Notes under the pieces: model-generated
Told to the model about the DNA's origin: nothing
Databases searched by the model: none
The model's input: the letters and a program-made list of their open reading frames with translations, nothing else
Position numbers and translations under genes: made by a program
DNA from: Deltaproteobacteria bacterium RBG_16_49_23
GTDB lineage: Bacteria; Desulfobacterota; BSN033; UBA1163
Length of the DNA stretch: 64,000 nucleotides
Direction of reading: 5' to 3'
Assembly: GCA_001798855.1 (NCBI GenBank)
Contig: MGQQ01000132.1
Location: 4,421 to 68,420, forward strand
In this document: positions 1 through 64,000 of the stretch, piece after piece
How the letters are laid out: each line of letters starts with the position of its first letter
Numbering within the stretch: position 1 is the first letter of the stretch

Positions 1-599
1 TTTCGGCTCGGTTTTTTGGCTAACGTCACATAGATATTACAGATACGATCCGGGGAACTGCAGTCTGCACACACACCTGTCTCGACGCAGGGTGTTTTCT
101 TGCCGAGCCGTTTGGCATTCTGGGGGGCCACCCATTCCCTCACCCGCTTCTCAGCGGCTTCCATATCCTTCACAATCTTATTTACGCCACAGACGATGAT
201 CGTCTTTTTCGGCCCGATGAACATGGCCCCCACTCTGTTTCCTGTAGCATCCACGTTGAATAACTTCCCATCCTCGGTTAACGCATTCGTGCCTGAAAGA
301 AAGACATCTGCCGAAAAGGACTTTCGGATCAGGTCGAGAATTTCTTCCGGCGTCTTGCCCTGCCGAAAAGGCCAGATGAGACGGACATTCCGATTCCCAA
401 GACCGTCCAGCAAACCGATCTGTGTCAGGGTGATAGATCCTCCCACTCCGACTGTCGCTCCATCCGGTATCTGCTTCATCGCCTCTTCGCAGGCGGATTT
501 GGAATCCGGAACAAAGACGGCCTCGAAGTTATTCTTCTTCAATGCGTTAATCGTTCTTTCGACCTGCTTCCCCTGAAACCACTGCTGCCACTGCTCCAT
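1..599 (-). CDS. LUD (DUF162) domain protein, lactate-utilization LutC/YkgG-like; 3' end lies beyond the window edge
   Basis: Minus-strand translation starts at ATG 599-597 (MEQWQQWFQGKQVERTINALKKNNFEAVFV...SGTNALTEDGKLF...CVETGVCADCSSPDRICNIY) and matches LUD-domain hallmarks. The reading frame is still open at position 1. Confidence 0.7.
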   Translation of the reverse strand, partial: MEQWQQWFQGKQVERTINALKKNNFEAVFVPDSKSACEEAMKQIPDGATVGVGGSITLTQIGLLDGLGNRNVRLIWPFRQGKTPEEILDLIRKSFSADVFLSGTNALTEDGKLFNVDATGNRVGAMFIGPKKTIIVCGVNKIVKDMEAAEKRVREWVAPQNAKRLGKKTPCVETGVCADCSSPDRICNIYVTLAKKPSR

Positions 600-706
600 A
601 TTTTCTTCCTCCTTTTTCCAAGTATTGTAATGGATGCCATAAAAATTGAACGTATCTTTATTTCTGGCTTTTGGTGTAAACGAGTGGGGCATTTCTGTCT
701 TGTTCT

Positions 707-746
707 CTCCCCCTCTTTGGCAAAGAGGGGTCAGGGGAGATTTTAT
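707..746. repeat. REP-like palindromic repeat unit (CCCCTCTTTGGCAAAGAGGGG plus the extension TCAGGGGAGATTTTA)
   Basis: A perfect palindrome is followed by a conserved G-rich extension. The same motif recurs at 1104, 1679, 7306, 7355, 31084, 33293, 43181, 50785 and 55785. Confidence 0.7.
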
Positions 747-749
747 AAA

Positions 750-1097
750 TCATAGGCAACTCCATATCTCTTCCATCACTCCGTCCATATTCTCAAAGAC
801 ATCCCTGTCGGAAAACCTCATAACCTTTATCCCCATTTCCCCAAGAGTGTCGTCTCTTGTTCTGTCCTTTGCCTTGCCAGTCTCAGAATAGTGCCCTCCA
901 CCGTCAAGCTCTATCACAAGATTGGCCTTCGGATAGTAAAAATCAACGATATACTTCCCGATTATCTTTTGGCGGTAAAACGGATGTCCCTTCAGTTGCT
1001 TTCGTCTCAATTTTAACCACAACATCTTTTCAGCATCTGTCATGTTTTTTCTGAGGAGCTGCGATAATGCTTTCAACTGTTTATCATAAGAAAGCAT
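750..1097 (-). CDS. DUF559 endonuclease-domain protein (Vsr-like fold)
   Basis: A 115-aa ORF (...YIVDFYYPKANLVIELDGGGHY...DRTRDDTLGEMGIKVMRFSDRDV) is typical of DUF559 proteins. Confidence 0.75.
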   Translation of the reverse strand: MLSYDKQLKALSQLLRKNMTDAEKMLWLKLRRKQLKGHPFYRQKIIGKYIVDFYYPKANLVIELDGGGHYSETGKAKDRTRDDTLGEMGIKVMRFSDRDVFENMDGVMEEIWSCL

Positions 1098-1103
1098 TTG
1101 TTC

Positions 1104-1140
1104 TTAAAATCCCCCCTCGCCCCCCTTTGCCAAAGGGGGA
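1104..1140. repeat. REP-like palindromic repeat unit (inverted copy of the unit at 707-746)
   Basis: The sequence TTAAAATCCCCCCTCGCCCCCCTTTGCCAAAGGGGGA is the reverse complement of the left unit, with the extension facing the DUF559 gene. Confidence 0.7.
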
Positions 1141-1377
1141 TATAAAGATGATAGCCATTTCTTCAAGAGGTTTTTACCCACTCACTTGCTCGATGAGCTT
1201 TATTTTTAAACCGGTTATTGATTTAAGTCAATGATCCATCATAATATGGGTGTTAGTATAGAAAATATATGAGGGTTTTCCGGTTTTTCAACCACACTGT
1301 AACCCCCTGAATTCTGGACAATATGAGGACGTGGTGTTACGATTAATTTAAGATGCTTTTAAGAAAGGAGGCATCCT

Positions 1378-1593
1378 GTGGCTGAATATCAAACGGATGA
1401 AAAGGTCGCTTTCAACGGGAAAAAGGTTGAGGTTTTAGGCTCCACGTTTGAGGAGGGAAAACCCGTAAGCCCGATGAAATGGAGAGAAAAATTGAGAAAC
1501 CGTGAAGAGATGCTTGCCTATCTCAAGACAGGGGAACGTTACTGGTTCAGCGACGAATGGTTCGGCAGCGAGAAACGGAAGACAAAAGCATAA
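1378..1593 (+). CDS. hypothetical small protein (71 aa)
   Basis: An ORF with a GTG start preceded by AGGAGG. I recognise no domain. Confidence 0.4.
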   Translation: MAEYQTDEKVAFNGKKVEVLGSTFEEGKPVSPMKWREKLRNREEMLAYLKTGERYWFSDEWFGSEKRKTKA

Positions 1594-1678
1594 TCCGGCA
1601 GAGGTAGAACTAAATGGGTTTTGGAGACCCTTACGAATCAATTATTAAAAGTCTCAAAATAGTAAAGACATCGATTTG

Positions 1679-1761
1679 TAAAATCCCTCCTAACCTCCCT
1701 TTTCCTAAGGGAGGTCCCGCGTTTCGCGGGATTTGGCAAAGAAGGGATAGGGAGATTTTCC
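1679..1761. repeat. composite REP-like element (extension + palindrome CCTCCCTTTTCCTAAGGGAGG + small palindrome TCCCGCGTTTCGCGGGA + half-palindrome + extension)
   Basis: It shares motifs with the repeat family above. The small palindrome CCCGCG(T/A)3CGCGGG recurs at 43185-43204 in the opposite orientation. Confidence 0.6.
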
Positions 1762-1825
1762 AATGCCTATATCAATTCAATCCTGAGACTGCTATTAAGC
1801 ACATGATGAGAAGGAGGTAAATCCC

Positions 1826-2773
1826 GTGGCATTTCAAATTCCCCAGATCACCTATTCAGGGAAAATAAAAGAAGTCACCCTCGGAAAGGGACCCAAGGCA
1901 GTAACCATCGGAGGAGAAAATTCCTACCCTTTTCATCTCTTCGAAGGAGAGATGGCCCATCCTCCCCGGATTGCCATGGAGGTTTATGATGCCCCTCCTG
2001 AAGACTGGCCGGAGACGGCCCTTGAACCATTCAGCGATGTGGTCCATGATCCGGTGGCCTGGGCAAAAAAATGCATTGAGAGTTACGGAGCAGACCTGGT
2101 TGCGTTGCAACTGGTCAGCACCGATCCGAATGGTTTGAACCGGCCGTCTGAGGAGGCAGCGGAGACCGCCAAAAAGGTCGCCTCTTCAATCGACGTTCCC
2201 CTGATCGTATGGGGAAGCGCCAATGCGGACAAGGATGGCGATGTTCTTCGAAAGGTGGCTGAGGTTTGCGATGGGATGAACCTCATCATCGGGCCTGTTG
2301 TGGAAGGCAATTACAAGCAGGTGGGCGCGGGGGCGATTGGATATCGACATACTGCCATTGCCTCCTCTCCTATTGATATCAACCTCGCCAAACAGCTCAA
2401 TATCCTCCTCGGAAACCTGGGCATCCCTGACGGTCAGATCCTTGTCGATCCGACCACGGGTGGACTGGGGTATGGAATCGAATATACCTATTCTGTGATG
2501 GAACGGGACCGGATGGCCGCCCTCACCCAGCAGGATGAGAGGCTCCAATTCCCGATCATTTGTAATATGGCGAAAGAAGTTTGGAAGACGAAGGAGGCCA
2601 AGGCATCGGCTGAAGAGGCCCCTGCTTTAGGCGATCCCCGGAGACGGGGCATCCTCATGGAGGCCATGACAGCGGTTGTCCTCCTTCTGGCAGGGGCGGA
2701 TATTCTCGTGATGAGACATCCAGAAGCGATAAAAATGGTTCGGGAGATGATTTCGGATTTGATGGCGAAGTAA
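1826..2773 (+). CDS. acsD: corrinoid iron-sulfur protein small subunit (CODH/ACS delta subunit)
   Basis: A 315-aa protein with strong similarity to the Moorella AcsD pattern (...GGENSYPFHLFEGE...MEVYD...DLVALQLVS...MRHPEA...). It has a GTG start after GGAGG. Confidence 0.85.
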   Translation: MAFQIPQITYSGKIKEVTLGKGPKAVTIGGENSYPFHLFEGEMAHPPRIAMEVYDAPPEDWPETALEPFSDVVHDPVAWAKKCIESYGADLVALQLVSTDPNGLNRPSEEAAETAKKVASSIDVPLIVWGSANADKDGDVLRKVAEVCDGMNLIIGPVVEGNYKQVGAGAIGYRHTAIASSPIDINLAKQLNILLGNLGIPDGQILVDPTTGGLGYGIEYTYSVMERDRMAALTQQDERLQFPIICNMAKEVWKTKEAKASAEEAPALGDPRRRGILMEAMTAVVLLLAGADILVMRHPEAIKMVREMISDLMAK

Positions 2774-2868
2774 ATCACCCCATCCCAAGGTGTGAGGCAT
2801 CTATATCCCGAAGGAACCTGGATTCCGCATCGGGTGCGGAATGACAGAATAATAGAATGGAGGTTTTC

Positions 2869-4827
2869 ATGTCCGATATCGAAAAGAAGAGTATTGATCC
2901 TGCAACGATAAAAATGTTGAAAAAGGCACAGGCCGATGGTTGTGAAACCATCTTTGACCGGGCTGAAGCCATGAAACCCTGTCCGATCGGAGCAGAGGGA
3001 AGCTGTTGTAAAACCTGTGTCATGGGACCCTGCCGTGTCTCCGCATCCAAAAAGAAGGGGGAGGAGAAGATCAGAAGGACGGGACTCTGTGGCGCAACGG
3101 CGGAGACGATCTCCGCGCGTAATTTTGCTCGAATGGTGGCCGCAGGAACAGCCGCCCACTCCGACCATGCGCGAGGTGTGGCTGAGATCTTTCTGGCCAC
3201 GGCCAAGGGCAAGGTCCCCGGCTTTGAGATCAAGGACGAGCAGAAACTCTATCAACTGGCGATGGATCTCGGGGTCGAGATAGGAAACCGGCCTGTCCGG
3301 GAGATTGCCATCGAGGTAGGCCAGAAGGTTTTAGCCGAATTCGGACGCCAGGAAGGGGAAATCCTGCTTGCCGGGAGGGCGCCTCTCAAAAGGCAACAGA
3401 TCTGGAGAAATTTAGGCATCTTTCCGCGGGGAATCGATCGGGAGGTGGTGGAGCTCCTTCACCGGACCTGCATGGGAGTGGATCAGGAATATAAGGACCT
3501 TCTCTATTCGGCGGCCCGTTGCGCTTTGGCGGATGGATGGGGAGGTTCAATGATCTCCACCGAACTCCAGGATGTCCTTTTCGGGACCCCTGTCCCTGTT
3601 CACGGCAAGATCAACCTCGGCGTCCTTAAAAAAGAGGAGGTTAATGTGGTCATCCACGGACACGAACCCTTTCTCCCTGAGATGATCGTCGGGGCGCTGC
3701 AGGATCCTGAAATCCAGAAGGCCGCCCAATCCGTCGGAGCAAAGGGAGTCAATCTCACGGGGATGTGCTGTTCCGCCAATGAGGTCCTGATGCGTCATGG
3801 GATCCCGGTCGGTGGAAATTTTTTACAGCAGGAATTGGCCATTGTCACCGGTGTCGTCGATGCCATGGTGGTCGATGTTCAATGCGAAATGCAGTCTCTG
3901 GCGCAGGTGGCCAAGTGCTATCATACCAAGCTGATCACAACCTCGCCCATCGCCAAGATCGAAGGAGCCATGCACATCGAATTTGACGAGCATCGTGGTC
4001 CCGAAATAGCGAAAAAGATTGTAATGGAGGCTATCGGAAACTTTAAAAACCGTAAACCGAATGTAGACATCCCGTCCGACACCACCGATACGGTCGTGGG
4101 ATTCAGCCATGAGACGATTAATTACCTCATGGGCGGCATGTTCCGCGCCTCTTACCGGCCCCTCAATGACAATATCATCAACGGCCGCATTCGTGGCATT
4201 GCGGGCGTGGTGGGTTGTAGCAACGCTCGCGTCACCCACGATGATCCAAACTTCACCCTCATCAAAGAATTGATCAAGAATGATGTCCTCGTCCTCGTCA
4301 CCGGTTGCAGCGCGATGGCCGCGGGTAAAGGGGGTCTTCTCACTCCGGAGGCAGCAAGGCAATATGCCGGGGACGGTCTGGCCTCCGTCTGCGAGGCTGT
4401 CGGCATCCCGCCCGTTCTCCACATGGGCGCCTGTGTGGACAACAGCCGGATTCTGATGGCAGCCACTGCCGTCGTGAAGGACGGAGGGCTGGGCGATGAT
4501 ATCAGTGACCTTCCGGCAGCGGGCGCGGCGCTGGAGTGGATGAGCGAAAAGGCCATTGCCATCGGCCACTATTTCGTCGCTTCAGGGATCTTCACCGTTT
4601 TCGGCGTGACCTGGCCGACCACAGGAAGTGAAGAAGTCACAAAGCTTCTCTTTGAGGAATTTGAAAATAGCTTAAAAGGGAAATGGGGGTTCGAGCCCGA
4701 TCCGTTAAAAGCGGCGAAGCTGATGATTGAACATATCGATAAGAAGCGGAAAGCCCTCGGCATCGATAAGGCCCGGGAGCGCGTGCTCTTCGATATGGCC
4801 AAACGTCGCGAACTGGAAGCTGCTTAA
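2869..4827 (+). CDS. cooS: anaerobic Ni-Fe carbon monoxide dehydrogenase catalytic subunit
   Basis: It carries CooS/AcsA hallmarks (GSCCKTCVMGPCR, HGHEP, GMCCSANE). The ATG at 2869 is preceded by GGAGG; the ORF track extends the start back to 2857. Confidence 0.9.
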   Translation: MSDIEKKSIDPATIKMLKKAQADGCETIFDRAEAMKPCPIGAEGSCCKTCVMGPCRVSASKKKGEEKIRRTGLCGATAETISARNFARMVAAGTAAHSDHARGVAEIFLATAKGKVPGFEIKDEQKLYQLAMDLGVEIGNRPVREIAIEVGQKVLAEFGRQEGEILLAGRAPLKRQQIWRNLGIFPRGIDREVVELLHRTCMGVDQEYKDLLYSAARCALADGWGGSMISTELQDVLFGTPVPVHGKINLGVLKKEEVNVVIHGHEPFLPEMIVGALQDPEIQKAAQSVGAKGVNLTGMCCSANEVLMRHGIPVGGNFLQQELAIVTGVVDAMVVDVQCEMQSLAQVAKCYHTKLITTSPIAKIEGAMHIEFDEHRGPEIAKKIVMEAIGNFKNRKPNVDIPSDTTDTVVGFSHETINYLMGGMFRASYRPLNDNIINGRIRGIAGVVGCSNARVTHDDPNFTLIKELIKNDVLVLVTGCSAMAAGKGGLLTPEAARQYAGDGLASVCEAVGIPPVLHMGACVDNSRILMAATAVVKDGGLGDDISDLPAAGAALEWMSEKAIAIGHYFVASGIFTVFGVTWPTTGSEEVTKLLFEEFENSLKGKWGFEPDPLKAAKLMIEHIDKKRKALGIDKARERVLFDMAKRRELEAA

Positions 4828-4844
4828 TTTCTTACATTAAGGAA

Positions 4845-4990
4845 TTCCCTCCCCCTCTGAGGCTATGTCGTAATTCCGTTCATGGTTCGAGAACCTCACC
4901 ACGAACGGAAAACATACATTTAAAATCAACTACTTAGCCGTTCGCCCTGAGCTTGTCGAAGGGGGAACGGCTAAGTACGACACAGTCTCC
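4845..4990. repeat. structured intergenic element with nested inverted repeats between cooS and acsB
   Basis: Outer inverted repeat AATTCCCTCCCCCTCTGAGG / CCTCCAGGGGAAGGGAATTT. Inner inverted repeats TTAGCCGTTC / GAACGGCTAA and CCGTTC / GAACGG. Confidence 0.55.
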
Positions 4991-5028
4991 AGGGGAAGGG
5001 AATTTATATTTTAAGAGGAGGTTAATCC

Positions 5029-7236
5029 GTGTCTAAAATCATTGCATCTGCCGCCATCAGGGGCGCTCACAAGATCGTCCAAAGAGCGGAAAAAAAGTTT
5101 GAGGAAGCCTTGCAGAAATGGGGGCCTGATCAGGAGGTTGGCTTTCCCAACACGGCGTATTATTTGCCCATCATCTACGCCATCCTTGGAGTCCCCATCC
5201 AAAAACTTGGAGATGTGAAGCCCGTTCTCGAAAGAACCCGGTCTCTTCTGCCCCCTCTGGTTAAAGAAAAGGTGAACCTCCCTTATTTAGGCCCGGCCCT
5301 CGATGCAGGAATGGCCGCCTTCTTTGCGGAGGAGATCCTTGAAGCCATTCGCTACCTGGAGACTCCCAATTTCTATACGAAGCAGGAAGACCCCTTGCCT
5401 GATAATATCTGGCTGGGCGCAGCAGACGATGTCATCTTTCGTAAAAGAGGGGTCGAATTTGTGGATGGAACTGCCCCTGGATTTGCCGCTATCGTGGGGG
5501 CCGCGCCATCGCCCGAGGTTGCAAAAAAAATCGCCACCGAGCTTCAGGAGAAGAACCTCTATGTCTTTATGTGCGCCGAACATGAAGGAAAACGCTTTGC
5601 CGAGCAGTTGGTGGAGGCAGGTGTTCAGATCGGTTGGCCCACGAGACTGGTCTCTTTCGGCCCTGAGGTCTCCTCTGCTGTCTTTGCCATCGGCTTTGCC
5701 TGCAGGGTTGCCATGGCCTTCGGCGGAGTCAAGCCCGGGGATTTCCGGAATAACCTGATCTATAACAAAGACCGCACCTTTGCCTTCGTCATGCCGCTCG
5801 GATTTGTCACGGATGAATGGTATGCCAATGCCGCCGGCGCCATCAACTGGGGATTTCCGACGATCGCAGATACCCCCATCCCGGAAATTCTGCCCACCGG
5901 CGTCTGCACCTATGAGCATGTCGTTTCAAATATTCCCCATGACCAGATTGTTCAGCGGGCCGCGGAGGTGCGGGGGTTAAAGGTGGCTGTCGCCGAAGTC
6001 CCGATCCCTGTCTCTTATGGTCCTGCCTTCGAGGGTGAGAGGGTCAGGGGAGAGGATATTTTTATGGAATGCGGAGGAGGAAGAACCCATGCGGTGGAGT
6101 GGGTCACCTCGCGGCCCATGGAAGAGGTGGAAGACGGCAAGGTGGTCCTCATCGGGCCGGATCTCGACCAGGTGGAGGCTCCGGGACGGCTCCCCATTGC
6201 CATTGTCGCTGAGGTGGCCGGCCGCCAGATGCAGGAGGACTTCGAACCTATTCTCGAACGGCAGATTCACCATCTCATCAACTATGCCCAGGGAGTGATG
6301 CATATCGGCCAGAGGGATATTGCCTGGCTAAGGATTAGCAAAGGGGCTGTGGATAAAGGATTCCGTTTTCCCCATCTGGGGAAAATCCTTCATGCGAAGT
6401 TTCACCAGGACTTCGGAGCCATCTTCGATAAAGCCCAGGTGAAGATCTACACCGATAAGGAGAAGGTGGATCAGATTCTTGCACAGGCAAGGGAGGTCTA
6501 CCAGAAGAGGGATGAACGCATCGAAGGGATGACCGACGAGACCATAGACACCTTCTACTCCTGCACCCTTTGCCAATCCTTTGCCCCCAGCCATGTCTGC
6601 GTCATCAGCCCGGAAAGAACAGGCCTTTGCGGCGCTTACAACTGGATGGATTGCAAAGCTTCCTTCGAGATCAATCCCACCGGACCAAACCAGCCCGTTC
6701 CAAAGGGAGAAATCATCGATGTGAACCTGGGGCAGTGGAAAGGCGTAAACGAGTTTGTCTATAAAGCTTCCCGTCAGAAGGTCGACCACTACAACTTCTA
6801 TAGCTTGATGTACGATCCGATGACCACCTGCGGGTGCTGTGAATGTATAGCGGCTGTTCTCCCGATGTGCAACGGTGTGATGACTGTCAACCGCGACTTC
6901 CCGGGGATGACTCCCTGCGGGATGAAGTTCACCACCCTCGCGGGTTCCGTGGGAGGGGGACAGGTCACACCCGGCTTCGTCGGTCACAGCAAATATAATA
7001 TCACGCAGAGAAAGTGGCTGGTCGGAGATGGCGGGCTTAAACGGCTTGTCTGGATGCCTAAAATGCTCAAGGATGAGATCAGGGATCGACTGATCAGACT
7101 GTCTCAGGAGATCGGCATTCCGGATTTCATCGAAATGATTGCGGATGAAACGGTCGGAGTCACCGAAGAGGAAATCCTTCCTTTTCTTACGGAGAAGAGC
7201 CACCCCGCTCTCTCGATGGACCCGATTCTGGGGTAA
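5029..7236 (+). CDS. acsB: CO dehydrogenase/acetyl-CoA synthase, acetyl-CoA synthase subunit
   Basis: A 735-aa protein with a bacterial AcsB-like N-terminus and the A-cluster Cys motif (MTTCGCCEC). It has a GTG start after GGAGG. Confidence 0.9.
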   Translation: MSKIIASAAIRGAHKIVQRAEKKFEEALQKWGPDQEVGFPNTAYYLPIIYAILGVPIQKLGDVKPVLERTRSLLPPLVKEKVNLPYLGPALDAGMAAFFAEEILEAIRYLETPNFYTKQEDPLPDNIWLGAADDVIFRKRGVEFVDGTAPGFAAIVGAAPSPEVAKKIATELQEKNLYVFMCAEHEGKRFAEQLVEAGVQIGWPTRLVSFGPEVSSAVFAIGFACRVAMAFGGVKPGDFRNNLIYNKDRTFAFVMPLGFVTDEWYANAAGAINWGFPTIADTPIPEILPTGVCTYEHVVSNIPHDQIVQRAAEVRGLKVAVAEVPIPVSYGPAFEGERVRGEDIFMECGGGRTHAVEWVTSRPMEEVEDGKVVLIGPDLDQVEAPGRLPIAIVAEVAGRQMQEDFEPILERQIHHLINYAQGVMHIGQRDIAWLRISKGAVDKGFRFPHLGKILHAKFHQDFGAIFDKAQVKIYTDKEKVDQILAQAREVYQKRDERIEGMTDETIDTFYSCTLCQSFAPSHVCVISPERTGLCGAYNWMDCKASFEINPTGPNQPVPKGEIIDVNLGQWKGVNEFVYKASRQKVDHYNFYSLMYDPMTTCGCCECIAAVLPMCNGVMTVNRDFPGMTPCGMKFTTLAGSVGGGQVTPGFVGHSKYNITQRKWLVGDGGLKRLVWMPKMLKDEIRDRLIRLSQEIGIPDFIEMIADETVGVTEEEILPFLTEKSHPALSMDPILG

Positions 7237-7305
7237 GTAAAAAAGCATAGGGCATGGAGCATAGGGCATAGAGATTTTTTAACATTAGCTGTTTGAAATA
7301 AACCT

Positions 7306-7393
7306 TTTAAAATCCCTCCCCACCTCCCTTTGTCAAAGGGAGGAGAAAATATTTCCCCCTTTTGACAAAGGGGGATGTAGGGGGGATTAGATA
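7306..7393. repeat. pair of REP-like units in head-to-head arrangement
   Basis: AAAATCCCTCCCCACCTCCCTTTGTCAAAGGGAGG ... TCCCCCTTTTGACAAAGGGGGATGTAGGGGGGATTAG. These are flanked by the TTAGCTGTTTGAAA and TTTCAAAGAGCTAAAATCATA motifs shared with 31084-31195 and 43181-43300. Confidence 0.65.
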
Positions 7394-7492
7394 ACCTTTT
7401 TCAAAGAGCTAAAATCATATGAGATTTTTAAATTAGATTTTTTACGCTATGTGCTATGCCCTTTGCTTCATTATGTGAAAGGAGTCAAATCC

Positions 7493-8839
7493 ATGGCTTT
7501 GACTGGAATCCAGATCTTCAAATTATTGCCGAAAACCAACTGTAAGGAATGCGGGGTCCCGACCTGTCTCGCTTTTGCCATGAATCTGGCCGCCGGAAAG
7601 GCGGAACTGGCCTCCTGTCCCTATGTTTCCGAGGAAGCCAGGGCCCAGCTCTCCGAAGCAGCCGCCCCACCCATAAGACCTCTCACCGTTGGCTCGGGTG
7701 AGAATGCGGTGAAGATCGGAGGGGAAACCGTACTCTTCCGTCATGAAAAAACTTTCGTAAACAAACCCGGTTTTGCCATCCTCATCAGCGATGTGACGCC
7801 CGGGGATGAGATCAACGAACGCCTGAAGCGGTTCAAGGTCCTGAGATATGAAAGAGTGGGGCTAACCCTGAGACCCGAAATGATTGCTATCAAGAATGAG
7901 TCCGGGGACCCTTCAAAATTTGAAACTCTTGTTAAAAAGGTAAAGTCCGAAACGGATGCCGCCCTCATTCTGATGAGCGAAAAAGTCGAGGCTTTAGCTG
8001 CAGGAGTCAAAGCTTCCTCCGACCGTGTCCCATTGATCTATGCGGCTACGGATGGAAATCTCGAAGCCCTGGCCAATCTTGCCGGGGAGAATAAATGTCC
8101 ATTGGCGGTGAAAGCCACTGATCTCGAAACCCTCTCTGGATCGGCTGAAAAGCTGATAGCCGCCGGCCTCAAAGACCTTGTCCTCGATTCCGGATCGAGA
8201 ACGCTCCGCAGGGCTTTCGAAGACCAGGTTTTCATCCGGCGGGCGGCCCTCCTTCAAAAAAACCGTTCCCTCGGATTTCCGACCATCGCCTTTCCCTGCG
8301 AAATGACGAAAGATCCGATGAAAGAAGCTCTGATCGCCGCAACCTTCGTGGCAAAGTATGCGGGGATCATCGTAATGTCCGACCTTCAGGGAGAAAGCCT
8401 TTTCCCCCTTCTCGTTGAACGGCTCAATATCTATACGGACCCTCAACGGCCCATGACGATGCAGCCGGGGATCTATCCCATCGGTAATCCGGGAGAGGAG
8501 TCGCCCGTATTGGTCACCGTCAACTTCTCGTTGACCTACTTTATCGTCTCCGGTGAAATCGAATCGAGCCGGATTCCGAGCTGGCTTCTGGTGATGGATA
8601 CCGAGGGGCTCTCCGTTCTCACGGCCTGGGCCGCTGGTAAATTTGTGGGAGATGCGATCGGCGCCTTCATTAAAAAGAGCGGCATTTCGGAGAAAGTGAA
8701 GCGCCGGCAGGTGATTATCCCGGGAGCAGTTGCAGTCATCAGTGGAGATCTTGAAGAAGAGCTCGGTTCGGACTGGAAGGTTAAAACCGGCCCAAGAGAA
8801 GCCGCCCACCTGCCCGCCTTCCTTAAAATGGGAGCATAA
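7493..8839 (+). CDS. acsC: corrinoid iron-sulfur protein large subunit (CODH/ACS gamma subunit)
   Basis: MALTGIQIFKLLPKTNCKECGVPTCLAFAMNLAAGKA... matches the AcsC N-terminal 4Fe-4S domain and the TIM barrel. The RBS-proximal ATG is at 7493. Confidence 0.9.
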   Translation: MALTGIQIFKLLPKTNCKECGVPTCLAFAMNLAAGKAELASCPYVSEEARAQLSEAAAPPIRPLTVGSGENAVKIGGETVLFRHEKTFVNKPGFAILISDVTPGDEINERLKRFKVLRYERVGLTLRPEMIAIKNESGDPSKFETLVKKVKSETDAALILMSEKVEALAAGVKASSDRVPLIYAATDGNLEALANLAGENKCPLAVKATDLETLSGSAEKLIAAGLKDLVLDSGSRTLRRAFEDQVFIRRAALLQKNRSLGFPTIAFPCEMTKDPMKEALIAATFVAKYAGIIVMSDLQGESLFPLLVERLNIYTDPQRPMTMQPGIYPIGNPGEESPVLVTVNFSLTYFIVSGEIESSRIPSWLLVMDTEGLSVLTAWAAGKFVGDAIGAFIKKSGISEKVKRRQVIIPGAVAVISGDLEEELGSDWKVKTGPREAAHLPAFLKMGA

Positions 8840-8946
8840 CGATTGCGGAATGTAGATTGCAGAGTGCGGAATTAAAGAAACGATTTGAACTGACGCATTT
8901 AAATTCCGAAATCCGCATTCCGAATTCCGAATTTAAAGGAGAATAG

Positions 8947-9849
8947 ATGATCCTCATCGGTGAAAATCTTAATGTAATCATTAAGAAGATTGGGACGGCG
9001 ATGAAAGAAAAGGACCCCAGGCCCATTCAGGAGATGGCCATTGCCGAAGCCAGCGCCGGTGTTGATTACATAGACATCAACCTGGGCCCAGCCCGGAAGG
9101 GCGGAGGGGAGCTGATGGAGTGGATCGTTAAAACCGTTCAGGAAGTGGTGGATACCCCCCTCTATCTTGATACTATCAATGCGGAAGCCATCGAAGCCGG
9201 ACTCCGGGCCTACAAAAATAAGAAAGGAAAAGCAGTGATCAATTCGATCATGGCCCGTCCGGAAAGCATGGAAGCTAAATTCCCTCTTGCCCAGAAGTAT
9301 GATGCAGGGGTTGTTGCCCTCCTCTGGGGGCCTTCCGGTCTTCCACGGGACGCCAACGAGAGAGGCGTGCTGGCCGCCGAACTAATGCAGAAGGCCATGG
9401 AATACGGCATCCCGAATGAAGATATCTGGATCGATCCCATTATCACCCCGATCACCAGCCCCCAGAGCCAGGTTCAGGTCCCGGGCTGTATCGAATTTAT
9501 GAAGATGTTCAAAGACCTCCAGGAGATCGCCCCTGGGATCAAGTCAACCTGCGGACTCTCGAATGTGTCCAACGGCGCTCCGAATCACCTCAGGCCCATC
9601 CTCAATCAGACCTATCTCGTCATGCTCGAACGGTACGGCATGTCCTCAGCCATCATCGACGCCTTTGACGAAGATCTAAAAACATTTGCAAAGGGAAAGA
9701 GGGAGGATTTAAAAAAATTGATCTTTCGGGTGATGGACAAAGATCAAATCGACCTCAAGTCCCTGAGTAAGGAAGAAGCTGATTATGTCAAAACCACGAA
9801 AATCCTGATGGGCCAAATACTCTACTCCGACTCCTGGCTCCAAATGTAA
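8947..9849 (+). CDS. acsE: methyltetrahydrofolate:corrinoid/iron-sulfur protein methyltransferase (pterin-binding)
   Basis: MILIGENLN...DINLGPA...GLSNVS... resembles Moorella MeTr. Confidence 0.85.
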   Translation: MILIGENLNVIIKKIGTAMKEKDPRPIQEMAIAEASAGVDYIDINLGPARKGGGELMEWIVKTVQEVVDTPLYLDTINAEAIEAGLRAYKNKKGKAVINSIMARPESMEAKFPLAQKYDAGVVALLWGPSGLPRDANERGVLAAELMQKAMEYGIPNEDIWIDPIITPITSPQSQVQVPGCIEFMKMFKDLQEIAPGIKSTCGLSNVSNGAPNHLRPILNQTYLVMLERYGMSSAIIDAFDEDLKTFAKGKREDLKKLIFRVMDKDQIDLKSLSKEEADYVKTTKILMGQILYSDSWLQM

Positions 9850-9978
9850 TTTACGGAAAACCTTGCCCCGTCAGTTCCCTAACATTTTAAAAATTCTCCT
9901 TCTCAAAACCATCGGAGTAACTTAACCCTGAGCGGCGCTTCTTAACCCCGTCTTCAAAAGTTGGGCTTTGCGCCACCA

Positions 9979-10000
9979 AATGGGTCAAACCCATTTTTTC
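9979..10000 (+). terminator. Rho-independent terminator after the acs operon
   Basis: The hairpin AATGGGTCAAACCCATT is followed by a T-tract. Confidence 0.6.
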
Positions 10001-10283
10001 CTGAACACTTCGCTTCCCAAAAGTTTAAAAAAGGTGTATATTACAATTTGCAATCCGTATTTCACGATTAATAACTCTGATTCTGAGGGCAGATAATTTT
10101 TTCAATAATTATGTTTCTACAATTTTACATTATTAAAAGTTAAATTATACTTCAAGAAAGGTCTATTAGCAGCCAGTTGGGGATTAAAAAAAGCCTTTTA
10201 AAAGGCTAAACCTTTTGATCTTCAGAAAAAATAAAGTAGGAACATAAAAAATAACGTTGGGTGATGAGAGGATAGATAAAACT

Positions 10284-11216
10284 ATGACCAAAAAACAACG
10301 GATGGTGCACAAACAGGAGTTTGTGAAAGTTCTATCTCATTTTGTATCAGGACTGGGAAAATATGTTTCTTCGGATGATGGTTAGTGGGCAGTCAAAGGC
10401 TTCATTGACATATACAAAAACATCTACACGATCAGCTCAGATACGAAGATAGTTTCAAAGATATTGGAGATTCATCTTTTCCCAAAGATACTTCAATTCG
10501 CAGAAGACAATGGCTATTCCATAGTCCTCGCCGAGCACCAGAACTGGTATCCCGATTTCAGCTTCGTCAAGAAGGACAACCAGGCCCTCAAGTTCGCCGT
10601 TGACCTTAAGACTGCGTATAGGGATCCGGATTTTCCTGGGCATGTAAACGGCTTCACCCTTGGAAGTCATGGTGCCTATTTCAAGGACCGGTCGTCTACC
10701 AAAAATATCCAATTCCCCTATGCTGACTTTGAAGGGCACTTTTGTCTCGGTATCATCTACACAAGAGCAGACTCTAAGGACTTGGGCGAAACAGAAGTTA
10801 TCCGGGTGAAGGAACTGGAAGATGAGGGAAATGATAAAAATCCTCGCAAGTACCGAGTCACCCAGGTCGAGAACCTTCGCTCAATTGCCTCTGTCGTCAA
10901 AGACTTCCAGTTTTTTGTCTGCGAGAAGTGGAGGTTAGCATCCGATCGACAAGGATCAGGAAACACTGCAAACATTGGGTCAATCACATGGATAGGGGAC
11001 ATTTTGGTCGGGAATGGTATGTTTGGAAAACTCGGTGAGAAGTGGTTCGATGAGTATTTGATGAACTATGGAGTCACAACAATGATGAAGCAAGGTAAAG
11101 CAATCCCGATACGGTCTCTTGAGGATTTTTTGGACTTCAAAGTAGGTGACAAAAACAAGATTGTGCCCTTGAGATCGAAGAAGAAGTTGCGGGGCGAGGA
11201 GGGTCTATGCGAGTAA
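10284..11216 (+). pseudogene. type II restriction endonuclease (PD-(D/E)xK) interrupted by an in-frame amber codon
   Basis: ATG 10284 with the RBS GAGAGG opens a frame that reads MTKKQRMVHKQEFVKVLSHFVSGLGKYVSSDDG, then TAG at 10383-10385, then WAVKGFIDIYKN...YPDFSF...VDLK... continuously. The only in-frame start after the stop is a weak TTG at 10464 with no RBS. A PD...D-L-K nuclease motif is present and the 3' end overlaps the methyltransferase gene. Confidence 0.6.
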
Positions 11217-12154
11217 TCGTCCCTCCGATAAAGAGCCAGGGTATTAAGACAAAACTTGTACCCTGGATCCATGCTTTAGTGCCTGCAGTACGTGGGCGAT
11301 GGATAGAACCATTCTTGGGCACCGGAGTTGTTGCATTTAATTCTGGGTTCCGTAAAGCACTTCTAAGCGATATCAACCCGCATGTTATAAGATTCTATCA
11401 AAAGGTCAAGGAACGCGAGATTACCCCGTCCTCGGTTCGGAGATTTTTAGAAACCGAAGGACAGCAATTGAGAGAAGCGTCGGAAGATGGCTACGCTTAC
11501 TTTAGACTTGTCAAAAATCGATTTAATACTTCGCAGAATCCTTTGGACTTCCTCTTTCTCTCACGGACTGGGTTCAATGGTATGATGCGTTTCAATCGAA
11601 ATGGTGAATGGAACATTCCCTTCTGTCAAAAGCCTGACCGATTCAATCGTTCCTACATTACCAAAATTGTCAATCAGGTTCACGATGTTGCTTGCCTAAT
11701 TCAACCAGAATGGGAATTCATCGTGGCACCTTTTGAGAAGGTGATTCCTTTGGCCACCAAGGACGACATCATCTACTGCGATCCGCCGTATCTGGGTAGG
11801 TATGTTGATTATTTTAGTGGATGGACTGATGAAGATGAAAAGAGATTGTTTGACCTCCTCTGCAAGACGCCAGCGCGTTTCATACTCTCCACCTGGCACC
11901 ACAATGATTTTCGCGAGAATCTAATGATTCATAAACTGTGGAACAAGTTCAATATTGTTACGCGTGATCATTTCTATCACTCGGGCGGTAAGATTGAAAA
12001 CCGCAGAGCTATTGTAGAGGCTCTCATCTTCAACTTTTCCGCAAACATCCGAATACACAATTACGGCGTTGAGCCGAAGCCCGAACAGCTGGTTCTATTC
12101 GAAGAAAGGGTGGAATACATCACCCAACAATTGAGTCGAGCTGACATTGTATAG
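11207..12154 (+). CDS. Dam-family (D12 class) N6-adenine DNA methyltransferase
   Basis: It has the FxGxG SAM motif (PFLGTGVV) and the DPPY catalytic motif (IIYCDPPYLG). It overlaps the restriction endonuclease gene by 10 nt, the classic R-M coupling arrangement. Confidence 0.85.
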   Translation: MRVIVPPIKSQGIKTKLVPWIHALVPAVRGRWIEPFLGTGVVAFNSGFRKALLSDINPHVIRFYQKVKEREITPSSVRRFLETEGQQLREASEDGYAYFRLVKNRFNTSQNPLDFLFLSRTGFNGMMRFNRNGEWNIPFCQKPDRFNRSYITKIVNQVHDVACLIQPEWEFIVAPFEKVIPLATKDDIIYCDPPYLGRYVDYFSGWTDEDEKRLFDLLCKTPARFILSTWHHNDFRENLMIHKLWNKFNIVTRDHFYHSGGKIENRRAIVEALIFNFSANIRIHNYGVEPKPEQLVLFEERVEYITQQLSRADIV

Positions 12155-12220
12155 TGTTGCGTGCATCACCATGCCCCTCATTCATGACGTTGATCGCACA
12201 CCAGGGATCGGGGTGGCTCT

Positions 12221-13881
12221 GTGGGAGAAGACCAGGCTATGAGCGCGGAAGAGGCCGAGCTAAAGGTGGCCATTGAGCGCGTTCTGAGCTCGCCAAGTCG
12301 CAAGAAGCTTGTGGTCGCGGGGCCCGGCACCGGCAAGACCAGTCTATTCCGGCAGATGCTCGAGTTGGCCGACGGTGAGCCCGATCGATGCATTGTTCTA
12401 ACCTTCATCAACAACCTCAAAGATGACCTTGAAGACGAGCTCTCGGGGCTGGCCGAAGTCTTCACTCTCCACTCGTACTGCCTCGGCCTTCTGTACCGCA
12501 ACGCGACACTCAGAGCCCGCTTGTCAAAGAGCTTCCGGTGCTGTCCCGGCCTCGGAAGCCTTATCAGGGAGGACTGGGAGATTATCGAGAAGTGCAAGGC
12601 GCCGCACTTCATCCGCGAGATGCGCAACATAGAGGAGGAGAACCATATCCCCTTCTACTTGGCGCGTGGGGAGTACTACGACGCCGTCGATTTCGACGAC
12701 ACCGTCTATCGGGTCTACGAGGGCCTGACGTCCGGCGGTGCTGTGCTTGATAGCTACGACCTCGTCTTGGTCGACGAGTACCAGGACTTCAACCGCTTGG
12801 AGGCAGGGTTCATCGATCTCCTGGGACAGGAAAGCCCGATCCTGATTGCAGGAGACGATGATCAAGCGCTCTTCAGCCAGCTGCGTGATTCGAGCTGGAA
12901 CTACATCCGCTTGCTTCATCAAGCTGGCGAATACGAGGTCTTCAATCTGCCGTTCTGCATACGTTGCCCGAAGGTGGTCGTGGATGCGGTAAGCGATGTT
13001 CTCGCGCGGGCTCAAGAATTACACAGACTGGAGGGAAGAATCGAGAAGCCGTACAAGCATTTTCCTCCATTGAAGGGAGCTGACAGCGCGATGTATTCCA
13101 AGATCGCCCTCGTCGAGACGACAGTGCAACGAGAGACTGCGAACTACATGGGACGGTATATAGAGCAGGCCATTGCGAACATCCCCGGCGATGAAATCGA
13201 GGAAGCCGCAGCTGGCGGCTACCCTGCCGTGCTCGTAATCGTTGCACAGCCCTATCGCAGCCAAATCATCAGTCACCTTGAAAGCGTCCAATACGCGTCG
13301 ACACAAGGCGAGATTCCAAGGACAAGCTGGATCGCGAGCTGGGACTGTCGATTCTGAAAGAAGACCGGGGGTCGAATCTCGGGTGGCGAATCATGCTGAG
13401 CGTTGATGCGCCGTCCTTCCGCGCAGACGTCATCGCTCAGACAGTGGACGGTACTCAGCGTTTTGTCGACATCCTCCCAATTGACTTCCGCGACAATGTG
13501 CTGACTGATGTTGATGCCTATGAGCCTCCCGCGGAGGATTCCGAAGATGAGCCAGCTGCCACACCTGGAGGATCGCTACCCGTGAAAGTTACGTCTTTCG
13601 AGGGGGCCAAGGGGCTTTCAGCCCAGCATGTGTTCATTGCGGGCCTGCATGATTACGAGTTGCCACGTAATCCAGGAGCAATCGAGGACCTTGAGATCTG
13701 CAAGTTCGTGGTTGGCCTTACCCGCACTCGAAAAAAGTGTACGCTCCTCTACACGCGTAACTTCGCAGGCGGGTGGAAGTCACCCTCTTCGTTCATTTCT
13801 TGGATTGACAAGGCTCGACTGGAGCACATCAAGGTGGATGCGGTATACTGGAAGAAGACCAGCGGTCAGGGAGGACAGTGA
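12221..13881 (+). pseudogene. UvrD/Rep-like superfamily I DNA helicase split by an apparent single-base frameshift near 13316-13320
   Basis: ORF 12221-13357 carries Walker A (AGPGTGKT) and motif II (VLVDEYQD). ORF 13393-13881, in another frame, carries motifs V and VI (VTSFEGAKGLSAQHVFIAGL, VGLTRTRKKCTLLY). The second frame is open from 13282 and reads through ...KDKLDRELGLSILKEDRG..., so a +/-1 indel joins the two. GC is about 60%, against about 42% for the neighbouring R-M genes. Confidence 0.6.
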
Positions 13882-14044
13882 GCGGTAGATATCAAACCAT
13901 TGGATCTTTAATCTTGATATTTGGATCAAAAGAAAGATTGGATAATGTGTCTAATTCTAAAACATCAAAGTACAAGACCCGTCCCCTAAATGATTAGCGG
14001 GATTATTTTCTATCTGGGGTAAATATTAATTCAAACATATGGGT

Positions 14045-14293
14045 TTATTTTGCATATTTTGAAAAGGACCCACGTTTAATCGTTCCTCTCTGCGATAATC
14101 CTTTCTTAATTTTTTCCAAAGCAACCTTGTTTTGGTAAAGCCATACCTCCCGTGCCGGAATCTCCACCATAGGCTCCAGAATAATCCTGTCATTTTCCTT
14201 GTATGCTCTAACAGAGCTGATCTTTCCGCCTGGAAGAAGCTTTGTTAAAGAAATCCTCTTTTTTGAATCGACGGTTACTTTGATCGTTTCCAT
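14045..14293 (-). CDS. AbrB/MazE/SpoVT-type DNA-binding protein (orphan antitoxin-like)
   Basis: An 82-aa protein beginning METIKVTVDSKKRISLTK, with a swapped-hairpin-like N-terminus. No toxin partner is adjacent. Confidence 0.5.
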   Translation of the reverse strand: METIKVTVDSKKRISLTKLLPGGKISSVRAYKENDRIILEPMVEIPAREVWLYQNKVALEKIKKGLSQRGTIKRGSFSKYAK

Positions 14294-14361
14294 TTTACTC
14301 CTTTCTCGCTTTCGGGTTAATCATAAACAATAAGTGGGAATACCCACATTATTTATTTTCA

Positions 14362-14518
14362 GTAAACCCCGTTAGAAATTCCAGCGGGGCATTAAACCCC
14401 GCCCTGCCTACCGGCAGGCAGGCGGAATTATTCTAAAACCTAACCCCGCTGCAGCCGCCGGCCAAGAGGGCCTCTGGCTCGGAGGGAGCAGCGGGGCATT
14501 ATTTCTAACGGGGTAAAC
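14362..14518. mobile_element. MITE-like element with terminal inverted repeats and a GTAAAC(C) direct flank
   Basis: Left end GTAAAC|CCCGTTAGAAAT, right end ATTTCTAACGGG|GTAAAC. There are internal palindromes (CCTGCCTACCGGCAGGCAGG) and a direct repeat AGCGGGGCATTA. Confidence 0.5.
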
Positions 14519-14623
14519 CTTCCCCAAAACTTTTAAAATCTTTTCTTTCTTTTGCATTCTTAAGTATTTTGCGTTATCTTTTTCAAAGTGATCCCTCCAT
14601 GTTTTTGAAAGGGAAAAAAGTTT

Positions 14624-15730
14624 ATGCACTGTCGAATATTTATTTCCTCCTTTTGGGCTCTCTTTCTTTCCATATCGCTTTTCTTCTCCTCGGCCTCGGG
14701 AGAAGCGAAGCAGATGGGGTTTGCTATCCCCTTCCCGGACTTAACCTTTACTCAGAGTTTATCCAAAGAAGAGCAATCCTACCTTGGAATAACCAAAAAG
14801 ACGAAGTTTTCTTTCCGGGAGATCAAAGGGGATTTGATCCTCGTTGAACTGCTCAGCACCTACTGTGTCAATTGTCAGAGGCAGGCCCCGATCTTCACTG
14901 AATTATATTCATCCATTGAGAAGGATCCTAAATTAAAGGGAAAGGTGAAGATGATCGGAATTGCCGCCGGCAATAACCCTGGGGAAGTAGAGACCTTCAA
15001 AAAAGCGCATCAAATCCTCTATCCCATCTTCAGCGATCCCAAATTCGATGCCCATATGGCTGTCGGAGGTCCTCGAACGCCCTTCACCATCTGGGTGAGA
15101 AGGGATGCGCAGGGAAACGGGGTGGTGGTAAGCACCCATCTGGGTCTGACCGAATCGGCGGAGAATGTCCTTGCTGAAACAAGAGCCGTCCTCCAGTATA
15201 ACCTCGCCCTTCTGAAAACAAAGAAAGGCGCCATCTATGAAGGCGATGCCTTGAAACCTCCCCTTACAGAAGAAGAGTTATTAAAAAGGGCAAGAAAGGG
15301 AATGGAGGCGTCCGGAGGAAAAGTCCTTCAGATTGAAAAGATCACCCTCAAGGATGGCGACTGGCTCTATGCAGGAAAGGTCGATTGGGGAACCCGCCAG
15401 GAGAATCTCTTCTCAAAACTGGCAAGCCGCCGGGCCGTCTGTGATATCTGCCATGACACCTTTTTCATTTATACCTTCGATTCAACGGGAAAGGTGGTTG
15501 ATATTGTCCCTGTCCAGTTGACTAAAATCGATAATCTCCATTGGACAGATGAAGATATCAAAAAATTGAAGAGCCGGACCGTCGGAAAATCGATCCTCAA
15601 ACCCTTCACCTTCGACGCCAGAGTCGATTCCATTTCAGGAGCAACAATCACCGCCGTCCTCATTTTCGACAGCCTCGATAAAGCCAAAGAAATCTTTGAG
15701 GAAATGAAGAAAGAAGGATATGTCAAATAA
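14624..15730 (+). CDS. secreted thioredoxin-fold (TlpA/ResA-like, CxxC) protein fused to an FMN-binding domain
   Basis: It has a signal peptide and a thioredoxin-fold motif (STYCVNCQRQ). The C-terminal FMN-binding motif (SISGATITAVLIFDSL) resembles NqrC/RnfG flavinylation sites. Confidence 0.7.
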   Translation: MHCRIFISSFWALFLSISLFFSSASGEAKQMGFAIPFPDLTFTQSLSKEEQSYLGITKKTKFSFREIKGDLILVELLSTYCVNCQRQAPIFTELYSSIEKDPKLKGKVKMIGIAAGNNPGEVETFKKAHQILYPIFSDPKFDAHMAVGGPRTPFTIWVRRDAQGNGVVVSTHLGLTESAENVLAETRAVLQYNLALLKTKKGAIYEGDALKPPLTEEELLKRARKGMEASGGKVLQIEKITLKDGDWLYAGKVDWGTRQENLFSKLASRRAVCDICHDTFFIYTFDSTGKVVDIVPVQLTKIDNLHWTDEDIKKLKSRTVGKSILKPFTFDARVDSISGATITAVLIFDSLDKAKEIFEEMKKEGYVK

Positions 15731-16742
15731 TTTGATGAAGGGGAGATTTTTTCGCCTTCCTTTTCCTCTCTTCTTCTTTATCCTGTCCATTTATCCCCTT
15801 CCCTCCCATTCCTCAAATCTATACAAATATCACCAAATCGCTATGGGGACTGTAATCGAGATCACGCTCCAAACCGATGATGAAGAAGGAGCCAAAAAGG
15901 CAACCCTCCAGGCTTTTCAGGAAATAAAGAGGATCGAGCAATTGATGAGCCCGTGGATTTGGACGAGCGATGTCTCCCATCTTAACCGCTTTGCCGGAAA
16001 GGATTGGGTCAAGGTCTCTCCGGAGACATTCGATGTCATTCAGAGGTCACAGAAGATTTCCGGACTTTCCGAAGGTGCATTTGATATCACCATCGCCCCC
16101 CTCATACAGCTCTGGAGAAAAGCAAGGGAGAAGGAAGTCCCTCCTCCTTTCGAAGAAATAAAGAAGATTTTGGGCCTGGTCAATTTCAGAGATATATTCA
16201 CCCGTTCCGATGGGGAAGTCTTTTTGAAAAAGAGAGGAATGGCTATTGATTTAGGTGGAATTGCTAAGGGCTATGCCGTAGACAGGGCCTTCGAAATCCT
16301 AACCTCTCTCGGATATAAAAATCTCATTGTCAACGCAGGCGGAGATTTGAGGGCCGGAGGTTTAAAAAATAGTGCACCCTGGTCGATCGGGATTCAGGAC
16401 CCGAGATCGGCCGGGAAGGTCATGGCAACGATTTCCGTGTCCAACTCGGCCGTCGCCACTTCGGGAGATTATGAAAAATTCTTTTTCCATCAGGGGAAAC
16501 GGTATCATCATATCCTCAATCCAAAAACGGGTTTTCCGGCGGACGCTTGCCGGAGTGTCACGATCCTCTCTGAAGATGGGATGACAGCAGATGGACTCGC
16601 CACAGCCGTTTTCGTTCTTGGCGCTGAAAAGGGGTATGCTCTGTGCCAAAGGCTTCAAGGTGTGGAATGTTTCATCGTGGATAGGGAGGGAAGGGCGGTG
16701 ATGACCTCCGGGTTGAATGAGCGTATTTCTTTCAATCCTTAG
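15720..16742 (+). CDS. apbE: FAD:protein FMN transferase (ApbE/Ftp)
   Basis: It carries ApbE family motifs (...GGIAKGYAVDRA..., ...ATSGDYE...) and has a signal-like N-terminus. Confidence 0.85.
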   Translation: MSNNLMKGRFFRLPFPLFFFILSIYPLPSHSSNLYKYHQIAMGTVIEITLQTDDEEGAKKATLQAFQEIKRIEQLMSPWIWTSDVSHLNRFAGKDWVKVSPETFDVIQRSQKISGLSEGAFDITIAPLIQLWRKAREKEVPPPFEEIKKILGLVNFRDIFTRSDGEVFLKKRGMAIDLGGIAKGYAVDRAFEILTSLGYKNLIVNAGGDLRAGGLKNSAPWSIGIQDPRSAGKVMATISVSNSAVATSGDYEKFFFHQGKRYHHILNPKTGFPADACRSVTILSEDGMTADGLATAVFVLGAEKGYALCQRLQGVECFIVDREGRAVMTSGLNERISFNP

Positions 16743-17389
16743 TTGGAAATATGAAGGAAGTCCAATACTCCTAAATGGTCGCTAATGTGGAAATCGGCTT
16801 CGATCCCTCCATTTTTATAAGCGATAAACGGAACGCCTGATGAACGAGCGGTCTGCTGGTCCACCTCTGAATCTCCTATAAAAAAAACCTCCTTTTTATT
16901 TAAGTTAAAGTTCCGCAGGATCTTCTCAATCGATTCGGGATGGGGTTTCGGATGTTTTACATCGAGGGCGGTCACCACCATCTCAAAAAAAGGCCATAGC
17001 TCAAACCGGTCCATAATATGCTTCATCGAGGTCGTGCGGTTGGTATTGATGGCGCGAAGGATCCCATTCTCCTTCAAGCTATTTAAAGCCTGAAAAAGGT
17101 GAGGTTCCATCTTCAGATAGACGATGTAATGTCTTAGATCGACCTGCTTCAGCGCCTCCAGGGCCTTCTTCTCCAGTTCGTTCCCCTTGCCGAAGATGAA
17201 ATGGATGGCCTCATAGACCGTATGGGTATGAACATACTGTATCTCCTCCTTCTTTAACGGATCCCGGCCGACGGCCACACAGAGGTCGTTATAGAGCCTT
17301 GTATTGGCCTCGATGGAATCGAAAAGGACGCCATCGCAATCATAAATCACGCAGCGTATCTTCCTGTTTTGAGTCTTAATGTCCGTCAA
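16739..17389 (-). CDS. HAD-superfamily hydrolase (phosphoglycolate phosphatase-like)
   Basis: The DCDGVLFDS motif I is present together with HAD motifs. Confidence 0.8.
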   Translation of the reverse strand: MTDIKTQNRKIRCVIYDCDGVLFDSIEANTRLYNDLCVAVGRDPLKKEEIQYVHTHTVYEAIHFIFGKGNELEKKALEALKQVDLRHYIVYLKMEPHLFQALNSLKENGILRAINTNRTTSMKHIMDRFELWPFFEMVVTALDVKHPKPHPESIEKILRNFNLNKKEVFFIGDSEVDQQTARSSGVPFIAYKNGGIEADFHISDHLGVLDFLHISN

Positions 17390-17431
17390 ACCTCCTCTTT
17401 TTTTCCCCTGTCTAATGTCTATGGTCTCTCG

Positions 17432-18067
17432 CTATAAACTTATTTCCTGGCCCACGAGCAGGAGCCCTTCTCTGATCGCTCCATCAATATAGTGACAGAC
17501 TCTGATCTCTTCACCTCGCTCGATCAGATAGAGGCAGTCATTGGTCTGTTCGATCTTGAGGGTCTTCTCCAGAGGGAATTCCAGAAACATCCCGATCAGC
17601 AGCCGGTTGACGACCCGGTGGCCGACAATCAGGATCTCCTCGCCTTCATGTTGATGCAAGATTCTTTCCATAAAAGGCTTTAATCGAAGGGCCACATCTG
17701 AATAATTCTCCGCTCCGGGAATCCGGTAGGAAAAACGGTCCTCTCTAAAACGGTTCCATTCATTCTTAAGCTCCTCATCAAATTGGAAAAGGTACTTCCC
17801 CTCCAGTATTCCGAAGGCAATCTCTTTGAGTTCGGCCTGTTTTAGAATGGGAAGCCCAAGATGCCGGGCAATGGGCTGGGCGGTGAGATAGGACCTCTGG
17901 AGATGACTGCTGTAGATGGCTCTGAGGGGTCGAGCTTTGAGATGTTCGAGCAGAGACAGACTCTGGGCGTAACCTAAGGGGCTCAGCTCTGGATCACTCC
18001 AGCCCTGAATCCTTCCCTCCGCATTCCACGTCGTCTCCCCATGCCTCGCAATGTAGATATTAATCAA
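17432..18067 (-). CDS. histidine phosphatase family protein (phosphoglycerate mutase-like)
   Basis: The RHGET(T)WN catalytic motif is at the N-terminus. Confidence 0.8.
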   Translation of the reverse strand: MINIYIARHGETTWNAEGRIQGWSDPELSPLGYAQSLSLLEHLKARPLRAIYSSHLQRSYLTAQPIARHLGLPILKQAELKEIAFGILEGKYLFQFDEELKNEWNRFREDRFSYRIPGAENYSDVALRLKPFMERILHQHEGEEILIVGHRVVNRLLIGMFLEFPLEKTLKIEQTNDCLYLIERGEEIRVCHYIDGAIREGLLLVGQEISL

Positions 18068-20229
18068 TGGGCAAATGCTCCTTTCTCACCTATGAACAAT
18101 ATGTTACGGTTTGTCTCCGGACCCTTCACTTCAAAACATATAAAATCTAAAACTTTCCCCTTCCCATCCGCAATAGCCAGCAGATATTTCCCTGCTTTTG
18201 GAGTCCAGGGGATTGTCTTACCTGACATCTCCATAGGAAGCCCATTCAATACCCATTGGAAGTCATTCTCATTGCTCTGAGAGATGAAGAAGATTTTTTG
18301 AAGTTCAAGAGGGATATCAGGGTCAAGGGCGATCACCGTCCCGGAAGGAGGGTAGACGATTCTCGGATTGAATTGACCTATCTTCTGATCCTTTGAATTA
18401 GGTTCTGTCCCTCGGATAAACCATTCCTCCCGGGAGGGTGAAATGCCTTGCGAAAATTCAATCTCTCTTTGCACAAGATTTGGAAGGGCTTCTTTTTTTG
18501 CAATGGATTCATTTCGATGAAGAAAATTCATCGCCTCGATCCAGACGGGAGCCGCCCCGGAAATGCCACTCACATTCCACATCGGCTCTCCGGAAAAGTT
18601 TCCTGTCCAAACACCCACCGTATACTTCCTCGAATATCCAATACACCAGTTATCCCTCATATCCTTGCTGGTGCCGGTCTTCACGGCGGTCCAGAAGCGG
18701 GTGGATAATGGATTTTCAAGGCCAAAGGTGAAACTCCGGGCATCTCTGTCAGATAAGATATCCGAGATCAGAAAGGATGCTTCTTTTGAAAATATCCGCC
18801 TTTTCTGGTCTAATCGATTTTCTTGATAAATGAGCCGGAGTTCACTCCATATCCCCTCATTGGCCAGGGTTCGATAGGCATTGATAAGCTCCCAGAGGCT
18901 CACATCCGCTGAACCCAGGGCAAGGGAAAGTCCATAGAAATCACCTGATTCGTTAAGCCCCTTTATTCCCAATTGCCGCAGCCTACTCAAGAAGGGTTCA
19001 ATGCCGATCAAAGATAAGGCCTTGACGGCAGGGACATTAAGAGAGGAAGCCAGGGCGACTCTTGAAGTGATGAACCCTTTGAACTGGGAGTCATAATTTC
19101 TGGGTTGATAGATTCCGCTCAAGACGGCGATATCAAGAGGCGAATCATCCAGAAGAGAGGCCGGGGTAAGAATCCGTTGATCAAAGGCGAGGCCATAGAG
19201 AAAAGGTTTTAAGGTAGAACCCGCTTGTCTTTTAGCTTGAACTCCATCGACAAACCGGGAAGACAAAGGTTCTCCACTATAACTTACATAGGCCAAGACA
19301 TTCCCCGTTTGATTCTCCACGACCAGAACTGCTCCGTCCCTCACATTCTGCATCCTCAACGGATGAAGGTGATGCAGCAATCGGTCCAGAGCAAATCGCT
19401 GCGTTTCGCTGTCCAGAGTAGAAATGATGGTGGATCCATGGGGCTTTCCCTTTAATAATTGCCTCGCAACATGCGGGGCAAGATTCTCCCGTAGACGGAG
19501 TAAATTCGGTCCTAAAAATATCTGCCTCACCTTAGAATGAATCTCTTCCTCGCCAACCTTCGACTCCATTACTCTATTGAGATGTAAAGCCCTTTTGATT
19601 AACTCTGACGATGAAGCATTGGGGGATCGGATCAAGGCGGCCAGGGTGAGGGATTCTGATTGGTCCAATCCATGAGGATCTTTTCCAAATAATCCTCTCG
19701 AAGCCGCGGCAATCCCTTGAAGTTCTCCTCGGAATGTGATGAGGTTGAGGTAAGCTTCTAAGATCTCCTCTTTTGACCAACATTTCTCAATCTCCCATGC
19801 CTTGAGAACCTGCTTTCCTTTCTGCCATATTGATTTTCTCTCTTTTTTAGGTTGGAGTTCTTTATCCAAAAGGGAAGCTAATTGCATGGTGATCGTGCTT
19901 GCTCCTCGCAGGCTCTCTGAAGTCAGTCCTTTAATGAGTGCAGCCCCTATCGATTTATAATCCACCCCTGGATGTTCATAGAATCGTTTATCCTCTGCTT
20001 TAATCATAGCAACCCTCAGGGCAGGTGATATGTCCTTCAAAGAAATCCAGTCGAGCCTTCTTCGAGTTTTATCCGTTCTCAATTCATAAAGGACCCCTCC
20101 ATGCCGGTCAAGCAAAAGAGAATCTGATTTTACATGAGACTGCCGAACCTCGTCATAAGTAGGCAGGGCTTGGGCCTCCCCGGTCAAGACTAAAAAAAGG
20201 ATGAGAATCAAGAAAAATCGTTTCCTCAT
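18064..20229 (-). CDS. pbpC: penicillin-binding protein 1C
   Basis: A 721-aa protein with transglycosylase and transpeptidase motifs. It overlaps the yfhM stop by 4 bp, the conserved pairing. Confidence 0.85.
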   Translation of the reverse strand: MRKRFFLILILFLVLTGEAQALPTYDEVRQSHVKSDSLLLDRHGGVLYELRTDKTRRRLDWISLKDISPALRVAMIKAEDKRFYEHPGVDYKSIGAALIKGLTSESLRGASTITMQLASLLDKELQPKKERKSIWQKGKQVLKAWEIEKCWSKEEILEAYLNLITFRGELQGIAAASRGLFGKDPHGLDQSESLTLAALIRSPNASSSELIKRALHLNRVMESKVGEEEIHSKVRQIFLGPNLLRLRENLAPHVARQLLKGKPHGSTIISTLDSETQRFALDRLLHHLHPLRMQNVRDGAVLVVENQTGNVLAYVSYSGEPLSSRFVDGVQAKRQAGSTLKPFLYGLAFDQRILTPASLLDDSPLDIAVLSGIYQPRNYDSQFKGFITSRVALASSLNVPAVKALSLIGIEPFLSRLRQLGIKGLNESGDFYGLSLALGSADVSLWELINAYRTLANEGIWSELRLIYQENRLDQKRRIFSKEASFLISDILSDRDARSFTFGLENPLSTRFWTAVKTGTSKDMRDNWCIGYSRKYTVGVWTGNFSGEPMWNVSGISGAAPVWIEAMNFLHRNESIAKKEALPNLVQREIEFSQGISPSREEWFIRGTEPNSKDQKIGQFNPRIVYPPSGTVIALDPDIPLELQKIFFISQSNENDFQWVLNGLPMEMSGKTIPWTPKAGKYLLAIADGKGKVLDFICFEVKGPETNRNILFIGEKGAFAH

Positions 20230-23200
20230 GGAAGGACCTCAACCGTCTGGTTTGGGATCTCTCCGAACATCTCCGGATAATAGAGCGCCTCTACTCTCGT
20301 TGTCGGGAGTTGAAAAACTCCGCTCTGATTCAGCCGGAGGGTATATTCGACGACCCATTGTCCTTTGGGAACATACTCATAATAGGCCCGGAAGGCTTCA
20401 AAGGAACGTTCTTCATAGGCTGGCCAGACCCAGCCCTTTCTCTCCTCTCCTTTGGTGAGGAGTTGTGAATCTCTTGCCAGCCCCTTTCCAAGAATGGTTG
20501 CTCCCGAAGGAATAGGATCGCTCACCACAACCCAGGTTTGATCAGCCTGAGCCTCCAATTCCAGGCGCATTCGAATGATATCTCCTCGGTTCCATTGCTT
20601 GGATTGTTTCTGTTCGATCGGGATGATCGTCTTCTTAATCTTATATCCACTGAAGAACGGTTCTTTCAGAGGAATGGCCGCAAGACTCTGTATGGTCACC
20701 CACGGCTTCCCGTCCCCTTGATGGGAGATAGAAAGTTCTTCTTTCTTATTGGGCCAATGCATTAAAGAACTCTTCCCTTTGGGTGCTGCATTCCAGTCGG
20801 TCGTAAAAGATTCTGCAGATGAAGTCGTATGAGTTGAGCCAGAGACTGGAATGCTTTCAAAGACCTTTGAAAATTTTTCCATGGCAAGAACCCCCCAGGC
20901 GTTGGCCAGGGTCAAGTCCCATCTTCCCCTCCTCTGCCGGGCCAACGCCCCCTGAACCAATCTCGGCATATCCTCCTTCCAGTTGTCTGAGCGAAGAAGT
21001 GATAGGACGACACGTACAGCATTCACGTCATTGGAGACCATGAGCCACCATAAACCATCTGACCTTTCTGTCGAAAAATTCATGACCGTCCCTTGAAAAT
21101 TGAGACGGGACCGGATGATCTGCTCCGCCTCTTTCTTTCGTTCCTCACGATTCGGAATGGCCTGAACATTCTGGAGGATATTCAACCAATCGATCACCGC
21201 AGAGGTTGGCCAGAGGTTGGGTTCAATGGAGATGGAACTCAATAACTTCGGCTCCACCTTCTTACTCCTTGATAAGGCTTCTACCGCCGCTAATTTTCGA
21301 ATGGAAAGATCTGCTGTCGGAATTGGAGAATACCGGATGATCGATCCTTCAATAAACCTCCTGAGACCTGTTTCCATCTTCTCTCTTGCCTCATCGGGTA
21401 TATTCCATCCTGCCTCGTCACCGATGGCGATGATGTAGGAGGTCAATGTCGGACTTCCATAGAGACAGGGGGGAAAATATTTCACCAGACCATCCGTGTC
21501 GAGATGAGAAGGAAGCTCAGACAGACATCTCTTCCAAAGATTTTCATCTCGGAGTGCAACAGCCACTGAGACCTTCTGCTCCATGCATCCATAGGGATAC
21601 CACTTCATATATTCCAGGACGCCATTCAATCCCTCATTAATTTTGGGCCGCAAACTCACCCTTACACCTCCACGGCCCGGAAGTGCGTCCTTAGGTCGTT
21701 CCACAGAGGTCTTAAATTCCTTTTTCACCTGGGCGATGGTCGCCTGAAAAGTCCTCACCGCAAGGGCAGGAATCACCCTCTGCGTTACCTTGATCCGATC
21801 TCCTAATTCAGCGGCTTTCTCCTTCACCTCCACTTCCCAGCGAAGCATTTCAACATTGAGTGGAACAATCGCATCCCATCCGATCTCTTTTAATTCCCCG
21901 GGGGTTAAAGAAACCGCCATGGGGCTAAAGGGTTGTGAAATACCTTCGGCCTTTACAGAAACGTCTAATTCCAAATTCCGTTTTGTTGTATTGCGAAGTG
22001 AAAATCCTGCCCTGAATCGATCACCCTCTCTCAACAAAGGAGGAAGCCCGGATAAGATCATCAAATCCTGCGTAGATTGAATCGAGGTGGAACCTGTCCC
22101 AAAGAGACTTAGCCCACCACTCGCAACCGCTACAATCCTGAAACTGGTGATCGAGTCATTCAGGACCACTTCAACTGTCGCCTCTCCATTGCCATCCAGT
22201 AATACACGGCCTTTCCATAACAAAAGGGTATCGAATAACTCCCTTGTGGACTGCCTTCCTCCGCCTCCTCCTGGAGGAAATGCCTTCAATCCGAAGTGGC
22301 GTTTTCCGATGACCTGCATCTGGGCAGTTGAGGTATGAACGCCATAACCCCTCCGGCCCATCATCGCAGAGAGGATTTCCCAGCTTTGATTGGGCATCAG
22401 CTCAAGCAATCCTTCATCCACTGCAGCAAGAGCAACCTCGCTCCCCGGGGGAGGAACTTTCCCGTCGGAGGTTCTGACCTTGATATTGACCCTTGCTTTC
22501 TGTCGAACCTGATAGACTTTCCGGTCGGAAGAGATGCTCACCTTCAGCTCATGATCCTTCCATCCCACTCTGATTTCAGAAATACCAAGTTTATAAGCAG
22601 GTTTTCCAAGATCGATCATGGCGGTCGGCTTGATCCACGGCAGTCGTCCTCTCACAACCAGAACAGAGACAAAGACATTAGGGGCATAGGTCCCTTTCAC
22701 GGACACTTCAACAACAGGCCTCTTCCCTGAGATCCTTTTCACCCATGCCTCTATCACCCCTTCTCTTTCCACGGTGATCAGAGCCATTGCATTCCTGAAC
22801 GGCATCCGCACCTGAAAGGTTGCTTTCTCACCGGGTTCGTATCTCTTCTTCTCGGAAAGGAGGTCAATCCGGTCATGATCCCCAACCTCAAACCACCACT
22901 CGTCCTTTCCAGCCACCCAGACATCCCTGTGAGCGACCGTCTTATTCCCAGCATCATCAAGGCTCTCTGCCTGAAGGATCACATTTCCGGAAACAGGGGA
23001 TTGAGATTCGCAGATCAGGAGCCCTTTCGAATCAGTTTTTCCCTCACAGAGAGCGACAACCTTCTTTATTTCTGTCGAATGCTCGTAGGCATAGAATCCT
23101 CCGACAAGACGCTTCCGGTGGGTATAGATTTTTCTTTCAAAAAGTTCAACTTTCACCGGCGCTCCTGAAACGGGTTTGCCGGAAAGGTCAACCACGGCAA

Positions 23201-25946
23201 TATGAAATTTAAAAAAATCCTTCGAGACAGCCCATGAATCCGGCTTGATTCCGATGAGATATTTAGAATGCCAGAGTGGAATTTTTGAAGAAACGGTCTG
23301 AATCTCTCCGCTGGGGTCATTAAATTCCATTTCAGTCAATATCTCTTTGGGGCTTTCAACTTTTGACAAATTGGAGATCGGCGTCTGTGTATAACCGGAC
23401 TTATCCAGAACCAAGTCAATGGTCGGGAGTTTCTTCTCCTTTTTCTCCTGGATTCTCTCCTCCCTTTCCATCCCTTGTTCAGACTCCTCAACCCCCAGAG
23501 GCTCTCCCCTTCGAGTAAGCCCTTCTTTGACCGATCCATTGCTAAAGATGAAATCATCAAATCCTTCAAAAGACGGAATGGTTTTAGGCCTGATTTCGCT
23601 TCGCAATTTGATGGGAAGGAGACTTGCCCCTCCCCCCGCAAGATACTGGATGCTCAGATCCAGCAAGACCTCTCTGGCATTGATCAACGGTTCGCTGGGT
23701 GGCTGGATGATCCCTTTTAAGAGGGGAACTCGAAACTCCTCAACCCTGAATCGTCCAGAGGTCCACTCTCGAGGGTCCCTCCGGGAGGGTGTTTTTCTCT
23801 GATCGGTCTCTGCCTTTTTCAACAGGCGAACTTCATAAAATCCGAGTTTTGACTCCCTGGGAATCATCCAGGTCGTCTCAGCAACTCCATTCGCATCCCA
23901 TTTCAATGGAAACTGGTATTTCTGCCCGCTTCCGTAATGTTCGATGGAAATAAAATCAGGCATTTGAGGATTGGGAACTGCCGAAAATCCTTTCATCGTA
24001 TGTTGGCGAAAAAAATGTTTCATGTGGACTGTCTCACCGGCACGGAGCAATGGTCGATCAAAAATGGTGTGAGCGATGAATGGACCTGAGTAAAACTCAT
24101 TGGGAAGATTGAACCTCCAGGGTTCGATCCCATTATCCCAACCAGAATGAACAAAGGCCATATCTTCAGAGGTTTGCGCCGTGACAAAAAGGCCTCCTTC
24201 AAGAGAGTGGAGAGCACCCATCTCCTGATAAACATAATGATCGTTTATTTTAAACTCACATCTTGGAAGCTCTCCCTGTGAAGGCAATGTTCCTTCGATT
24301 CGTGCGATCCCGCTGGCGTCTGTCTTTCCTTGCCATAAGACCTTTTCCTGGCAATCCCTTACCGTCACCATCGCCTCTTTCACAGGCTCACCTGTATCAA
24401 GAGCCGTTACCCAAGCCAATGAGGATTCCCTTCCCCATTTAAAGTGAACAGAGAGATTGGTCACCAGGGCTGCCGTGGGTACATACATAGGTCGTTGTGA
24501 ACCGAGGAGAGATTTTCCTAAGAGGGCACTCTCAAGTTCAACAATGTAGAGACCGGGTTTCTTAAACGGAATTCCAACCACCTCAAAAGCATGAGCCCCC
24601 AGGGGTTTGGGGATTTTAAAATCTTTCACTCCCTTTCCGTCACTAAAAATGGATTTCTCTCTCGAAGCAGAAGCCACCTTCCTCAACCAGCCCTGAATGC
24701 TTTCTCCTTTTTCAGGTTGAACATTCAGGACCTTTCCCAGCACCTTTCCAACAATCCCCTTCTCTTCGCCAATTTTTAACATGGTTGCCTTCACCTCAGG
24801 CTCCAGGTCCCTTAACGTTACGGGAAGCACAGGCTCAGGCTTCAGTTCTACAACCCCAAATCTTGCTGAAAACTTTGCCAGGGGAGGATACGCCTCAGTT
24901 TGTACAGAGAGTGGGAATTTATCCGCATTGACGAGTGGTCGGCCTGTCACATCTTTAAGCCCTGGTGGAAGTTCGATGCTGAAATTCGTATTCTCTGGGA
25001 AAGGACCTTTGAAAACAGCTCCGGTGATCTCCTCCCTTTCTCCAAATTGTGGCTTCCAAATCCTCCCGTCAGGCCCTTTTAATACGATACTCATTGCCTG
25101 ATCCAACGAAATAGGAGAGGAGAAGTAGAGGTGCATCGGCAAGAGAGGAATACATCCTGATCCCTTATGTTCTCTTTCACAACTAAACTCTGCGGAGAAG
25201 GGTTTTCTGACCTGAAAACGAAATATCTGATCCTGGTCTGTTGGCACACCTGCCTTTGACATCACTCCTTTGCCCCAGATCAGGCTGACTTTTGCATTGG
25301 ATGGGAAACGCTGTTTGCTCTGGATTAGGATGATCGGAAGGGGTGGGGGCTTCCTATATCTAAAAAGAGCCTTCAAGATCTCTTCCTTCTCCCTCCCAGT
25401 AATGAACTTAATCCCTACACGATCCTGGATATCTTCAATAGAGAAAAAGACATTTTGAATCACAGATTCTTCATCAGGTTCTGCATCTAAGGGCAGGACA
25501 AAAATCTGCTCTTCATTAAGATATTGCGACCCTTCATAAGGGGTAGACGACTTAATAGCAGGGCCACCTGTGGAGAAGGAAAATTCCTTCTGGCCTGTGA
25601 CCTCCTGTCCGGAAAGGGTCTTCAGGTTGGGCCTTAATTGAAACTCACATCGAATCCCTGCGGGAAGATCTCTCTCAAAATCAAATACCCAATTTTTTCC
25701 ATCTGCCCAGCGGCTGGTTCCCTTTTCAGAGCAATCGATATCGAAGGGTTCGACAAGGACTCGTGGGTCACCGAAGGGCACCATCTGTTCTGAAAAACGG
25801 ACACTTACCTGACGAACATTTTTAACCGTGCCCTGAGGAGAAAACATCTCAACCCGAGACCCATCTTCTGCATAAGTCCAAGTAATAAACAAAAAGCAAA
25901 GTGACAAAAATAATCCGATGTATTTGGGTGTCATGTCTCCCTCCAT
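20226..25946 (-). CDS. yfhM: bacterial alpha-2-macroglobulin family lipoprotein (1906 aa)
   Basis: It has a signal/lipobox N-terminus and a thioester-like GCMEQ motif. Its size and its partnership with pbpC fit the family. Confidence 0.8.
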   Translation of the reverse strand: MEGDMTPKYIGLFLSLCFLFITWTYAEDGSRVEMFSPQGTVKNVRQVSVRFSEQMVPFGDPRVLVEPFDIDCSEKGTSRWADGKNWVFDFERDLPAGIRCEFQLRPNLKTLSGQEVTGQKEFSFSTGGPAIKSSTPYEGSQYLNEEQIFVLPLDAEPDEESVIQNVFFSIEDIQDRVGIKFITGREKEEILKALFRYRKPPPLPIILIQSKQRFPSNAKVSLIWGKGVMSKAGVPTDQDQIFRFQVRKPFSAEFSCEREHKGSGCIPLLPMHLYFSSPISLDQAMSIVLKGPDGRIWKPQFGEREEITGAVFKGPFPENTNFSIELPPGLKDVTGRPLVNADKFPLSVQTEAYPPLAKFSARFGVVELKPEPVLPVTLRDLEPEVKATMLKIGEEKGIVGKVLGKVLNVQPEKGESIQGWLRKVASASREKSIFSDGKGVKDFKIPKPLGAHAFEVVGIPFKKPGLYIVELESALLGKSLLGSQRPMYVPTAALVTNLSVHFKWGRESSLAWVTALDTGEPVKEAMVTVRDCQEKVLWQGKTDASGIARIEGTLPSQGELPRCEFKINDHYVYQEMGALHSLEGGLFVTAQTSEDMAFVHSGWDNGIEPWRFNLPNEFYSGPFIAHTIFDRPLLRAGETVHMKHFFRQHTMKGFSAVPNPQMPDFISIEHYGSGQKYQFPLKWDANGVAETTWMIPRESKLGFYEVRLLKKAETDQRKTPSRRDPREWTSGRFRVEEFRVPLLKGIIQPPSEPLINAREVLLDLSIQYLAGGGASLLPIKLRSEIRPKTIPSFEGFDDFIFSNGSVKEGLTRRGEPLGVEESEQGMEREERIQEKKEKKLPTIDLVLDKSGYTQTPISNLSKVESPKEILTEMEFNDPSGEIQTVSSKIPLWHSKYLIGIKPDSWAVSKDFFKFHIAVVDLSGKPVSGAPVKVELFERKIYTHRKRLVGGFYAYEHSTEIKKVVALCEGKTDSKGLLICESQSPVSGNVILQAESLDDAGNKTVAHRDVWVAGKDEWWFEVGDHDRIDLLSEKKRYEPGEKATFQVRMPFRNAMALITVEREGVIEAWVKRISGKRPVVEVSVKGTYAPNVFVSVLVVRGRLPWIKPTAMIDLGKPAYKLGISEIRVGWKDHELKVSISSDRKVYQVRQKARVNIKVRTSDGKVPPPGSEVALAAVDEGLLELMPNQSWEILSAMMGRRGYGVHTSTAQMQVIGKRHFGLKAFPPGGGGGRQSTRELFDTLLLWKGRVLLDGNGEATVEVVLNDSITSFRIVAVASGGLSLFGTGSTSIQSTQDLMILSGLPPLLREGDRFRAGFSLRNTTKRNLELDVSVKAEGISQPFSPMAVSLTPGELKEIGWDAIVPLNVEMLRWEVEVKEKAAELGDRIKVTQRVIPALAVRTFQATIAQVKKEFKTSVERPKDALPGRGGVRVSLRPKINEGLNGVLEYMKWYPYGCMEQKVSVAVALRDENLWKRCLSELPSHLDTDGLVKYFPPCLYGSPTLTSYIIAIGDEAGWNIPDEAREKMETGLRRFIEGSIIRYSPIPTADLSIRKLAAVEALSRSKKVEPKLLSSISIEPNLWPTSAVIDWLNILQNVQAIPNREERKKEAEQIIRSRLNFQGTVMNFSTERSDGLWWLMVSNDVNAVRVVLSLLRSDNWKEDMPRLVQGALARQRRGRWDLTLANAWGVLAMEKFSKVFESIPVSGSTHTTSSAESFTTDWNAAPKGKSSLMHWPNKKEELSISHQGDGKPWVTIQSLAAIPLKEPFFSGYKIKKTIIPIEQKQSKQWNRGDIIRMRLELEAQADQTWVVVSDPIPSGATILGKGLARDSQLLTKGEERKGWVWPAYEERSFEAFRAYYEYVPKGQWVVEYTLRLNQSGVFQLPTTRVEALYYPEMFGEIPNQTVEVLP

Positions 25947-26109
25947 CCCTTTCCATTTTTGAACAATTCGCTAACATTCGTAAGCTTTGGGGTTTTGGGG
26001 GATTCTACTAAATTAAAACAGGTCGGTCAATGAAGAAGCATTCTATTTTTTGTATAGACATCTCCAAATACTATACATAGACTACACGTAAAGAAACAGG
26101 CGGATTTTA

Positions 26110-26340
26110 ATGCAGGAAAAGTTGACAATAACTGTGGATGAGGAAGTTTATGAGGGTCTCCACAAAACCATAGGCCCCCACAAAATCAGCAAATTTGTTG
26201 AAGAACTGGTGCGCCCACATGTAGTGCGTCCCAATCTCGAATCGGCCTATGCCCAAATGGCAAAGGATAAAAAACGGGAGGAGGAAGCCATAGAGTGGGC
26301 AGAAATCACTTTTAAGGACATTGCCAATGAAACGGCGTGA
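26110..26340 (+). CDS. type II antitoxin (MazE/AbrB-like)
   Basis: A 76-aa ORF overlapping the downstream MazF toxin gene by 20 nt. Confidence 0.6.
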   Translation: MQEKLTITVDEEVYEGLHKTIGPHKISKFVEELVRPHVVRPNLESAYAQMAKDKKREEEAIEWAEITFKDIANETA

Positions 26341-26650
26341 GGTCTGGTGGGTTAATTTTAATCCTTCCATTGGTGGGAAAATCAAAAAGAAGCGCCCTGC
26401 TGTCATCGTCAGTAATAATGCTTCAAATAAGTTCCTCAATCGAGTTCAGGTTGTTCCTCTAACCAGCAAGACAGATCGTCTCTATCCCAGCGAGGCATTG
26501 GTGGTTTTTGAGGGGAAGGAAAGTAAAGCCATGGCCGATCAACTGGCGACTGTAAGCAAGTTACGACTTTTTAAACGTGCTGGCTTTCTCTCAGAAGAAG
26601 ATATCCGCAGAATTGAAGAGGCCATCAAAATACAATTGGATATTTATTGA
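26321..26650 (+). CDS. mazF: MazF/PemK family endoribonuclease toxin
   Basis: REVWWVNFNPSIGGKIKKKRPAVIVS... is the PemK/MazF signature. Confidence 0.85.
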   Translation: MPMKRREVWWVNFNPSIGGKIKKKRPAVIVSNNASNKFLNRVQVVPLTSKTDRLYPSEALVVFEGKESKAMADQLATVSKLRLFKRAGFLSEEDIRRIEEAIKIQLDIY

Positions 26651-26774
26651 ATCGTTTTGGGGTATTGGAGATATGGTATTTTTGTCTCCCCGGATTCAAA
26701 CTTATCACTAATGGGTGCCCCAAAACTTGTCCCTGTTTTCTTTTGTGCCATGTTAACGGAAGTTGCCTGCATAT

Positions 26775-27293
26775 TCATTTTTTGCGATTTTCCTTATCAT
26801 CTATTATTTCCTGAATTTCAGGAGACAAAAACTTTTTATCAACGATTAATCCATTAACCATTACGATATTAGAAAATGGATTGGTTTCTTTCATGTGGCC
26901 TGTAGAAAACTCTTTGTCCCAATAATTTAATCCGAACATATCCCGAATAACCTTTGCTTTCTGCGAAGTGCTGCTTTTTGTTGTTCCAAAATGCCTGGAT
27001 ATGTCCCCAGCCGTAGCATAGGGTCTGAAACTTTTATCAAAAAGAAAGTTGATGCTACCTATTGCATAGACAATGGCTGCTGCCCAAATTTCAAGTCTTC
27101 CTGAAAGAAATGGGGTTGTTCGTTTGCGCGACATCTTTTGTATAAGATTTTCACATAATTGCTCATAATCTGCGTCAAGATATGCCTCACAAAATCCAGT
27201 AGTTTTCTCTATAAGCTCTTGCATCTTTCCTTTAATAAGCACTTCGTTTTTCACCATGAATGAATCCCCTTTCATTTGCGATGTTGCAGACAA
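26775..27293 (-). CDS. hypothetical protein (possibly DUF6398-like)
   Basis: A 172-aa ORF in an AT-rich accessory patch. The assignment is by recollection of the family pattern only. Confidence 0.35.
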   Translation of the reverse strand: MSATSQMKGDSFMVKNEVLIKGKMQELIEKTTGFCEAYLDADYEQLCENLIQKMSRKRTTPFLSGRLEIWAAAIVYAIGSINFLFDKSFRPYATAGDISRHFGTTKSSTSQKAKVIRDMFGLNYWDKEFSTGHMKETNPFSNIVMVNGLIVDKKFLSPEIQEIIDDKENRKK

Positions 27294-27610
27294 TTTCCTA
27301 TGACGGGCTGACGGGTTAGCTATGTTTTTTTACCCAGCGCCTTTCCTCCACCAGAAGAAGAACAATTAGGGTCAAAGCTAAAAAATACATTTTATATGGG
27401 CAATTAATTTTGATATGGTTAGACATGGTGCGGCAGTTACGATAAATGGGGTCTACCATTGATATTTGATAAATTTATGCACACTGATACCAGAGGCGGA
27501 TGATGAAATTCTCTCTTTGATATCTTGCCTCGCCTCCGTAGATAAGAACGCCCGTTTTCGAAGCAGGGGTGCCGAAAGAGGTAAAGTACCTAAGTCCACC
27601 AAATAAAGAG

Positions 27611-28051
27611 TTATCCAAAAGTTTTATGCTCGATAAATTTCAAAATGGAATCACAGTATTTTACATATTGGCGGATTGCCTCTTCGACCGATTTGTAAAT
27701 GATATCCCGCCTTGTATTATTGTACTCATGAACCAGACGATTCCTTAAGCCAGCGCTGGGAGCAATCTGTTTGGCGAATTCCTCGCTATAAATTCCAAAT
27801 TGAGAGAGGATGTAAAACGTATCTTCATAACCCCTCACTCGCTCATCCCCTCTTCCGAGCTCAGCAATCATGTGTTGATTAATATCAATGGCCCGCATGA
27901 TGATCTTTTCCAATAATCGTTCCACAGCCAGATATTTAATAGGGTCTCCGGAGATTTCTTCAAACGAATAATGGGCAAGATCCTCTAATACGGATAGGTC
28001 TTCTTGAATCAGTTTAATCTTTCTTCGAATAAAATGAGTATCAACGGGCAT
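27611..28051 (-). CDS. hepT: HepT-like (DUF86, HEPN) RNase toxin
   Basis: The Rx4HxY motif (RNRLVHEY) is present. Confidence 0.8.
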   Translation of the reverse strand: MPVDTHFIRRKIKLIQEDLSVLEDLAHYSFEEISGDPIKYLAVERLLEKIIMRAIDINQHMIAELGRGDERVRGYEDTFYILSQFGIYSEEFAKQIAPSAGLRNRLVHEYNNTRRDIIYKSVEEAIRQYVKYCDSILKFIEHKTFG

Positions 28052-28469
28052 ATTTTTGGTTTAGGTAATTTTGGAACTTTTGGATTAATATTTTTTCCAA
28101 GTGGAACAAGTCTTTACTGTCAAAATAATTAGAAAAGGCATGGGCTCTAAACTCATTGAAATCGGTAAGATCTCCATAAAGCAGCTGGCTGTCCTTGGCA
28201 ACCTGATAGCAAAAAAGAGGGTCGGCTTTATGAAGCGATTTGATGTCCAATTCACGCCGGGGATTATCCCCGAAGATTTCTGCCAAATCGCTGTATATGT
28301 CTAACAATTCTTCAAGTTCGATCGGTTTTTCCCCGAGAAGAGCTATGTCTAAATCACTATCCGGTTTCATTTTGTTGGTAGCATAAGAGCCGTGAAGCAG
28401 AATGAACTTTAAACGGCGCTTCCTCCCGACTTCTTCAATCTTTTGTTGCTGGTCTTCAGTTAATTGCAT
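28041..28469 (-). CDS. mntA: MNT nucleotidyltransferase antitoxin
   Basis: The GSx9-13DxD motif (GSYATNKMKPDSDLDIA) is present and the gene overlaps hepT by 11 nt. Confidence 0.8.
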   Translation of the reverse strand: MQLTEDQQQKIEEVGRKRRLKFILLHGSYATNKMKPDSDLDIALLGEKPIELEELLDIYSDLAEIFGDNPRRELDIKSLHKADPLFCYQVAKDSQLLYGDLTDFNEFRAHAFSNYFDSKDLFHLEKILIQKFQNYLNQKYAR

Positions 28470-28591
28470 GTCTGGCTATGGATTTAAATCAGATTATTTT
28501 TTATAAAATTATAACATCCCTTAAAAAAGAGCAATAGATAAATAAAAAAAGGGGGTGACGGGATGACAACCCATTCCTTTTAATGGGTTAG

Positions 28592-31012
28592 CTATCTCTT
28601 TTCATTTTTTCCTTTGGCCTTCTGACCATAATGGGCTGCGACCAGACGGATTTCGTCATAGCTGACATTCTGAGGAAGCAGGGCCTTGATCGGAGCCAGG
28701 CGTTCGCCTCCCGCCTTGACAATTGCTTCTTCAATGAGGGCGATTCGCTCCTTTGAAAGAATCCGGTTAAGATCGATTGAACGTCCTTCGGCAATAAGCT
28801 GAACAAGATGCTCGGAAATCGTCAATGGAGTAAGCCCCCGCTTTTGGGCGATCTCTTTTAGAGTCCCTCCCTTCTCCCATAGCATCCATGTGATCTCAAC
28901 CGTGCTTCCCCCGGTAGTTTTTTTCACCACAGGCTGCATTGCCGCAGATCCATCAGACTCACGTAGGGGCTTTGCCTCGGGATGGTTTTTAAGATAACCC
29001 CCGACCGTTTCAAGTGTCTGATTCCCATAAGCCGACACCTTATACTCCCCGCAGCCTTTGATGCTAAGCAATTCAGAGGTTGTTTGGGGTAATTGCCGGC
29101 TGATGGCCCTGAGCACTCGATCATGGAAGATGACGAAGGCAGGGAGGTTGGATGCCTGAGCAAGTTTGAGACGCATCTCCTTCAGGGAAGCGAATAGATC
29201 TTCATGGCAGGGCAGGCCCAATTCTTCAGGAAATGTCTCCGGAAGTTTCTTGGGAGGTTTCTCCTTAACAATCCTTTCTTTTCTAATAGGGATCCTGAAG
29301 GTGTGAGTTTCGCCCTCCTCCAGACAGTTAGAACAGTTATCACAACTATTGCCTGTGATCCGTTCGCCGAAGTATTCGAGAATAAACCGTCTTAAACATT
29401 GGTCGGTATAGGCATAATCGATCATCTTTTTAAGTTTCTTTCGCTCAAAAAGACTCCGCCGTTCAATCTCTTGAAAATTGATATTCAGTTCCGAGACAGG
29501 AACCCGTGACAATATTTTCAGACCCCGGCCACGAAACGGCGGTCGATATTCCATTGTCCCGGCTTGATGAAGCGCAGAGAAATGCCGCCTCAACTGCTCC
29601 GGCGAAAGATTCAGGTGTTCGGCCATCACATTTAGGTCCACAAGAAGGGTCCTGTCTTTTGATCCCTCCAGGACATTTAGACAATAATCGAAAATCTCTT
29701 TTTGATATTTGCTCTTTCCCTCAAGCTGTCGCTGAAGCTCCTCCGGCTCGACACGCAGTGTCACCCTGGCCTGATGCTCCCCTTCCGATCCACGCTCAAT
29801 GTGGCCGGCTTTCTCAAGGATCTTCAAGCATGAAGAGACAGCCATCTCATTCGATTTTTTCCGTCCGATGCGCCCGGCCAGGGCCCTCTGGGTCATCTCA
29901 ATTTCATCCGTACCGATATCGCATATGACCTGGTACGTCTGCTCTATCATATCCCGGGGCGGATAACTTCCATCGATAAAAAATTCCTGGGTGAAAGTGT
30001 CGGCATAATTGAAGAGGAGCAGGCAGGTAGCAGGTTTGCCGTCACGGCCGGCGCGGCCGACCTCCTGGTAATAGGCCTCGATGGAGCCGGGAATATTATA
30101 ATGGATGACAAAACGGAGGTCCGCCTTATCGATGCCCATGCCAAAGGCGTTTGTCGCCACGACCACCGGCAGGTTTCCCTCCATAAAACTGTCCTGGACA
30201 GATTTGCGGGACTCCATCTCCATGCCGGCGTGATAACCTCCCGCTTTGTAACCATGGAATCGTAATGCCGAGGTTAAACTCTCCACATTCTTACGCGTAG
30301 CGGCATAGATGATTCCCCTTTGTGCCTCCCTTTTGAGCAGGTTCAAAACGGCATCGATCTTATCTGTCTCCCCCTCCACCATTTTGACCTTAAAACGGAG
30401 ATTGGGCCGATCAAAACCGGCAACGAAGGTGATCGGTTGTTTGAGGCCCAACTGCGTGATGATATCACGGCGGACATCAGAAGTGGCTGTTGCTGTCAGC
30501 GCGGCAACAGGCGGATGGCTCAGTCTTTCAACCACCCCTTTGAGTCGAAGGTAATCCGGACGAAAATCGTGCCCCCACTCGGAAACGCAGTGTGCCTCAT
30601 CAACGGCAAAGAGTGAAACTCGGCAGGATTGAATCCCTTCCATAAATCCGGGATTCCGAAACCGCTCAGGAGCAATATAAACCAGTTTATACCTGCCCTG
30701 TTGAATCTCCCTCAGTCTCTGACCCTGCTCGGAAGGGGTCAATGCGCTGTTGATGAAGGTGGCAGGAACTTGATTCTGCACGAGTCCATCCACCTGGTCT
30801 TTCATCAATGCAATCAGGGGCGAGACGACCAGTGTCACCCCGTCCAGGAGCAGCGCCGGCAACTGGTAACAGAGCGATTTGCCGCTTCCCGTGGGCATGA
30901 CCACAACCGCATCGCGTTTTCTCAGGAGGACATCGATGATCTCCTCCTGCCACTTTCGAAAACCGGAGAAATGAAACTTCTCGTTCAGGACTCGGATCCG
31001 TTCATCTTTCAT
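28592..31012 (-). CDS. recQ: ATP-dependent DNA helicase RecQ
   Basis: An 806-aa protein with the RecQ motifs (PTGSGKSLCYQLPALL, DEAH) and a C-terminal HRDC/HTH extension. Confidence 0.9.
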   Translation of the reverse strand: MKDERIRVLNEKFHFSGFRKWQEEIIDVLLRKRDAVVVMPTGSGKSLCYQLPALLLDGVTLVVSPLIALMKDQVDGLVQNQVPATFINSALTPSEQGQRLREIQQGRYKLVYIAPERFRNPGFMEGIQSCRVSLFAVDEAHCVSEWGHDFRPDYLRLKGVVERLSHPPVAALTATATSDVRRDIITQLGLKQPITFVAGFDRPNLRFKVKMVEGETDKIDAVLNLLKREAQRGIIYAATRKNVESLTSALRFHGYKAGGYHAGMEMESRKSVQDSFMEGNLPVVVATNAFGMGIDKADLRFVIHYNIPGSIEAYYQEVGRAGRDGKPATCLLLFNYADTFTQEFFIDGSYPPRDMIEQTYQVICDIGTDEIEMTQRALAGRIGRKKSNEMAVSSCLKILEKAGHIERGSEGEHQARVTLRVEPEELQRQLEGKSKYQKEIFDYCLNVLEGSKDRTLLVDLNVMAEHLNLSPEQLRRHFSALHQAGTMEYRPPFRGRGLKILSRVPVSELNINFQEIERRSLFERKKLKKMIDYAYTDQCLRRFILEYFGERITGNSCDNCSNCLEEGETHTFRIPIRKERIVKEKPPKKLPETFPEELGLPCHEDLFASLKEMRLKLAQASNLPAFVIFHDRVLRAISRQLPQTTSELLSIKGCGEYKVSAYGNQTLETVGGYLKNHPEAKPLRESDGSAAMQPVVKKTTGGSTVEITWMLWEKGGTLKEIAQKRGLTPLTISEHLVQLIAEGRSIDLNRILSKERIALIEEAIVKAGGERLAPIKALLPQNVSYDEIRLVAAHYGQKAKGKNEKR

Positions 31013-31083
31013 CGGAGCATTTAATGGGTGAGGAGTGTCAAATTGAAAATAGGTATCAATTTAGGGCTTTGAAAAAAAACATC

Positions 31084-31195
31084 TAATCCCCCTTCATCCC
31101 CCTTTGTCAAAAGGGGGAAATCCTTTTTCCTCCCTTTGGCAAAGGGAGGTGAGGAGGGATTTTACAAGTTTTTTCAAACAGCTAAATTGATAAGA
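31084..31195. repeat. pair of REP-like units plus the conserved tail GGGATTTTACAAGTTTTTTCAAACAGCTAAATTGATA
   Basis: It has the same architecture as 7306-7393 and 43181-43300. Confidence 0.65.
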
Positions 31196-31222
31196 AAATA
31201 TGAATTTCAATCAGCCGGCATA

Positions 31223-32524
31223 TCAAATCTTTTTAAAGGCGGTATCGCAGGCTTCGATGGTTTTATCCAAATCCTTTTGTGTATGGGCCAACGAGATAAA
31301 CCAGGCCTCAAACTGGGAGGGAGGAAGATAGATCCCCTGGTCCAGCATCTCGGTAAAAAACTTGGCGAACCGTTTGGTGTCACTCGTCTTTGCTGAAAAA
31401 TAATCTCTCACTGTACCTCCTGTAAAAAAAAGCGTGAACATCCCCGTGGCCCGATTGATGGAAACAGGAACCCCCTGTTCTTCAGCGCTTTCAAAGATTC
31501 TTTCTGTTAGATAAGAGGTCTTTTTTTCCAGGTCATGGTAAACTCTTCTTGACTTCAGGATTTCGAGTGTCTCTATTCCTGCGGCCATTGCAAGAGGATT
31601 TCCGGAGAGCGTCCCTGCCTGATAGACACCTCCAAGAGGAGCCACACTTTCCATAATCTTTTCTTTGCCGCCGTAGGCGCCCACTGGAAGTCCTCCTCCG
31701 ATAATCTTCCCGAGACAGGTGAGATCCGCTTTAATCCCATAGAGCTCCTGAGCGCCCCCATAAGCTACTCGAAACCCCGTAATCACCTCATCAAAGAGAA
31801 AAAGAATCCCCTTCTCGTCACAGATCTTTCTCAACCCTTCCAGGAATCCCTTTTCAGGAAGGATCACCCCCATATTGCCGGCAATGGGCTCCACAATGAT
31901 ACAGGCAATCTGCTCCGGATACTGGTTGACCAAATGTTTTACCTTTTCCAAATCATTATAGGGGGCTGTTAATGTATGCCTGGCCAAATCCTCGGGGACT
32001 CCAAGACTATCAGGAATGCCAAAGGTGGTGGCACCGGAGCCTGCTTTAACGAGGAGACTGTCTCCATGACCATGATAACATCCCTCGAATTTGAGAATCT
32101 TGTTCCTTCCCTTATATCCTCTTGCCACTCGAATAGCGCTCATCACCGCTTCTGTGCCGGAGCTGACCATCCTCATTAATTCCATCGAAGGAAAGGCTTT
32201 TCTCACCCTCATTGCAAGCTCAACTTCCAGAGGAGTGGGAGCGCCAAAACTCGTTCCCTTCGGGGCTGTCTTTTTCAGCGCTCTCACAATCCTCGGATGG
32301 GCATGGCCCATGATCATCGGACCCCATGACCCCACATAGTCTACATACTCATTTCCATCCACATCCCAGATCTTTGATCCCTTAGCTCTCTCGATAAAAA
32401 CGGGTGGAATGCCGATGGCCTTGAAAGCCCGGACCGGGCTGTTCACTCCTCCTGGAATTAATCCGAGCGCCCTTCGATAGAGTGCAATTGATCTCTTTCT
32501 ATTCATCTCCAATCCTCCGATCAT
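31223..32524 (-). CDS. hemL: glutamate-1-semialdehyde 2,1-aminomutase
   Basis: ...[10 protein letters not shown]... with aminotransferase class III motifs. There is a 4-bp overlap with the upstream gene. Confidence 0.9.
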
Positions 32525-33282
32525 TCCTCAGCCACAATCGTATTGGTCAGAGCGCCTATGCCTTCGATCACCACATCGACCCTGTCTCCGACGGACATCC
32601 GTCCTATTCCGGAAGGGGTCCCTGTGGCAATCACATCTCCGGGAAGAAGGGTCATCACGCTGGAGATATAACTCACCAAGCGATGGGGGCCGAAGATGAG
32701 ATTCTTCGTATTTGAATATTGTCGTCTCTCACCGTTGAGGAAGGCGGCGATCTCCAGATGGTGAGGATCGATATCGGTCACGATCCATGGGCCGATGGGC
32801 GCAAAGGTGTCAAAACCCTTTGACAGCGTCCATTGACCATCCTTGGGTTGAAGATCCCTGGCCGTTACATCATTCAAACAGGTATATCCGAGAATGTATT
32901 CGCCTGCCTTCTCCTCCGGCACGGACTTTGCTTTTTTCCCGATCACCACAGCCAATTCGGCTTCGTAATCCAAGCGTCTTGACATCTTCGGATAGACAAT
33001 GGCCTCCCCCGGTCCGATAACGGAAGTGGATGGTTTCATAAAGAGGAGAGGTTTTTCTGGAATGGGCATCTTCACCTCTTCGGCATGGTCCCGGTAGTTC
33101 AACCCCAGGGCAACGATCTTCGAGGGAAGACAGGGTGAAAGTAACCTCGCCTCTTCCATTTTTATTGTCCTGGACGAAAGATGGAACTGACCGAACGGGT
33201 CCCCATCCATCTCACGAATCATGCCCTCTTCGATGACACCCCATTGGGTGGATGATCCTTCTTGGTAACGAACGATCTTCAT
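32521..33282 (-). CDS. fumarylacetoacetate hydrolase (FAH) family protein
   Basis: FAH-family C-terminal motifs (...[13 protein letters not shown]...). Confidence 0.8.
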
Positions 33283-33292
33283 TTGGCCTCCT

Positions 33293-33338
33293 TAACCCCC
33301 CTCACCCCCCTTAAGCAAAGGGGGGAATGGGGAGAGTT
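33293..33338. repeat. REP-like unit (CCCCCTTAAGCAAAGGGGGG plus a G-rich extension)
   Basis: A member of the repeat family, followed by an AT-rich TTTGACATTTGA low-complexity spacer. Confidence 0.5.
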
Positions 33339-33392
33339 GACATTTGAGTTTTGGATTTAATTTGCCATTTGAACTTTGACATTTGACATTTT

Positions 33393-34202
33393 TTACTTCT
33401 TCAACCCCAGCACATCCTGCATGTCGTAGAGGCCATTCGGCTGGTTGACGATCCAGAGGGCGGCCTTGATGGCTCCGCGTGCGAAGTTGTCGCGGCTGTG
33501 AGCCCGGTGAATAATCTCCAACCGTTCACCCGAGCCTCCGAAGAGGACGGTATGCTCTCCCACGATATCGCCTGCACGGATCACCTGCATTCCGATCTCC
33601 TCTTTTGTCCTTTCGCCGATCATCCCCTTGCGTCCATAGACTCCTACCTGATTGAGATTCCGTCCAACGGCGTTGGCAATCAATTCTCCCAATTTCACCG
33701 CTGTCCCGCTGGGCGAGTCCTTCTTCAGACGATGATGGGCTTCGAGAATCTCTATGTCATACTCCGGGCCCAGAACCCGGGCAACGTCCTGAACGATCCG
33801 GAACATCACATTCATCCCCACGCTCATATTGGGGGCAAGCACGCATCGAACGCTCTTCGAAATCGCTTTCGTCTTCTCCATCTGCTCATGGTTAAAACCT
33901 GTTGTCCCGATGACAATGGCAAGGCCGGTCTCCCTGGCAAATTCCAGGCTTTCCAGAGAGGCAGCAGGGTTGCTGAAGTTAATGATCACATCTCCTCCCT
34001 CTTTCTTCAATCCTCCTACCAGGGGGACGTCTAACTTTCCCAAACCAATCACCTCTCCGATATCCTTTCCAATGGAGGGATGGTCCGGTCTCTCAAACGC
34101 CCGATAAAGTTCAATGGAAGGGGTCTCCCTGATGATGTGAATGATCCGGCTCCCCATCTTGCCCGCCGCTCCGATGACGATGGCTTTCACATTTTCTTTC
34201 AT
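33393..34202 (-). CDS. dapB: 4-hydroxy-tetrahydrodipicolinate reductase
   Basis: KAIVIGAAGKMGSRI... The start is probably at MKENVK (34202), giving an ATGA overlap with dapF. Confidence 0.85.
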   Translation of the reverse strand: MKENVKAIVIGAAGKMGSRIIHIIRETPSIELYRAFERPDHPSIGKDIGEVIGLGKLDVPLVGGLKKEGGDVIINFSNPAASLESLEFARETGLAIVIGTTGFNHEQMEKTKAISKSVRCVLAPNMSVGMNVMFRIVQDVARVLGPEYDIEILEAHHRLKKDSPSGTAVKLGELIANAVGRNLNQVGVYGRKGMIGERTKEEIGMQVIRAGDIVGEHTVLFGGSGERLEIIHRAHSRDNFARGAIKAALWIVNQPNGLYDMQDVLGLKK

Positions 34203-35020
34203 TCGCAGGCCTCCTCCCACATTTCACCCTCATAGATGATGTGGACATCTCCCTCGAAAAAAACCGTCTTGACCTCTTTCCCTTCGATCTCGAAATAAAC
34301 CATCAACACCTCGCCTCCACTCGTTTTGATGGATACCGGCGATTTCACGAATCCCTTAAAGGCTGCAACCAGAGCAGAAGCTACAGCACCCGTCCCACAG
34401 GCTAACGTTTCATCTTCCACTCCCCGCTCATAAGTCCGTACGGATAATTGAGAATCCTTCTCCCTCCGGACAAAGCTTGCATTCGTCCCGCTCGGTGCAA
34501 AATGAGGGTGGCGTCGAATCGATCTTCCTGTCCGGACAACATCCACGGCTTCAAGATCCTCTACAAACTGGATGGCATGGGGAACGCCTGTGTTGATGCT
34601 TGAAAGGATCCGCATCTCCCCATCGATCAGGAGGGCTTTATCGAGCTTAAGGCTGTGAGGTTTGGTCATCTCCAGTTTTACCCTCTTCCCGTCGACCTCT
34701 GCGGAGAGGATCCCGGCGAGGGTCTGAAAGGTTAATCGGGGGCCTGCAATCCCTTTCAACCATGCAAAGCGGGCAGCACAGCGTCCCCCGTTTCCGCACA
34801 TCTCCGCTTCGCTTCCGTCGGCGTTGAAGAACCGCCATTTAAAGTCAGCCTTTTCTGAGTTTTCAATGAAGATGAGGCCATCCGCGCCCACGGAGATCCT
34901 TCTCTGGCAGACCTTCCGGGCAAATTCCTTCATGCGATCGCCACCGATCAAAGGTTTTCGATGATCGATGAGGATGAAGTCGTTTCCGCTTCCGCTCATC
35001 TTCATAAAAGGAATCTTCAT
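34199..35020 (-). CDS. dapF: diaminopimelate epimerase
   Basis: MKIPFMKMSGSGNDF... with the conserved Cys residues. Confidence 0.85.
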   Translation of the reverse strand: MKIPFMKMSGSGNDFILIDHRKPLIGGDRMKEFARKVCQRRISVGADGLIFIENSEKADFKWRFFNADGSEAEMCGNGGRCAARFAWLKGIAGPRLTFQTLAGILSAEVDGKRVKLEMTKPHSLKLDKALLIDGEMRILSSINTGVPHAIQFVEDLEAVDVVRTGRSIRRHPHFAPSGTNASFVRREKDSQLSVRTYERGVEDETLACGTGAVASALVAAFKGFVKSPVSIKTSGGEVLMVYFEIEGKEVKTVFFEGDVHIIYEGEMWEEACE

Positions 35021-35124
35021 CGAACCTCCGGTTCGAGACAAGTTCAAATATCAAATGCCAAATGTCAAATAAATGACAAATTCCTAAATGTAAAAATATC
35101 TCTTATTTGAACTTGATTTGACAT

Positions 35125-36414
35125 TCATTTGACAATTGAACTTTGAAATTTGGAATTATCCAGAAGGAACTCCGGGATATCTTCTCCTCGAATCAGATCC
35201 TCATAAGCTTCTCTTTTCCGGATAACATGGATCTCGTCATCCCGGACGAGGACCTCCGCCACACGGGGCCTGGAGTTATAGTTTGTGGCCATGGAGAACC
35301 CATAGGCGCCCGCGCTCATCACCGCGATCAGCTCGCCGGGGTTGAGCCTCGGAATCCTCCGCCCCTTGGCCAGGAAATCCGCCGATTCACAGACAGGGCC
35401 TACCACATCTGCTACAATCTCCTCCCTGCCCTCCTCCCTCACGGGAAGAATCTGATGAAAGGAGCCATAATAACTGGGACGGACCAAATCGTTCATTGCC
35501 GCATCCACAATGATGAAACGTTTCTCCTCGTTCTCCTTCATGTAGAGAACTCTCGAAACTAGAATCCCGGCATTCCCGACGACCACCCTTCCCGGCTCCA
35601 GAATGAGGGTGCAATCGAAACTGCGAATCTCCTCAAGGATGTTTGAGGCGTATTCAAAGGGATGAGGAGGCTCCTCATCGTTGTAGGTGATGCCCAGACC
35701 GCCTCCCAAATCGAGATAGCGGATCTCCATCCCCTCCTTTCTTAAATCATCGACCAGGTCCTTCAGCTTCTTCAATGCCTCTACAAAGGGATCCACCTCC
35801 ACCAGCTGGGAACCCAGATGACAGTCTATTCCAATAACTTTCAGGTTCGGCAATTCGGAGGCAAGGCGATAGGCCATCGGCGCCCGGAGAATATCGATGC
35901 CGAATTTATTCTGTTTCAGCCCCGTGGTAATATAGGGATGGGTTCTGGCATCGATATCGGGATTGACACGGATGGAGACGGGCGCTGTCTTATTCACCCT
36001 GCCTGCCACTTCATTGATCGTATGGAGTTCCATGGAGGATTCGACATTAAACATGAGGATGCCCGCTTTCAGGGCGCACTCAATCTCATCCTCCTTCTTC
36101 CCGACTCCGGAAAATACGATCTTCTGCGGGTCCGCCCCGCCTTTGAGAGCCCTGTATAACTCTCCCCCGGAGACAACATCGACCCCTCCGCCGAGGTTAA
36201 TAAAAAGCCGGATCAACGCCAGATTCGAATTGGCTTTCATGGAATAGCAGACAAGATGGGGAATCCCTTCAAAGGCTTCATTAAAGACATTGAAATGCCT
36301 CACCAGGGTCCTGTAACTGTAAAGATAGAAAGGCGTCCCCACCTGCTCGGCAATGCGGCTAATGGGAACCCTTTCACAATGAAGTTCGTGATTCTTATAC
36401 TCAAAATAGTGCAT
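35125..36414 (-). CDS. lysA: diaminopimelate decarboxylase
   Basis: A 429-aa PLP-dependent Orn/DAP decarboxylase-like protein (...YSMKAN...). Confidence 0.85.
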   Translation of the reverse strand: MHYFEYKNHELHCERVPISRIAEQVGTPFYLYSYRTLVRHFNVFNEAFEGIPHLVCYSMKANSNLALIRLFINLGGGVDVVSGGELYRALKGGADPQKIVFSGVGKKEDEIECALKAGILMFNVESSMELHTINEVAGRVNKTAPVSIRVNPDIDARTHPYITTGLKQNKFGIDILRAPMAYRLASELPNLKVIGIDCHLGSQLVEVDPFVEALKKLKDLVDDLRKEGMEIRYLDLGGGLGITYNDEEPPHPFEYASNILEEIRSFDCTLILEPGRVVVGNAGILVSRVLYMKENEEKRFIIVDAAMNDLVRPSYYGSFHQILPVREEGREEIVADVVGPVCESADFLAKGRRIPRLNPGELIAVMSAGAYGFSMATNYNSRPRVAEVLVRDDEIHVIRKREAYEDLIRGEDIPEFLLDNSKFQSSIVK

Positions 36415-36480
36415 CTAAAATTCCAACTTCAATTGTCATTTATCAATGGTCAATGATCATTGTTTATTGATTATTGATAA

Positions 36481-37527
36481 TTAGTATTGGTATTTGCCCC
36501 TTACCTCTTCGGAAGGGAGGCTTTCGTTCTGACGAACGGAGTTATCCACGGCTGTCACTGTATATTCATAATCCTGCCCGATTTGAACTTCCATATCAAG
36601 GTAGGTCTCTTTTGTCAGAGGAGCAGGGTTTAGTCTCTTAAACTCTTTCTCTCCAGGTTGTCTCCGGTAGACATAATAGCCTAAAAGATCAGGCTCCCTG
36701 TTCTTTCTCCAGTTGAGCTCCATCCCATTCTTAAGAGGAACCGCCACCAGACCAAGGGGAGAACCTGGCGGGGTAAGGTCGGTGGGTGTGATCGGAAAGC
36801 TCAAAGAACCCTTTCCCTCCATATCGGTCCTTACAACCCGCTTCACCGCCCTGACCGAATAGATGTATCTTTTCTCATTCTCCACACCCAGATCAGTATA
36901 TTGGGTCACTGTCAGAGGCTCCCTGTTGAGCGGCTGGAAAGTAAACTCTTCCCCCTCTCCCTTCCGGTAGATATTATAACCTGTCGCACCCAATACGGGT
37001 TCCCAGTGGATATCCACCCTCTTATCACCCCGCTCTGCCTTTACTGCTCTTGTCATGTGGGGCGGGTAATCCCAGTAAACCGTAACAGGATTTGAAGGAG
37101 CGCCAGGATAACCTCTCCGGTTTAACGTCACTACTTGATAAACATAGACTTTTCTTGCTTCCAGGTTTTCGATGAGCAGGGACATCCTCTTTCCCCTGTC
37201 CTCTCCTTTGCTGTCAAGCTTTGCTTCAAAGATCACCTTCGCCTTCTCCCCGCAACCCCTGCATTCATCCCCGATCAGGTTCCCTTCAGAGCGGAGAATC
37301 TTAAACTCTGCCAGATCCGTCAAAACAGATTTATCGGTATTTTCTTTTGGAAAGGTCCATTCCAGAAGAATCCGCTCTTCTCTGGACTTTGCTTCCAGAT
37401 CAACAATCCGTTTCGGAACGACCAATGACCACGGCACCGGAGACGCCTTCTGACCGCAGGCGCATATAACTATTAGAAGGGCCATCAAGAGTATAACAGT
37501 CTTTGCCATAATATCAGTTGTATTCAT
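36481..37527 (-). CDS. lipoprotein with fibronectin type III repeats
   Basis: A signal/lipobox (LLIVICACG) followed by three FN3-like repeats (...YVYQVVTLNRRG..., ...YIYSVRAVKR..., ...YEYTVTAVDN...). Confidence 0.65.
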   Translation of the reverse strand: MNTTDIMAKTVILLMALLIVICACGQKASPVPWSLVVPKRIVDLEAKSREERILLEWTFPKENTDKSVLTDLAEFKILRSEGNLIGDECRGCGEKAKVIFEAKLDSKGEDRGKRMSLLIENLEARKVYVYQVVTLNRRGYPGAPSNPVTVYWDYPPHMTRAVKAERGDKRVDIHWEPVLGATGYNIYRKGEGEEFTFQPLNREPLTVTQYTDLGVENEKRYIYSVRAVKRVVRTDMEGKGSLSFPITPTDLTPPGSPLGLVAVPLKNGMELNWRKNREPDLLGYYVYRRQPGEKEFKRLNPAPLTKETYLDMEVQIGQDYEYTVTAVDNSVRQNESLPSEEVRGKYQY

Positions 37528-37618
37528 TTAAAAAGAGTCGGCGCAGGTTGAGGTTAAGGATAAGGTTAAGGTTTTTTAAAGACTTTCTCAACCTAAACCT
37601 CAACCTTGACCTAATATT

Positions 37619-38299
37619 TTATTTACGTTCTCCAAAAATTGCTGTTCCCACCCTCACATAGGTCGCCCCTTCTTCAATGGCAACCTCAAAGTCGTTTGAC
37701 ATTCCCATGGAGAGCTCTTTTACGGGCACGCCTTCCTTGATCATTTTTTCCTTCAGTTCCCGCAACTGAATGAAGTAGGACCTGCTCATCTCCGGTGAAT
37801 CGAAATAGGGCGGCATGGTCATCAATCCCGCCAGGGAGAGATGCCTGAGATTGAGAACCTTCCGGGCGATATCGAATGTCCTGGCCTCTTCGGATCCAAA
37901 TTTAGTCGTCTCTCCGGAAAGATTGACTTCAATCATAACATTCATCGTCCGGCCCTCTTTTTCAGCCCTCCGGTCCAATTCTTCCGCCAATGGGATGCTG
38001 TCCAGAGAATGGATCATATCAAAGAGGCGAACCGCATATTTTGCCTTATTCGATTGAAGGTGTCCGATAAAATGCCAGGCAACAGGATGGCCAATCTCTT
38101 CAATCTTCTTCTGCGCCTCCTGAACATAATTTTCTCCCAGGATTAAAACCCCTGCTTCGACAGCCTCCCGAACCCTTGCGATTTCCACTGTTTTGGAGAC
38201 AGCAACAAGTTTAATCTCTTCGGGATTTCTACCAGCTTTTCTCGCCGCCTTCTCTATCCTCTCCATCACCCTTAAAATATTTTCTTCAATCTGAGTCAT
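37619..38299 (-). CDS. yggS: YggS-family pyridoxal-phosphate homeostasis protein
   Basis: ...VAVSKT...GENYVQE...IGHLQSNK... The start is probably at MTQIEEN (38299); the track's upstream ATG lies inside a 21-bp tandem duplication. Confidence 0.85.
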   Translation of the reverse strand: MTQIEENILRVMERIEKAARKAGRNPEEIKLVAVSKTVEIARVREAVEAGVLILGENYVQEAQKKIEEIGHPVAWHFIGHLQSNKAKYAVRLFDMIHSLDSIPLAEELDRRAEKEGRTMNVMIEVNLSGETTKFGSEEARTFDIARKVLNLRHLSLAGLMTMPPYFDSPEMSRSYFIQLRELKEKMIKEGVPVKELSMGMSNDFEVAIEEGATYVRVGTAIFGERK

Positions 38300-38910
38300 T
38301 TCCTGCCATCTGCTATCTGCCACCTGCTATCTGCCATTGTGATGGCTCCCAATCGAACCAGCATCTGCAATAATTCGCATAACGGAAGACCGACCACATT
38401 GGTGTAGGACCCATTGATGGATTCAATCATAAATGATCCGATCCCCTGAATGCCATACCCCCCTGCCTTATCGAAAGGCTCGCCTGTTCCGATATACCAA
38501 TCCATCTCGACCGGACTGAGGGGTTTCACCCTCACTGCCGTCTCAACTGCTTCACGCTCACCCTTTCCTTTATCAGAATGCCGGACGGAGATGCCGGTCA
38601 AAACCCGGTGCTCTTTTCCGCTGATCAACTGGAGCATCTGCCTCGCCTCTTCTTTGTTCCTCGGTTTTCCCAAAATTTGGCCATCGACGTAGACAATGGT
38701 ATCTGCCCCAATCACCCAGCAATCAATATATCGATTGCTGACATCCATGGCCTTTGCCTCAGCCAATCGAATGACATGTTTCCGTGGAGATTCGGCCGCG
38801 GGGAAATCCTCTTCGACTTGACTGTGAATCACATTGAAATCGAGGCCCAATTGTTTTAACAAATCGTATCTGCGGGGAGACCTCGAGGCAAGAATCAACC
38901 GGCCATTCAT
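38296..38910 (-). CDS. maf: Maf-like nucleoside triphosphate pyrophosphatase
   Basis: LILASRSPRR...LLKQLG... is the Maf signature. Confidence 0.85.
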   Translation of the reverse strand: MNGRLILASRSPRRYDLLKQLGLDFNVIHSQVEEDFPAAESPRKHVIRLAEAKAMDVSNRYIDCWVIGADTIVYVDGQILGKPRNKEEARQMLQLISGKEHRVLTGISVRHSDKGKGEREAVETAVRVKPLSPVEMDWYIGTGEPFDKAGGYGIQGIGSFMIESINGSYTNVVGLPLCELLQMLVRLGAITMADSRWQIADGRK

Positions 38911-39012
38911 TTCTAAAACCTAAATGAAATCAGGAGGTTTGTCAAGAAAAGGACCTCCCCGGTGTTGACTACCCTCTTTAAATCTGGTAGTTATTGAATA
39001 GGAAGACAGAGA

Positions 39013-39501
39013 ATGAAGGGAAAGATTAAGGAGAGAGAAGCTCTCGTCAGGACCATTAAAGATCTCAAGGCAGGAGGAAAGAAGGTCGTTTTTACCAATG
39101 GCTGTTTTGACCTCCTCCATGTAGGTCATATCCGCTATCTGGAGAAAGCTAAATCCTTGGGAGATGTTCTGATCGTAGGGGTAAACAGTGACCGGTCCGT
39201 CCGTAATTTGAAAGGCCCTCAGCGGCCCATCCTCCCCGAAGAGGAAAGGACAGAGATTCTCTCCGGCCTCTGGTGTGTCGATTATATCATCCTGTTCGAT
39301 GAATCCACACCTCTCGAACTGATCGCCACTCTCCGACCCCATGTCCTGGTGAAGGGCGGTGACTGGTCAAAGGAGACAACGGTTGGCAGGGAGGCGGTTG
39401 AGGAATCAGGAGGAGAGGTCGTCATCCTTCCCTTTGTCGAAGGGTCTTCGAGTACAAACATTATTGAAACCATCTTAAGGCGATATGAAAAGAGAACGTG
39501 A
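39013..39501 (+). CDS. rfaE: D-glycero-beta-D-manno-heptose 1-phosphate adenylyltransferase (RfaE domain II, cytidylyltransferase-like)
   Basis: [17 protein letters not shown] is the nucleotidyltransferase H-x-G-H motif. Confidence 0.8.
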
Positions 39502-41833
39502 AAGAGATTTTCTGTCACTTCCGGATAGGCTTCCCCTTCTACCTGTAAAGGATATCGTCATCTTCCCTTATATGATTCTTCCCCTCTTTGTCAGCCGGGA
39601 AAAATCGATTAAATCCCTCGAGGAGGCCCTTGCCAAAGACCGGCTCATCTTCCTCGTTTCCCAGAAAAACCTTTCCGAAGAGGAGCCTGCTGTTAAAGAT
39701 CTCTACCGGGTGGGAACGGTTGCGCTCGTGATAAAGATGCTCAAACTCCCGGATGGAAAAATCAAGATCCTCATTCAGGGACTCTCCAAAGCCACCATTA
39801 AAGAAACGCTCCAGGTGTCGCCCTACCTGCTTGTAAGAGTTGAGAACATTAAGGATCCCTTCCTTACGGAGATCACCCTCGAGATAGAAGCCCTGATGAG
39901 AAGCGTCAGGGAGCAGCTGGAGAGAATCGCCTCTTACGGGAAATTCATATCTCCGGATCTGATGTTCGTCCTCGAAGGTGTAGATGATCCCGGAAGGCTG
40001 GCAGACCTGGTCGCCTCCAATCTGGAGCTTCCTGTCGAGAAGGCTCAGGAAATCCTGGAGATCCTCGATCCCATCGAGAGGCTCAGAACGGTCAGCGACC
40101 TCCTCGGTAAAGAGGTCCAGGTCCTCTCCATGCAGGCAAAGATTCAATCCCAGGCAAGGGAGGAGATGACGAAAACACAGAGAGAATACTATCTCCGGGA
40201 ACAGATGAGGGCGATCCGCAGCGAACTGGGCGAGGCGGATGAACGCACCAAGGAGTTCAAAGAACTCAAACAGAAGGTCAAAAAGGCCAAAATGCCCGAG
40301 GACGTGGAGAAGGAGACCCGTAAGGAAATGCGGCGGCTTGAGCAGATGCACCCTGATTCTGCCGAAGCCTCTATTGTCCGAACCTATCTCGACTGGTTGA
40401 TCGAGATGCCCTGGTCCAAGTCAACCCCCAATAACCTCGACATCAAAGAGGCGAAGAAGGTTTTGGATGAGGACCATTACAACCTCGAAAAGGTGAAGGA
40501 ACGGATTCTGGAATACCTGAGTGTCCACAAACTGAAGAAGAAGATCAAAGGCCCGATCCTCTGTTTCATCGGCCCTCCCGGAGTGGGGAAGACTTCTCTC
40601 GGGAAATCGATCGCCCGAGCCCTGGGAAGAAAATTCGTCAGGATCTCTCTGGGGGGGATAAGGGACGAAGCCGAGATCCGGGGGCATCGCCGCACCTATG
40701 TGGGCGCCATGCCCGGACGGGTCATCCAGTCAATCAAGCAGGCCGGAAGCAATAACCCTATCTTCATGATGGACGAAGTCGATAAGATCGGTGTGGACTT
40801 CCGGGGGGACCCGGCCTCTGCCCTCCTGGAGGTGCTCGATCCCGAGCAGAACAATGCCTTCAGCGATCACTATCTCAATCTTCCTTTCGACCTCTCCCAG
40901 GTCATGTTCATCACCACGGGGAATGTGACCGATCCCATTCCCTCTGCCCTTAAAGACAGGATGGAAATCATCGATATTCCCGGATATACGGATCTGGAGA
41001 AATTGAAGATCGCCCGGATCTTTCTTCTTCCGAGACAGATGGAGGAGAACGGGATCGGACTAAAACTTTTAGAGATCTCCGACCAGGCCATTCTCCAGAT
41101 CATCTCCCAGCATACCCAGGAGGCAGGGCTCCGGAACCTCGAACGAGAGCTGGCTTCGATCTGCAGAAAGGTGGCCAGAAAAGTGGCGGAGGGGAAGAAG
41201 GAGAAGACGAAAATCACCTCGAGGAATCTCAATCAACTCCTGGGGCCGCCTCAATTCCTGCCCGATGAGGAGCAGGAGCGCAACGAGATTGGTGTGGCAA
41301 CCGGTCTAGCCTGGACAGAGGCCGGAGGCGAGGTCCTCCATGTGGAGGCGTCAACCACTCCTGGCAAAGGCTCTCTTATCCTCACCGGTCATTTAGGGGA
41401 GGTGATGAAGGAGTCAGCGCAGGCCGCCCTCACTTACGCGCGCTCCAGAGGAAAAGCCTATCGAATCAAGGCAAACGATCTGAATGAAAAAGAGATTCAT
41501 ATCCATGTTCCTGCAGGCGCCATTCCCAAGGATGGGCCTTCTGCCGGCATTACGATGGCCGTCTCCCTTATTTCCGCCCTTTCGGGGATTCCTGTCAAAA
41601 AGGAGGTGGCCATGACCGGTGAAATCACACTGCGGGGGAGAGTGCTTCCGGTGGGAGGCCTCAAAGAGAAGGCGCTGGCAGCCCTCCGGGCCAACATTAA
41701 AAGAGTGGTCATTCCTTACCGGAACAAGAAGGACCTCGTCGAACTGCCGTCTTACATCCGTAAAAAAATGGACTTCATCCCGGTTAAACATATGGACGAA
41801 GTCTTAAGGGTCGCACTGGCTAAAAAAAATTAA
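39485..41833 (+). CDS. lon: ATP-dependent Lon protease
   Basis: A 782-aa protein with a Lon N-domain, Walker A (GPPGVGKTS) and the Ser-Lys dyad region (PKDGPSAG). Confidence 0.9.
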
Positions 41834-41881
41834 GAGTTCGGTAGGGAACGGTTTCAAACCGTTCCGTACAAGAGTTCGGAG

Positions 41882-42889
41882 TTGAAAATAACTGAAAAAA
41901 GACTTCAGGACATTGGTGAATTCGGGCTCATTGCAAAAATCAGAAACTGGATGGATGTCTCCCGTTCCGATCTGATCCGCGGCATTGGTGATGATGCGGC
42001 TGTGGTCGAAAGTGGCAAAAAGGCCCTCCTCATCACAACCGATATCCTCATCGAGGATATCCACTTCGAGCGGTCCTGGACCGATCCCTTCCGTCTGGGG
42101 AAAAAAGCCCTTGCTGTTAATCTCAGTGACATAGCGGCGATGGGCGGAATTCCAAAATATTTCCTCATCTCCATCGGCCTTCCCAAACATCTCTCTTTCT
42201 CATTTATCTCTCTCTTTTATCGCGGCTTAAAAGATGCGGCGAGACGGTTTGGGGTCGATTTGATCGGCGGGGACACCTCCCTTTCCCGGAAAATCATCAT
42301 CAACATCTGTCTGATCGGCGAAGGGAAAAAGGGGAACCTCCTCTTCAGGAACGGAGCAAAGATCGGAGATGATCTCTACGTCTCCGGAACACTGGGAGAT
42401 GCGGCCTTAGGATTAAAGGTTCTCCAGGACAAAAGACTCAGGAAAAAACCAAAGGGATTGGTCGAGAGACACCTCTCTCCCGTTCCCAGGATCGAACTGG
42501 GTCAGGCCCTTGCCGGGAAACGGTTTGCCTCTGCCATGATTGATGTGAGCGACGGTCTCTTAAGTGACACCCTCCACATCATAGAAGAAAGCAAGGTCGG
42601 AGCACGGATCTGGGAAGACCGTATCCCCCTTTCAGGCCCTTATCGGAGATGGGTTAGTACCTATTCAAAGGACCCTTACCGGATCGCCCTGAGCGGGGGG
42701 GAAGACTATGAACTTCTCTTCACCGCTTCGCCTAAAAGAAAGGCAGGGATTCTATCCCTTGCCCGCTCATTAGCTATCCCGATTACCCATGTGGGCGAGA
42801 TCATCCCAGAAAAAGAGAGGCTCCATCTCATCAGGAAAGATGGCAAGGAAATTTCTCCGCGCCGGTTTGGTTTTGATCACTTTAAATAG
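41882..42889 (+). CDS. thiL: thiamine-monophosphate kinase
   Basis: ...IGDDAAVVE...LITTD... with AIR-synthase-related domains. The TTG start is uncertain. Confidence 0.75.
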   Translation: MKITEKRLQDIGEFGLIAKIRNWMDVSRSDLIRGIGDDAAVVESGKKALLITTDILIEDIHFERSWTDPFRLGKKALAVNLSDIAAMGGIPKYFLISIGLPKHLSFSFISLFYRGLKDAARRFGVDLIGGDTSLSRKIIINICLIGEGKKGNLLFRNGAKIGDDLYVSGTLGDAALGLKVLQDKRLRKKPKGLVERHLSPVPRIELGQALAGKRFASAMIDVSDGLLSDTLHIIEESKVGARIWEDRIPLSGPYRRWVSTYSKDPYRIALSGGEDYELLFTASPKRKAGILSLARSLAIPITHVGEIIPEKERLHLIRKDGKEISPRRFGFDHFK

Positions 42890-43096
42890 TATCTCCATCC
42901 TTTTCTAACCATTCCGATTGATCTCCAATAACATAACAGATTGATATAATAAATGTTTTTTAATTTTCCGAAACATCCTTCCCGTCTTGACAAACCCTCC
43001 CCCCGTTATTATCTTAAGAAAGTAAATCGGGGGAATTGTTTTTTTGAGTAGCAATATTAAGAGTCTCTTAACTGAAAAGGCATCATTGTAAAATTT

Positions 43097-43164
43097 CCCC
43101 CCTGCCTTCGCCGGAGCGCCTGCCCTCCGCAAGGCTTCTGGAGGCGGGGCTTCGCGCAGGCAGG
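43097..43164. repeat. 66-68 bp structured repeat, copy A (CCCCTGCCTTCGCCGGAGCGCCTGCCCTCCGCAAGGCTTCTGGAGGCGGGGCTTCGCGCAGGCAGG)
   Basis: It is near-identical (2 mismatches) to 55843-55908. The termini CCTGCC/GGCAGG and internal CCTCC/GGAGG could pair. Confidence 0.7.
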
Positions 43165-43180
43165 TCACCCCTCATTGCCA

Positions 43181-43300
43181 AATCCCGCGAAACGCGGGAC
43201 TCCCTTTGGTCTCCGACCCAGAGCGGTCTCTGACCCGGAGGGCAAAGGGAGGTTGGGAGGGATTTTACAGGACGGTTTCAAACAACTAAATTGATACATC
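43181..43300. repeat. composite REP-like element upstream of hrcA
   Basis: ATCCCGCGAAACGCGGGACT palindrome, then a split palindrome CCCTTTGG...GCAAAGGGAGG, then GGGAGGGATTTTACAGGACGGTTTCAAACAACTAAATTGATA. Confidence 0.6.
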
Positions 43301-43357
43301 ATTTTTAAATAGCATTGAAGGGTTTGAAAAAGGGCGATGTTTCCTCTAACGGTCAGG

Positions 43358-44374
43358 ATGAAAGAGGTTCTCAGGAATGTCATTGAAGACTATATTCTTG
43401 CCGCTGAGCCGGTGAGTTCGAGGGCCATTTCGAGAAAGTCGGACCTCCATCTCAGCCCTGCAACCATTCGGGGGATTATGTCCGATCTGGAAGAGATGGG
43501 GCTTCTTTTACAGCCTCATACCTCAGCGGGCAGAATTCCAACGGAGAAGGGGTTTCGGTTCTATGTCGATTATATCCTCGATATCCACGAGTTGAGCGGT
43601 GAGGAGAAGAATGAGATCCGTTCGAGATATCCTATTCATCAACCCGAGGGAAAAGACCTCTTCCGGGAGGCCTGCCGGGTTCTTTCAGCCTCTTCTCACT
43701 GCCTTGGCATAGTCCGGGCGCCCCGGTTGAGCCTGCTCGTTCTTCAACATATCGAATTTGTGAAACTGAGAAAATATTTGACGCTGGCCATCCTCGTGAG
43801 TACCACGGGGATTGTTCAGAATCGGATCATCGAGATGGAGGAAGATCTTTCCCAATCCGAGCTCGATCATCTGTCCGAGGATCTGAACGGGCTCCTGACG
43901 GGTCTCACCCTCCACCAGGTGAGGGAGAAACTTCTCGAACAGATGAGGATGGAGAAGCATGCCTATGATCGTCTGTTTCAGCAGGCGATCAAACTGGGAG
44001 AACAGGCTCTCTCCTCCTTTGATGAGACCGATATCTTCATCGAGGGGAGAACCAATATTCTCTGTGAGCCTGAGTTCGGGAATATTTCGATTATGACCGA
44101 CCTCTTCCGGGCCTTTGAGGAGAAGGCCACCATGGTCAAACTTCTCGATAAGTGCATAGCGCCGAGAGGGGTGCAGATCTCGATCGGATCGGAGAGCCAG
44201 GTGCAGGAGATGGAGACATGCAGCCTCGTGACTTCGACGTACGGTTGCGAGGGAAGGATCTGGGGCGCCTTAGGTGTCATCGGACCCCGGAGGATGAACT
44301 ACTCCAGGATTATCCCCCTGGTGGACTACTCGGCAACGCTTCTGAGCGAGATTCTGGAAACCTATTATCATTAA
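43358..44374 (+). CDS. hrcA: heat-inducible transcription repressor HrcA
   Basis: MKEVLRNVIEDYI...PVSSRAIS... I recognised no canonical CIRCE upstream. Confidence 0.85.
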   Translation: MKEVLRNVIEDYILAAEPVSSRAISRKSDLHLSPATIRGIMSDLEEMGLLLQPHTSAGRIPTEKGFRFYVDYILDIHELSGEEKNEIRSRYPIHQPEGKDLFREACRVLSASSHCLGIVRAPRLSLLVLQHIEFVKLRKYLTLAILVSTTGIVQNRIIEMEEDLSQSELDHLSEDLNGLLTGLTLHQVREKLLEQMRMEKHAYDRLFQQAIKLGEQALSSFDETDIFIEGRTNILCEPEFGNISIMTDLFRAFEEKATMVKLLDKCIAPRGVQISIGSESQVQEMETCSLVTSTYGCEGRIWGALGVIGPRRMNYSRIIPLVDYSATLLSEILETYYH

Positions 44375-44389
44375 ATCGGAGCGCTTAAC

Positions 44390-45007
44390 ATGAGTGATTC
44401 AGGAAATAAGGAGAGGCCCGTCCCCTCGGAAATAGTTGGGGATAAGTTATCAGAGGATCACCCTGAGACAAAATCCCATAAAAATAAGAAAAAGAAAGAC
44501 GATAAAGACCACGAGGTCGAAGAACTGAAAAAGAGGCTGGAGGAGAAGGAAAAGGAGGCGAAGGAGAACTTTGATCGGCTCTTGAGAACTGCCGCTGACC
44601 TTGAGAATTATAAAAAGAGGGCAGCCCGGGAAAAAGAAGACTGGACTAAATTTTCGAATGAGGACCTGATCAAATCAATCCTGCCTTTTATCGACAATCT
44701 GGAAAGGGCGGTAAACCATGCCGACAAGGTGATGGATGCAGGCGTCCTGATCGAGGGAATTCGACTGACCCTGCAGCAGATCTTCCAGACTCTGAATCGG
44801 TTTGGCCTCACTCCGTTTGAATCGGTGGGGAAGCCTTTTGATCCGGCTCGCCATGAGGCGATGCTGGTTGTGGAAACGGATCAGCATGAACCCAATCAGG
44901 TGGTTGACGAATTTCAAAGGGGATATCTCCTGAACGAGCGGCTCTTAAGGCCTGCAACCGTTTCCGTATCGAAGTCTCCATCGAAGGAGGTTCAGGTCAC
45001 CGAATAA
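44390..45007 (+). CDS. grpE: nucleotide exchange factor GrpE
   Basis: ...[15 protein letters not shown]... is the GrpE signature. Confidence 0.9.
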
Positions 45008-45038
45008 CTTTTCACTATTTGAAGAAGGGAGAAAAACC

Positions 45039-46958
45039 ATGGCTAAGACAATAGGAATCGATTTAGGAACAACCAACTCGGTCGTCGCCATCATGGAAGG
45101 AGGGGACCCGGTCGTCATCGCCAACCCCGAAGGAGGCCGGACGACGCCCTCCGTTGTTGCCTTCACCGATAAAGGCGAAAGGGTGGTCGGCCAGATTGCC
45201 AAGCGTCAGGCGATTACCAATTCCGAGAACACCATCTTCTCCATCAAGCGGCTGATGGGGAGGAAGTATAGCGACCCTGCAGTACAAAAGGATGTCAAAA
45301 TCCTTCCTTATAAGATCGTTGAAAACAAGAACAGCGACGCCTGGGTGAGGGCGAGGGATAAGGATTACAGCCCGCCAGAGATCTCCGCTTTCATCCTTCA
45401 GAAGATGAAGGAAACGGCAGAAGCCTATCTCGGCGAGAAAGTGACCGATGCGGTGATCACGGTCCCGGCCTATTTTAACGACAGCCAGCGTCAGGCGACA
45501 AAGGATGCCGGAAGAATCGCCGGTCTCAATGTCATCCGGATCATCAATGAGCCTACCGCCGCGTCTCTGGCTTACGGTCTTGACAAGAAAAAGGATGAGA
45601 AGGTCGCTGTTTTCGACCTGGGCGGAGGGACCTTCGATATCTCCATCCTTGAGCTGGGGGAAGGTGTCTTTGAAGTCAAATCGACGAACGGAAACACCCA
45701 TCTCGGGGGAGACGACTTTGACCAGCGCCTCATCGACTACCTGGCCGATGAATTCAGGAAGGACCAGGGGATCGACCTCCGGAAGGACCGGATGGCCCTT
45801 CAGAGATTGAAAGAGGCTGCGGAAAAGGCGAAGATCGAACTCTCCAATATGATGGAGACGGATATCAATCTGCCCTTCGTCACGGCGGACGCCTCAGGGC
45901 CAAAACACCTGAACATGAAATTGACCCGGGCTAAACTGGAAAAACTTACTGAAGATCTCATCGACAGTGTCGAAGGTCCCTGCCGGCAGGCCATTGCCGA
46001 TTCCGGGCTTTCACAGAGGGAGATCGATGAAGTGATCCTTGTGGGAGGGATGACCCGTATGCCGAGGGTCCAGGAGAAGGTGAGGCAGATCTTCGGAAAA
46101 GAGCCCAATAAGAGCGTCAACCCGGATGAGGCGGTGGCTATCGGCGCCGCTATTCAGGCTGGAGTCCTCAAGGGTGAGGTGAAGGACGTGCTTCTGCTCG
46201 ATGTCACTCCGCTTTCCCTGGGGATCGAAACGCTCGGTGGCGTCGCCACCAAACTGATTGAGCGAAACTCCACCATTCCGACGAAAAAGAGCCAGATCTT
46301 CTCAACCGCAAGCGATAATCAACCCGCGGTGACCATCCATGTGCTCCAGGGTGAAAGGGAGATGGCCGCCGATAATAAGACCCTCGGCCAGTTTGAACTC
46401 GTAGGCATTCCTTCTGCTCCGAGGGGCATTCCCCAGATCGAGGTGACCTTCGACATCGATGCCAATGGGATTGTCCATGTCTCGGCAAAAGACCTGGGAA
46501 CCGGGAAAGAACAGTCGATCAAGATCACGGCATCGAGCGGTCTCAACGAGGAAGAGATTAAAAAGATGGTCCGGGATGCCGAAGCCCATGCGGCAGACGA
46601 CAAGAAGAGAAGGGAACTCGCAGAGGCTCGAAACCACCTCGATACCCTTATTTACACAACAGAGAAATCCATGAGGGAACATGGTGATAAGATCGATTCT
46701 GCCGACAAACAGAATATCGAGGATGCCATCACAAAGTCGAAAAAGGCGATGGAGTCGAACGATCTCAGCGCCATTAAATCCGCCCAGGAAGAGCTGACCC
46801 GTTCCTCCCATAAACTGGCAGAGGCGATGTATGCCAAGGCCTCTCAAAAAGGAGCGGCAGGCGCAGGCCCCGGGCCGGAAGCTCATGAAGGTCCACGGCC
46901 CAAAGCCCAGGAAGATGTGGTCGATGCTGATTATGAGGACGTGAAGGATAAAAAGTAA
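45039..46958 (+). CDS. dnaK: molecular chaperone DnaK (Hsp70)
   Basis: [17 protein letters not shown] and the full Hsp70 architecture. Confidence 0.95.
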
Positions 46959-46977
46959 TAGAGGGTGACAATTTTCT

Positions 46978-47012
46978 AAAAGGCGAGGCATTCCACCTCG
47001 CCTTTTTTATTT
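46978..47012 (+). terminator. Rho-independent terminator after dnaK
   Basis: GGCGAGGCATTCCACCTCGCC followed by TTTTTTATTT. Confidence 0.75.
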
Positions 47013-47147
47013 GAATGATTGCCAGCATCCAGGAAACGACGAATCCACCAGAATTGATTTTAATAACCATAGGTGTTAGATTCTAACCCATCAAAACAAG
47101 AACTTTTAAATTTGAAATCTGAAATTTAAAATCTGAAATCAAGGAAA

Positions 47148-48065
47148 ATGTTTGGTTTTTTCGATAAATTAAAAAAGGGGCTTTCCAAAACCCACCAGGG
47201 GTTTGTTGAAAAGATCGACCGGCTTTTTCTTGGCAAAAAGACGATTGACCAGGATCTCCTTGATGAACTGGAAGCCCTTCTCTACGAAGCTGATCTGGGA
47301 GTCAGGACTTCTGCCCGGTTGATCGAGGGGGTCCATCAGGGGCTCAAACGAGGAGAACTTAATGACCCTGAAAAGGTGAAAGACTTTATCAAACAGGAGA
47401 TTCTCCGGACCCTTAAATCGGGCGAGACCCCCTTGGCCATAGACTTTTCAAAATCGAAGCCCTTCGTTTTTTTGGTGGTTGGAGTCAACGGTGCCGGAAA
47501 AACCACCACCATCGGAAAAATTTCCCACCAGTATTCTGCCCGGGGGAAAAAAGTCCTGATTGGGGCAGCCGACACCTTCAGGGCGGCGGCGGTCGAGCAA
47601 TTGGAGATCTGGGCAAACCGGGTTGGAGCAGACTTCATCAAACAGTCCAAGGGGTCGGATCCCTCGGCCGTTGCTTTCGATTCAATCCATGCGGCAAGAG
47701 CCAGGAATGCGGATCTGGTCTTCATCGATACGGCCGGAAGGCTCCATACCAAAGTCAATCTGATGGAAGAGTTGAAGAAGGTGAAGCGGATTGTCGGGAG
47801 GGAATGCCCGGGCGCACCCCATGAAATCCTTCTCGTCCTCGATGCTACCACGGGTCAGAATGCCATCTCTCAGGCTAAGCTCTTCAATGAAGCGATCGGT
47901 GTGACCGGAATTGCACTGACGAAACTGGATGGAACGGCCAAAGGTGGGATCATTGTAGGAATTACGGAGGAAATGAAAATTCCGATCCGGTATATCGGGG
48001 TTGGCGAAGCCATCGATGATCTCAAAGAGTTTAACGCCTCCGATTTCGTCCAGGCCTTGTTTTGA
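47148..48065 (+). CDS. ftsY: signal recognition particle receptor FtsY
   Basis: The NG domain with GVNGAGKTTT, DTAGR and TKLDGTAKGG. Confidence 0.9.
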   Translation: MFGFFDKLKKGLSKTHQGFVEKIDRLFLGKKTIDQDLLDELEALLYEADLGVRTSARLIEGVHQGLKRGELNDPEKVKDFIKQEILRTLKSGETPLAIDFSKSKPFVFLVVGVNGAGKTTTIGKISHQYSARGKKVLIGAADTFRAAAVEQLEIWANRVGADFIKQSKGSDPSAVAFDSIHAARARNADLVFIDTAGRLHTKVNLMEELKKVKRIVGRECPGAPHEILLVLDATTGQNAISQAKLFNEAIGVTGIALTKLDGTAKGGIIVGITEEMKIPIRYIGVGEAIDDLKEFNASDFVQALF

Positions 48066-48168
48066 AGAATTTTCCCATTGCTTCCCAATTAAGCTTTCTT
48101 TAACTAACCCGACAAAAGCATTCAAACTTTTCCTTAAATATGGTAATATTGTATTGAGGTCAAATTTG

Positions 48169-48372
48169 ATGACCCCATTAAAGTTCAAATATCCAAAATC
48201 CCTTAAAGACATTCCTCTGTGGCGGCAACGTCAGCTTGAAGAGGACCTTCTCTGGTTCTTGAGATTTTCGCCTGTCGAGAGGCTGGAGTGTATAGATCGA
48301 GAGTGGGAAGAGATTCAAGAATTTATTAAAAAATTTGGCTCTAAAAAGCATGAAACTGGAAAAAGAAATTAA
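48169..48372 (+). CDS. hypothetical small protein (67 aa), possible partner of the downstream NTase
   Basis: ATG 48169 with the RBS GAGGT. It overlaps the next ORF. Confidence 0.35.
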   Translation: MTPLKFKYPKSLKDIPLWRQRQLEEDLLWFLRFSPVERLECIDREWEEIQEFIKKFGSKKHETGKRN

Positions 48373-48847
48373 ATTTCTCGACCTGGTCCGGGTGCTCAAT
48401 CGCCATAAAATCCGCTACCTGGTCATCGGTCGGAGAGCGGTGATTCTCTATGGGGGGCCTGTCCTGACAGCAGACCATGATATTTGGCTCCATCCGGAAG
48501 ATAAGAAGAAGGTTCTATTACTTCTTTCGGAGAAACTCGACTTTGAACTTTCCCATCCTCCTGACACAAAGAGACCCATCGTCACAGGATTCTCCGGGAT
48601 GAAGAAGTATGACCTCTTTTTCCAGCGAAGCGTTAAAAATATTGAGAATGAGACGATTGAATTTGAAGATTGCTATAGCAACTCGGTTCTCAAGAAGGAT
48701 GTAAGAGAAAAAGTCAGTTTTCGAATCCCTTCGATTGATGATCTGATCCGGCTGAAAAAGATAAGGAAGGCAAATGTTAAAGATCAACAGGATATTGAAT
48801 ACCTTCTTGAAGCAAAACTCCTCTCCAGAAAATCAAAAAACAGCTAA
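48350..48847 (+). CDS. minimal nucleotidyltransferase-fold protein
   Basis: A G-x13-DhD-like motif (YLVIGRRAVILYGGPVLTADHDIWL). The start codon (TTG 48335 or ATG 48350) is uncertain. Confidence 0.45.
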   Translation: MKLEKEIKFLDLVRVLNRHKIRYLVIGRRAVILYGGPVLTADHDIWLHPEDKKKVLLLLSEKLDFELSHPPDTKRPIVTGFSGMKKYDLFFQRSVKNIENETIEFEDCYSNSVLKKDVREKVSFRIPSIDDLIRLKKIRKANVKDQQDIEYLLEAKLLSRKSKNS

Positions 48848-48980
48848 TAATGTGATTAGGTTATATAGTGTAGTGCGTCATAAATCCCTTTACTATGAGT
48901 TAAAAAATTTGACATGATTAAGTAAATTGACTATAATGATGTCAAATTTCATTGAAAAATGACGGTATAGATATCAAAGC

Positions 48981-50123
48981 ATGCTTCAAAGAATACTAAA
49001 AGCCCCTCAACAGAGCTTCTTCCTAATGGGACCTCGGGGGTCCGGGAAGAGTACCTGGCTTCGAGCCACTTTTCCCGACGCTTATGTGTTCGACCTGCTT
49101 TCCGAGGAGACTTACCAGAGGCTGCTGGCAATGCCTAATTTTTTCGCAGACGAACTGCGTGCAGTTTCATCCGAAAAATGGGTGATCGTTGACGAGGTGC
49201 AGAGACTCCCCGGCCTCTTGAACGAGGTGCATCGTTTCTCCGAAGAAAAACGCCTCCGGTTTGTCCTTTGCGGATCGAGTGCTCGTAAGCTGAAGCGAGC
49301 GGGCGTCAACCTGCTTGCAGGGCGTGCCTTGCACCGATCCATGCATCCCTTTGTGCCCGAGGAACTTGGCATACAGTTCAGTTTAGAAGAGGCCCTCCGT
49401 TGTGGGTTGCTGCCAATCATCTGGGACTCAACTGCAAAGGAAGACACCCTTGCGGCTTACGCACAACTCTATCTTAAAGAGGAGATTCAGGCAGAGGCAC
49501 TTGTTCGAAACCTGCCTGGATTTGCTCGCTTTCTTCCGTTGGCGGCCCTTTTCCACGGCCAAACTGTCAATGTGGTCAATATCGCCCGGGAAGCTGGCTT
49601 GGCAAGAACGACGGTCGCAGGATACCTGGACATTTTGGTTGAAACACTCCTTTGTTTCCGTCTTCCAGCGTATGAAGCCAAACTCCGTGTGCGGGAACGG
49701 AAACTGCCCAAATGGTACTGGTGCGATCCAGGAATTGTGCGGGCCATGAAGCGCTCGACCGGCAGTATCGCTCCGGAGGAACGGGGCGTTCTGTTTGAGG
49801 GATTGGTGGCTCAGTTGCTCCGGGCCTATAAGGACTATCGTAGCATCTGTGACGAAATCTATTATTGGGCGCCATCAGGCCGGTCCGAAACCGAGGTCGA
49901 TTTCCTGCTCGTTCGCGGAGATGATCTGATAGCGGTTGAGGCGAAATCTGGTCAGACTTTCACGGACACTTGGTGCAAGGGCTTACGTGCCGTGGCACAG
50001 CTAAAAGGATTGTGCCGCCGGATCATCGTCTATCCCCGTGGACCGGTTCTGCGAACGGAGGACGGCATCGATGTCTTTCCTTTTCAACACTTCTCTGATC
50101 AATTGGCTGGCAACAATCTATAG
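48981..50123 (+). CDS. AAA+ ATPase with a DUF4143 C-terminal domain
   Basis: Walker A (GPRGSGKST) and Walker B (VIVDEVQ), with the typical DUF4143 length and pattern. Confidence 0.7.
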   Translation: MLQRILKAPQQSFFLMGPRGSGKSTWLRATFPDAYVFDLLSEETYQRLLAMPNFFADELRAVSSEKWVIVDEVQRLPGLLNEVHRFSEEKRLRFVLCGSSARKLKRAGVNLLAGRALHRSMHPFVPEELGIQFSLEEALRCGLLPIIWDSTAKEDTLAAYAQLYLKEEIQAEALVRNLPGFARFLPLAALFHGQTVNVVNIAREAGLARTTVAGYLDILVETLLCFRLPAYEAKLRVRERKLPKWYWCDPGIVRAMKRSTGSIAPEERGVLFEGLVAQLLRAYKDYRSICDEIYYWAPSGRSETEVDFLLVRGDDLIAVEAKSGQTFTDTWCKGLRAVAQLKGLCRRIIVYPRGPVLRTEDGIDVFPFQHFSDQLAGNNL

Positions 50124-50424
50124 CAGAGGGGGAATGCAGCGCCTTCTATCTTACGCACCTGCCTGAGAGGAGATTTTTGATCCACTCCTCACCCTACAGT
50201 TTTATCAATTTAGATAGCAGGGGGAGTCCTACTCCAATCAAAATGTCTCAGTAAAATTCAAACGATCTCTCTTACCCATCCCTGGATGGTTTTTTTAACA
50301 GTCTTCCAGTCCACATCCCAATACGTTTTCGGCATCCGCTCTTTTTCCGCCTCATCAAAAAAAGAAAGACCATAGAGAAGGTGGGCGGTGTCCCGGACGG
50401 AATATTTTTTCTGGTAAAGCTCGT

Positions 50425-50763
50425 TCAGGACCTTTGAGTGAAACTTTTTGAAATATTTCTCTTCTCCCAAATGTTTCGCCTTTCCATTGAAAGCCAGGCA
50501 TTGACCTGCCGGTGGGGGATTCCAAGAACAAGCTCCCAGAAACGGAGTTGACGTGGATTTAATCCATCCCCCTGGTGTTGCTGAATCCACACCTTTAAGG
50601 ACTCGTCTCCTATATGTGAACGCAGCAAGTTGATTGCATTCCAATCTCCTGATGTAAGGATACGTTTGATGACAATGTCTCGATCCTCTTCCCAGGTTAA
50701 GCCATTAAAATCATAGTCCCAGAAAAAGGGGCGTAATCGATTGGGAAGAGAATGTTTCGTCAT
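50425..50763 (-). CDS. conserved hypothetical protein (FWDYD...NLSxKSxNFW-like family); the 3' region may be frameshifted
   Basis: MTKHSLPNRLRPFFWDYDFNGLTWEEDRDIVIKRILTSGDWNAINLL...LNPRQLRFWELVLGI. The overlapping frame 50258-50644 continues with protein-like sequence after this ORF stops. Confidence 0.4.
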   Translation of the reverse strand: MTKHSLPNRLRPFFWDYDFNGLTWEEDRDIVIKRILTSGDWNAINLLRSHIGDESLKVWIQQHQGDGLNPRQLRFWELVLGIPHRQVNAWLSMERRNIWEKRNISKSFTQRS

Positions 50764-50784
50764 AACCAACCCTCTTTCTTTCCC

Positions 50785-50838
50785 TCTTAACCCCGCCTCG
50801 CCTCCCCTTAAAATAAGGGGAGGTAGGGAGGGGTTATG
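50785..50838. repeat. REP-like unit variant (CCTCCCCTTAAAATAAGGGGAGG with flanking extensions)
   Basis: Same family architecture. Confidence 0.5.
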
Positions 50839-51541
50839 GTAAAACCAGCTTTTCGAGGGCTTTGACGCGTGACTCCAGTGTGGTGAATCTCTTCTCCAGA
50901 TCGGCATAGGAAAACTTTATCATCGAACCCAACTCCTCTTTGACTTCATTAAACCCCGCTTTGATCTTCTCGTTTAATGCTGTGATCTCTTCCATTGTCT
51001 TTTTGATCTGGCCGCTGAGGTTTTCCACTCCTTCTCCCAGTTTATCCAAACCCCCCTTCCGCTCCTCTCTTGATTGAAGAAGAGTTACCCTTCCCTCTTC
51101 CTTGATCGACTGGAGGCCTGAGGCCATCTCCTGTCTCGATCGAAGAATGGCGCCATTCGTTTCTCCCCTGATGGCCTGAAGATTCGAACCTAACTCCTCT
51201 CTGGCCCGGTCGATGGATGAGCTTGTCTCCTCTTTCATCCTCTGAAGGGATGACTCTATGGATTGAATCGACTGGAGGAGTGTGGATTGAACCTTCCCGT
51301 CGAGTTTTTTCATCTCTTCTTTGATATCCTCACGGAAGGGATCGATCTCCACTTTCCCTTCCTTCTTCAACCCTTTCATTTCTGTTTTTATTCCTTCGAT
51401 CCATCCGAGGACAAGATCCTTATTCTCCTCCCTTAATTTACGGAAGTTGGTTCCGGTTTCCTGCCTTAGTCTTTCCACATCATCCCTTTTTGCAAAAACA
51501 AATAATTTCTGCTCCAATAATTCCATCAATTCTTTATCCAT
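50834..51541 (-). CDS. coiled-coil protein, function unknown
   Basis: A 235-aa protein, E/K/L-rich with a heptad-like pattern. Confidence 0.45.
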   Translation of the reverse strand: MDKELMELLEQKLFVFAKRDDVERLRQETGTNFRKLREENKDLVLGWIEGIKTEMKGLKKEGKVEIDPFREDIKEEMKKLDGKVQSTLLQSIQSIESSLQRMKEETSSSIDRAREELGSNLQAIRGETNGAILRSRQEMASGLQSIKEEGRVTLLQSREERKGGLDKLGEGVENLSGQIKKTMEEITALNEKIKAGFNEVKEELGSMIKFSYADLEKRFTTLESRVKALEKLVLP

Positions 51542-51806
51542 CTCGGTTTCCCACCTCCCTCATCAATTTAAATTCTTCAATATCATAGAGAACTTAGAAT
51601 ATCAATCTATTTTTTTGCCAATGTCTATCAAAATAGATTGTCATTTGCATTTTTTCCTTGACAAATAATTTAATTGTGTTATGTTTCACAAGACTTTGCT
51701 GCCATCTAACTATTTCATTTCCATTAAATTTTCAAGCGGGTTGTGGGGGGGGGTGAATAAGATTCCCGTTTCAAAAATTTTAAGAAAGGAAGGTGAATAA
51801 TTGGCT

Positions 51807-54800
51807 ATGAAGATTACGCGAAGAAGTTTTTTAAAGATTTCTGGCGCCACGGCCGCAGGGACCGTGATGGGCGGCCTGGGATTCGATCTTTCGCCGGTAG
51901 AATCCTATGCCCAGGAACTCCGGATTAAAGGGGCAAAGGAAACCACCACGGTCTGCTGTTACTGTTCGGTCGGCTGTGGAATCATTGTCCATACCGATGC
52001 CAAAGGAAAAGTGATTAACACCGAGGGCGATCCTGATCATCCGGCCAGTGAAGGCGGCCTCTGTGCAAAAGGAATGGCGCTCTATCAACTTGTAACCAAC
52101 AAAGATAGGTTAACAAAGGTCCTGTACAGGGCTCCCAATAGCGCAAAATGGGAAGCCAAATCCTGGGATTGGACCCTTACGGAAATTGCAAAGAGGATTA
52201 AGAAAAGCCGTGATGCCAGTTTCGTTCAGAAAAATGATAAAGACCAGGTCGTCAACCGGACCAATGGTATCGCCGGCGTCGGCTGCGCCCATGTCAATAA
52301 CGAGGAAGGCTGGCTCTACCAGAAATTCCTCCGGGCTTTGGGGTTAGTCTATATAGAATTTGAAGCCCGCCTCTGACACAGCTCCACTGTAGCGGCTCTG
52401 GGAGAGTCGTTCGGACGCGGAGCAATGACCAATAGCTGGACGGATATTGGGGTGAGCGATTGTATCCTCATTATGGGAAGCAATACGGCTGAAAACCATC
52501 CCGTTGCGATGAAATGGGTCTTAAGAGCACAGGAGAAAGGCGGAAAGATCATCAGCGTTGATCCGAGATTCACCCGTACCTCCGCCAAGGCAGATATCTA
52601 TGTGCCGATGCGGTCAGGAGGGGATATCGCTTTCCTGGGTGGGATGATCAAATATCTGCTTGATAAAGACCTTATCTTCAAAGATTATGTCGTGAACTAT
52701 ACCAATGCTCCGTTTATCGTGAGCGAAAAATATGGGTTCAAAGATGGCCTCTTCTCCGGCTACAACCCCGAAAAACGAGCCTATGATAAAGCGACCTGGG
52801 TTTTTGAAAGAGATGAAAAGGGAATCCCGAAAAAGGATATGACCCTGCAACATCCAGGATGCGTTTACCAACTGCTGAAGAAACATTATGCTCGATATGA
52901 CTTAGATACGGTTTCCAGCATCACCGGTACACCCAGGGCTGATCTGATGAAAGTCTATGAGACCTTTGGCGCTACTGGAAAACCGGATAGAGCAGGAACA
53001 ATGCTTTACGCCATGGGATGGACCCAGCATACCACAGGAACCCAGATCATCCGTGCGGGCTCGATGATCCAGTTGCTCTTGGGAAATATCGGAATGGCCG
53101 GAGGCGGAGTGAATGCATTGAGAGGTGAGTCCAACGTACAGGGAATAACTGACCATGCCTTACTCTTCCACATTCTGCCCGGTTATCTGCCCAATGTAAA
53201 TGCTGCGCTTGAAAATCTTGAAAAATATAACGCCACCACTCCAAAAACATCTGATTCGATGAGCGTCAACTGGTGGGGTAACAGACCCAAATATATCGCC
53301 AGTCTCCTCAAATCCTTCTATGGCGAAAACGCCGCCAAGGAGAATGATTTGGGATTTGGATGGCTCCCGAAGTTGGATGTGGGTCAGAATGCCTCCTGGC
53401 TCTTCATGTTCGATGAGATGTTTAATGGTAAATTTTCAGGGTTCCTCTGCATGGGAATGAATCCGGCTTGCTCGAGCCCAAATTCCAATAAGACCCGACA
53501 GGCATTGGCCAAGCTGGATTGGATGGTTGATATTGACCTTTTTGAGAACGAGACCAGTAGTTTCTGGAAGGGTCCCGGAATGGATCCCAAAAAGGTCAAG
53601 ACCGAAGTCTTCCTCCTTCCGGCAGCTTCTTCCGTTGAAAAGGAAGGAAGTGTCTCGGATAGTGCCAGAACAGGACAGTGGCGTAATAAAGCATCCGATC
53701 CTCCCGGTGATTCACAGGCAGATGGACAGATCGTCCACGACCTCTATATGAAAATAAAGGACCTCTACGCCAAAGAAGGAGGAGCCTTCCCCGATCCGAT
53801 CCTGAAATTAAAATGGGATTATGCAAAGGATGGAAAGGTTGATTGGCACGCTGTGGCAAAAGAGATCAACGGCTGCTTCACCGAAGATATTGCCGAACAT
53901 CCGGTAGATAAGAAGGCTTATAAGAAAGGAACACAGGTCCCCAATTTTGTCTTCCTTCTGGCTGACGGCCGTACCTCCTGCGGGAACTGGCTCTATTCTG
54001 GAAGCTACACTGAAGCAGGAAATATGATGGCCCGCCGGGATAAAACCCCTATCCCCACTGCCAACATTTTTCCCAGATGGGGCTGGGCATGGCCACTCAA
54101 TCGTCGGATCATTTACAACCGCGCCTCAGTTGACCTCAATGGAAAACCATGGGATCCAAAACGGGCAGTCATCCAATGGGATGGCTCCAAGTGGGTAGGC
54201 GATGTGCCGGATAATGCAGTCCCACCTATGGGCCTTCCGAACGGCAGATATCCCTTTATCATGAAGCCTGATGGAGTGGCCTCATTCTTTGGACCGGGAC
54301 TGGCGGATGGTCCCTTCCCGGAACATTATGAACCCCTGGAATGTCCTATTGAGAAGAATCCTCTCTCTTCGCAGAGGATCAATCCAGCCACGCCTATCTT
54401 CAAGGGCGAACTCGATAAGTTTACAACCTGCGATCCTAAATTTCCCTTTATTGCCACCACCTACCGTCTGACCGAGCACTGGCAGACAGGGCTCATGACC
54501 CGATATCAGCCATGGCTGGTGGAGGCAGAACCTCAGATGTTTGTTGAGTTAAGTATGGAATTGGCCAAACTGAGAGGGATCAAGAATGGAGATCGTGTCA
54601 CCCTCAGTTCCCCACGAGGAAAGATGTGGGCCAAGGCCATGGTGACCAACCGTATTAAACCCTTTCATGTTGCTGGTCAGACGGTCCATCTTGTTGGAAT
54701 GACATGGCACTACGGATGGATGGTCCCCAAGGATGGTGGGGATAGCGCCAACATCCTCACCCCGTCCATTGGAGACGCCAACACATTGATCCCGGAATAT

Positions 54801-54956
54801 AAGGTCTTCCAGGTTAATGTGACCAAAGAAGAGAAGCCCAAAGTGGAAAAGAAGCCTGAGCCAAAAGCCGAAGCCAAGCCAGCGCCAAAAGCTGAAGCGA
54901 AGCCTGAACCAAAACCCGAGGTGAAACCAGCCCCAAAAGCTGAGACAAAAAAGTAA
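51807..54956 (+). CDS. fdhA: formate dehydrogenase catalytic subunit, selenocysteine-containing (TGA at 52374-52376 read as Sec)
   Basis: A Tat signal (RRSFLK) and the 4Fe-4S motif CCYCSVGC. The sequence EARL-TGA-HSSTVAALGESFGRGAMTN matches the canonical FdnG/FdhF Sec context. ORFs 51801-52376 and 52425-54956 are in the same frame. Confidence 0.9.
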
Positions 54957-54973
54957 AGGAGGAGGTGATATAA

Positions 54974-55702
54974 ATGGCGGAAGGAAAATCATTCTTTGTA
55001 GATACGACGAAATGCACAGCATGTAGAGGATGTCAGGTTGCCTGCAAGCAATGGAATCAGCGGGCAGCAGAAAAAACATACAGTCAGGGAAGTCACCAGA
55101 ATCCTCCGGACCTTTCTTTTAACACCTGGAAATTGGTTCGATTCAGCGAAGTGCCCGGAGAGAAGGTGAATTACTACTTCTTCCCGGATCAATGCCGCCA
55201 CTGTGTCTCTCCTCCCTGCAAGGAGGTTGCGGAAGGAAAGGCAAAAGGCGCTATCCTGCAGGACGAGAAGACCGGGGCAGTCATCTTCAATCCGAAGATG
55301 AAGATCAAACCGGAAGATTTCAAGGAGATTCGGGAGTCCTGTCCTTACAATATCCCGAGGATCTCCGGCGCGGGAATCATGGCAAAATGCACCATGTGTT
55401 CCGACCGGATCAAAGAAGGGATGCTTCCAGCCTGTGTGAAAGCCTGCCCGACCGGAACGATGAATTTCGGCGAACGTAAAGCCATTCTCGAAATGGCCAA
55501 CAAAAGACTGGCAGAGGCAAAAGGTGTTTATAAAAATGCCATTCTGACAGATCCCAATGATATACGGGCGATCTACCTCCTTGTGGATGATCCGAAGAAG
55601 TATCATAAATTTGCAGTGGCAGAGAATACGATCGGAATCACAAGAAAGGTTGCTCTCAAACGCATTCTGAAACCTCTCAAAGAGTTCCAATGGCTCGGAT
55701 AA
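54974..55702 (+). CDS. fdhB: formate dehydrogenase iron-sulfur subunit
   Basis: Multiple CxxCxxCxxxCP ferredoxin motifs, about 240 aa. Confidence 0.85.
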   Translation: MAEGKSFFVDTTKCTACRGCQVACKQWNQRAAEKTYSQGSHQNPPDLSFNTWKLVRFSEVPGEKVNYYFFPDQCRHCVSPPCKEVAEGKAKGAILQDEKTGAVIFNPKMKIKPEDFKEIRESCPYNIPRISGAGIMAKCTMCSDRIKEGMLPACVKACPTGTMNFGERKAILEMANKRLAEAKGVYKNAILTDPNDIRAIYLLVDDPKKYHKFAVAENTIGITRKVALKRILKPLKEFQWLG

Positions 55703-55728
55703 AACCCTGAAAAAGGGGGGTGTTGTCA

Positions 55729-55772
55729 GGGCTTGTTTCGGCACGGAAGTTCCGAAACAAGCCCGTTTTTTT
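55729..55772 (+). terminator. Rho-independent terminator after fdhB
   Basis: GGGCTTGTTTCG...CGAAACAAGCCC followed by GTTTTTTT. Confidence 0.7.
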
Positions 55773-55784
55773 CACCTCCGATGA

Positions 55785-55825
55785 CTCCCTCTCCCTTGAC
55801 GGGAGAGGGTTGGGGTGAGGGTGAA
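55785..55825. repeat. REP-like unit (CCCTCTCCCTTGACGGGAGAGGG plus a G-rich extension)
   Basis: Same family. Confidence 0.5.
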
Positions 55826-55842
55826 TATGGATGCCCCCCCTC

Positions 55843-55908
55843 CCCTGCCTTCGCCGAAGCGCCTGCCCTCCGCAAGGCTTCTGGAGGCGGGGCTACGCGC
55901 AGGCAGGC
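55843..55908. repeat. 66-bp structured repeat, copy B
   Basis: Near-identical to 43097-43164. Confidence 0.7.
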
Positions 55909-55929
55909 GTCAAGGGAGGGGAAGATCTT

Positions 55930-56799
55930 ATGGAATGGGAGACCTCATTGGAAAATCTTAAAAAAAGAATTCAACAACTGAAAAAGAAGAGACCCGCTTA
56001 TAAAGCCATTTTAGCTTTCTACCAGAAAGTCAAGGAAGAGCAGGAGAAGATCAAGCCTTCCCTGAAGATCGAACCCATCCCCCTGAAAAAGGAATGGAAG
56101 GATCTTCTGGCCAAAGAAGGTTTCCCCCTGCTCGAAAAGAAAGACTTTCCTCTCGATATCAATGTCTCCCTTACTCTATTTAACTCCCTCTGCCGGATCG
56201 GAAAAGAGGCAACTCCCCATATGGCGGAACAGGTGAAAAAGATCGAAGAACTTCTCAAAAATAAAAAAATAAGTCTAAAGAAGATATTTACCGGAGGCTT
56301 TGAGGAAGAAAGAATAGGCAAGGTCGCTGACGAATTCGGATTGGACGAAAAAGTATTACGCTTCCTCATTCAAGAGAGCATCAGGCCTTCCATTGAAGAA
56401 GGCTTGGAAAAGCTTCATAGTGAACTCGATCCTGAAACCTCGCTGAAGGGTTCCTGTCCGGTCTGCGGTTCCTTGCCTTATTTGAACCTCTTAAAAGGAG
56501 AGGGAGGAAAGAGGTTTCTCCTATGCTCTTTTTGCGGATATCAGTGGAGAGTCGATAGATTCTTCTGTGCCTTCTGTGGCAATAAAGAACAGGATTCCCT
56601 CGGCTATTTCCATGCAGAAGGAGAGGAAACCTATCGAATGGATACCTGCGAGAAGTGCCATCAATACATTAAAACGATCGATGCAAGAAATATTGAAATC
56701 ATCGATCCAGCATTAGAAGACCTTGCCACCCTCCACCTCGACCTCCTGGCCTCCCGGAAAGGTTATATAAGACCCGTCCCCAACCCCTGGATCCCATGA
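55930..56799 (+). CDS. fdhE: formate dehydrogenase accessory protein FdhE
   Basis: Paired CxxC motifs (CPVCGS, CSFCG, CAFCG, CEKCH). ATG 55930 is the plausible start; the track's longer ORF begins inside the repeat. Confidence 0.8.
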   Translation: MEWETSLENLKKRIQQLKKKRPAYKAILAFYQKVKEEQEKIKPSLKIEPIPLKKEWKDLLAKEGFPLLEKKDFPLDINVSLTLFNSLCRIGKEATPHMAEQVKKIEELLKNKKISLKKIFTGGFEEERIGKVADEFGLDEKVLRFLIQESIRPSIEEGLEKLHSELDPETSLKGSCPVCGSLPYLNLLKGEGGKRFLLCSFCGYQWRVDRFFCAFCGNKEQDSLGYFHAEGEETYRMDTCEKCHQYIKTIDARNIEIIDPALEDLATLHLDLLASRKGYIRPVPNPWIP

Positions 56800-56897
56800 C
56801 TTCCTATTCCCTAACCTGTGACTTCCATTGACTTCCCTCTCTCCGTTTAGTAAATTTGAATCGATATTCATTCATCTTTGATTGGTAGGAGGCAGAC

Positions 56898-57350
56898 ATG
56901 ATTTCAAGGAAACGTCTTTCCCCTTTCTTCAGGATCGTTTTTCTTTTATCCATCCTTCTATTCCTCGCCGCCTGTGAGCATTCCCCTGAGATCGGTCCAG
57001 GACCTTTGGCAGGATTTTCTGAAAAGGCGACCGCCCTGGTCACCACCACCGTCAGGGGTCAACTTAGAGACAATCCCCCAAAACAGACACTCCTTGCCGC
57101 ACAACTTCCATCTTTCGAAAAAACGGCCACCATGAATCAACTAATGGATGAACTTAAAGGGATAGATCCCCTGAAGAATCTTGCCTACCTCATTGAAACG
57201 GATATCATGTTTGAACTTCAGAAACCGGAACATCACTACGAAAGAAGTCATTTCAACTCATCGGAAATCCAGCGCGAGGTGGTCCTTGCAATCATCACCG
57301 GGATGAAGAGGGCGCTTGCCCAGCTCAAAGGAGGGAAAGGTGGCGCATAA
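56898..57350 (+). CDS. hypothetical lipoprotein
   Basis: A signal peptide with a lipobox (LFLAACE). Confidence 0.5.
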   Translation: MISRKRLSPFFRIVFLLSILLFLAACEHSPEIGPGPLAGFSEKATALVTTTVRGQLRDNPPKQTLLAAQLPSFEKTATMNQLMDELKGIDPLKNLAYLIETDIMFELQKPEHHYERSHFNSSEIQREVVLAIITGMKRALAQLKGGKGGA

Positions 57351-58320
57351 AAGGGCCCTGGTCTTAAGTGGCGGAGGGGCGAAAGGCGCCTTCACGGCAG
57401 GCGTGGTCAAATATCTGGCGGTTGAACGCGGACACCACTTCGATCTCGTCGTGGGAACCAGCACCGGCGCTCTGATCGCTCCCCTTGTGGCAACTCAGGA
57501 CATTGCCAACCTGATCCACTTTTACGAGAACGTGGAAGACCGGGATATCCTTACCGACCGCCCCGATCTCCTGGCCTTTCTCTTCTCCGACGCCCTCAAC
57601 GATACCAAACCCCTTGAGAGGCTGATCCATAAATTCTTTGGCGACAGAAGACGTTATGAGAGGCTCCTCCGGTCCTCCACAGAGATATTCGTCACTGTCG
57701 TCAATATGCAGACCGGAGAGATTGAATACGGAAACCAGCGCCAGGATCCAAAACCAACACTCCTCAAAAAGATCCTTGCCTCCGCATGCGTTCCTGTCAT
57801 GATGCCTCCCGTCAAAATCGGAAAATATCAGTATGTCGATGGAGGGGTGAAGGAGATTGCGCCCTTCGGGAAGGCGATGGATGAAGGGGCAACCCACATT
57901 GTCTCCGTTATCCTCTCCCCTGATCCACGGCATCGGGAGCCGGTCCGAAAAGAATTCACCGGATCCATGGAGATATTGAAGCGGACCCTCGCACTCCTGA
58001 CCGATGAGATAGTGGACAACGATCTGAAGACCGCAACGGTTTACAGCGAAGCCATTCGCTATCTCGATCAGATCAAGACTAATGCGAAAGAAAAACTCGA
58101 CCTACCCGATTCACAAATACGGAAGCTTTTTACAGGATTCGAAAATCCATTCCAGGGGAAAAGGGTCGTTGGAATCACAACCATCAGACCTGATGAAGAA
58201 TTGATGGAGTCCTCCCTGAACTTCGACCCTGACAAGATGCGGGAGATGGTTGACAAGGGATATCAAAAAGCAAAAGAAGTGGTCAGCCAGGAAATCACCC
58301 AGGGCACCGGCTTCTTCTAA
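57340..58320 (+). CDS. patatin-like phospholipase
   Basis: GGGAKG oxyanion motif, GTSTG serine motif, and D-G-G. The probable start is the GTG after GGAGG. Confidence 0.8.
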   Translation: MAHKRALVLSGGGAKGAFTAGVVKYLAVERGHHFDLVVGTSTGALIAPLVATQDIANLIHFYENVEDRDILTDRPDLLAFLFSDALNDTKPLERLIHKFFGDRRRYERLLRSSTEIFVTVVNMQTGEIEYGNQRQDPKPTLLKKILASACVPVMMPPVKIGKYQYVDGGVKEIAPFGKAMDEGATHIVSVILSPDPRHREPVRKEFTGSMEILKRTLALLTDEIVDNDLKTATVYSEAIRYLDQIKTNAKEKLDLPDSQIRKLFTGFENPFQGKRVVGITTIRPDEELMESSLNFDPDKMREMVDKGYQKAKEVVSQEITQGTGFF

Positions 58321-58372
58321 CCTGTGGGTCCGGAAACTGTTTCAATAACTCTCCATTAGCTACCTTTAACGT

Positions 58373-58765
58373 TCATACTGGTATCTCGAGCAAAATCTTA
58401 TCGTAATTCACTAACGGAGTGTTCTTTTCCCTGCCAACTTTCTTCTTCTTAATCTCCAACATGCCCGCCTGCGCGAGGAACTGAACATCATTAAAGGTAT
58501 TCTTAATATCCCGTTTCAGTTTTTTTGCCAACTCGTAGACGGAAGCGGGACGTTCCTTCCTGACGGTTCTGAGAACCCTCAACCGTTCCTCGGTCAGCAC
58601 TTTTCTCATGGAGTCGATACTATCGAAAGAGACGCCCTCATGCTTTTTGATCTTCTCACCGCTCTCGATCTTTTTGACGACTTCTTTAATTTCTTTGAGA
58701 ATCTCCTCATCGGATTTGATTGCAATTTTAATTTTTTTCACTTTCATCGTTTGCCTTCCCTCCAT
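58373..58765 (-). CDS. HVO_A0114-family winged-helix DNA-binding protein (putative antitoxin, TumA-like)
   Basis: ...RPASVYELAKKLKRDIKNTFNDVQFLAQAGMLEI... It overlaps the upstream small gene by 22 nt. Confidence 0.5.
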   Translation of the reverse strand: MEGRQTMKVKKIKIAIKSDEEILKEIKEVVKKIESGEKIKKHEGVSFDSIDSMRKVLTEERLRVLRTVRKERPASVYELAKKLKRDIKNTFNDVQFLAQAGMLEIKKKKVGREKNTPLVNYDKILLEIPV

Positions 58766-59046
58766 TTCATGACATCGCTCGCAAAGTCTTGCCAGAGCTT
58801 TTCGAGGCTTTGAAATTCATAAGGATACTCTTTGTCGCCGTAGTGCCTATGATCGCCCCTGCCCTCGGCGTTGTCATAGCCGATCACTCGCTGATCATTG
58901 ACGATGTACACGAAAGAATATTTGAATTCATGCGGCTTATCCGGGCTCTGTGGCACCCTCCATATTTTAAATTCGCGAAACGAACCATCCTCGAAATACT
59001 TCTTCTCATGATAAAGTAGTCCAGCCTTCCCAGCGCGATCCTTCAT
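58744..59046 (-). CDS. DUF6516/TumE-like small protein (putative toxin partner)
   Basis: A 100-aa protein, ...FKIWRVPQSPDKPHEFKYSFVYI..., forming a two-gene operon with the HTH protein. Confidence 0.4.
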   Translation of the reverse strand: MKDRAGKAGLLYHEKKYFEDGSFREFKIWRVPQSPDKPHEFKYSFVYIVNDQRVIGYDNAEGRGDHRHYGDKEYPYEFQSLEKLWQDFASDVMKWREGKR

Positions 59047-59452
59047 ATAGGTAATATAATACCAAACATTATAATTTATGTCAATAATTCCTATTTATGC
59101 GGAAAGAAGAAAAGAGTGGCGCCCCGCCATGCGCAGGATTGTCTTCCTCAGGAAGTCAGTACAACTCGCTCTAAGCGGACGGAGATCGCCGGAGAATACC
59201 CTCCCCGGCGGCAGGCAGGTGCAGAAGACCAAGCATCATTGTTTTAAATAAAAGTGGGTTTAAAAACCCGCCTCCCTCCTTCACACAATTATTTTCTGAA
59301 TGGATGATTATGTCAGAAAGAGAGAAAAAGGTTGAGGAGGCAGGTCTTGCAATACAGCTATTTAACTATCTTGACGCCTCTATCATTTTTTTGATAATGT
59401 TCTACCATCGCAAGGAGACCAAGTCTGGATGCCCCGGGGAGAATTTACCATA

Positions 59453-59635
59453 TTATTGGTTGGAGGAAGGTTTTTCAGGCAGGAAATTGGCGAAGTCTCT
59501 CGCCCAGTTCACATAAAATGGCGAACGATCCGGCCGTACCCTGTTCTCTTCGGCGCACGCACGGTATGCTTCCCAAAAACTATCGTACCCTTTAGAGGAA
59601 TTACGGAGATTCATGATTTTCACCATAGAAACCAT
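59453..59635 (-). pseudogene. intI: N-terminal remnant (60 aa) of a tyrosine recombinase, integron-integrase (IntI)-like
   Basis: ...RSPFYVNWARDFANFLPEKPSS matches the IntI N-terminal motif (IntI1 [22 protein letters not shown]; VchIntIA EAYLHWITRYIHFHNKKHPS). The ORF terminates after 60 codons, and no recombinase-like frame continues downstream. Confidence 0.4.
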
Positions 59636-59649
59636 TTTGATTTTAACAG

Positions 59650-59660
59650 GTTAGGCTAAC
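59650..59660 (+). other. attI-like core GTTAGGC(TAAC) immediately upstream of the intI remnant and before the first cassette gene
   Basis: It matches the GTTRRRY recombination core and is followed by an AT-rich inverted repeat TAATGATAG...TTATCATA. Confidence 0.35.
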
Positions 59661-59751
59661 ATCAGGCATGTAATGATAGACAGAATTATCATATCATAAT
59701 ATAATTTTTCCGTCTACTATCTGTTGGGCCTCATAATATGAAGGGAAAAAT

Positions 59752-60600
59752 ATGCATCCTCAAACATATCTAAAGACATTTTGGCGTTTGGAGTTGCGTT
59801 CCCAAGTATTTGTTGCAATGAGTTTTGCTCCACAATATGAGAGTAGATTTAAAAACGTAATTACGCCAGCAATCCAATCCTTAATTGTTGATGGTAGACG
59901 CCTAGAACCATATCGAGTAGACATATCTAAGTCTGGTGACTCCATACTCACCGATATCAGTGACGGAATTGCACACTGTCGCTTGGTATTAGCAGACGTT
60001 TCCTCAGTCGGGAGAGATGCAGTAACAGGGCAGCCATACCGAAATGCCAATGTAATGTATGAAGTTGGGATCGCGCTGGCATGCAGACACCCGAGCGAAA
60101 TTCTATTGTTAAGAGACGATCACGACAAGTTCCTTTTTGATGTAAGCACTGTCCCTCATATAACGCTTGATTTCACTAACACTGCTTCAGCAATTCAGGG
60201 TTTAGCAGAACATTTATTGGCTCGTATACGTGAACAGCGATTTATTAACGATGCTAGGATCCAGATAGCTATTTCTTCATTAAGTGCAGAAGAAATATTA
60301 TTGCTAAAGCAAATGCGAGAGTATACCATCACGACTGTTTGGGGCAGAGAGGTCAAAGGTTTGGCAAATTGGTATGCGTTGGCTACGTCGCGGCTGCTCG
60401 ATAAGGGCGTTATCAAATTGGCCGGAGAGTTTGAAGAGAATAAGCCTGCTTATACCTTCACACCCTTTGGTTATGTGGTTCATCAAGCCATCAATTCGAG
60501 CCTTCGTAAGTTTGAGGCTCAGAAACCTGAGACGCAGGCGCAGGCTTCACCGGAAGAGATCGAGAAGGCCCAACAAGAAAATCCAGCGGACGCGGAATAA
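59752..60600 (+). CDS. cassette 1: protein with an N-terminal nucleoside 2-deoxyribosyltransferase/SLOG/TIR-like (flavodoxin-fold) domain plus an unknown C-terminal domain
   Basis: VFVAMSFAP...CRLVLADVS...NANVMYEVGIALACRHP follows the NDT-like D/NxG(T)xxExGxAxAxGKP pattern. Confidence 0.5.
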   Translation: MHPQTYLKTFWRLELRSQVFVAMSFAPQYESRFKNVITPAIQSLIVDGRRLEPYRVDISKSGDSILTDISDGIAHCRLVLADVSSVGRDAVTGQPYRNANVMYEVGIALACRHPSEILLLRDDHDKFLFDVSTVPHITLDFTNTASAIQGLAEHLLARIREQRFINDARIQIAISSLSAEEILLLKQMREYTITTVWGREVKGLANWYALATSRLLDKGVIKLAGEFEENKPAYTFTPFGYVVHQAINSSLRKFEAQKPETQAQASPEEIEKAQQENPADAE

Positions 60601-60656
60601 CCGTGGCGTGGTTTTGGATTGGTGGTTGCCCGCGCCGCTGATTTAGATCGTTAGGA
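60568..60656 (+). other. attC-like site 1 (R'' GCCCAAC ... R' GTTAGGA)
   Basis: The stem AAATCCAGCGGACGCGG pairs with CCGCGCCGCTGATTT with two extrahelical bases. It overlaps the stop codon of cassette 1. Confidence 0.45.
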
Positions 60657-60667
60657 GTTAATCTGTA

Positions 60668-61465
60668 ATGAGCAAAATCGATGCAAACGGTTTCCTTGAA
60701 GGCAGCATCTGTAACTGGATTGCAGATCACAGGGACCGGCACGCTACGGTGTTTACAGCTATCCGGGAACTAAACCGGGAATGCCATCGATTTCTAGACG
60801 GCCGGGCAGTTGACGTCACGAGCGAATTGCACATAACTACAGCAGTGCTGTTTGCTCGACTGATGGAACTTTTCCAAGGAATGTTCATCGCCGTTGAGCA
60901 CGGCATGACGTCAGTCAGTAATGTAGTGTTCCGAGCTTATCTCGAAGCGTACTTCTGCCTTATGGCCATTCACAGGGACCCCACGTTCCTCAGGCAATAC
61001 TTGGACCAGCTTCACGTCGCTCGAAAAAGGTTGGTTAATCGTATACGTAACTCAAGCAGTCCAAGTATCGCTGCACTTCAAGAAGCGCTGGATGAGAATC
61101 TCGCTCGGGATATCAGTCAAACTATAAAAGAGCAGGATATCAAGCCTCTGAAGATCGAGGACGTTGCACGCAGGGCTGGTCTTCACGATGTCTACGCGAC
61201 AGCATACACGGTCTTGAGTGGTGCAGTCCACACGGCAGCATGGGATCTTGAATCCCACCTCGACTACGATGACACAAAAAAAGCAATCCAAGGGTTCCAG
61301 TATGGCCCTTCAGACTCCAATACTGAGAAATTACTCGGGCTTGCTGGCATGGTTATGGCTGACGCACTCGAAACAATCTCGTCTATCTTTAACGAGGATC
61401 GGGCTCAATTATGTGCGGGGTTCACGAGTCAATTTCAGGCTGCTCTGGGGGAGAGGCCGGCCTAG
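60668..61465 (+). CDS. cassette 2: all-alpha hypothetical protein (265 aa)
   Basis: About 52% GC; no firm domain recognised. Confidence 0.45.
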   Translation: MSKIDANGFLEGSICNWIADHRDRHATVFTAIRELNRECHRFLDGRAVDVTSELHITTAVLFARLMELFQGMFIAVEHGMTSVSNVVFRAYLEAYFCLMAIHRDPTFLRQYLDQLHVARKRLVNRIRNSSSPSIAALQEALDENLARDISQTIKEQDIKPLKIEDVARRAGLHDVYATAYTVLSGAVHTAAWDLESHLDYDDTKKAIQGFQYGPSDSNTEKLLGLAGMVMADALETISSIFNEDRAQLCAGFTSQFQAALGERPA

Positions 61466-61517
61466 AAAAGGTGATCCAGCTCGCATTGGAGTAGGAATTT
61501 CTCTCCTATCCATCGCT

Positions 61518-61599
61518 CCTAACTACGGCATGCATGCGACTGCGTACAGCATCCGCTGCGCTCCCGCTTCCCGCCGCGCCTGATGCTCGGCGTTAGGCC
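61518..61599 (+). other. attC-like site 2 (R'' TCCTAAC ... R' GTTAGGC)
   Basis: 82 bp with an imperfect internal palindrome (GGCATGCATGCG / GCATCAGGCGCG). Confidence 0.45.
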
Positions 61600-61631
61600 A
61601 TATTGTAGGTACGAAAGGAGCTAAATAATCT

Positions 61632-62339
61632 ATGGTTCTACTTCGTCTCATATTTGCAATTCTTTTTGCTCCGATTAGATGGTTAACGAATCCAATAACA
61701 CGGCCTAAGAATAGTCTTCTGGAATGGCATCTTTCCTATGCACCTTTCTTTGTGAAAATTCAGACCAATCATAAGGAGAAGTTTTTGAATGATGATCTGC
61801 TGATAGCGAGCTACATTATGTTTTTGGCTCGTTATCTTTATATCTGCGATGATCGACAAGTGCATATTGCTCGATGTTTTATGCTTGACTCTGTAAGAAG
61901 GTCACAAAAACCAAATGAAATAGCAGCTAAACTTTATGAAGCAGTTTTTAAGACATTAAACCCTGTGGAACAAGATGCGACAATTAAATTATTCAAGATT
62001 TATTCTCGATTTACGAGCCTTCCCCCCCTCACATATTCCGAGGATAAAGAACCAAGTCATTCATATGCAAAATATTCATTTTATGTCATTAAAAGTGGCA
62101 GGGGTCTAACTTCTATTTTTCATATGTCGGCAGGACCGGACAAAATTCTTCTTCCTCTTACGGTCGGGATTCTATATGAGTATGTAGTAGATAAAGTTCG
62201 GAACAGGGAGAAGAAAGAAAAGTTAGATCGATCAATGATTGATTTGATGGAAGGTTACAATTCTGTTGATTGCCGTTCACGGGAAGGATTTAGCATGTTG
62301 CCAGCTGAAATTGTTAAGAAACATAATCTTGAAATATGA
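61632..62339 (+). CDS. cassette 3: hypothetical protein (235 aa), AT-rich (about 38% GC), hydrophobic N-terminus
   Basis: ORF only. Confidence 0.4.
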   Translation: MVLLRLIFAILFAPIRWLTNPITRPKNSLLEWHLSYAPFFVKIQTNHKEKFLNDDLLIASYIMFLARYLYICDDRQVHIARCFMLDSVRRSQKPNEIAAKLYEAVFKTLNPVEQDATIKLFKIYSRFTSLPPLTYSEDKEPSHSYAKYSFYVIKSGRGLTSIFHMSAGPDKILLPLTVGILYEYVVDKVRNREKKEKLDRSMIDLMEGYNSVDCRSREGFSMLPAEIVKKHNLEI

Positions 62340-62460
62340 CTTGGAAGATATGGGGCCAAACCTAAATTACACATTTTACAGGGCTGGTTAAGGGTAATGT
62401 GGTTTGTAGACCGCACTGGGGTCAAACCTGATTATTGAGTTTAAAAGGAAGATGTGCAGC

Positions 62461-62550
62461 GCCTAACAAACCAATCAACCCGACTGGGAATAGTCCTTGT
62501 CGGTTTTATGGCGAGGTGGTTGCCCCAGCGGGGTATTTTTGTCGTTAGAC
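62461..62550 (+). other. attC-like site 3 (R'' GCCTAAC ... R' GTTAGAC)
   Basis: Consensus R boxes with an imperfect stem CCCGACTGGG / CCCCAGCGGGG. A second GTTAGATTAAC lies just downstream. Confidence 0.5.
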
Positions 62551-62638
62551 GAAAGGATAAAGTTATCAGGAAGGCGGTTAGATTAACATCGGCAAAGGCG
62601 AAAGGGAGAAGACTAAGCGGAGCGGTGAGAGGATCGGC

Positions 62639-63070
62639 ATGACCTTCCGGATTTCTCCACAGGAAGCGGTGTCAGCAATGTTCCGAAAGGACTGGTGGTT
62701 GGTGGTGAAAATCCCGGTCTCCGCGTATCTCGCTTGGTCATTCTTCCTGCCTCAGTTATGGAAGGTCGGCGTGCTTTTGATTACGTCGATCGTCTCCACC
62801 TTCCTGGTGGGTTCTCCAGTAGGAAGCGGCGTGTCCAATTTCCACCTGTATTTCATGTTTGGGGCAATGGTTGCCATGATCTATGGCGTCTTCTGGTATA
62901 CGGTCTACGTCTTCGCCTATCTGGGTCGCCCCGGTATGTTGACCCGCATTGTCGGAGTCGCTGGTGTCCTCATCCATCCCATCCTTCTCATTGGAGTTGC
63001 ATTGTTAATCGGCGGCTTAGGAACACTTTGGGGGGGTACCACAGGAACAGTTCTGGGCCTATATAGATAA
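62639..63070 (+). CDS. cassette 4: small membrane protein with four predicted TM helices (143 aa)
   Basis: Hydrophobic segments; about 53% GC. Confidence 0.45.
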   Translation: MTFRISPQEAVSAMFRKDWWLVVKIPVSAYLAWSFFLPQLWKVGVLLITSIVSTFLVGSPVGSGVSNFHLYFMFGAMVAMIYGVFWYTVYVFAYLGRPGMLTRIVGVAGVLIHPILLIGVALLIGGLGTLWGGTTGTVLGLYR

Positions 63071-63305
63071 ATGGACGCCGATAGAGTCCTGGCGAGTGAT
63101 ACAACCATAATGGGGATGAGCGAACGGGGACGGTAATTAACCGTCCCTCCCCACACCACCCATCATGCGGGTCCGCAATGGGCGGTTCGCAGAAATCATC
63201 GGACCTTAGCCGGATATTGAATCTGAATCCACAGTGTGCGAATAGAGACAAGCCCCTGCTGTTAAAGCGAATGGTTGTATAATTTGGAGGGAGGAGGTGT
63301 TTGTT

Positions 63306-63977
63306 ATGCGAAGCAGGTTACTATTAGTTCTTTCTTATTTTGTCTTACAGGGGTGCGCTTCCAATCCGATCCCAATGGTATCTCAAGTCCCAGTACCAGA
63401 TGTAATTGCTTTGCGCCCAGATGTCCAATCGAGGCCGTTGATTCTCGATCGAGTGGTTTTCGATGTCCCTAAAGGTAAGGTTTTAGGAGAAAAAAGGCAA
63501 GGTAATTTATGCGTCAATCCGGCTCCCCTAATTTGGGAAGAGGAAATCCTAGAATTCAACCGCGGGGCCTATCATAGAGAATTTGAGAAAATTGCGAAGC
63601 AGTACAACTTTCGACTGGCGGAAAAACCAACTTCTCTTTTTGGGTCAGCCATATCAACAGGCAACGAGCTTCTTATCGCAGCAAGAATAGTGGTCACAAA
63701 TCAAAATGCCTGTTTTGCAAGTACCTTCAACGTGCACATCCCCGTTCGGAAAGGCAACGTAAGATTCTTAGTTCACTGGGAAATCTTTTCCGTTGCGGAA
63801 AAGAAAGTCGTCTTTGCCCTTGAAAACGAGAGTTCTGGCGTTCTTGAAAACTTCAAACCCTTTAGTGAGGATAGCTATTATACGCAAGCATTTGGGAATT
63901 CAGTACGAGGCCTGTTGAATGATCAAGATTTCCGGACCTTAGTGATTTTTACTCCCATAGGGAAAGATGCGACTTAG
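63306..63977 (+). CDS. cassette 5: hypothetical lipoprotein (about 224 aa)
   Basis: Signal peptide and lipobox (LQGCAS). Confidence 0.45.
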   Translation: MRSRLLLVLSYFVLQGCASNPIPMVSQVPVPDVIALRPDVQSRPLILDRVVFDVPKGKVLGEKRQGNLCVNPAPLIWEEEILEFNRGAYHREFEKIAKQYNFRLAEKPTSLFGSAISTGNELLIAARIVVTNQNACFASTFNVHIPVRKGNVRFLVHWEIFSVAEKKVVFALENESSGVLENFKPFSEDSYYTQAFGNSVRGLLNDQDFRTLVIFTPIGKDAT

Positions 63978-64000
63978 CCAATTACGGGTTATATAGTTGC

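Follow-up and report, generated by a model that had tools for sequence, protein, structure and literature searches.

BoxC, PIT and TM repeats have been known since the 1990s and are present in hundreds of genomes; REPs are lineage-specific. A REP carries a GTAG or CGTC tetranucleotide at one end of its palindrome (PMC3733652). The BoxC/PIT/TM_ECO repeats of E. coli and other Proteobacteria (Bachellier, 1990s; Hoyne & Maher 2000; Holder et al. 2015, PMC4666352) have a three-segment class II layout with a second loop of 3 nt, often TTA, are intergenic and multicopy without strand bias, form inverted 'type A + type B' doublets and vary locally in presence and absence, and all of these properties are shared by the repeats analysed here. 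The TM_ECO oligonucleotide is a stable triplex as determined by CD and NMR; in vivo DMS footprinting detected no triplex, and a search for mobility genes near TM_ECO found none (PMC4666352). A 2015 survey of BoxC/PIT/TM found no function, mobility gene or in vivo role of the triplex (PMC4666352). Bacterial MITEs and the EDxHD/Vsr-like homing endonucleases, including I-Bth0305I (PMC3239194, PMC2677866), are the other systems compared below.

The window, that is the whole 64,000-nucleotide stretch of contig MGQQ01000132.1 (Deltaproteobacteria bacterium RBG_16_49_23) that was analysed, contains 11 intergenic pyrimidine/purine hairpins with 13 G-rich extensions, the chance expectation being about 0.05. 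An earlier note on this DNA had listed eleven intergenic occurrences of an 18-22 bp palindrome with an extension. All eleven exist and are intergenic, and they have a common build (homopyrimidine arm, loop of 3-5 nt, complementary homopurine arm, about 3 nt, G-rich box, usually with ATTTTA after it), but the literal consensus CCCCTTTGNCAAAGGGG is found within two mismatches at only 7 sites (0.05 expected; 0 of 100 shuffles reached 7). The downstream tail TTTCAAACAGCTAAATTGATA, also reported in that note, is real, with direct copies at 7399, 31172 and 43276 and inverted copies at 7278 and 31054. With a purpose-written scanner, 12 perfect or near-perfect hairpin-plus-box modules were found on 10 hairpins, mostly with 9 triads and 0-1 mismatch; mononucleotide shuffles of the window yielded 0-1 modules each (mean 0.05). 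The 11th hairpin (43200-43267), whose loop is broken by a 33-nt insert, was counted as one interrupted module. No strand bias of the modules was seen within the window. Rfam and tRNA scans of the window returned no matches, which places the repeats outside the known RNA families, and a literature search with the literal sequence (GGAGGGATTTTA and similar) gave chance matches only.

The G-rich extension mirrors the 3' arm of the hairpin and is not complementary to it; A or T stands opposite A. This mirror rule is the code of the class II purine-motif intrastrand DNA triplex, and a unit whose extension mirrors its 3' arm is thus a potential intrastrand triplex of the BoxC/PIT/TM family, in which the ATT of ATTTTA completes a 9-triad stem. 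The rule was examined in 1.02 Mb of loci chosen without regard to the motif. Among 97 distinct asymmetric pyrimidine/purine hairpin sides from these loci, 34 had a perfect mirror third strand within 1-6 nt; a perfect direct copy was found once and a match to a permuted arm five times. Lengths at these unselected loci peaked at 9 nt for the stem and 3 nt for the second loop. The mirror relation, with A or T opposite A, held across 13 different arm sequences, and this covariation provides independent comparative evidence of selection on the three-segment fold itself. An alternative in which C arm and box form Watson-Crick pairs was rejected, since the boxes are mirror images and not complements; in ViennaRNA, which uses Watson-Crick pairs only, alternative folds came solely from slippage between G runs and C runs.

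Judged by their sequence, the window repeats are intrastrand triplex repeats of the BoxC/PIT/TM class and not classical REPs. The layout of the class (stem at least 6-8 nt) is present in 12 window modules and in the interrupted one. An exact fit to the published TM_ECO consensus, CCCTCNCCC N3-6 GGGNGAGGG N3 GGGNGAGGG, was found only at 55787-55821 (plus strand; CCCTCTCCC-ttgac-GGGAGAGGG-ttg-GGGTGAGGG); blastn with this TM_ECO/BoxC-type module had related matches in 5035 of the 5426 E. coli genomes searched. The ten other hairpins keep the rule with different stems, which puts them in the triplex class and outside the TM_ECO subfamily. Two of them are single hairpins: the 'palindromic' module at 33294-33335 has a third strand on either side, and the hairpin CCTCCCCTT/AAGGGGAGG at 50789-50835 has mirror boxes on either side (DNA fold -18.1 kcal/mol, z = -4.5). 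In contrast to BoxC/PIT/TM_ECO, the majority of window copies combine a mixed G/A-T stem (CCYCCCTTT) with a third strand ending in ATT(TTA); they form part of MITE-like units that have terminal repeats and are bounded by target duplications, and their type is found in anaerobic Desulfobacterota, Nitrospirota and other phyla. We infer that the window sequences themselves would form triplexes; the oligonucleotide CCTCCCTTTGGCAAAGGGAGGTGAGGAGGGATT would fold into a 9-triad G/A/T triplex.

TM_ECO-type copies such as that at 55787 (GGGAGAGGGTTGGGGTGAGGG) are canonical four-tract G4 motifs, and the G-rich arm and box might therefore be selected as a G-quadruplex and not as a triplex. We regard this as very improbable. 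The commonest classes (GAGGGG-TTA-GGGGAG and GGGGGG-type) have no four separated G tracts, the NMR of TM_ECO is that of a triplex and not of a G4 (PMC4666352), and a quadruplex requires neither the complementary C arm nor a non-G base at the mirror position, yet mirror copies outnumber direct copies 34 to 1.

The hairpins might also act in RNA, as terminators, 3'-end stabilisers or translational insulators, the G-box being incidental or Shine-Dalgarno-like. They are stable, they lie at gene ends and inside operons, and one box is located 13 nt upstream of the DUF559 ATG, a distance that is, however, too long for a Shine-Dalgarno site. They occur in both orientations relative to transcription and, as mentioned, match no Rfam family; in E. 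coli, neither promoter nor terminator activity was seen for PIT elements, and RNA does not form triplexes of the purine motif (PMC4666352). A role as transcript stabilisers, one of the earlier suggestions, leaves the mirror rule with its A/T covariation unexplained, and we consider action at the RNA level improbable.

The repeats take three forms in the window: singlets, MITE-like doublets of about 140 bp and a 532-bp DUF559 cassette. The doublet at 7283-7423 (~141 bp) has terminal inverted repeats at 7286-7298 and 7399-7411 and modules at 7311-7343 (minus strand) and 7354-7387 (plus strand), whose boxes face outward. Its site is the loop of a hairpin conserved in the spacer, and ATTTTT(T)AA repeats adjoin it on the two sides, ATTTTTTAA at 7274-7282 and ATTTTTAAA at 7424-7432. 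The second copy (31052-31193), in the opposite orientation and 91% identical over 85 nt, has terminal inverted repeats at 31054-31074 and 31172-31192, modules at 31085-31118 (minus) and 31129-31161 (plus), and GAAAATA at 31045-31051 and 31194-31200 as flanking repeats. A rearranged doublet on the minus strand (1679-1761) consists of a full module (1679-1714), the nested mini-hairpin TCCCGCGTTTCGCGGGA (1715-1731) and a half module with box (1732-1761). In a decayed doublet on the plus strand (43168-43296), a half module (43168-43182) and the nested TCCCGCGAAACGCGGGA (43183-43199) are followed by the interrupted hairpin (43200-43252, insert at 43210-43242), the box GGAGGGATTTTA (43256-43267) and the right terminal repeat (43276-43296).

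The doublets at 7283-7423 and 31052-31193 display the features by which MITEs are recognized: they are shorter than 300 bp, have terminal inverted repeats and target-site duplications, lack an ORF and belong to a family of several copies. Like the bacterial MITEs Correia, Nezha and Chunjie, the window doublets are about 140 bp long, with terminal inverted repeats of ~20 nt and AT-rich flanking direct repeats of 7-9 bp, and one of them is absent at an orthologous site: the 7283-7423 doublet is missing from the acsB-cdhD spacer of the relatives L118, L119 and L140. An empty orthologous site was seen for this doublet only, not for the second copy. Doublets with the same terminal repeats are present in several Desulfobacterota MAGs. 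Unlike these MITEs, the window doublets have no parent IS found for them, and their conserved core is a triplex-module pair common to several phyla, whereas the element ends differ; no transposase or parent IS with matching ends was noticed in about 2 Mb of loci, which were inspected unsystematically. The earlier idea that the repeats could be non-autonomous mobile elements has gained substance from the terminal inverted repeats, the direct repeats and the absence of both the 7283-7423 doublet and the DUF559 cassette at orthologous sites. From these insertion polymorphisms it is clear that the modules travel inside MITE-like units.

The cassette (666-1197, minus strand) consists of imperfect terminal inverted repeats (core GAGTGGG), a module, an ORF and a second module. 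Two inverted units with inward-pointing extensions had been noted around the DUF559 gene; they are the modules at 710-745 (plus) and 1104-1139 (minus). The former, at the downstream end, reads CCCCTCTTT-ggc-AAAGAGGGG-tca-GGGGAGATT(TTA) and has 9 triads with 0 mismatches; the latter, at the upstream end, carries the box that ends 13 nt before the ATG. The cassette is bounded by a 10-bp target duplication, CTTTATTTCT at 656-665 and CTTTATTTTT at 1198-1207. The closest relative, L118, lacks it: there, the spacer between LUD and the small ORF is 236 nt (781 nt in the window) and a single CTTTGTTTTT marks the empty site; a similar pair of repeats, AAAATAAAG / AAAATAAAT, was found in L211. Elsewhere the cassette occupies seven different genomic contexts, and in these seven copies modules and non-coding arms are conserved, variation being limited to the loops. 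Doublets in Methylococcaceae correspond to the two modules of the cassette in the same order, without the ORF.

The DUF559 gene (750-1097, minus strand; Pfam PF04480) encodes 115 amino acids. The protein matches PDB 3HRL by sequence (E = 5e-14), and its AF2 model (pLDDT 83.5) yielded Foldseek matches to 3HRL, I-Bth0305I (3R3P) and Vsr (1VSR). Its nearest structural neighbours are 3HRL and the homing endonuclease I-Bth0305I, and the likeness extends to Vsr, the R2 endonuclease domain and TnsA. In 21 homologues D52 and H69 of the core are invariant, and E63 and D65 are conserved in at least 90%. On this evidence, the protein is a Vsr-like PD-(D/E)xK nuclease. This nuclease is under purifying selection, with a dN/dS of 0.15 among DUF559 copies whose dS is 0.3-1.0. 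More than 120 protein clusters show 80-100% identity, and N-terminally extended homologues in databases are products of translating the upstream module (LEKGGEGGF...). Its points of likeness to the EDxHD/Vsr-like homing endonucleases are the superposition of the model on the catalytic domain of I-Bth0305I (Foldseek E = 4e-4) and the presence/absence polymorphism of the gene inside conserved operons. In contrast to homing endonuclease genes, which reside in introns or inteins and whose products cleave the empty allele, the DUF559 gene is free-standing and intergenic, and its product, ~115 aa long, has no separate DNA-binding domain and is encoded between structured repeats.

The motif is not confined to the window. 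A degenerate 24-mer matched at least 116 contigs in a collection of species-representative genomes, and the module was found also in Nitrospirota, Desulfobacterota, Methylococcales, Nitrospinota, Omnitrophota and others. Unselected relatives contained 48 modules per Mb, compared with a single module in total when the 1.02 Mb concerned were shuffled. Carriage of the repeats by viruses was rejected: a search of 2.9 million viral contigs gave only 12 motif matches, and close relatives of DUF559 were not found there.

These data bear on the likeness to REPs, which had been the starting interpretation. The behaviour it described holds: as in the REP/BIME/REPIN and RAYT systems, the window repeats are short palindromes dispersed between genes, they come as singlets or as head-to-head doublets, two inverted units enclose a small gene of the nuclease type, and the repeats far outnumber the enzyme genes. 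The identity with true REPs does not hold. No GTAG or CGTC tag was seen when the window and locus copies were read by eye, and the flanks TAAAAT/ATTTTA belong to the third strand; the absence of the tag together with the distribution of the 24-mer pattern over many phyla argues against membership. The bracketed gene, in the window as in other phyla, is DUF559, which encodes a PD-(D/E)xK Vsr-like enzyme and not an HUH/Y1 transposase, and the elements have an extra mirror third strand and target-site duplications. To our knowledge, the mirror rule plays no part in REP biology. That classical REP/BIME elements are moved here by a RAYT encoded elsewhere in the genome has, in our estimation, next to no chance of being correct.

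Neither tblastn nor, subsequently, an HMM detected any DUF559 in the 1.8 Mb that the 116 motif-selected loci and the 80 acsB loci comprise, so the enzyme, if it acts on the modules, must work in trans from rare copies. The signal came from the reverse query, in which the neighbours of DUF559 genes were inspected. At least one module was present within 200 nt in 17 of 23 DUF559 loci from other phyla, E. coli ycjD included. The 17 loci belong to Deinococcota, Cyanobacteriota and Alpha-, Beta- and Gammaproteobacteria, and in seven of them both sides of the gene are flanked. Module density was 1.94 per kb near DUF559 and 0.13 per kb further off, a 14.7-fold difference (binomial P = 2.6e-13, a value that overstates independence because some of the sampled loci, such as the Deinococcus hpa loci, are orthologous). 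Three of the six 'negative' loci (Picosynechococcus, Novosphingobium and Sphingomonas pnt) were found by eye to have flanking short-stem, interrupted or other inverted-repeat elements. The modules are thus linked to DUF559 across phyla. No earlier report of a link between BoxC/PIT-type repeats and DUF559 was found in the literature, and published work places no mobility gene near these repeats, whereas a DUF559 gene adjoins them here and at ycjD; DUF559 is a first candidate for an enzyme tied to triplex repeats.

We propose, with a probability of roughly 0.6, that the repeats are class II triplex modules which spread horizontally as selfish DNA in the three forms described, and that the DUF559 nuclease acts on the folded module. 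When the G-rich strand becomes single-stranded, the hairpin would form and the third segment would fold back antiparallel onto the purine arm, pairing via G.G-C, A.A-T and T.A-T triads, 9 in most window copies, with the ATT of ATTTTA on the AAA atop the stem. The folded or extruded module would be what the nuclease recognizes and cuts. The cassette (~530 bp) would then be the master element that codes for the protein, and the doublets and singlets, which lack the ORF, would be its non-autonomous relatives, the triplex-repeat counterpart of RAYT and REP/REPIN.

The mechanism, with DUF559 either the mobilizer or a homing parasite of the modules, is inferred, as is any enzymatic action of the protein on them. 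DUF559 could be a homing-type parasite or simply cargo, its gene having invaded the centre of doublets that already existed, with the modules being spread otherwise, for example by a DDE transposase that works in trans on the inverted repeats at the outer ends and whose own ends would match TATCAATTTAGCTGTTTGAAA or those of the cassette. Target duplications are the expected product of such a transposase, and since the outer repeats vary with lineage, a different, unseen enzyme could move the elements. The likeness to I-Bth0305I, the terminal inverted repeats of doublets and cassette, which are of the ordinary kind, the direct repeats of 7-10 bp on their flanks, the location of the ORF precisely between the boxes of a doublet that exists also without it, and the large excess of modules over DUF559 genes agree with such a scheme. 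It leaves unexplained why unrelated outer repeats always enclose triplex-type modules (Deinococcus, Sphingomonas, cyanobacteria, Desulfobacterota), and no transposase with matching ends was seen in the loci mentioned above; we hold it to be possible but rather unlikely. Even if the link were mere hitch-hiking, the 'REP-like' repeats of uncultured anaerobes would be reclassified as triplex-type, and the window adds mirror-covariation evidence, insertion polymorphisms and a recurrent cross-phylum tie to DUF559.

A further-reaching version of the proposed nuclease action, which we put forward only tentatively, is that DUF559 proteins including YcjD are dedicated nucleases of BoxC/PIT repeats that read the folded triplex or extruded doublet and drive copying or transposition across phyla. 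If true, mobile elements guided by DNA structure would exist in parallel to RAYT-REP, and a DNA triplex would have a natural role in vivo. An enzymatic link would explain the spread of the repeats and give a very large DUF family a function, and E. coli YcjD with BoxC would offer a tractable test of triplex recognition in vivo. In Nissle a TetR/RND island has taken the place of the ycjD-plus-BoxC segment and leaves no clean empty site. The published results on TM_ECO, with neither a triplex in vivo nor mobility genes nearby, speak against an action of DUF559 on the modules. The same is true of the counts over the E. coli genomes as a whole, in which ycjD is an accessory gene (3378 of 5426) and BoxC universal, and of some E. 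coli genomes that keep 14-18 BoxC places without the ycjD-adjacent BoxC copy.

The window is ordinary chromosomal DNA of the uncultured deltaproteobacterium "Deltaproteobacteria bacterium RBG_16_49_23" and carries a CODH/ACS cluster, recQ, dapB, hrcA and formate dehydrogenase genes. The eleven sites that an earlier note had described as a family of REP-like palindromes were all found, and all are intergenic. Their supposed shared motif stood as an architecture, present in 11 of 11 sites, but not as a sequence: taken literally, the consensus CCCCTTTGNCAAAGGGG matched seven sites at up to 2 mismatches (0.05 expected). What unites the sites is a homopyrimidine arm, a loop of 3-5 nt, a complementary homopurine arm, about three bases and a G-rich box, the latter usually followed by ATTTTA. 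We call this unit a module. With a scanner purpose-written for the rule that the box mirrors the purine arm, 12 modules were detected on 10 hairpins, plus an eleventh hairpin with an interrupted loop, compared with 0.05 in shuffled sequences.

A degenerate 24-mer covering arm, 3 nt and box matched at least 116 contigs in a collection of species-representative genomes, those listed including Nitrospirota, several Desulfobacterota orders, Methylococcales, Nitrospinota, Methylomirabilis, Omnitrophota, Goldbacteria, Cellvibrio, Acinetobacter, Geomonas and others. At the two free purine positions of these copies box and arm co-vary as mirror images (GAGGGG-TTA-GGGGAG, GGGAGG-TTA-GGAGGG, GGGGGG-CGA-GGGGGG). 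When every pyrimidine/purine hairpin of the fetched loci was surveyed, many more arm classes proved to follow the rule, with A or T standing opposite A (GGGGAGGG then GGGTGGGG; GGGAGAGG then GGTGAGGG; GGGGAGG then GGAGGGG). The rule was tested on 1.02 Mb of loci picked for the unrelated gene acsB, which contained 97 distinct asymmetric hairpin sides. Of these, 34 had a third segment within 1-6 nt that mirrored the arm perfectly; a perfect direct copy was found for one and a match to the randomly permuted arm for five. The set covered thirteen arm classes. Module density in these unselected relatives was 48 per Mb, as opposed to a single module when the whole 1.02 Mb was shuffled, and the modules peaked at a stem of 9 nt and a second loop of 3 nt. 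The three-segment design and its covariation are shown by these counts and alignments. In the purine-motif (reverse-Hoogsteen) triple helix the third strand runs antiparallel to the purine arm, with G opposite G and A or T opposite A; the mirror rule, as read from the sequences, is this pairing code. In the window, the ATT of the ATTTTA extension would pair with the AAA at the stem top in A.A-T and T.A-T triads, so that most window copies are complete 9-triad designs.

The repeats are assignable to the "potential intrastrand triplex" (PIT) elements of Hoyne and Maher (2000), earlier named BoxC and later TM_ECO by Holder et al. (2015, PMC4666352). The window copy at 55787-55821 fits exactly the TM_ECO consensus CCCTCNCCC N3-6 GGGNGAGGG N3 GGGNGAGGG (PMC4666352), and by blastn 5035 of 5426 complete E. 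coli genomes contain sequence related to this copy. The remaining ten window hairpins would fall within the triplex class and outside the TM_ECO subfamily. By CD and NMR the isolated TM_ECO G strand adopted a very stable triplex rather than a quadruplex; RNA does not form purine-motif triplexes, DMS footprinting gave no sign of a TM_ECO triplex in vivo, and TM_ECO had neither promoter nor terminator activity (PMC4666352). The REP/BIME label of the earlier note was right in spirit but wrong in detail: no tag was seen on reading the sequences, and lineage specificity and the associated enzyme also speak against membership. With their new composite forms, the window elements make up a new subfamily of a repeat class that is known but obscure.

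One composite form is a MITE-like doublet of about 140 bp, in which terminal inverted repeats of about 20 nt (TATCAATTTAGCTGTTTGAAA) enclose two different modules with their boxes outward. The copies at 7283-7423 and, in opposite orientation, at 31052-31193 are 91% identical over 85 nt. Short AT-rich direct repeats border each of them, ATTTTTTAA/ATTTTTAAA at the first and GAAAATA/GAAAATA at the second. The first lies in the loop of the acsB-cdhD spacer hairpin. In 80 orthologous acsB loci from metagenomes this spacer is normally 10-120 nt long and often forms a conserved long hairpin, and the doublet is absent from the closest relatives (AcsB 95, 94 and 88% identical). The same ends and the same doublet family were found in other Desulfobacterota MAGs and acsB loci. 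The spacer hairpin itself (7237-7282 and 7433-7470; orthologues in comparison loci L126-L140) consists of GCATAG(G/C)GCATAG repeats and their complements, and its loop is hypervariable, with different small palindromic repeats by lineage.

Decayed or rearranged doublets at 1679-1761 and 43168-43296 contain mini-hairpins nested within them, and a module loop is interrupted by 33 nt of inserted sequence. The mini-hairpin TCCCGCG(A/T)(A/T)(A/T)CGCGGGA (1715-1731 and 43183-43199; also in loci L039 and L097) stands between two module halves in place of the doublet's inner arms, and Nitrospirota copies have an analogous TCCCGAAA...TTCGGGA there. GC-rich inserts of about 32 nt ending in CCCGGAGGG lie precisely in module hairpin loops, after CTTTGG, in three unrelated loci (window 43210-43242, L111 and L224), which suggests a tiny element targeting module loops in the way that IS1397 targets REP loops. 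A second repeat family, a 66-nt GC-rich palindrome (CCCCTGCCTTCGCCGGAGCG...GCGCAGGCAGG), occurs at 43099-43164 and 55842-55907 with 97% identity. It looks like a nested insertion into a shorter form, since a version lacking the inner ~30 nt is found in the closest relative (L118, 6680-6716) and in the loop of the downstream triplex module of L224.

The second composite form is a cassette in which two inverted modules bracket a DUF559 gene. A LUD-domain gene and a small conserved ORF are 236 nt apart in L118 and 781 nt apart in the window. The additional 532 bp (666-1197) have CTTTATTTCT on one side and CTTTATTTTT on the other; L118 shows CTTTGTTTTT once at that point. Locus L211 provides a second clean duplication, AAAATAAAG/AAAATAAAT. 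Insertion polymorphism accompanied by target duplications is shown by the data. More than 120 protein clusters in the database are 80-100% identical to the DUF559 protein, many of them on short contigs, and over-extended N-terminal gene calls of homologues translate the upstream module (LEKGGEGGF...). With contigs of six homologues added to the window, the gene's surroundings differ in all seven cases: it follows rubrerythrin, a DAO oxidoreductase, a sigma-54 regulator or an AMP-binding enzyme, adjoins a 73-residue DAO-family ORF (L224, a separate site), lies in an alpha-2-macroglobulin/pbpC interval, or has the setting seen in the window. The cassette is a discrete unit in these contexts: aligned copies consist of imperfect terminal inverted repeats (GAGTGGG core) enclosing module, ORF and module, and the modules vary in loops and spacers only. 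The ORF is under purifying selection (mean dN/dS 0.15 at dS 0.3-1.0). One Syntrophaceae MAG has a cassette together with an ORF-less doublet. In Methylococcaceae, 13 fetched copies of two-module elements reproduce exactly the module pair of the cassette, with order and orientation unchanged; at the ORF position they have just TCTAA, and their terminal repeats are their own.

The 196 fetched loci (1.8 Mb) encoded no DUF559. The reverse question, what lies beside DUF559 genes, had another answer; it was put to 22 loci obtained by tblastn from a plasmid/chromid collection, plus the E. coli DUF559 gene ycjD. At least one module lay within 200 nt of the gene in 17 of the 23 loci, and seven genes were bracketed on both sides. 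Module density was 1.94 per kb near DUF559 versus 0.13 per kb in the other ~9 kb of each locus (binomial P = 2.6e-13, an optimistic value as some loci are orthologous). Three of the six "negative" loci have, by eye, flanking elements missed by the strict scanner: modules whose stems are 5 nt long in Picosynechococcus, modules whose second loop harbours a nested hairpin in Sphingomonas (pnt), and long flanking inverted repeats, not clearly of triplex type, in Novosphingobium. In two Deinococcus species the gene lies within long inverted repeats whose inner parts are modules (CCTCCCCC/GGGGGAGG/GGAGGGGG). At K-12 ycjD a degenerate hairpin sits on the stop codon, and ~170 nt downstream lies a canonical BoxC; with 23 TM_ECO copies in 4.6 Mb (PMC4666352), the chance of one lying that close is ~0.004. 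Of 5426 complete E. coli genomes, 3378 have this gene, which is accessory, and BoxC is universal. The adjacency crosses phyla, and its phylogenetic breadth is real. DUF559 genes were also found within conserved operons (sufB|sufC, pntAA|pntAB, yqeY|dnaG, hpa and paa clusters), as would be expected of a selfish insert. Our literature search found no report tying DUF559 to repeats or triplexes, and the association is apparently unreported. It grew out of the earlier note's remark on the DUF559 gene and makes an old open question testable.

The protein matches PDB 3HRL (N. gonorrhoeae "endonuclease-like protein") in sequence. An AlphaFold model (pLDDT 83.5) was closest to 3HRL, then to the catalytic domain of homing endonuclease I-Bth0305I, and more distantly to AbaSI/PvuRts1I, Vsr, the R2 retrotransposon endonuclease domain and TnsA. 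D52 and H69 are the same in all 21 homologues compared, and E63 and D65 in nearly all. We infer that window modules would fold into a triplex when single-stranded, as does the TM_ECO G strand in vitro, and that the folded (or extruded) module would be the target that DUF559 recognises. The data fit two couplings. The modules may be mobilised by DUF559, in the manner of RAYT and REPs. Alternatively, DUF559 may be a homing-type gene invading doublet centres while another enzyme moves the doublets. The terminal repeats and flanking direct repeats of 7-10 bp lean towards a conventional transposase; that triplex modules recur within outer repeats which are themselves unrelated leans towards the modules as the functional ends. 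We slightly favour mobilisation by DUF559.

Regular module arrays were seen just downstream of DUF559 in Photobacterium sp. GJ3 (L228 5370-6954; 14 modules of two alternating types in ~1.6 kb) and N. gonorrhoeae (L238 5496-6196; ~280-nt period). In the E. coli sapF-fabI interval (L218, L262), K-12 has a partial duplication of the ycjD 3' end between gene and BoxC, and in Nissle a TetR/RND efflux island replaces the ycjD-plus-BoxC segment. Elsewhere in the window, a 24-nt tandem repeat (GCCAAAAGCCGAAGCCAAGCCAGC-like, 54836-54931) in the C-terminal part of a molybdopterin oxidoreductase ORF (52425-54956) encodes a low-complexity Lys/Pro/Ala/Glu tail, AT-rich palindromes or inverted repeats that do not belong to the triplex family lie in intergenic spacers at 36418-36495 and 37531-37620, and the biggest gene is a 1906-aa ORF at 20226-25946 on the minus strand.

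Follow-up and report, generated by a model that had tools for sequence, protein, structure and literature searches.

A composite mobile cassette downstream of acsE, probably decaying to a solitary M.EcoRV-like methylase

Genes and features downstream of acsE

We analysed a 64-kb stretch of DNA (the window) from a host that is a Syntrophales-type bacterium. Downstream of acsE, the window carries the features listed below, with the endonuclease gene abbreviated as R and the methyltransferase gene as M.

8947..9849, plus strand: acsE (methyl-H4folate:corrinoid Fe-S protein methyltransferase), last gene of the acs cluster and left host flank
9850..9917: left junction zone, from host-like divergence to cassette-like near-identity
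~9918-14014: composite cassette of ~4.1 kb (AT-rich leader, R>M operon and SF1 helicase)
9918..10283, plus strand: AT-rich cassette leader with a hairpin and promoter-like sites
10228..12191, plus strand: restriction-modification (R-M) module, also found alone elsewhere
10284..11216, plus strand: R, an EcoRV-family type II restriction endonuclease pseudogene of 310 codons (PF09233)
10383..10385, plus strand: premature TAG in R at codon 34, C>T in CAG
11207..12154, plus strand: M, an M.EcoRV-like N6-adenine DNA methyltransferase of 315 aa, uninterrupted, overlapping the end of R by 10 bp
12221..13881, plus strand: SF1 (UvrD-like) helicase pseudogene, 553 codons if repaired (PF00580, PF13245)
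13882..14014: AT-rich 3' tail of the cassette (33% GC for 13882-14044)
14003..14038, minus strand: remnant of a 97-aa weakly ParE-like gene, at the right junction of the cassette
14045..14293, minus strand: conserved, host-side 82-aa gene, called AbrB in an earlier note on this DNA

All four genes (R, M, the helicase gene and the 82-aa gene) lie where the earlier note had placed them. R matched the Pfam EcoRV family (PF09233, Endonuc-EcoRV) with 347 bits and shares 32.5% identity with EcoRV; the PD...D-x-K residues and the GSGNTxNIGSI recognition loop are conserved. Codon 34 is CAG (Gln) in L081, L082, L083 and L084, and the single in-frame TAG at this position in the window inactivates R, as had been claimed. 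The changes in R on the window branch are Q34*, T111A, Y149F, W259L and D304G together with two synonymous substitutions; among the residues affected, T111, Y149 and W259 are shared by 78-80 of 80 relatives. Judged from the sequence, five non-synonymous changes, the stop included, versus two synonymous ones are a decay signature.

M is intact, with its reading frame and its FLGTG and DPPY motifs preserved. It matched PF02086 with 144 bits and the Dam-family model TIGR00571 with 176 bits versus a cut-off of 115, and a full-length alignment with M.EcoRV of plasmid pLG13 (301 aligned columns) gives 50% identity. The earlier note had described the enzyme as Dam-like, with GATC as its site. We revise this assignment, because the identity to M.EcoRV and the EcoRV-family nuclease partner lead us to expect GATATC, and the predicted product of M is m6A in GATATC. 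Three substitutions fall on the window branch of M (two non-synonymous, Q22H and R87Q, both at variable sites, and one synonymous), which is too few to demonstrate purifying selection, and M may simply not have decayed yet. We infer that M continues to be expressed and active. A polar drop in M translation or transcription could follow from the early stop in R, although M possesses a purine-rich ribosome-binding site of its own. GATATC occurs 51 times in the window versus 18.5 expected (~0.8 per kb). The site is not avoided, so there is no long-term host imprint of GATATC specificity; this is consistent with recent acquisition and does not by itself confirm the specificity.

The helicase gene was said to be frameshifted, and we found two frames of one gene (ORFs 12221-13357 and 13393-13881). 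Comparison with the intact copies in L081 (547 aa) and L082 (553 aa) showed that one C of a CC pair is lost after 13295, which is a 1-bp deletion at codon 359 of the 553 codons. Walker A (GPGTGKT) and DEYQD motifs and Pfam matches to the UvrD N- and C-domains give the protein a likeness to GajB and to UvrD, Rep and PcrA. GajB of Gabija was the top PADLOC match, but the matches are partial (48-91 bits) and, unlike in Gabija, there is no adjoining GajA (OLD-type ATPase/Toprim) gene. The equivalog models for UvrD, Rep and PcrA gave scores far under their cut-offs (e.g. 54 vs 1144). The helicase falls into a family of its own, tightly conserved, whose members are solo proteins of ~540-620 aa; at E<=1e-30 this family comprises 433 clusters.

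The 82-aa protein has a 100% identical counterpart among the annotated proteins of Deltaproteobacteria bacterium RBG_16_49_23. For this protein, we found no AbrB/SpoVT/MazE match in Pfam and NCBIfam; hhalign against AbrB and MazE gave probabilities of 1.5-2.3%, and the AF2 model had a pLDDT of 48. The assignment as an orphan AbrB is not supported. The gene has no family match, belongs to the host locus, and is the upstream member of a toxin-antitoxin-like pair of two genes. The downstream member is full-length in L001 (10959-11252, minus strand) and L004 (13006-13299, minus strand), where it begins 6 bp after the 82-aa gene and encodes a 97-aa protein that matched PF05016 (ParE_toxin) at E=0.0056, below the Pfam cut-off. 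In the window, only codons 1-8 (MFELIFTP, 14015-14038) are homologous, followed by three junk codons and a stop, and L081 retains 23 bp more, through codon 16. The right edge of the cassette has truncated the toxin-like gene, and the 82-aa gene is probably the antitoxin of the destroyed pair. As in ParE/RelE-type pairs, the two genes of the relatives lie close together on one strand; unlike in such pairs, the 82-aa partner has no antitoxin family match, and eight codons of the toxin-like gene are left in the window. The 82-aa gene was also considered as island cargo, which we rejected given its presence in L001 and L004 without the cassette and its host-like divergence.

The lesions in R and the helicase gene are genuine

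Both lesions are present in L172, an independent ENA assembly that is 99.91% identical over 8.1 kb (7 of 8123 positions differ). The helicase deletion is also present in L173 (99.43% identical) and L175, neither of which extends to the TAG site. We considered whether errors of sequencing or assembly account for the TAG and the frameshift, with all three genes really intact, because the window apparently comes from a metagenome-assembled genome and several nanopore MAGs among the relatives have fragmented acs genes. Such errors should not recur in separately assembled sequence. In addition, we saw no further broken genes in the 64-kb window, where the other overlapping ORF pairs are toxin-antitoxin pairs; R has three missense changes at invariant residues; and the deletion lies in a CC pair, not in a homopolymer. 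An explanation by errors is already largely refuted and retains almost no probability. With these results, we conclude that both lesions are real, as they recur in independent assemblies of the same population.

Genuine lesions could still be programmed, and the earlier note had allowed for a regulated or phase-variable locus. Phase variation, UAG read-through or pyrrolysine insertion in R, and ribosomal frameshifting in the helicase would each give a low, regulated output of a toxic protein. Restriction enzymes are toxic and frequently under tight down-regulation, and some Deltaproteobacteria decode UAG as pyrrolysine. However, neither lesion site has a simple-sequence repeat, a homopolymer of at least 5 or an X XXY YYZ heptamer, and TAG is a normal stop in the window, ending 8 of 46 large ORFs, that of the methylase included. 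Relatives encode Q, E, D or G at codon 34, and other members of the R family have TAG, TGA or TAA stops at unrelated positions, which leaves no conserved site for recoding. Further, the sister copies are intact and do without recoding, the assemblies of the window's population are fixed for the allele, and R has additional missense changes at invariant residues. We consider programmed lesions very improbable.

The cassette probably arrived as one composite block

The proteins encoded by acsE in the window and in L001-L004 are 93-89% identical, and acsB, acsC and acsE are syntenic. L002 has an empty site, with 65 bp from acsE to the homologue of the window gene at 14624; L001 has only the toxin-antitoxin-like pair, and L003 and L004 carry other cargo. 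These relatives bear out the proposed insertion directly after acsE. The note had put the insertion after the acs operon terminator, whereas the sole terminator-like hairpin (9978-9999) lies in the cassette's own leader, ahead of promoter-like sites at 10014-10042 and 10124-10151. The cassette lies at a variable hotspot flanked by acsE on one side and by a small toxin-antitoxin-like locus on the other. HicAB-like pairs are also housed at this hotspot in relatives.

A search of close relatives for an intact version, which had been proposed, was successful. The same cassette occupies this site in L081 and L082, and there R (310/319 aa), M (315 aa) and the helicase gene (547/553 aa) are all intact; L081 covers both flanks (acsE and the 14624 homologue) and L082 the acsE end only. 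Between the window and L081, identity is 87% in the last 310 nt of acsE, 86% in the gene at 14624 and 94.4% in the 82-aa gene, and it is 98.4-99.5% within the cassette. Homology to the cassette-free relatives stops between 9839 and 9884. Comparison of L081 with L082 shows differences up to 9917 and then full identity from 9918 to 13970 (~4 kb). The 3' tail is 98.5-100% identical in L081 and L082 and missing in the cassette-free relatives.

The segment is a mosaic. Exactly the span 10228..12191 occurs in L084-L087 at 93.3% identity in a different genomic context, and homologues of the helicase (63-77% identity) are solo genes in unrelated neighbourhoods. The leader is 97.5-98.6% identical between the window and L081-L083, with 94-95 bp (about 10132/3-10226) missing in L083; with the loci that have the R-M module alone (L084-L087 and L092) it shares 53 nt (9995-10047), and these weakly. 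GC content is 34.8% in the leader (9850-10283), 44.5% in the R-M genes and 56.5% in the helicase gene, versus 48.8% for the whole window, 53.1% for the acs genes and 47.5% downstream, with a standard deviation of 3.9 points among 1-kb windows. The contrast reported earlier thus holds in direction and is smaller in size. GC composition by itself would not convince; the comparative data do.

The earlier note had read the mosaic as two separately acquired segments. Separate origin of the modules stands, but separate acquisition does not, because the internal junction is the same in all three copies that include it (window, L081 and L082). Together with ~99% identity of the block between host flanks of 86-87%, this junction points to one acquisition of an already assembled composite. 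We found no integrase, transposase or flanking repeats at the cassette. The cassette has probably passed as one unit between related lineages of Syntrophales type, and the likely route is recombination via the conserved flanks.

The shared history raises the question of whether R, M and the helicase form one three-gene defence system, in which loss of one partner led to decay of the other. The genes share one orientation, M and the helicase gene are separated by 66 bp, the three occur together in the window, L081 and L082, and both non-methylase genes are inactivated in one lineage. In contrast, of 37 related R-M loci for which 1.7 kb or more of downstream sequence is available, none has the helicase, and its homologues stand alone. 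The R-M module stops at 12191, which is 30 bp short of the helicase start, and the two differ in GC content as given above. A three-gene system is therefore very unlikely.

Probable decay of the cassette to a lone methylase

Taken together, we conclude that a composite mobile cassette decaying to a solitary M.EcoRV-like methylase is the best explanation, with a probability of about 0.8. Decay of an R-M system to an orphan methylase was among the readings offered earlier and is the one we favor: R and the helicase gene are broken, M is intact, and the sister copies are intact. In the proposed sequence of events, R would have been killed by CAG>TAG at codon 34 and would later have gained missense changes at otherwise invariant residues, and the helicase gene would have been killed by the 1-bp deletion at codon 359, while M kept its frame and motifs. 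R is disrupted by independent events in 6 of 67 distinct related alleles, with TAG, TGA, TGA and TAA at codons 35, 130, 154 and 68, respectively, and two frameshift/deletion alleles. M next to a disrupted R is intact wherever it is covered, and a broken M was found at one locus only (L168).

The locus shares with the EcoRV system of E. coli plasmids such as pLG13 a two-gene type IIP organization with a Dam-class methylase, an endonuclease of the EcoRV Pfam family and the M identity reported above. It differs in that R is a pseudogene, with a ~27-aa N-terminal extension and a longer C-terminus relative to EcoRV (310 aa vs 245). In pLG13, M is divergent from a gene for an HTH regulator (C-protein-like), followed by R; in the window, R lies ahead of M on the same strand, the two overlap by 10 bp, and a C gene is absent. 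Eco29kI-type operons likewise have R first, a partial overlap with M and no C protein (Nagornykh et al. 2011, PMC3113576), although their enzyme families are unrelated to those of the window. Eco29kI has a demonstrated internal M promoter and antisense promoters (PMC3113576), for which the putative counterparts in the window are weak consensus matches at 10729-10756 (plus strand), 11152-11125 (minus strand) and 11409-11382 (minus strand).

The R>M layout bears on whether loss of R was selected rather than neutral, which would refine the explanation by decay. The Eco29kI study raises the problem of establishment and expects this layout to complicate it in naive hosts (PMC3113576). A nuclease encoded ahead of its methylase and without a C-protein gene would have entered a genome rich in GATATC, and R-null cells would have survived establishment or escaped post-segregational killing, with M retained and the helicase gene decaying separately. 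The abundance of GATATC sites and the six independent R-null, M-intact alleles versus one broken M are in line with this idea. However, L081 and L082 carry intact R at the same site, so establishment with active R is possible; neutral decay also predicts R-null alleles, as losing M first is lethal; and seven substitutions do not date the order of events. We regard selected loss of R as a tentative refinement, somewhat less probable than not.

Decay to a solitary methylase, whether selected or neutral, has precedents in the lineage-specific orphan methylases described in reviews (PMC12707154). As in solitary methylases from decayed R-M systems, an intact M adjoins an R pseudogene, and this outcome recurs independently in the family. 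The window M differs in being recent, with ~1% divergence from intact copies, in not being conserved across the host clade, and in carrying no apparent sign, at the level of sequence, of recruitment to a host function. The locus is structurally a solitary M.EcoRV-like methylase, and it is a well-documented case, clear but ordinary, of a known kind.

An EcoRV-type restriction-modification pair with an interrupted endonuclease gene

The cassette consists of a leader followed by an endonuclease gene (R), a methyltransferase gene (M) and a helicase gene. These genes and their immediate neighbours are arranged as follows:

8947-9849: acsE, the upstream neighbour of the cassette
10284-11216, + strand: R, an EcoRV-family endonuclease gene with an in-frame TAG at 10383-10385
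11207-12154, + strand: M, the gene for a 315-aa methyltransferase, overlapping R by 10 bp
12221-13357 and 13393-13881, + strand: the helicase gene, as two ORFs in different frames, both matching UvrD-like helicase domains
14045-14293, - strand: the gene for an 82-aa protein, on the host side

R matches the Pfam family Endonuc-EcoRV (PF09233) over its full length with 347 bits (cut-off 25), and EcoRV PDB chains match it at E=1.6e-33, with 32.5% identity to EcoRV. Alignment showed that the catalytic residues are kept in YPDF (D91) and AVDLK (D107, K109), which correspond to EcoRV D74, D90 and K92, and that the recognition loop GSGNTANIGSI aligns with GSGNTTNIGSI of EcoRV. The frame is interrupted by TAG at codon 34, and the next in-frame start is a TTG at codon 61. 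M, an N6-adenine methyltransferase of the Dam/D12 class, scores 143.9 bits against PF02086 (cut-off 22) and 176.4 bits against the NCBIfam Dam family model TIGR00571 (cut-off 114.85), with the SAM-binding EPFLGTG motif and CDPPY present in the alignments. Full-length identity to M.EcoRV of plasmid pLG13 is 50% (308 bits). Among structures, DpnM and E. coli Dam match at 71 and 62 bits, and the E. coli Dam equivalog model gives 82 bits, far under its cut-off of 441. The earlier note had named GATC as the target of M; its closeness to M.EcoRV rather than to Dam or DpnM, together with the catalytic residues and recognition loop of R, points instead to GATATC as the predicted site of the pair. R would cleave at GATATC, as judged from loop conservation and its M.EcoRV-like partner, and M is predicted to place m6A there. 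A methylome check in the source organism should target GATATC, not GATC. Avoidance of GATATC, a sign of long residence, was not seen in the window. The window has 51 sites where dinucleotide shuffles predict 18.5, a 2.8-fold over-representation that none of 100 shuffles reached, and the host thus shows no avoidance.

The gene order differs from that of EcoRV's own system on pLG13, where M and a C-protein-like HTH gene are divergent and R follows the HTH gene. In the window, R lies ahead of M and overlaps it on the same strand without a C gene; no HTH controller gene was found upstream of R, and 9850-10283 has no ORF of at least 60 aa. A Rhodothermus plasmid system that is 52% identical has the same R-then-M layout, and the unrelated Eco29kI system also has R before and overlapping M without a C gene (PMC3113576). 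In the leader, 94-95 bp (10132/3-10226) are missing from another copy of the cassette, L083. Within this segment are the hairpin AGCCTTTTAAAAGGCT and the -10 element of the promoter-like site that matches best; it is an indel polymorphism in the presumed control region of the restriction-modification pair.

The cassette occupies a variable site and truncates a toxin-like gene

The earlier note held that this region had been inserted, and comparison with the four closest genomes supports this claim. By synteny, the interval between acsE (whose product shares 93-89% identity with proteins of Syntrophaceae and Thermodesulfobacteriota MAGs) and the host gene at 14624 is a variable hotspot, and all four genomes lack a restriction-modification system and helicase there. 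The interval is 65 bp in L002. It holds the 82-aa gene, a gene for a 97-aa protein and a HicAB-like pair in L001, a collagen-repeat protein and the same 82-aa/97-aa pair in L004, and 5 kb of unrelated cargo ending in a HicAB-like pair in L003. The HicB/HicA-like small gene pairs lie at 11852-12335 of L001 and 15365-15816 of L003. This interval repeatedly gathers toxin-antitoxin-type cargo.

Homology with the cassette-free relatives restarts at 14016. In L001 and L004 the 97-aa gene follows the 82-aa gene by 6 bp in the same direction, and its product matches ParE_toxin (PF05016) at E=0.0056 with 17.7 bits, below the cut-off of 23. The window retains the first eight codons of this gene (MFELIFTP, 14015-14038, - strand), and L081, a contig with an intact cassette, retains 23 bp more. 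The remnant, set against the full pair in L001 and L004, shows that the right edge of the cassette truncates a toxin-like gene, and that the 82-aa gene is its surviving upstream partner, host-side and not cargo. A protein annotated from Deltaproteobacteria bacterium RBG_16_49_23 is 100% identical to the 82-aa protein, whose gene also stands alone in a Nitrospirota contig (L176). Membership in AbrB, the family to which this protein had been assigned, could not be shown: no Pfam match was found at E<=1, NCBIfam and PDB profile searches gave nothing relevant, and hhalign probabilities for AbrB and MazE were 1.5% and 2.3%, leaving a short motif resemblance to AbrB seen by eye. The AF2 model (pLDDT 48) is too poor for fold assignment, and Foldseek returned ribosomal and integrase noise only, which is meaningless at this pLDDT.

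Further to the right, 14341-14512 (core 14366-14514) spans about 170 bp in the window versus about 34 bp in L081. Its terminal inverted repeats, ACCCCGTTAGAAAT, are perfect over 14 bp (14366-14379 and 14501-14514), and it also holds an internal palindrome of 26 nt (14444-14496) and a direct repeat of 13 bp. This element, single copy in the window, resembles a small insertion of the MITE or REP kind.

The cassette moved as one unit and is composite at a deeper level

An intact version, which the earlier note suggested looking for in relatives, was found in two contigs, L081 and L082, in which leader, R, M and helicase follow one another as in the window and all genes are intact; L081 also includes the 82-aa gene and the host flanks on both sides. 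The window and L081 are 98.4-99.5% identical from leader through helicase, whereas their flanks are diverged (acsE tail 87%, 82-aa gene 94%, gene 14624 86%). L081 and L082 are identical over 9918-13970 even though their acsE ends differ. Near-identity within diverged flanks indicates that the cassette moved recently, as one unit, between well-diverged lineages, and it counts against the two separate acquisitions proposed before.

At a deeper level the cassette is composite. L084-L087 carry the restriction-modification module alone (10228-12191) at 93.3% identity, with unrelated surroundings. Among 80 related metagenomic R loci, a co-oriented M lies directly downstream in 78 and the other two reach a contig edge; 37 of the loci extend for 1.7 kb or more downstream, and the helicase is missing from every one of these. 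The GC contrast on which separate origins had been argued fits a composite in its direction but is less extreme than had been stated (leader 34.8%, R-M 44.5% and helicase 56.5%, with 48.8% for the window). We did not accept composition alone as proof of foreign origin, as each module lies within about two standard deviations of 1-kb windows. Rfam and tRNA scans of the window gave no match, so the site is without a tRNA-type integration site, and a search for direct or inverted repeats flanking the cassette was negative. The single terminator-like hairpin (9978-9999) belongs to the cassette's leader, and the insertion cannot be described, as it had been, as lying after the acs operon terminator.

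Both lesions are real and recur in separate assemblies

DNA alignment placed the nonsense change in R as C>T (CAG>TAG) at 10383; homologues at 98% identity are uninterrupted proteins of 310 aa that have Gln as residue 34. The helicase lesion is at codon 359 of 553, where one C of a CC pair is missing after 13295. That neither lesion is real was a possibility raised at the outset. L172, a separate assembly of the same population (99.91% identical), has both, and two further assemblies, L173 (99.43%) and L175, have the helicase deletion, their contigs ending short of the TAG site. Where ORF pairs overlap elsewhere in the window, they are true toxin-antitoxin pairs and not split genes. With these results, we conclude that the lesions are real and specific to the cassette. 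Independent copies of the cassette were found through protein look-ups; an exact-pattern scan of metagenome contigs for the TAG/CAG site gave no match.

Phase variation, which the earlier note had considered, would need a means of switching. We found no repeat, homopolymer or slippery heptamer at either lesion, and the alleles are identical in all assemblies of the population, so we rejected a phase-variable locus.

Recurrent loss of the endonuclease

We polarised changes in R and M with the 93%-identical pair of L084 as reference. On the window branch, R acquired Q34*, T111A, Y149F, W259L and D304G plus two synonymous changes, compared with one conservative and one synonymous change on the L081 branch. 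T111, Y149 and W259 are conserved in 78-80 of the 80 related loci. This excess, which includes conserved sites, indicates that R was probably unconstrained during most of the window branch, although counts are small. M acquired Q22H and R87Q on the same branch, both at variable positions.

The 80 related loci represent 67 distinct alleles, and R is disrupted in six of these by independent events. Four are nonsense changes (W35>TAG, K68>TAA, G130>TGA and C154>TGA), one is a frameshift close to codon 255, and one combines a deletion and a frameshift at codons 81-92. M is intact beside disrupted R wherever covered, and is fragmented in one locus of the 80. Restriction-modification systems are known to decay asymmetrically, because loss of M first is lethal. 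The pattern matches this asymmetry and argues against a conserved recoding site; TAG ends 8 of the 46 large ORFs in the window, M included. A system decaying to an orphan methylase, as had been suggested, is supported by the stop in R, the intact M, the intact copies in L081 and L082, and six R-null alleles against one broken M.

In L093 (Ga0194112_10317771), an 88%-identical R has TGG>TAG at codon 35, beside the window's codon-34 TAG; this is an independent event, and the adjacency is probably coincidence. In L168 (LZCG01000380.1, 782-2583), M lies in three frames with a stop and R looks uninterrupted, the reverse of the usual order of decay. This could be an assembly error, or R could have been inactivated by missense changes.

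A solo helicase family

The helicase matches PF00580 (66.7 bits) and PF13245 (44.9 bits), and UvrD_C weakly (15-17 bits); GPGTGKT and DEYQDF are invariant across its family. With equivalog models it reaches 54 bits for UvrD, 41 for Rep and 40 for PcrA, where the cut-offs are 1144, 951 and 911, and we therefore rejected orthology to any of the three. Apart from the deletion, the gene shows no clear excess of damaging changes, and several differences are derived in L081/L082. Its lesion looks more recent than the decay of R, although here too counts are small.

The earlier note had looked towards Gabija-, Hachiman- or Nhi-like systems. PADLOC gave weak, partial matches to GajB and RTasHel profiles, the best GajB matches being 48-63 bits on the helicase and up to 91 on family relatives. 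No GajA (ATPase-Toprim/OLD nuclease) gene lies beside the helicase, whose neighbours are M upstream and an AT-rich tail and the toxin-like remnant downstream, or beside solo homologues in the neighbourhoods examined. As the matches are weak and partial and partner genes are absent, we rejected assignment of the helicase to Gabija, Hachiman, Nhi or DRT.

A profile search at E<=1e-30 gave 433 clusters (50% identity), nearly all of 540-620 aa and nearly all without any fused domain; an 827-aa relative, P0230, has no informative one. In Desulfobacterota, Nitrospirota, Gallionella and others, homologues at 63-77% identity occur as solo genes with unrelated neighbours. The AF2 model (pLDDT 51.6) is too poor for fold assignment. 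The number of clusters, and the identity across phyla without a fixed partner, suggest a reading in which this SF1 helicase of about 550 aa is an uncharacterised single-gene mobile module, defensive or accessory to restriction-modification, whose capture behind R and M and inactivation alongside loss of R reflect functional dependence on restriction-generated DNA ends and not coincidence. We consider this reading as a whole improbable.

Other gene pairs in the window

A HepT-like RNase and MNT nucleotidyltransferase form a toxin-antitoxin pair at 27611-28469 (- strand), next to a DUF6398 protein (26775-27293). The pair is within a low-GC stretch (about 25250-28250, 38-42% GC), which on that composition may be another acquired islet. 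At 58373-59046 (- strand), a winged-helix HVO_A0114/MarR-like gene (58373-58765) and a TumE-toxin-like gene (58744-59046) overlap and are probably a toxin-antitoxin pair of the TumE/TumA type. The stretch 18064-25946 (- strand) encodes a bacterial alpha-2-macroglobulin of 1906 aa and, immediately after it, a PBP1C-type penicillin-binding protein of 721 aa, a known pairing.

Significance of the locus

That restriction-modification systems decay asymmetrically and behave as mobile elements is already established, and our results leave current understanding unchanged. The locus also brings to notice a strongly conserved, widespread family of uncharacterised solo helicases. It is a well-resolved natural snapshot of a type II system becoming a lone methylase, for which we recovered the intact ancestor-like copy and the empty site as well as the module boundaries and both inactivating mutations.

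Follow-up and report, generated by a model that had tools for sequence, protein, structure and literature searches.

Sedentary chromosomal integrons are exemplified by the superintegron of Vibrio cholerae, with its VCR sites, and by Xanthomonas integrons in which intI is inactivated. Clusters of attC sites lacking an integron integrase are called CALINs in IntegronFinder (Cury et al. 2016, PMC4889954). A recognisable pseudo-intI, detected via the C-terminal IntI domain, was found beside 15 of 279 CALINs, and an origin of CALINs through integrase loss from a complete integron has been proposed (PMC4889954). The accepted reason for intI1 inactivation is selection acting against the active enzyme (Starikova et al. 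2012, PMC3510236), active integrases carrying a fitness cost (PMC3510236).

The locus described here lies in a window of 64,000 nucleotides from Deltaproteobacteria bacterium RBG_16_49_23 (GCA_001798855.1 MGQQ01000132.1:4421-68420), all positions being those of the window. It is very probably a chromosomal integron of a Syntrophaceae-like anaerobe that has lost intI by internal deletion, with attI, a putative promoter and cassettes left behind and recombination in trans possible. Under the definitions of IntegronFinder it counts as a CALIN with an intI pseudogene beside it. Indeed, three attC sites stand in the same orientation about 950 nt apart (the limit being 4 kb), and no IntI-like frame other than a stub is found within 1-64000. 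The docking site and a putative promoter survive, together with three or four gene cassettes that the integron had captured. Five points are observed directly: the stub is homologous to IntI, the deletion has left a recognisable junction, attI has a defined boundary, three attC carry their extrahelical bases, and siblings lack the cassettes. A preliminary description drawn from the sequence had proposed a decayed, CALIN-like integron of an anaerobe, with an IntI N-terminal remnant, attI and attC-separated cassettes, a reading upheld by relatives of the stub that pass TIGR02249, by an independent attC model and by sibling absence.

The locus resembles CALINs in having at least two co-oriented attC, no functional intI nearby and function-unassigned cassettes. 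Unlike CALINs with a pseudo-intI, it retains only the N-terminal ~52 codons of the gene, so that a search with the C-terminal domain would miss the stub, and its attI and Pc-like promoter remain in place. With sedentary chromosomal integrons it shares a chromosomal location, mostly function-unassigned cassettes, a nearby toxin-antitoxin pair and attC types common to different cassettes and loci (attC1 and a long element have copies elsewhere). In contrast to them, the array is short, with three to four cassettes visible, its attC are mutually dissimilar, the toxin-antitoxin pair stands on the integrase side rather than in a cassette, and the host is a Syntrophaceae-like anaerobe instead of a gammaproteobacterium. 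As in class 1 integrons whose intI1 is inactivated or truncated, integrase function is lost whereas the attI/promoter end and cassettes are kept. However, the integrase, at 449 aa and with its N-terminal SAM-like domain duplicated, belongs to another clade, this one deletion allele is found widely across environmental metagenomes, and no transposon backbone was identified.

The intI remnant, attI and putative promoters

The integrase side of the locus comprises the following features.

58373-59046, minus strand: TumE / HVO_A0114 toxin-antitoxin pair (Pfam PF20126, E 3.5e-17; PF25212, E 1.1e-22)
59358-59452: flank normally 3' of intI, fused to codon ~53 (match 59358-59441, from comparison with related locus L015)
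59371-59398, plus strand: promoter-like TTGACG-16-GATAAT in this fused flank, from a promoter scan
59453-59635, minus strand: delta-intI stub, a 60-codon ORF (phmmer, tblastn and blastn homology to the IntI N terminus)
59636-59723, plus strand: attI region, 29.5 % GC, conserved as far as the G that opens GTTGGGC (59723-59729)
59650-59656, plus strand: GTTAGGC box, of which the GGTTAG part is conserved across relatives' attI
59677-59705, plus strand: Pc-like promoter TAGACA-17-TATAAT, matching the consensus at 11/12 positions

The minus-strand ORF first recognised from an IntI N-terminal motif followed by a stop is present as described and contains FYVNWARDFANF. The similarity to IntI expected from this motif was found. 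Exhaustive phmmer returned 152 matches to the 60-aa ORF, tblastn matched P0075, P0054 and P0001, and blastn against the intact intI of L015 gave 83 % identity over 262 nt; the 60-aa fragment itself has no Pfam or NCBIfam match. Homology extends from codon 1 to about codons 52-56, from 59635 down to 59467. The full-length relatives, among them P0075, are IntI proteins of 449 aa with an extra (duplicated) N-terminal SAM-like domain, which pass NCBIfam TIGR02249 'integron integrase' with 447 and 271 bits (cutoff 265), and ten related loci hold an uninterrupted intI ORF of 448-456 codons. The motif lies in this extra domain and not, as had been assumed, in the canonical IntI N-domain. No recombinase-like continuation was found downstream of the stub in three frames, in line with the preliminary description, and tblastn of the full-length relatives against the whole 64 kb recovered only residues 1-56 of ~449 aa. 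The stub carries no catalytic residues, and no IntI-specific insertion/additional domain is encoded within the window.

Where intI homology ends, at 59467, it is followed by sequence that in intact L015 stands 3' of the intI stop. The fused flank matches L015 11384-11463 with 82 % identity, the L015 stop being at 11352. By this comparison, an internal deletion took codon ~53 through just past the intI stop, the last four codons and the stop of the 60-codon ORF deriving from the junction. The same junction is common to at least 17 other loci; that of the window is more diverged than elsewhere, with a 1-nt deletion and an altered tail, SSNQ.

The attI region was delimited by an alignment of eight loci (window, L002, L014-L017, L019 and L020), which places the crossover G/TT at 59723/59724, within GTTGGGC. 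All of the seven integron-bearing rows except L019 keep ...TATCTG/TT and diverge from the next base, L019 and the degenerate remnant L002 being already diverged at the crossover position. The locus thus has an attI beside the intI start, conserved to G/TT and followed by variable sequence. The GTTAGGC core proposed earlier is a conserved attI motif, possibly an integrase-binding repeat, but not the crossover, which sits 73 nt rightward.

Contrary to the earlier view that convincing promoters are missing, TAGACA-17-TATAAT is the top sigma-70-like match in 58300-64000. This near-consensus motif lies inside attI, 18 nt upstream of the crossover, points into the cassettes and is conserved in relatives' attI. 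From its consensus match, it is the predicted cassette promoter (Pc), from which the cassettes would be transcribed, and read-through from a promoter-like site that the deletion would have moved to within 330 nt of attI may add transcription. Another promoter-like site lies by the toxin-antitoxin pair (59084-59056). The pair borders the integrase side of the platform as a neighbour, not as a cassette, and toxin-antitoxin pairs occupy the equivalent place in L014 and L015.

attC sites and cassette content

The attC sites were searched with a covariance model, R1, based on ten sites from L015, L016 and L020 only, window sites being excluded. Its training sites were picked by a heuristic scanner in related loci, and the model is our own, not that of IntegronFinder. 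Covariation backs its structure (85.9 % of cells paired, 11 pairs with two-sided changes, 0/500 shuffles as good).

59724-60650, plus strand: cassette 1, 927 bp, between the G/TT sites of attI and attC1; ORF 59752-60600, 282 aa
60568-60656, minus strand: attC1, 89 nt (R1 48.7 bits, E 3.7e-10; R'' GCCCAAC, R' GTTAGGA)
60651-61592, plus strand: cassette 2, 942 bp, from the attC1/attC2 boundaries; ORF 60668-61465, 265-aa DUF5677 protein
61517-61598, minus strand: attC2, 82 nt (R1 36.3 bits, E 5.8e-7; R'' TCCTAAC, R' GTTAGGC)
61593-62544, plus strand: cassette 3, 952 bp, 38.9 % GC; ORF 61632-62339, 235 aa
62461-62550, minus strand: attC3, 90 nt (R1 38.9 bits, E 1.2e-7; R'' GCCTAAC, R' GTTAGAC)

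The three palindromes of 82-90 bp to which an attC architecture had been ascribed are matched exactly by R1, all on the strand fitting plus-strand cassettes, whereas the best other match in the window reaches 21.9 bits and the remainder at most 11 bits. The 13 sibling loci gave no R1 match at E <= 0.01, and in 80 metagenome loci 138/138 matches fell on the expected strand. Like canonical attC (R''-L''...L'-R', 57-141 nt), attC1-3 have the boxes, an unpaired spacer and a fitting length; their R1 alignments are full-length, with RYYYAAC/GTTRRRY core sites. The anticipated extrahelical T was found in all three and the G, which lies on that arm six pairs away, in attC1 and attC3, but attC2 has a C there. 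attC1, the DNA fold of which has a z of -2.55, overlaps the final 33 nt of ORF1, and its copies occur with 74-84 % identity in five other arrays.

Each of cassettes 1-3 holds a single plus-strand ORF, whose end falls within the attC of the cassette or shortly ahead of it. The cassette 2 protein matches Pfam PF18928 (E 2e-26), and no family could be assigned to that of cassette 3 with Pfam, NCBIfam or PADLOC. The cassette 1 protein has 821 homologs across many phyla and no PADLOC, Pfam or NCBIfam match. According to an AF2 model searched with Foldseek, its N-terminal part would resemble TIR / nucleoside-2-deoxyribosyltransferase proteins, at fold level only. Anti-phage defence cargo was considered for cassette 1, and no known defence family was matched (PADLOC, Pfam, NCBIfam). 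The uncharacterised nature of the cargo is confirmed, as are the five plus-strand genes with mixed GC content, which encode 282, 265, 235, 143 and 226 aa. Their GC runs from 36.7 to 52.3 % vs 49.1 +/- 4.0 % in the remaining window, only cassette 3 being a clear outlier.

The cassettes were compared with 13 sibling loci, from Syntrophaceae/Thermodesulfobacteriota MAGs, sharing a flanking patatin gene. None shows blastn, tblastx or tblastn similarity to 59724-63272, and in 8 of the 13, without integron, the patatin gene runs directly into conserved genes. The cassette content varies between related genomes, and the coding sequences of cassettes 1-3 and ORF4 likewise have no match in about 100 related integron loci.

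Possible cassette turnover after integrase loss

By itself, the locus would not be able to recombine. Both attI and the attC should nevertheless remain substrates, so that an integrase supplied in trans, presumably from a second integron of the cell or from an incoming element, could permit cassette gain, loss or shuffling. Two pairs of related loci bear on this point. Between L080 and L081 the platforms agree to 99.7 % and the downstream flanks to 100 %, yet the cassettes they enclose are unrelated, and L036 and L042 have a common distal stretch of 872 nt, offset by about 840 nt, and differ in their proximal cassettes; both pairs are metagenome contigs, in which joins through the conserved 330-nt platform could be chimeric. 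Since near-identical platforms lacking intI carry different attI-proximal cassettes, these comparisons suggest an integrase acting in trans.

Alternatively, the array may have been inert and decaying since intI was lost, the variable arrays being chimeras or predating the deletion. This possibility, although the less probable one, deserves consideration, as the stub appears to evolve neutrally and is thus taken as a pseudogene. Indeed, pN/pS within deletion-only clades is 0.84 (21:7), indistinguishable from neutral, with no purifying selection or retained coding function of the 60-aa ORF seen in these clades; values are 0.32 between intact intI genes and 0.23 between deletion alleles from different clades. 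The more diverged junction of the window points the same way, as do the lack of any close platform relative and the sibling L002, which at the same chromosomal site has only a shorter intI/attI remnant without attC. However, there is little sign of decay in attI, in the Pc-like promoter or in the three attC, which align with R1 over their full length and have their extrahelical bases, and both pairs of loci show the pattern that insertion at attI would give. An integron that lost intI but whose attI and attC may still recombine in trans is preferred, and the term 'decayed' fits the intI pseudogene but may overstate inactivity because sister platforms devoid of intI still appear to swap cassettes.

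Right-hand border, stub frame and intI loss

Beyond attC3, the array continues with less typical elements.

62545-63274, plus strand: unit 4, probable fourth cassette, between the G/TT of attC3 and GTTGTAT of the long element
62639-63070, plus strand: ORF4, 143-aa hydrophobic protein, from the ORF call
63097-63280, minus strand: long atypical attC-like element, 184 nt (R'' ATACAAC, R' GTTGTAT; fold and blastn)
63275-63987, plus strand: ORF5 module, with a lipoprotein-like ORF at 63306-63977; its homology ends sharply, on G/TT

ORF4 has no homolog in any of the loci compared. The R boxes of the long element are perfectly complementary, and a 10-bp closing stem surrounds two internal hairpins (DNA fold -36.8 kcal/mol, z -4.65). 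By blastn, elements within or at the ends of five other arrays (L015, L020, L034, L042 and L097) share 88-95 % identity with its core (63127-63260), the hairpins being kept in the divergent L097 copy through two-sided changes, and the homology to other arrays stops near a GTT. Unlike canonical attC, it has a length of 184 nt, this 10-bp stem and a branched interior; it has no canonical L box with extrahelical bases, no R1 match at E <= 10 with filters off and no Rfam match. The element behaves like an array boundary site and is a candidate attC of atypical form.

The ORF5 module shows 94.6 % identity with L101/L102 and 86.6 % with L103, all non-integron neighbourhoods; ORF5 homologs outside integrons span 82-95 % nucleotide identity overall. 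With such homologs and no attC, ORF5 probably adjoins the array and lies outside the cassettes, so that the five cassettes counted initially are an overcount: three have a canonical attC and unit 4 is probable. The placement of the right end is uncertain because the window stops at 64000. It is unlikely that all five ORFs are cassettes, the attC of ORF5 being beyond the window or too degenerate. The homology of the module to L101/L102 does start at GGTTGTAT and end at ...CGGGTT, both on G/TT, its left end is the R' of the long element, and integrases are able to place cassettes into GWT sites of the genome (bioRxiv 10.1101/2022.09.11.507474). Yet the right-hand GTT follows the ORF5 stop after just 8 nt, R1 detects no attC either within 63800-64000 or in L101/L102 (E <= 1, filters off), and the homologs stand among housekeeping-type genes without nearby integrase or attC.

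It is still harder to see the 60-aa ORF as a retained mini-protein, half a SAM-like DNA-binding domain acting at attI or regulating the array, and this is very unlikely. More than 130 short homologs show 70-90 % identity, the 135 word-indexed homologs are all 52-104 aa long, several on contigs of 66-351 kb, and overall dN/dS among deletion alleles is 0.06-0.10. This low dN/dS stems, however, from between-clade comparisons, each clade having intact sister alleles, whereas the 21 non-synonymous vs 7 synonymous changes of the deletion-only clades fit the neutral expectation (p 0.42). Moreover, the stop position drifts in L067 and L096, the tail of the window differs too, and only half of the SAM-like domain is covered. 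The absence of any integron, with palindromes arising by chance or as REP-like repeats and spurious ORF similarity, has next to no likelihood: although the ORF has no match in Pfam or NCBIfam, its phmmer matches include some TPR repeat proteins and a plain energy scan does not place the three attC cleanly above background, it is refuted by the covariance-model scores and the attI boundary alignment, and the TIGR02249 relatives, the clean sibling loci and the strand agreement of R1 matches speak against it.

The locus is thus best read as an integron that has lost its integrase gene, a loss that fits the fitness cost of active integrases. The type of element is already known, and related copies that lack their own integrase appear to go on gaining cassettes.

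The integrase remnant and its attI site

The stub, a 60-codon minus-strand ORF, and the array that follows it comprise the features listed below. The preliminary description had counted five plus-strand genes behind the stub, and all five ORFs were found.

Features of the integron region (cassette limits set by G/TT boundaries)
59453-59635, minus strand: stub ORF, 60 aa, ending ...FYVNWARDFANFLPEKPSSNQ
59724-60650, plus strand: cassette 1, ORF 59752-60600, 282 aa, modelled TIR/NDT-like fold
60651-61592, plus strand: cassette 2, ORF 60668-61465, 265 aa, DUF5677 (E 2e-26)
61593-62544, plus strand: cassette 3, ORF 61632-62339, 235 aa, no family
62639-63070, plus strand: ORF4, 143 aa, hydrophobic, after attC3 and before a structured element
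63297/63306-63977, plus strand: ORF5

The 60 aa of the stub have no significant match in Pfam or NCBIfam, so that identification required an exhaustive phmmer search and full-length relatives. Of the 152 phmmer matches, a few are TPR repeat proteins, whose similarity was judged spurious; all others are genuine relatives, the longer of which carry ...RHYSYRTE..YL.WVRRFI.FH, next the IntI-specific ...ARKYPN....W.WQYVFP insertion, HTLRHSFATHLL, and the MIYTH tyrosine. The product of 10279-11352 in the related locus L015 and the full-length relative P0075 both pass the TIGR02249 'integron integrase' model (447 and 271 bits, cutoff 265), and an uninterrupted intI gene of 448-456 codons is found in ten related loci. 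By this homology, the stub is identified as a piece of an integron integrase. It indeed lacks a downstream recombinase frame, as first described: no recombinase continuation appears in any of the three minus-strand frames translated between 59640 and 58990, and in tblastn searches of the whole window with full-length relatives as queries, residues 1-56 are the only part recovered. The IntI N-terminal motif recognized earlier is real, but in the full-length relatives the stub corresponds to an additional domain at the N terminus, which is a weak copy of IntI's SAM-like N-domain (PF13495; TIGR02249 positions 21-79, E 4e-5), and the motif therefore belongs to a duplicated module. The integrase clade with this duplicated SAM-like domain is a modest novelty concerning the family, not the window locus.

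Homology of the stub side to the intact L015 gene runs from 59728 down to 59467, and 59360-59441 matches L015 11384-11463, directly past the intI stop at 11352. Since the match stops at 59467 and resumes with post-stop sequence, the body of intI has, on this alignment, been removed from codon ~53 to just beyond the stop. The resulting junction, in which ...CCTGAAAAACCTTT is joined through the 6-nt filler CCCCGA to ACAATGATATGG..., was seen again in at least 17 further loci, from which the window version has somewhat diverged; with respect to intact alleles, the loci sharing it are polyphyletic. This one junction could have reached several lineages through homologous recombination. Microhomology was considered as the deletion mechanism, given the CTGAAAAA / CTGAAGAA and AAAGA repeats at both breakpoints of intact genes, and was rejected because neither repeat predicts the observed CCCCGA. 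Dozens of independent internal intI deletions also occur among loci L014-L100, each retaining the first 50-95 codons plus either the final ~30-170 codons or the 3' flank.

In a neighbour-joining tree built on 276 columns of attI plus the N terminus (bootstrap 81-83 %), deletion alleles are interspersed with intact ones; their overall dN/dS is ~0.06-0.10. The pN/pS ratio is 0.32 between intact pairs and 0.23 between deletion alleles of different clades. Inside well-supported deletion-only clades, 21 non-synonymous and 7 synonymous changes give a pN/pS of 0.84, indistinguishable from neutrality, on which ground a functional mini-protein was rejected; from this substitution pattern, the stub is concluded to be a pseudogene.

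On the intI-proximal side, eight aligned loci stay conserved as far as ...TTATCATATCATAATATAATTTTTCCGTCTACTATCTG/TT, and their sequences are unrelated beginning with the very next base. The predicted attI crossover of the window is thus placed between G 59723 and T 59724 (GTTGGGC), 28 nt ahead of the ORF1 start. The GTTAGGC box formerly proposed as the core is present at 59650-59656, inside a conserved GGTTAG box of attI that may be a binding repeat, but it is not the crossover point. The best sigma-70-type match in 58300-64000 (TAGACA-17-TATAAT, 59677-59705, plus strand, 11/12) is kept in relatives and directed into the array, which makes it plausible as a putative Pc. A second promoter-like match (TTGACG-16-GATAAT, 59371-59398, plus strand) lies within the conserved intI 3' flank and was brought by the deletion to ~330 nt from attI. 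In intact loci, the same motif runs antisense into intI, and L015 has a second copy (12570-12616; first 11384-11463) that precedes a small toxin-antitoxin-like operon. The site might give rise to an antisense transcript or belong to a mobile promoter module.

attC sites, cassettes and distal elements

A home-made scan combining R boxes and folding energy ranked the three attC-like palindromes of the preliminary description 1st, 4th and 12th of 78. As this heuristic discriminates insufficiently, it was replaced by a covariance model for which the related integrons L015, L016 and L020 supplied ten attC sites, window sites excluded. On the training alignment, the model structure pairs 85.9 % of cells, with changes on both sides in 11/18 pairs, and no shuffle or slid register comes near the real alignment; true attC sites outside the training set score 25-67 bits. 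Searched over the whole window with filters off, the model recovered all three palindromes.

attC matches of the covariance model
60568-60656, minus strand: attC1, 48.7 bits, E 3.7e-10
61517-61598, minus strand: attC2, 36.3 bits
62461-62550, minus strand: attC3, 38.9 bits

Minus-strand matches put the recombinogenic bottom strand where plus-strand cassettes need it, and across 80 metagenome loci belonging to this integrase clade, 138/138 matches have the orientation expected of an array that diverges from intI. The model alignments show a bulged T in each of the three sites and, six pairs further along, a bulged G in attC1 and attC3 and a C in attC2. Elsewhere in the window, the next match reaches 21.9 bits (12122-12195) and all others are at or below 11 bits. 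The three attC sites are real; an absence of model matches, named beforehand as evidence against an integron, was checked for, and matches were found. The lone weak match at 12122-12195 (minus strand, E 0.003, six non-standard pairs), which sits between two plus-strand ORFs far from the integron, is probably due to chance. Copies of attC1 (74-84 % identity) occur in five arrays of the same integrase clade (L028, L054, L059, L061, L085), which makes it a member of a shared attC sequence type, as likewise found in sedentary chromosomal integrons.

ORF1 to ORF5 have GC contents of 44.3, 50.6, 36.7, 52.3 and 43.9 %, the other 58 kb averaging 49.1 +/- 4.0 %. The cassette 1 protein has 821 homologs (55-96 % identity) spanning Deltaproteobacteria, Anaerolineae, Nitrospira, Planctomycetes, Actinobacteria and others, all of them, like the protein itself, without family assignment. 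In its AlphaFold model (pLDDT 79.8), the N-terminal domain resembles TIR and nucleoside 2-deoxyribosyltransferase folds, with structural matches to TIR-STING 7un8 (E 1e-4), 2a0k and BcmB 4jen (TM 0.70) as well as to SARM1 and SPARTA TIR domains. A nucleotide- or NAD-processing, possibly defensive, function is suggested by the model as a lead, short of an assignment. Sequence searches of solved structures gave no match for cassettes 1 and 3, and PADLOC returned no defence annotation for the five ORFs. Another integrase-deleted array, L016, includes a DUF5677 cassette (7200-8009, 269 aa) whose protein belongs to the same Pfam family as that of cassette 2 and is too divergent for tblastn.

ORF4 has no homolog in any fetched locus. 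The long element behind it (63097-63280) folds at -36.8 kcal/mol (z -4.65) and is closed by a perfect 10-bp stem, ATACAACCAT/ATGGTTGTAT, whose R-box-like heptamers occupy 63097-63103 and 63274-63280. The core (63127-63260) shares 88-95 % identity with sequences placed inside or at the distal end of five other arrays (L015, L020, L034, L042, L097), and both hairpins are preserved in the divergent L097 copy through changes on both sides. The element was missed by the attC covariance model and by Rfam, which at gathering and E-value thresholds found nothing in the integron region and no known RNA matching the element; to our knowledge, attC has no Rfam family. The element is read as a putative attC, long and atypical, whose type recurs in different cassettes. 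A fixed array terminator was rejected because L042 has a further attC past its copy. One hairpin resembles domain V (10 bp, 2-nt bulge, 4 bp, tetraloop) of a group IIC-attC intron, and such a remnant was rejected as the catalytic triad is missing and no Rfam intron model matches even at E <= 1.

The stretch 63273-63990, which includes ORF5, is 94.6 % identical to L101 (9899-10618) and L102 (3126-3845) and 86.6 % to L103 (415-1113). This lipoprotein module thus keeps 94.6 % identity across unrelated neighbourhoods, its homologs sitting among ordinary genes (CCA-adding enzyme, isochorismatase, others) without an integrase. The homology has sharp limits, from GGTTGTAT to ...CGGGTT, and the position of both ends on G/TT is suggestive. 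The right-hand GTT follows the stop codon after only 8 nt, and the model detects no attC for ORF5 in the window or in L101/L102. ORF5 most likely lies outside the array, and its being a cassette is distinctly improbable.

Genomic neighbourhood

The flanking patatin gene (57316-58320) finds 13 related MAG loci (71-90 % identity), labelled Syntrophaceae, Deltaproteobacteria or Thermodesulfobacteriota. In 8 of these 13 siblings, patatin leads straight to a conserved gene set, and L002 carries a shorter intI/attI remnant, with no attC, at the same place. None of the 13 has an attC model match at E <= 0.01, and the window cassette genes are absent from all of them. Directly past the intI 3' flank, on the integrase side, stands a TumE toxin/HVO_A0114 antitoxin pair (58373-59084, minus strand), accompanied by a strong promoter-like sequence, TTGACA-17-TATTAT with TG; other toxin-antitoxin pairs occupy the equivalent position in relatives (MazE/PIN in L014, CopG-like in L015). 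Further off, 51801-54956 (plus strand) encodes a formate-dehydrogenase-type molybdopterin subunit with an in-frame TGA (52374-52376, in ...EARL*HSSTVAALGESFGRGAMTN). This is the usual selenocysteine position of FdhA, so that the stretch is one selenoprotein gene, not two ORFs; genes for FdhE and an Fe-S subunit come after it.

Classification and cassette turnover

Under IntegronFinder definitions, the locus is a CALIN, an attC cluster without integrase, with a nearby intI pseudogene. Such pseudogenes accompany only 15/279 CALINs and were detected solely through the C-terminal domain (PMC4889954), whereas the window stub lacks that domain. As a CALIN with pseudo-intI and uncharacterised cargo, the locus is ordinary for the field; the widespread common deletion allele with apparent continued cassette turnover is a modest novelty, at the level of the family and not of the window locus.

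Two pairs of arrays bear on this turnover. The integrase-less platforms of L080 and L081 are 99.7 % identical and their downstream flanks 100 % identical over 589 nt, whereas their 2.5 kb towards the cassettes bear no relation to each other. In L036 and L042, a common distal stretch of 872 nt (93.8 %) is displaced by ~840 nt, and the attI-proximal cassettes differ. Both patterns are the product that would be expected from insertion at attI after the deletion, for which an integrase in trans would be needed. They give evidence that integrase-less platforms of the family may not be inert, chimeric metagenome assembly being a caveat. At the window locus, the cassettes would be transcribed from the attI promoter and autonomous recombination would not occur. 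Active integrases carry a documented fitness cost (PMC3510236), with which the loss of intI is consistent.

A broader reading, which we put forward tentatively and consider rather doubtful, is that the window may carry one instance of a 'non-autonomous integron platform' that is both widespread and long-lived. Such a platform would be a single intI deletion allele (codon ~53, 6-nt filler and 3' flank), found in at least 17 environmental loci and several integrase lineages, that keeps attI, Pc and the flank promoter and still captures cassettes via trans integrases. If true, integrons without an integrase would not be dead relics in anaerobic sediment communities but parasitic or 'satellite' acceptors, and from the common junction in polyphyletic backgrounds it would follow that recombination spreads the deletion itself.

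The best-known integrons are those of clinical gammaproteobacteria. The window adds a full anatomy in a Syntrophaceae-like anaerobe, with a predicted attI crossover, a Pc-like promoter, attC extrahelical bases and a precise integrase deletion, and leads to the integrase clade with the duplicated N-terminal domain. The family level is more interesting, as near-identical integrase-less platforms on the same chromosomal flank carry different attI-proximal cassettes. Losing a costly integrase would not have to stop cassette capture, which bears on the origin and persistence of CALINs.

Follow-up and report, generated by a model that had tools for sequence, protein, structure and literature searches.

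The locus described here raises the question of whether the gene at positions 59752-60600 (plus strand) of the window, by which we mean the whole stretch of 64 000 nucleotides analysed, encodes a defence or effector module, and whether this gene is the first cassette beside the attI site of an integron, as the original prediction had it. The open reading frame (ORF) was found as predicted, with the motifs VFVAMSF (residues 19-25) and NANVMYEVGIALA (residues 98-110). Among 5.8 billion proteins searched, at least 821 homologues were retrieved at E ≤ 1e-3 and, given these relatives, the ORF is on sequence grounds a genuine conserved gene. Of the best 120 homologues, almost every one is full length (about 250-300 aa), at 55-96% identity; all are named 'hypothetical' and none has a Pfam domain. 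Likewise, Pfam, NCBIfam and PADLOC scans of the window protein yielded no match, and PDB sequences searched with both sequence and profile gave chance matches only. The surroundings of the gene, the predicted fold of its product and the distribution of its relatives were analysed.

Cassette, recombination sites and integrase remnant

The features of the platform and of the cassettes are as follows.

59360-59441, minus strand: stretch homologous to 80 bases lying shortly downstream of an intact intI (blastn to 7384-7463 of contig L077, in which the intI stop lies at 7352)
59453-59635, minus strand: integrase remnant, an ORF of 60 codons with an integron-integrase N-terminal extension as its first approximately 57 codons (from homologues and L077)
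59636-59729, no strand assigned: attI region with core GTTGGGC (59723-59729), conserved in related platforms up to CTGTT
59677-59705, plus strand: promoter-like TAGACA-17-TATAAT (11/12) reading into cassette 1 (consensus match only)
59688-59716, minus strand: overlapping promoter-like TAGACG-17-TATGAT directed towards the integrase remnant (consensus match; conserved in platform alignments)
59724-60650, plus strand: cassette 1, 927 bp, holding this gene only and bounded by the attI crossover and the G of R' in its attC
60568-60656, plus strand: attC of cassette 1, with R'' GCCCAAC within the final ORF codons and R' GTTAGGA (relaxed attC scan)
60651-61592, plus strand: cassette 2, encoding a DUF5677 protein (ORF 60668-61465; attC-like site 61517-61598)
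61593-62544, plus strand: cassette 3, encoding a protein of 235 aa that matches no family (ORF 61632-62339; attC-like site 62461-62550)

The features of an integron gene cassette that were tested, namely a 3' attC hairpin, a 5' G|TT boundary and recurrence in other arrays, were all found. For the 5' boundary, the window and the related platforms L077, L078, L084 and L085 align up to CTGTT (59720-59724) and diverge directly after it; since conservation ends there, the attI crossover G|TT is placed at 59723|59724. A GTTAGGC motif at 59650 was rejected as attI core, as it sits inside the attI region conserved among these platforms. At the 3' end, the bottom strand of the 89-nt attC (60568-60656) forms an imperfect hairpin whose ends pair (z = -2.64), and none of 200 shuffled sequences was as good. 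A two-gene cassette, uniting the gene with its DUF5677 neighbour, was first prompted by a hairpin-less site at 60590-60665 and was overturned by the full 89-nt attC, whose R'' lies inside the ORF. An Rfam scan of the 56-64 kb region returned nothing.

Recurrence as a cassette was assessed in the genomes that carry homologues. An attC directly follows the stop codon in at least 10 of 60 genome copies, versus 21 of 315 control genes from the same loci. Three loci serve as examples: in L016 the homologue is a textbook cassette, the attCs of its array being 116 nt long, in L063 it is also a cassette, and in L020 it is the first cassette after an intact intI. In this last locus (8820-10825; Actinomycetota metagenome-assembled genome, MAG), the integrase is 51% identical to IntI1 and encoded on the same strand as the cassettes, and a GTTAGGC motif is located 37 nt upstream of the start codon of the homologue. 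Carriage of defence genes by integron cassettes has been documented, one example being the TIR cassette Brc236 (10.1101/2024.07.02.601719).

The gene does adjoin attI as first cassette, in line with the original prediction, and lies downstream of a promoter-like site. Its further claim, that expression is highest at the first position, presumes a working integron; here the integrase is deleted, and the promoter-like site reading into the cassette persists. Related platforms retain the -10 hexamer of this site and, to a lesser degree, the -35 hexamer. Both promoter-like sites lie within a near-palindromic, AT-rich segment (59676-59717), TAGACAGAATTATCATATCATAATATAATTTTTCCGTCTA, in which they overlap in opposed directions; this segment, conserved in related platforms, could be a shared control region of intI and the cassettes.

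The state of the integrase was established by comparison. A tblastn search with an approximate IntI1 query detected no IntI in the 64 kb window, and attI adjoins no intact integrase of the kind that a complete integron would have. The 60-aa product of the remnant ORF is unlike IntI1, and its lineage was revealed by database search: 135 homologues of 52-104 aa were retrieved, several with PF13495 (integrase N-terminal SAM-like domain), and in L077 the same ORF continues into a 357-aa integrase (PF13495 + PF00589) facing a divergent array of small genes. Because this ORF is continuous with an intact integrase, the remnant can be assigned to the N-terminal extension of an integron-integrase lineage. 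The deletion junction is common to the window, L084 and L085 and, as read from these comparisons, the integrase body was lost by internal deletion.

Platforms of this integrase-less type are recurrent. Many metagenomic contigs carry a 52-57-aa ORF ending in ...FLPEKPFPEQ*, followed by the same approximately 115 bases that usually lie just 3' of an intact intI stop. A single clean loss of the integrase body, in an ancestral platform, has apparently been disseminated along with attI, the promoters and a changing set of cassettes. Different internal deletions are seen in the platform variants P0187, P0172 and P0124.

The other cassettes of the array and the flank beyond the remnant deserve a brief description. 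The cassette 2 protein matches PF18928 (DUF5677; E 2.1e-26), and a DUF5677 gene is also present among the arrayed cassettes of L078 (3200-4009), a related platform, so that DUF5677 likewise recurs as an integron cassette. The G + C content of cassette 3 (approx. 0.36, against approx. 0.48 in its surroundings) suggests a recent foreign origin; its coding region includes a 125-nt attC-like inverted repeat, GTCTAAC...GTTAGAT (62104-62228), which is probably a chance match. Outside the cassette array, the integrase remnant is adjoined by two minus-strand genes (58373-59046) overlapping by 22 bases, one for a TumE toxin (PF20126, E 3.5e-17) and one for an HVO_A0114-type winged-helix protein (PF25212, E 1.1e-22), which together look like a toxin-antitoxin pair. 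A patatin-like phospholipase gene (PF01734, E 2.1e-31; 57316-58320, plus strand) lies approximately 1.1 kb past the remnant, in the direction opposite to the cassettes.

Predicted fold and conserved residues

The structure of the protein was modelled with AlphaFold2 from 38 homologues (mean pLDDT 79.9). The parts of the gene are the following.

59752-60600, plus strand: ORF of 282 aa (coordinates with the stop), encoding a TIR/NDT-like domain, a stalk helix, a winged helix-turn-helix (HTH) and a disordered tail
59794-60171, plus strand: N-terminal TIR/NDT-like domain (residues 15-140), beta-alpha-beta (AlphaFold2 model)
60061-60063, plus strand: codon of Glu104, putative catalytic glutamate, in the motif NVMYEVG (conservation and alignment)
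60181-60279, plus strand: long single helix (residues 144-176, 33 residues), the 'stalk' joining the two domains (AlphaFold2 model)
60286-60501, plus strand: winged HTH (residues 179-250), helix/helix/helix/beta-hairpin/helix in the model

In the predicted structure, the N-terminal domain has the flavodoxin-like NDT fold. Foldseek placed TIR-STING (Cap12; 9lmq, 7un8) first, with an E-value of 2.6e-4, beside trypanosomatid NDTs, BcmB and the SPARTA TIR. This search of the modelled domain, which the original prediction had proposed, agrees with the TIR and NDT parts of the predicted NDT/SLOG/TIR-like fold, to which a conserved glutamate can be added; the SLOG part was not retained, as SLOG/LOG proteins are not the closest neighbours by structure or by sequence. 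Many TIR domains are further structural matches, among them TIRAP (11.8), IL-1RAcP (11.4), RPS4 (10.9), TIR-STING (10.7), SARM1 (10.2) and Cat1 (9.8). The nucleotide hydrolases MilB, BcmB and DNPH1/Rcl are also among the top structural matches, so that the substrate is possibly other than NAD+.

By sequence profile, the family matches PF10137 and TIR_2 in part only. The window protein matches no TIR or NDT Pfam model at E ≤ 1; its relatives were scanned as 38 close members (E ≤ 1) and 70 diverse members of 28-44% identity (E ≤ 0.1), and the matches of single members, although weak, are repeated:

— CAP12-PCTIR_TIR (PF10137) is matched by 13 of the 38 close and 31 of the 70 diverse members, with a best E-value of 3.2e-6.

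— Nuc_deoxyrib_tr (PF05014) is matched by 5/38 (best E 0.0064) and 11/70 (best E 0.0016), the gathering threshold of this model (28.8 bits) being reached neither by the window protein nor by the scanned relatives.

— TIR_2 (PF13676) is matched by 16 close members (E 0.011-1) and by three diverse ones.

— DUF4062 is matched by none in these 108 scans (0/38 at E ≤ 1; 0/70 at E ≤ 0.1).

A bridge to the NDT superfamily is provided by a plasmid protein of Bacillus mycoides, annotated as a nucleoside 2-deoxyribosyltransferase, which aligns to residues 18-160 (29% identity, BLASTP 1e-12) and itself exceeds the PF05014 threshold. In this alignment, Glu104 falls on the E of VYFEAGYA (E-x-G motif), and a beta-hairpin seen in the model at residues 85-97, within the N-terminal domain, emerges as a family-specific insert. 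Glu104 is invariant in all 38 sequences and kept in at least 90% of the 70 diverse members; together with D82, R97, N98, N100 and G106, it belongs to the residues that are invariant or nearly so across both sets. The conserved polar residues, including E104, D82, R97, N98 and N100, point to an enzyme, in which Glu104 would play the catalytic role. The nearest known line of the N-terminal domain is the Cap12/Pycsar-type TIR-like domain, bordering on the NDT superfamily.

The remainder of the protein had been described as an uncharacterised C-terminal domain of roughly 130 aa. It consists instead of the helix 144-176, the winged HTH 179-250 and a disordered, acidic and variable tail (60502-60600). 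The winged HTH resembles MarR, ArsR and PadR repressors; its net charge of +0.8 is near-neutral rather than basic. As for the tail, R'' falls within the last 11 codons, so that the tail is partly encoded by the attC, which accounts for the variation in length and sequence of homologue tails.

Distribution and neighbourhoods of the family

With a profile of the N-terminal domain, 1379 representative clusters were detected at E ≤ 1e-3, 403 at E ≤ 1e-10 and 106 at E ≤ 1e-30. The best 150 clusters are nearly all 240-310 aa long, with the domain at residues 12-142. The family as a whole comprises hundreds of 50%-identity clusters from more than 15 bacterial phyla and an ANME-2 archaeon MAG.

A genome survey of 65 loci, with one genome per species, located the gene in Desulfobacterota-like deltaproteobacterial MAGs, Actinomycetota, Chloroflexota, Planctomycetota, Nitrospirota, Acidobacteriota, Gemmatimonadota, Pseudomonadota, Verrucomicrobiota, Omnitrophota, other groups and the one ANME-2 archaeon MAG. 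In the archaeal case, the homologue (L031, 1106-2035) is 52% identical and its contig is assigned to the MAG; an inter-domain transfer or else a binning error is possible.

No synteny was observed across the 65 loci. A housekeeping orthologue with conserved synteny, the finding that would have told against the original prediction, is excluded: the gene is patchy and horizontally spread. No partner recurs either, since among 150 neighbouring ORFs each Pfam family was encountered at most three times and each PADLOC family at most twice. Defence genes occur only sporadically near family members at these loci. Restriction-modification or other defence-type genes do accompany some copies, which come after a methylase/helicase pair of type III-like character or after a DUF1156/DUF499 pair, or have a FokI-type nuclease in the vicinity; others are embedded among ordinary genes. 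Deposited phage genomes contained no close homologue, viral contigs yielded only two relatives, and 72 556 plasmids held the distant Bacillus protein but no close homologue.

Candidate modes of action and known systems

The reading that we favour, with a probability of about one-half, is a self-contained sensor-effector in which a TIR/NDT-like N-glycosidase is activated through the winged helix. The TIR-like/NDT-like domain would, via Glu104, most likely cleave the nicotinamide-ribose bond of NAD+ or the glycosidic bond of another nucleotide, and the winged helix, linked to it by the long helix, would most likely serve as a recognition or assembly module. Binding of an invader-derived protein or nucleic acid by the winged helix would gather the catalytic domains and switch them on, and the activated enzyme would stop the infected cell (abortive infection). 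Fold, conserved residues, domain order, cassette structure, horizontal spread and the lack of a partner gene were observed, whereas substrate, trigger, oligomerisation and anti-phage role are inferred. The Swarozyc-like order of parts, with a glutamate at nearly the same position, favours this reading, and the identification of the C-terminal domain as a winged helix sharpens it to a Swarozyc-like or Cap12-like sensor-effector. Also in its favour are the CAP12-PCTIR_TIR, NDT and TIR_2 matches of relatives, the conserved polar residues, the solo occurrence of the gene at the 65 loci, the defence-type genes beside some copies and the recurrence as an integron cassette.

Some observations do not fit easily with a sensor-effector: PADLOC returned no match, the window protein matches no TIR or NDT Pfam model at E ≤ 1, DUF4062 is matched in none of the 108 scans, neighbouring defence genes are sporadic, and MilB, BcmB and DNPH1/Rcl stand among the top structural matches. 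Furthermore, the high conservation of the family (54% mean column identity across phyla in the 38-sequence alignment) would be unusual for a sensor engaged in an arms race and counts against a defence reading. From the analysis as a whole, a defence function is nevertheless a plausible candidate, and better motivated than before.

A rival reading is an N-glycosidase of the NDT/MilB/DNPH1 type, acting on nucleotides or DNA, rather than an NADase. Such an enzyme would remove the base either from mononucleotides, perhaps modified ones, or from DNA, with the winged helix as its tether; a nucleotide pool could thereby be depleted or sanitised, or modified phage DNA attacked. The direct BLAST link to a PF05014-positive protein speaks for it, as does the fact that a winged HTH is usually a DNA-binding module. 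We nevertheless regard this as unlikely: the CAP12/Pycsar TIR model was matched more often than the NDT model (31/70 versus 11/70), TIR-STING gave the best Foldseek matches, and the winged helix, at +0.8, is not basic; in addition, we know of no NDT-fold enzyme that acts on polymeric DNA. The same near-neutral charge weakens the idea of a one-component transcription factor, in which the winged helix would sit on DNA while the Rossmann-like N-terminal domain senses a nucleotide without catalysis. The likeness of the C-terminal domain to MarR, ArsR and PadR repressors is what makes this idea worth raising, but the conservation of the glutamate and of the catalytic-type polar residues around it argues against it, and the gene is accompanied by no conserved neighbouring target gene or operon. 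Moreover, a solo cassette enters unrelated genomes, where a dedicated regulator finds nothing to regulate. A transcription factor therefore appears highly improbable.

We attach just as little weight to a TIR-type protein that makes a signal or acts as adaptor and depends on an unlinked partner, or to a mildly toxic, addiction-like element that stabilises the array. Thoeris TIR domains do produce signalling nucleotides, stabilising toxin systems are common in integron arrays, and a putative TumE/antitoxin pair adjoins the present platform. However, no recurrent neighbour that could act as effector or antitoxin was seen at the 65 loci, there is one gene per cassette, and a solo spread across phyla fits a self-sufficient unit. 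The self-contained sensor-effector can be set beside the systems that it resembles.

Among single-protein systems, Swarozyc (KpSwz) is a DUF4062/NIR TIR-like NADase (bioRxiv 10.64898/2026.05.01.722283; 10.64898/2026.09.04.749371) in which E97 is catalytic and a helical stalk is followed by the AUX domain, of HTH/winged type, whose ligand is the phage portal (bioRxiv 10.64898/2026.05.01.722283). The likeness, taking KpSwz by its published description, lies in a single protein made of an N-terminal TIR-like domain with a glutamate at about position 100, a stalk and a C-terminal HTH/winged domain, as well as in a patchy, horizontally spread distribution. The present family differs in that it matches CAP12-PCTIR_TIR and NDT models instead of DUF4062, and in its beta-hairpin insert (85-97).

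The closest systems, whether judged by profile (31/70; best E 3.2e-6) or by Foldseek (9lmq, 7un8), are Cap12/TIR-STING and PycTIR (PF10137). These TIR effectors of CBASS and Pycsar are NADases activated by ligand-driven oligomerisation, and they presumably share with the present family the motif NV-x-[FY]-E-x-G. Here, however, a winged helix takes the place of the STING or cNMP-binding sensor, no cyclase appears among the 25 commonest Pfam families of the 150 neighbouring ORFs, and the window protein itself falls below every Pfam threshold. The kinship with the NDT superfamily (PF05014; MilB, BcmB, DNPH1/Rcl) rests on the alignment of the glutamate with E-x-G through the Bacillus intermediate (29%, 1e-12). 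The differences are a score below gathering (best E 0.0016), the extra hairpin, the fusion to a winged helix and the setting, which is a mobile cassette rather than nucleotide salvage or antibiotic biosynthesis.

Thoeris, for its part, is set apart by its ThsA partner, which is missing here, and by the PADLOC scan, which returned no match for the protein or for its neighbours in the window. The original prediction had called the module a candidate novel one, and no known defence model matched it; it is therefore not a known system. Demonstrated defence roles have been reported for bacteriophage-resistance integron cassettes (BRiCs; Kieffer et al., 10.1101/2024.07.02.601719). Brc236, for example, is by its description a short single-gene cassette with a TIR-type domain, as is the present one; BRiCs, however, come from plasmid-borne mobile integrons, whereas the present family is found in chromosomal integrons of environmental bacteria and has no close homologue in the plasmid set searched. 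In its proposed working, the protein thus resembles Swarozyc or Cap12, yet it cannot be filed under either family. We tentatively suggest, while granting that it may well prove otherwise, that it is the founding member of a very widespread, so far uncharacterised family of single-protein immune sensors, a sister line of Swarozyc, in which a Cap12-like TIR/NDT domain is coupled to a winged helix recognising a phage component, and which has moved between phyla largely as a cassette.

If this is true, a new TIR-like family would join the NAD+-targeting immune effectors, and the layout of TIR-like domain, stalk and winged helix, just described for Swarozyc, would occur in a second sequence family. 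Environmental chromosomal integrons, beyond those of Vibrio and clinical class 1, would then carry such systems across distant phyla and into archaea. The family is large, unnamed and cross-phylum, and its protein, being small (282 aa) and predicted to act alone, is easy to test. To a specialist, one more single-gene candidate of TIR-like type would come as no great surprise.

Finally, the N-terminal domain is also joined to other or longer C-terminal regions, in L069 (9314-10921), L068, L056 (5142-6446), L067, L070, L071 and L073. These alternative fusions are either ORFs of 435-536 aa or tblastn matches covering residues 1-134 only, with no Pfam match. Such an arrangement suggests that the enzyme domain is paired with several sensor modules in different genomes.
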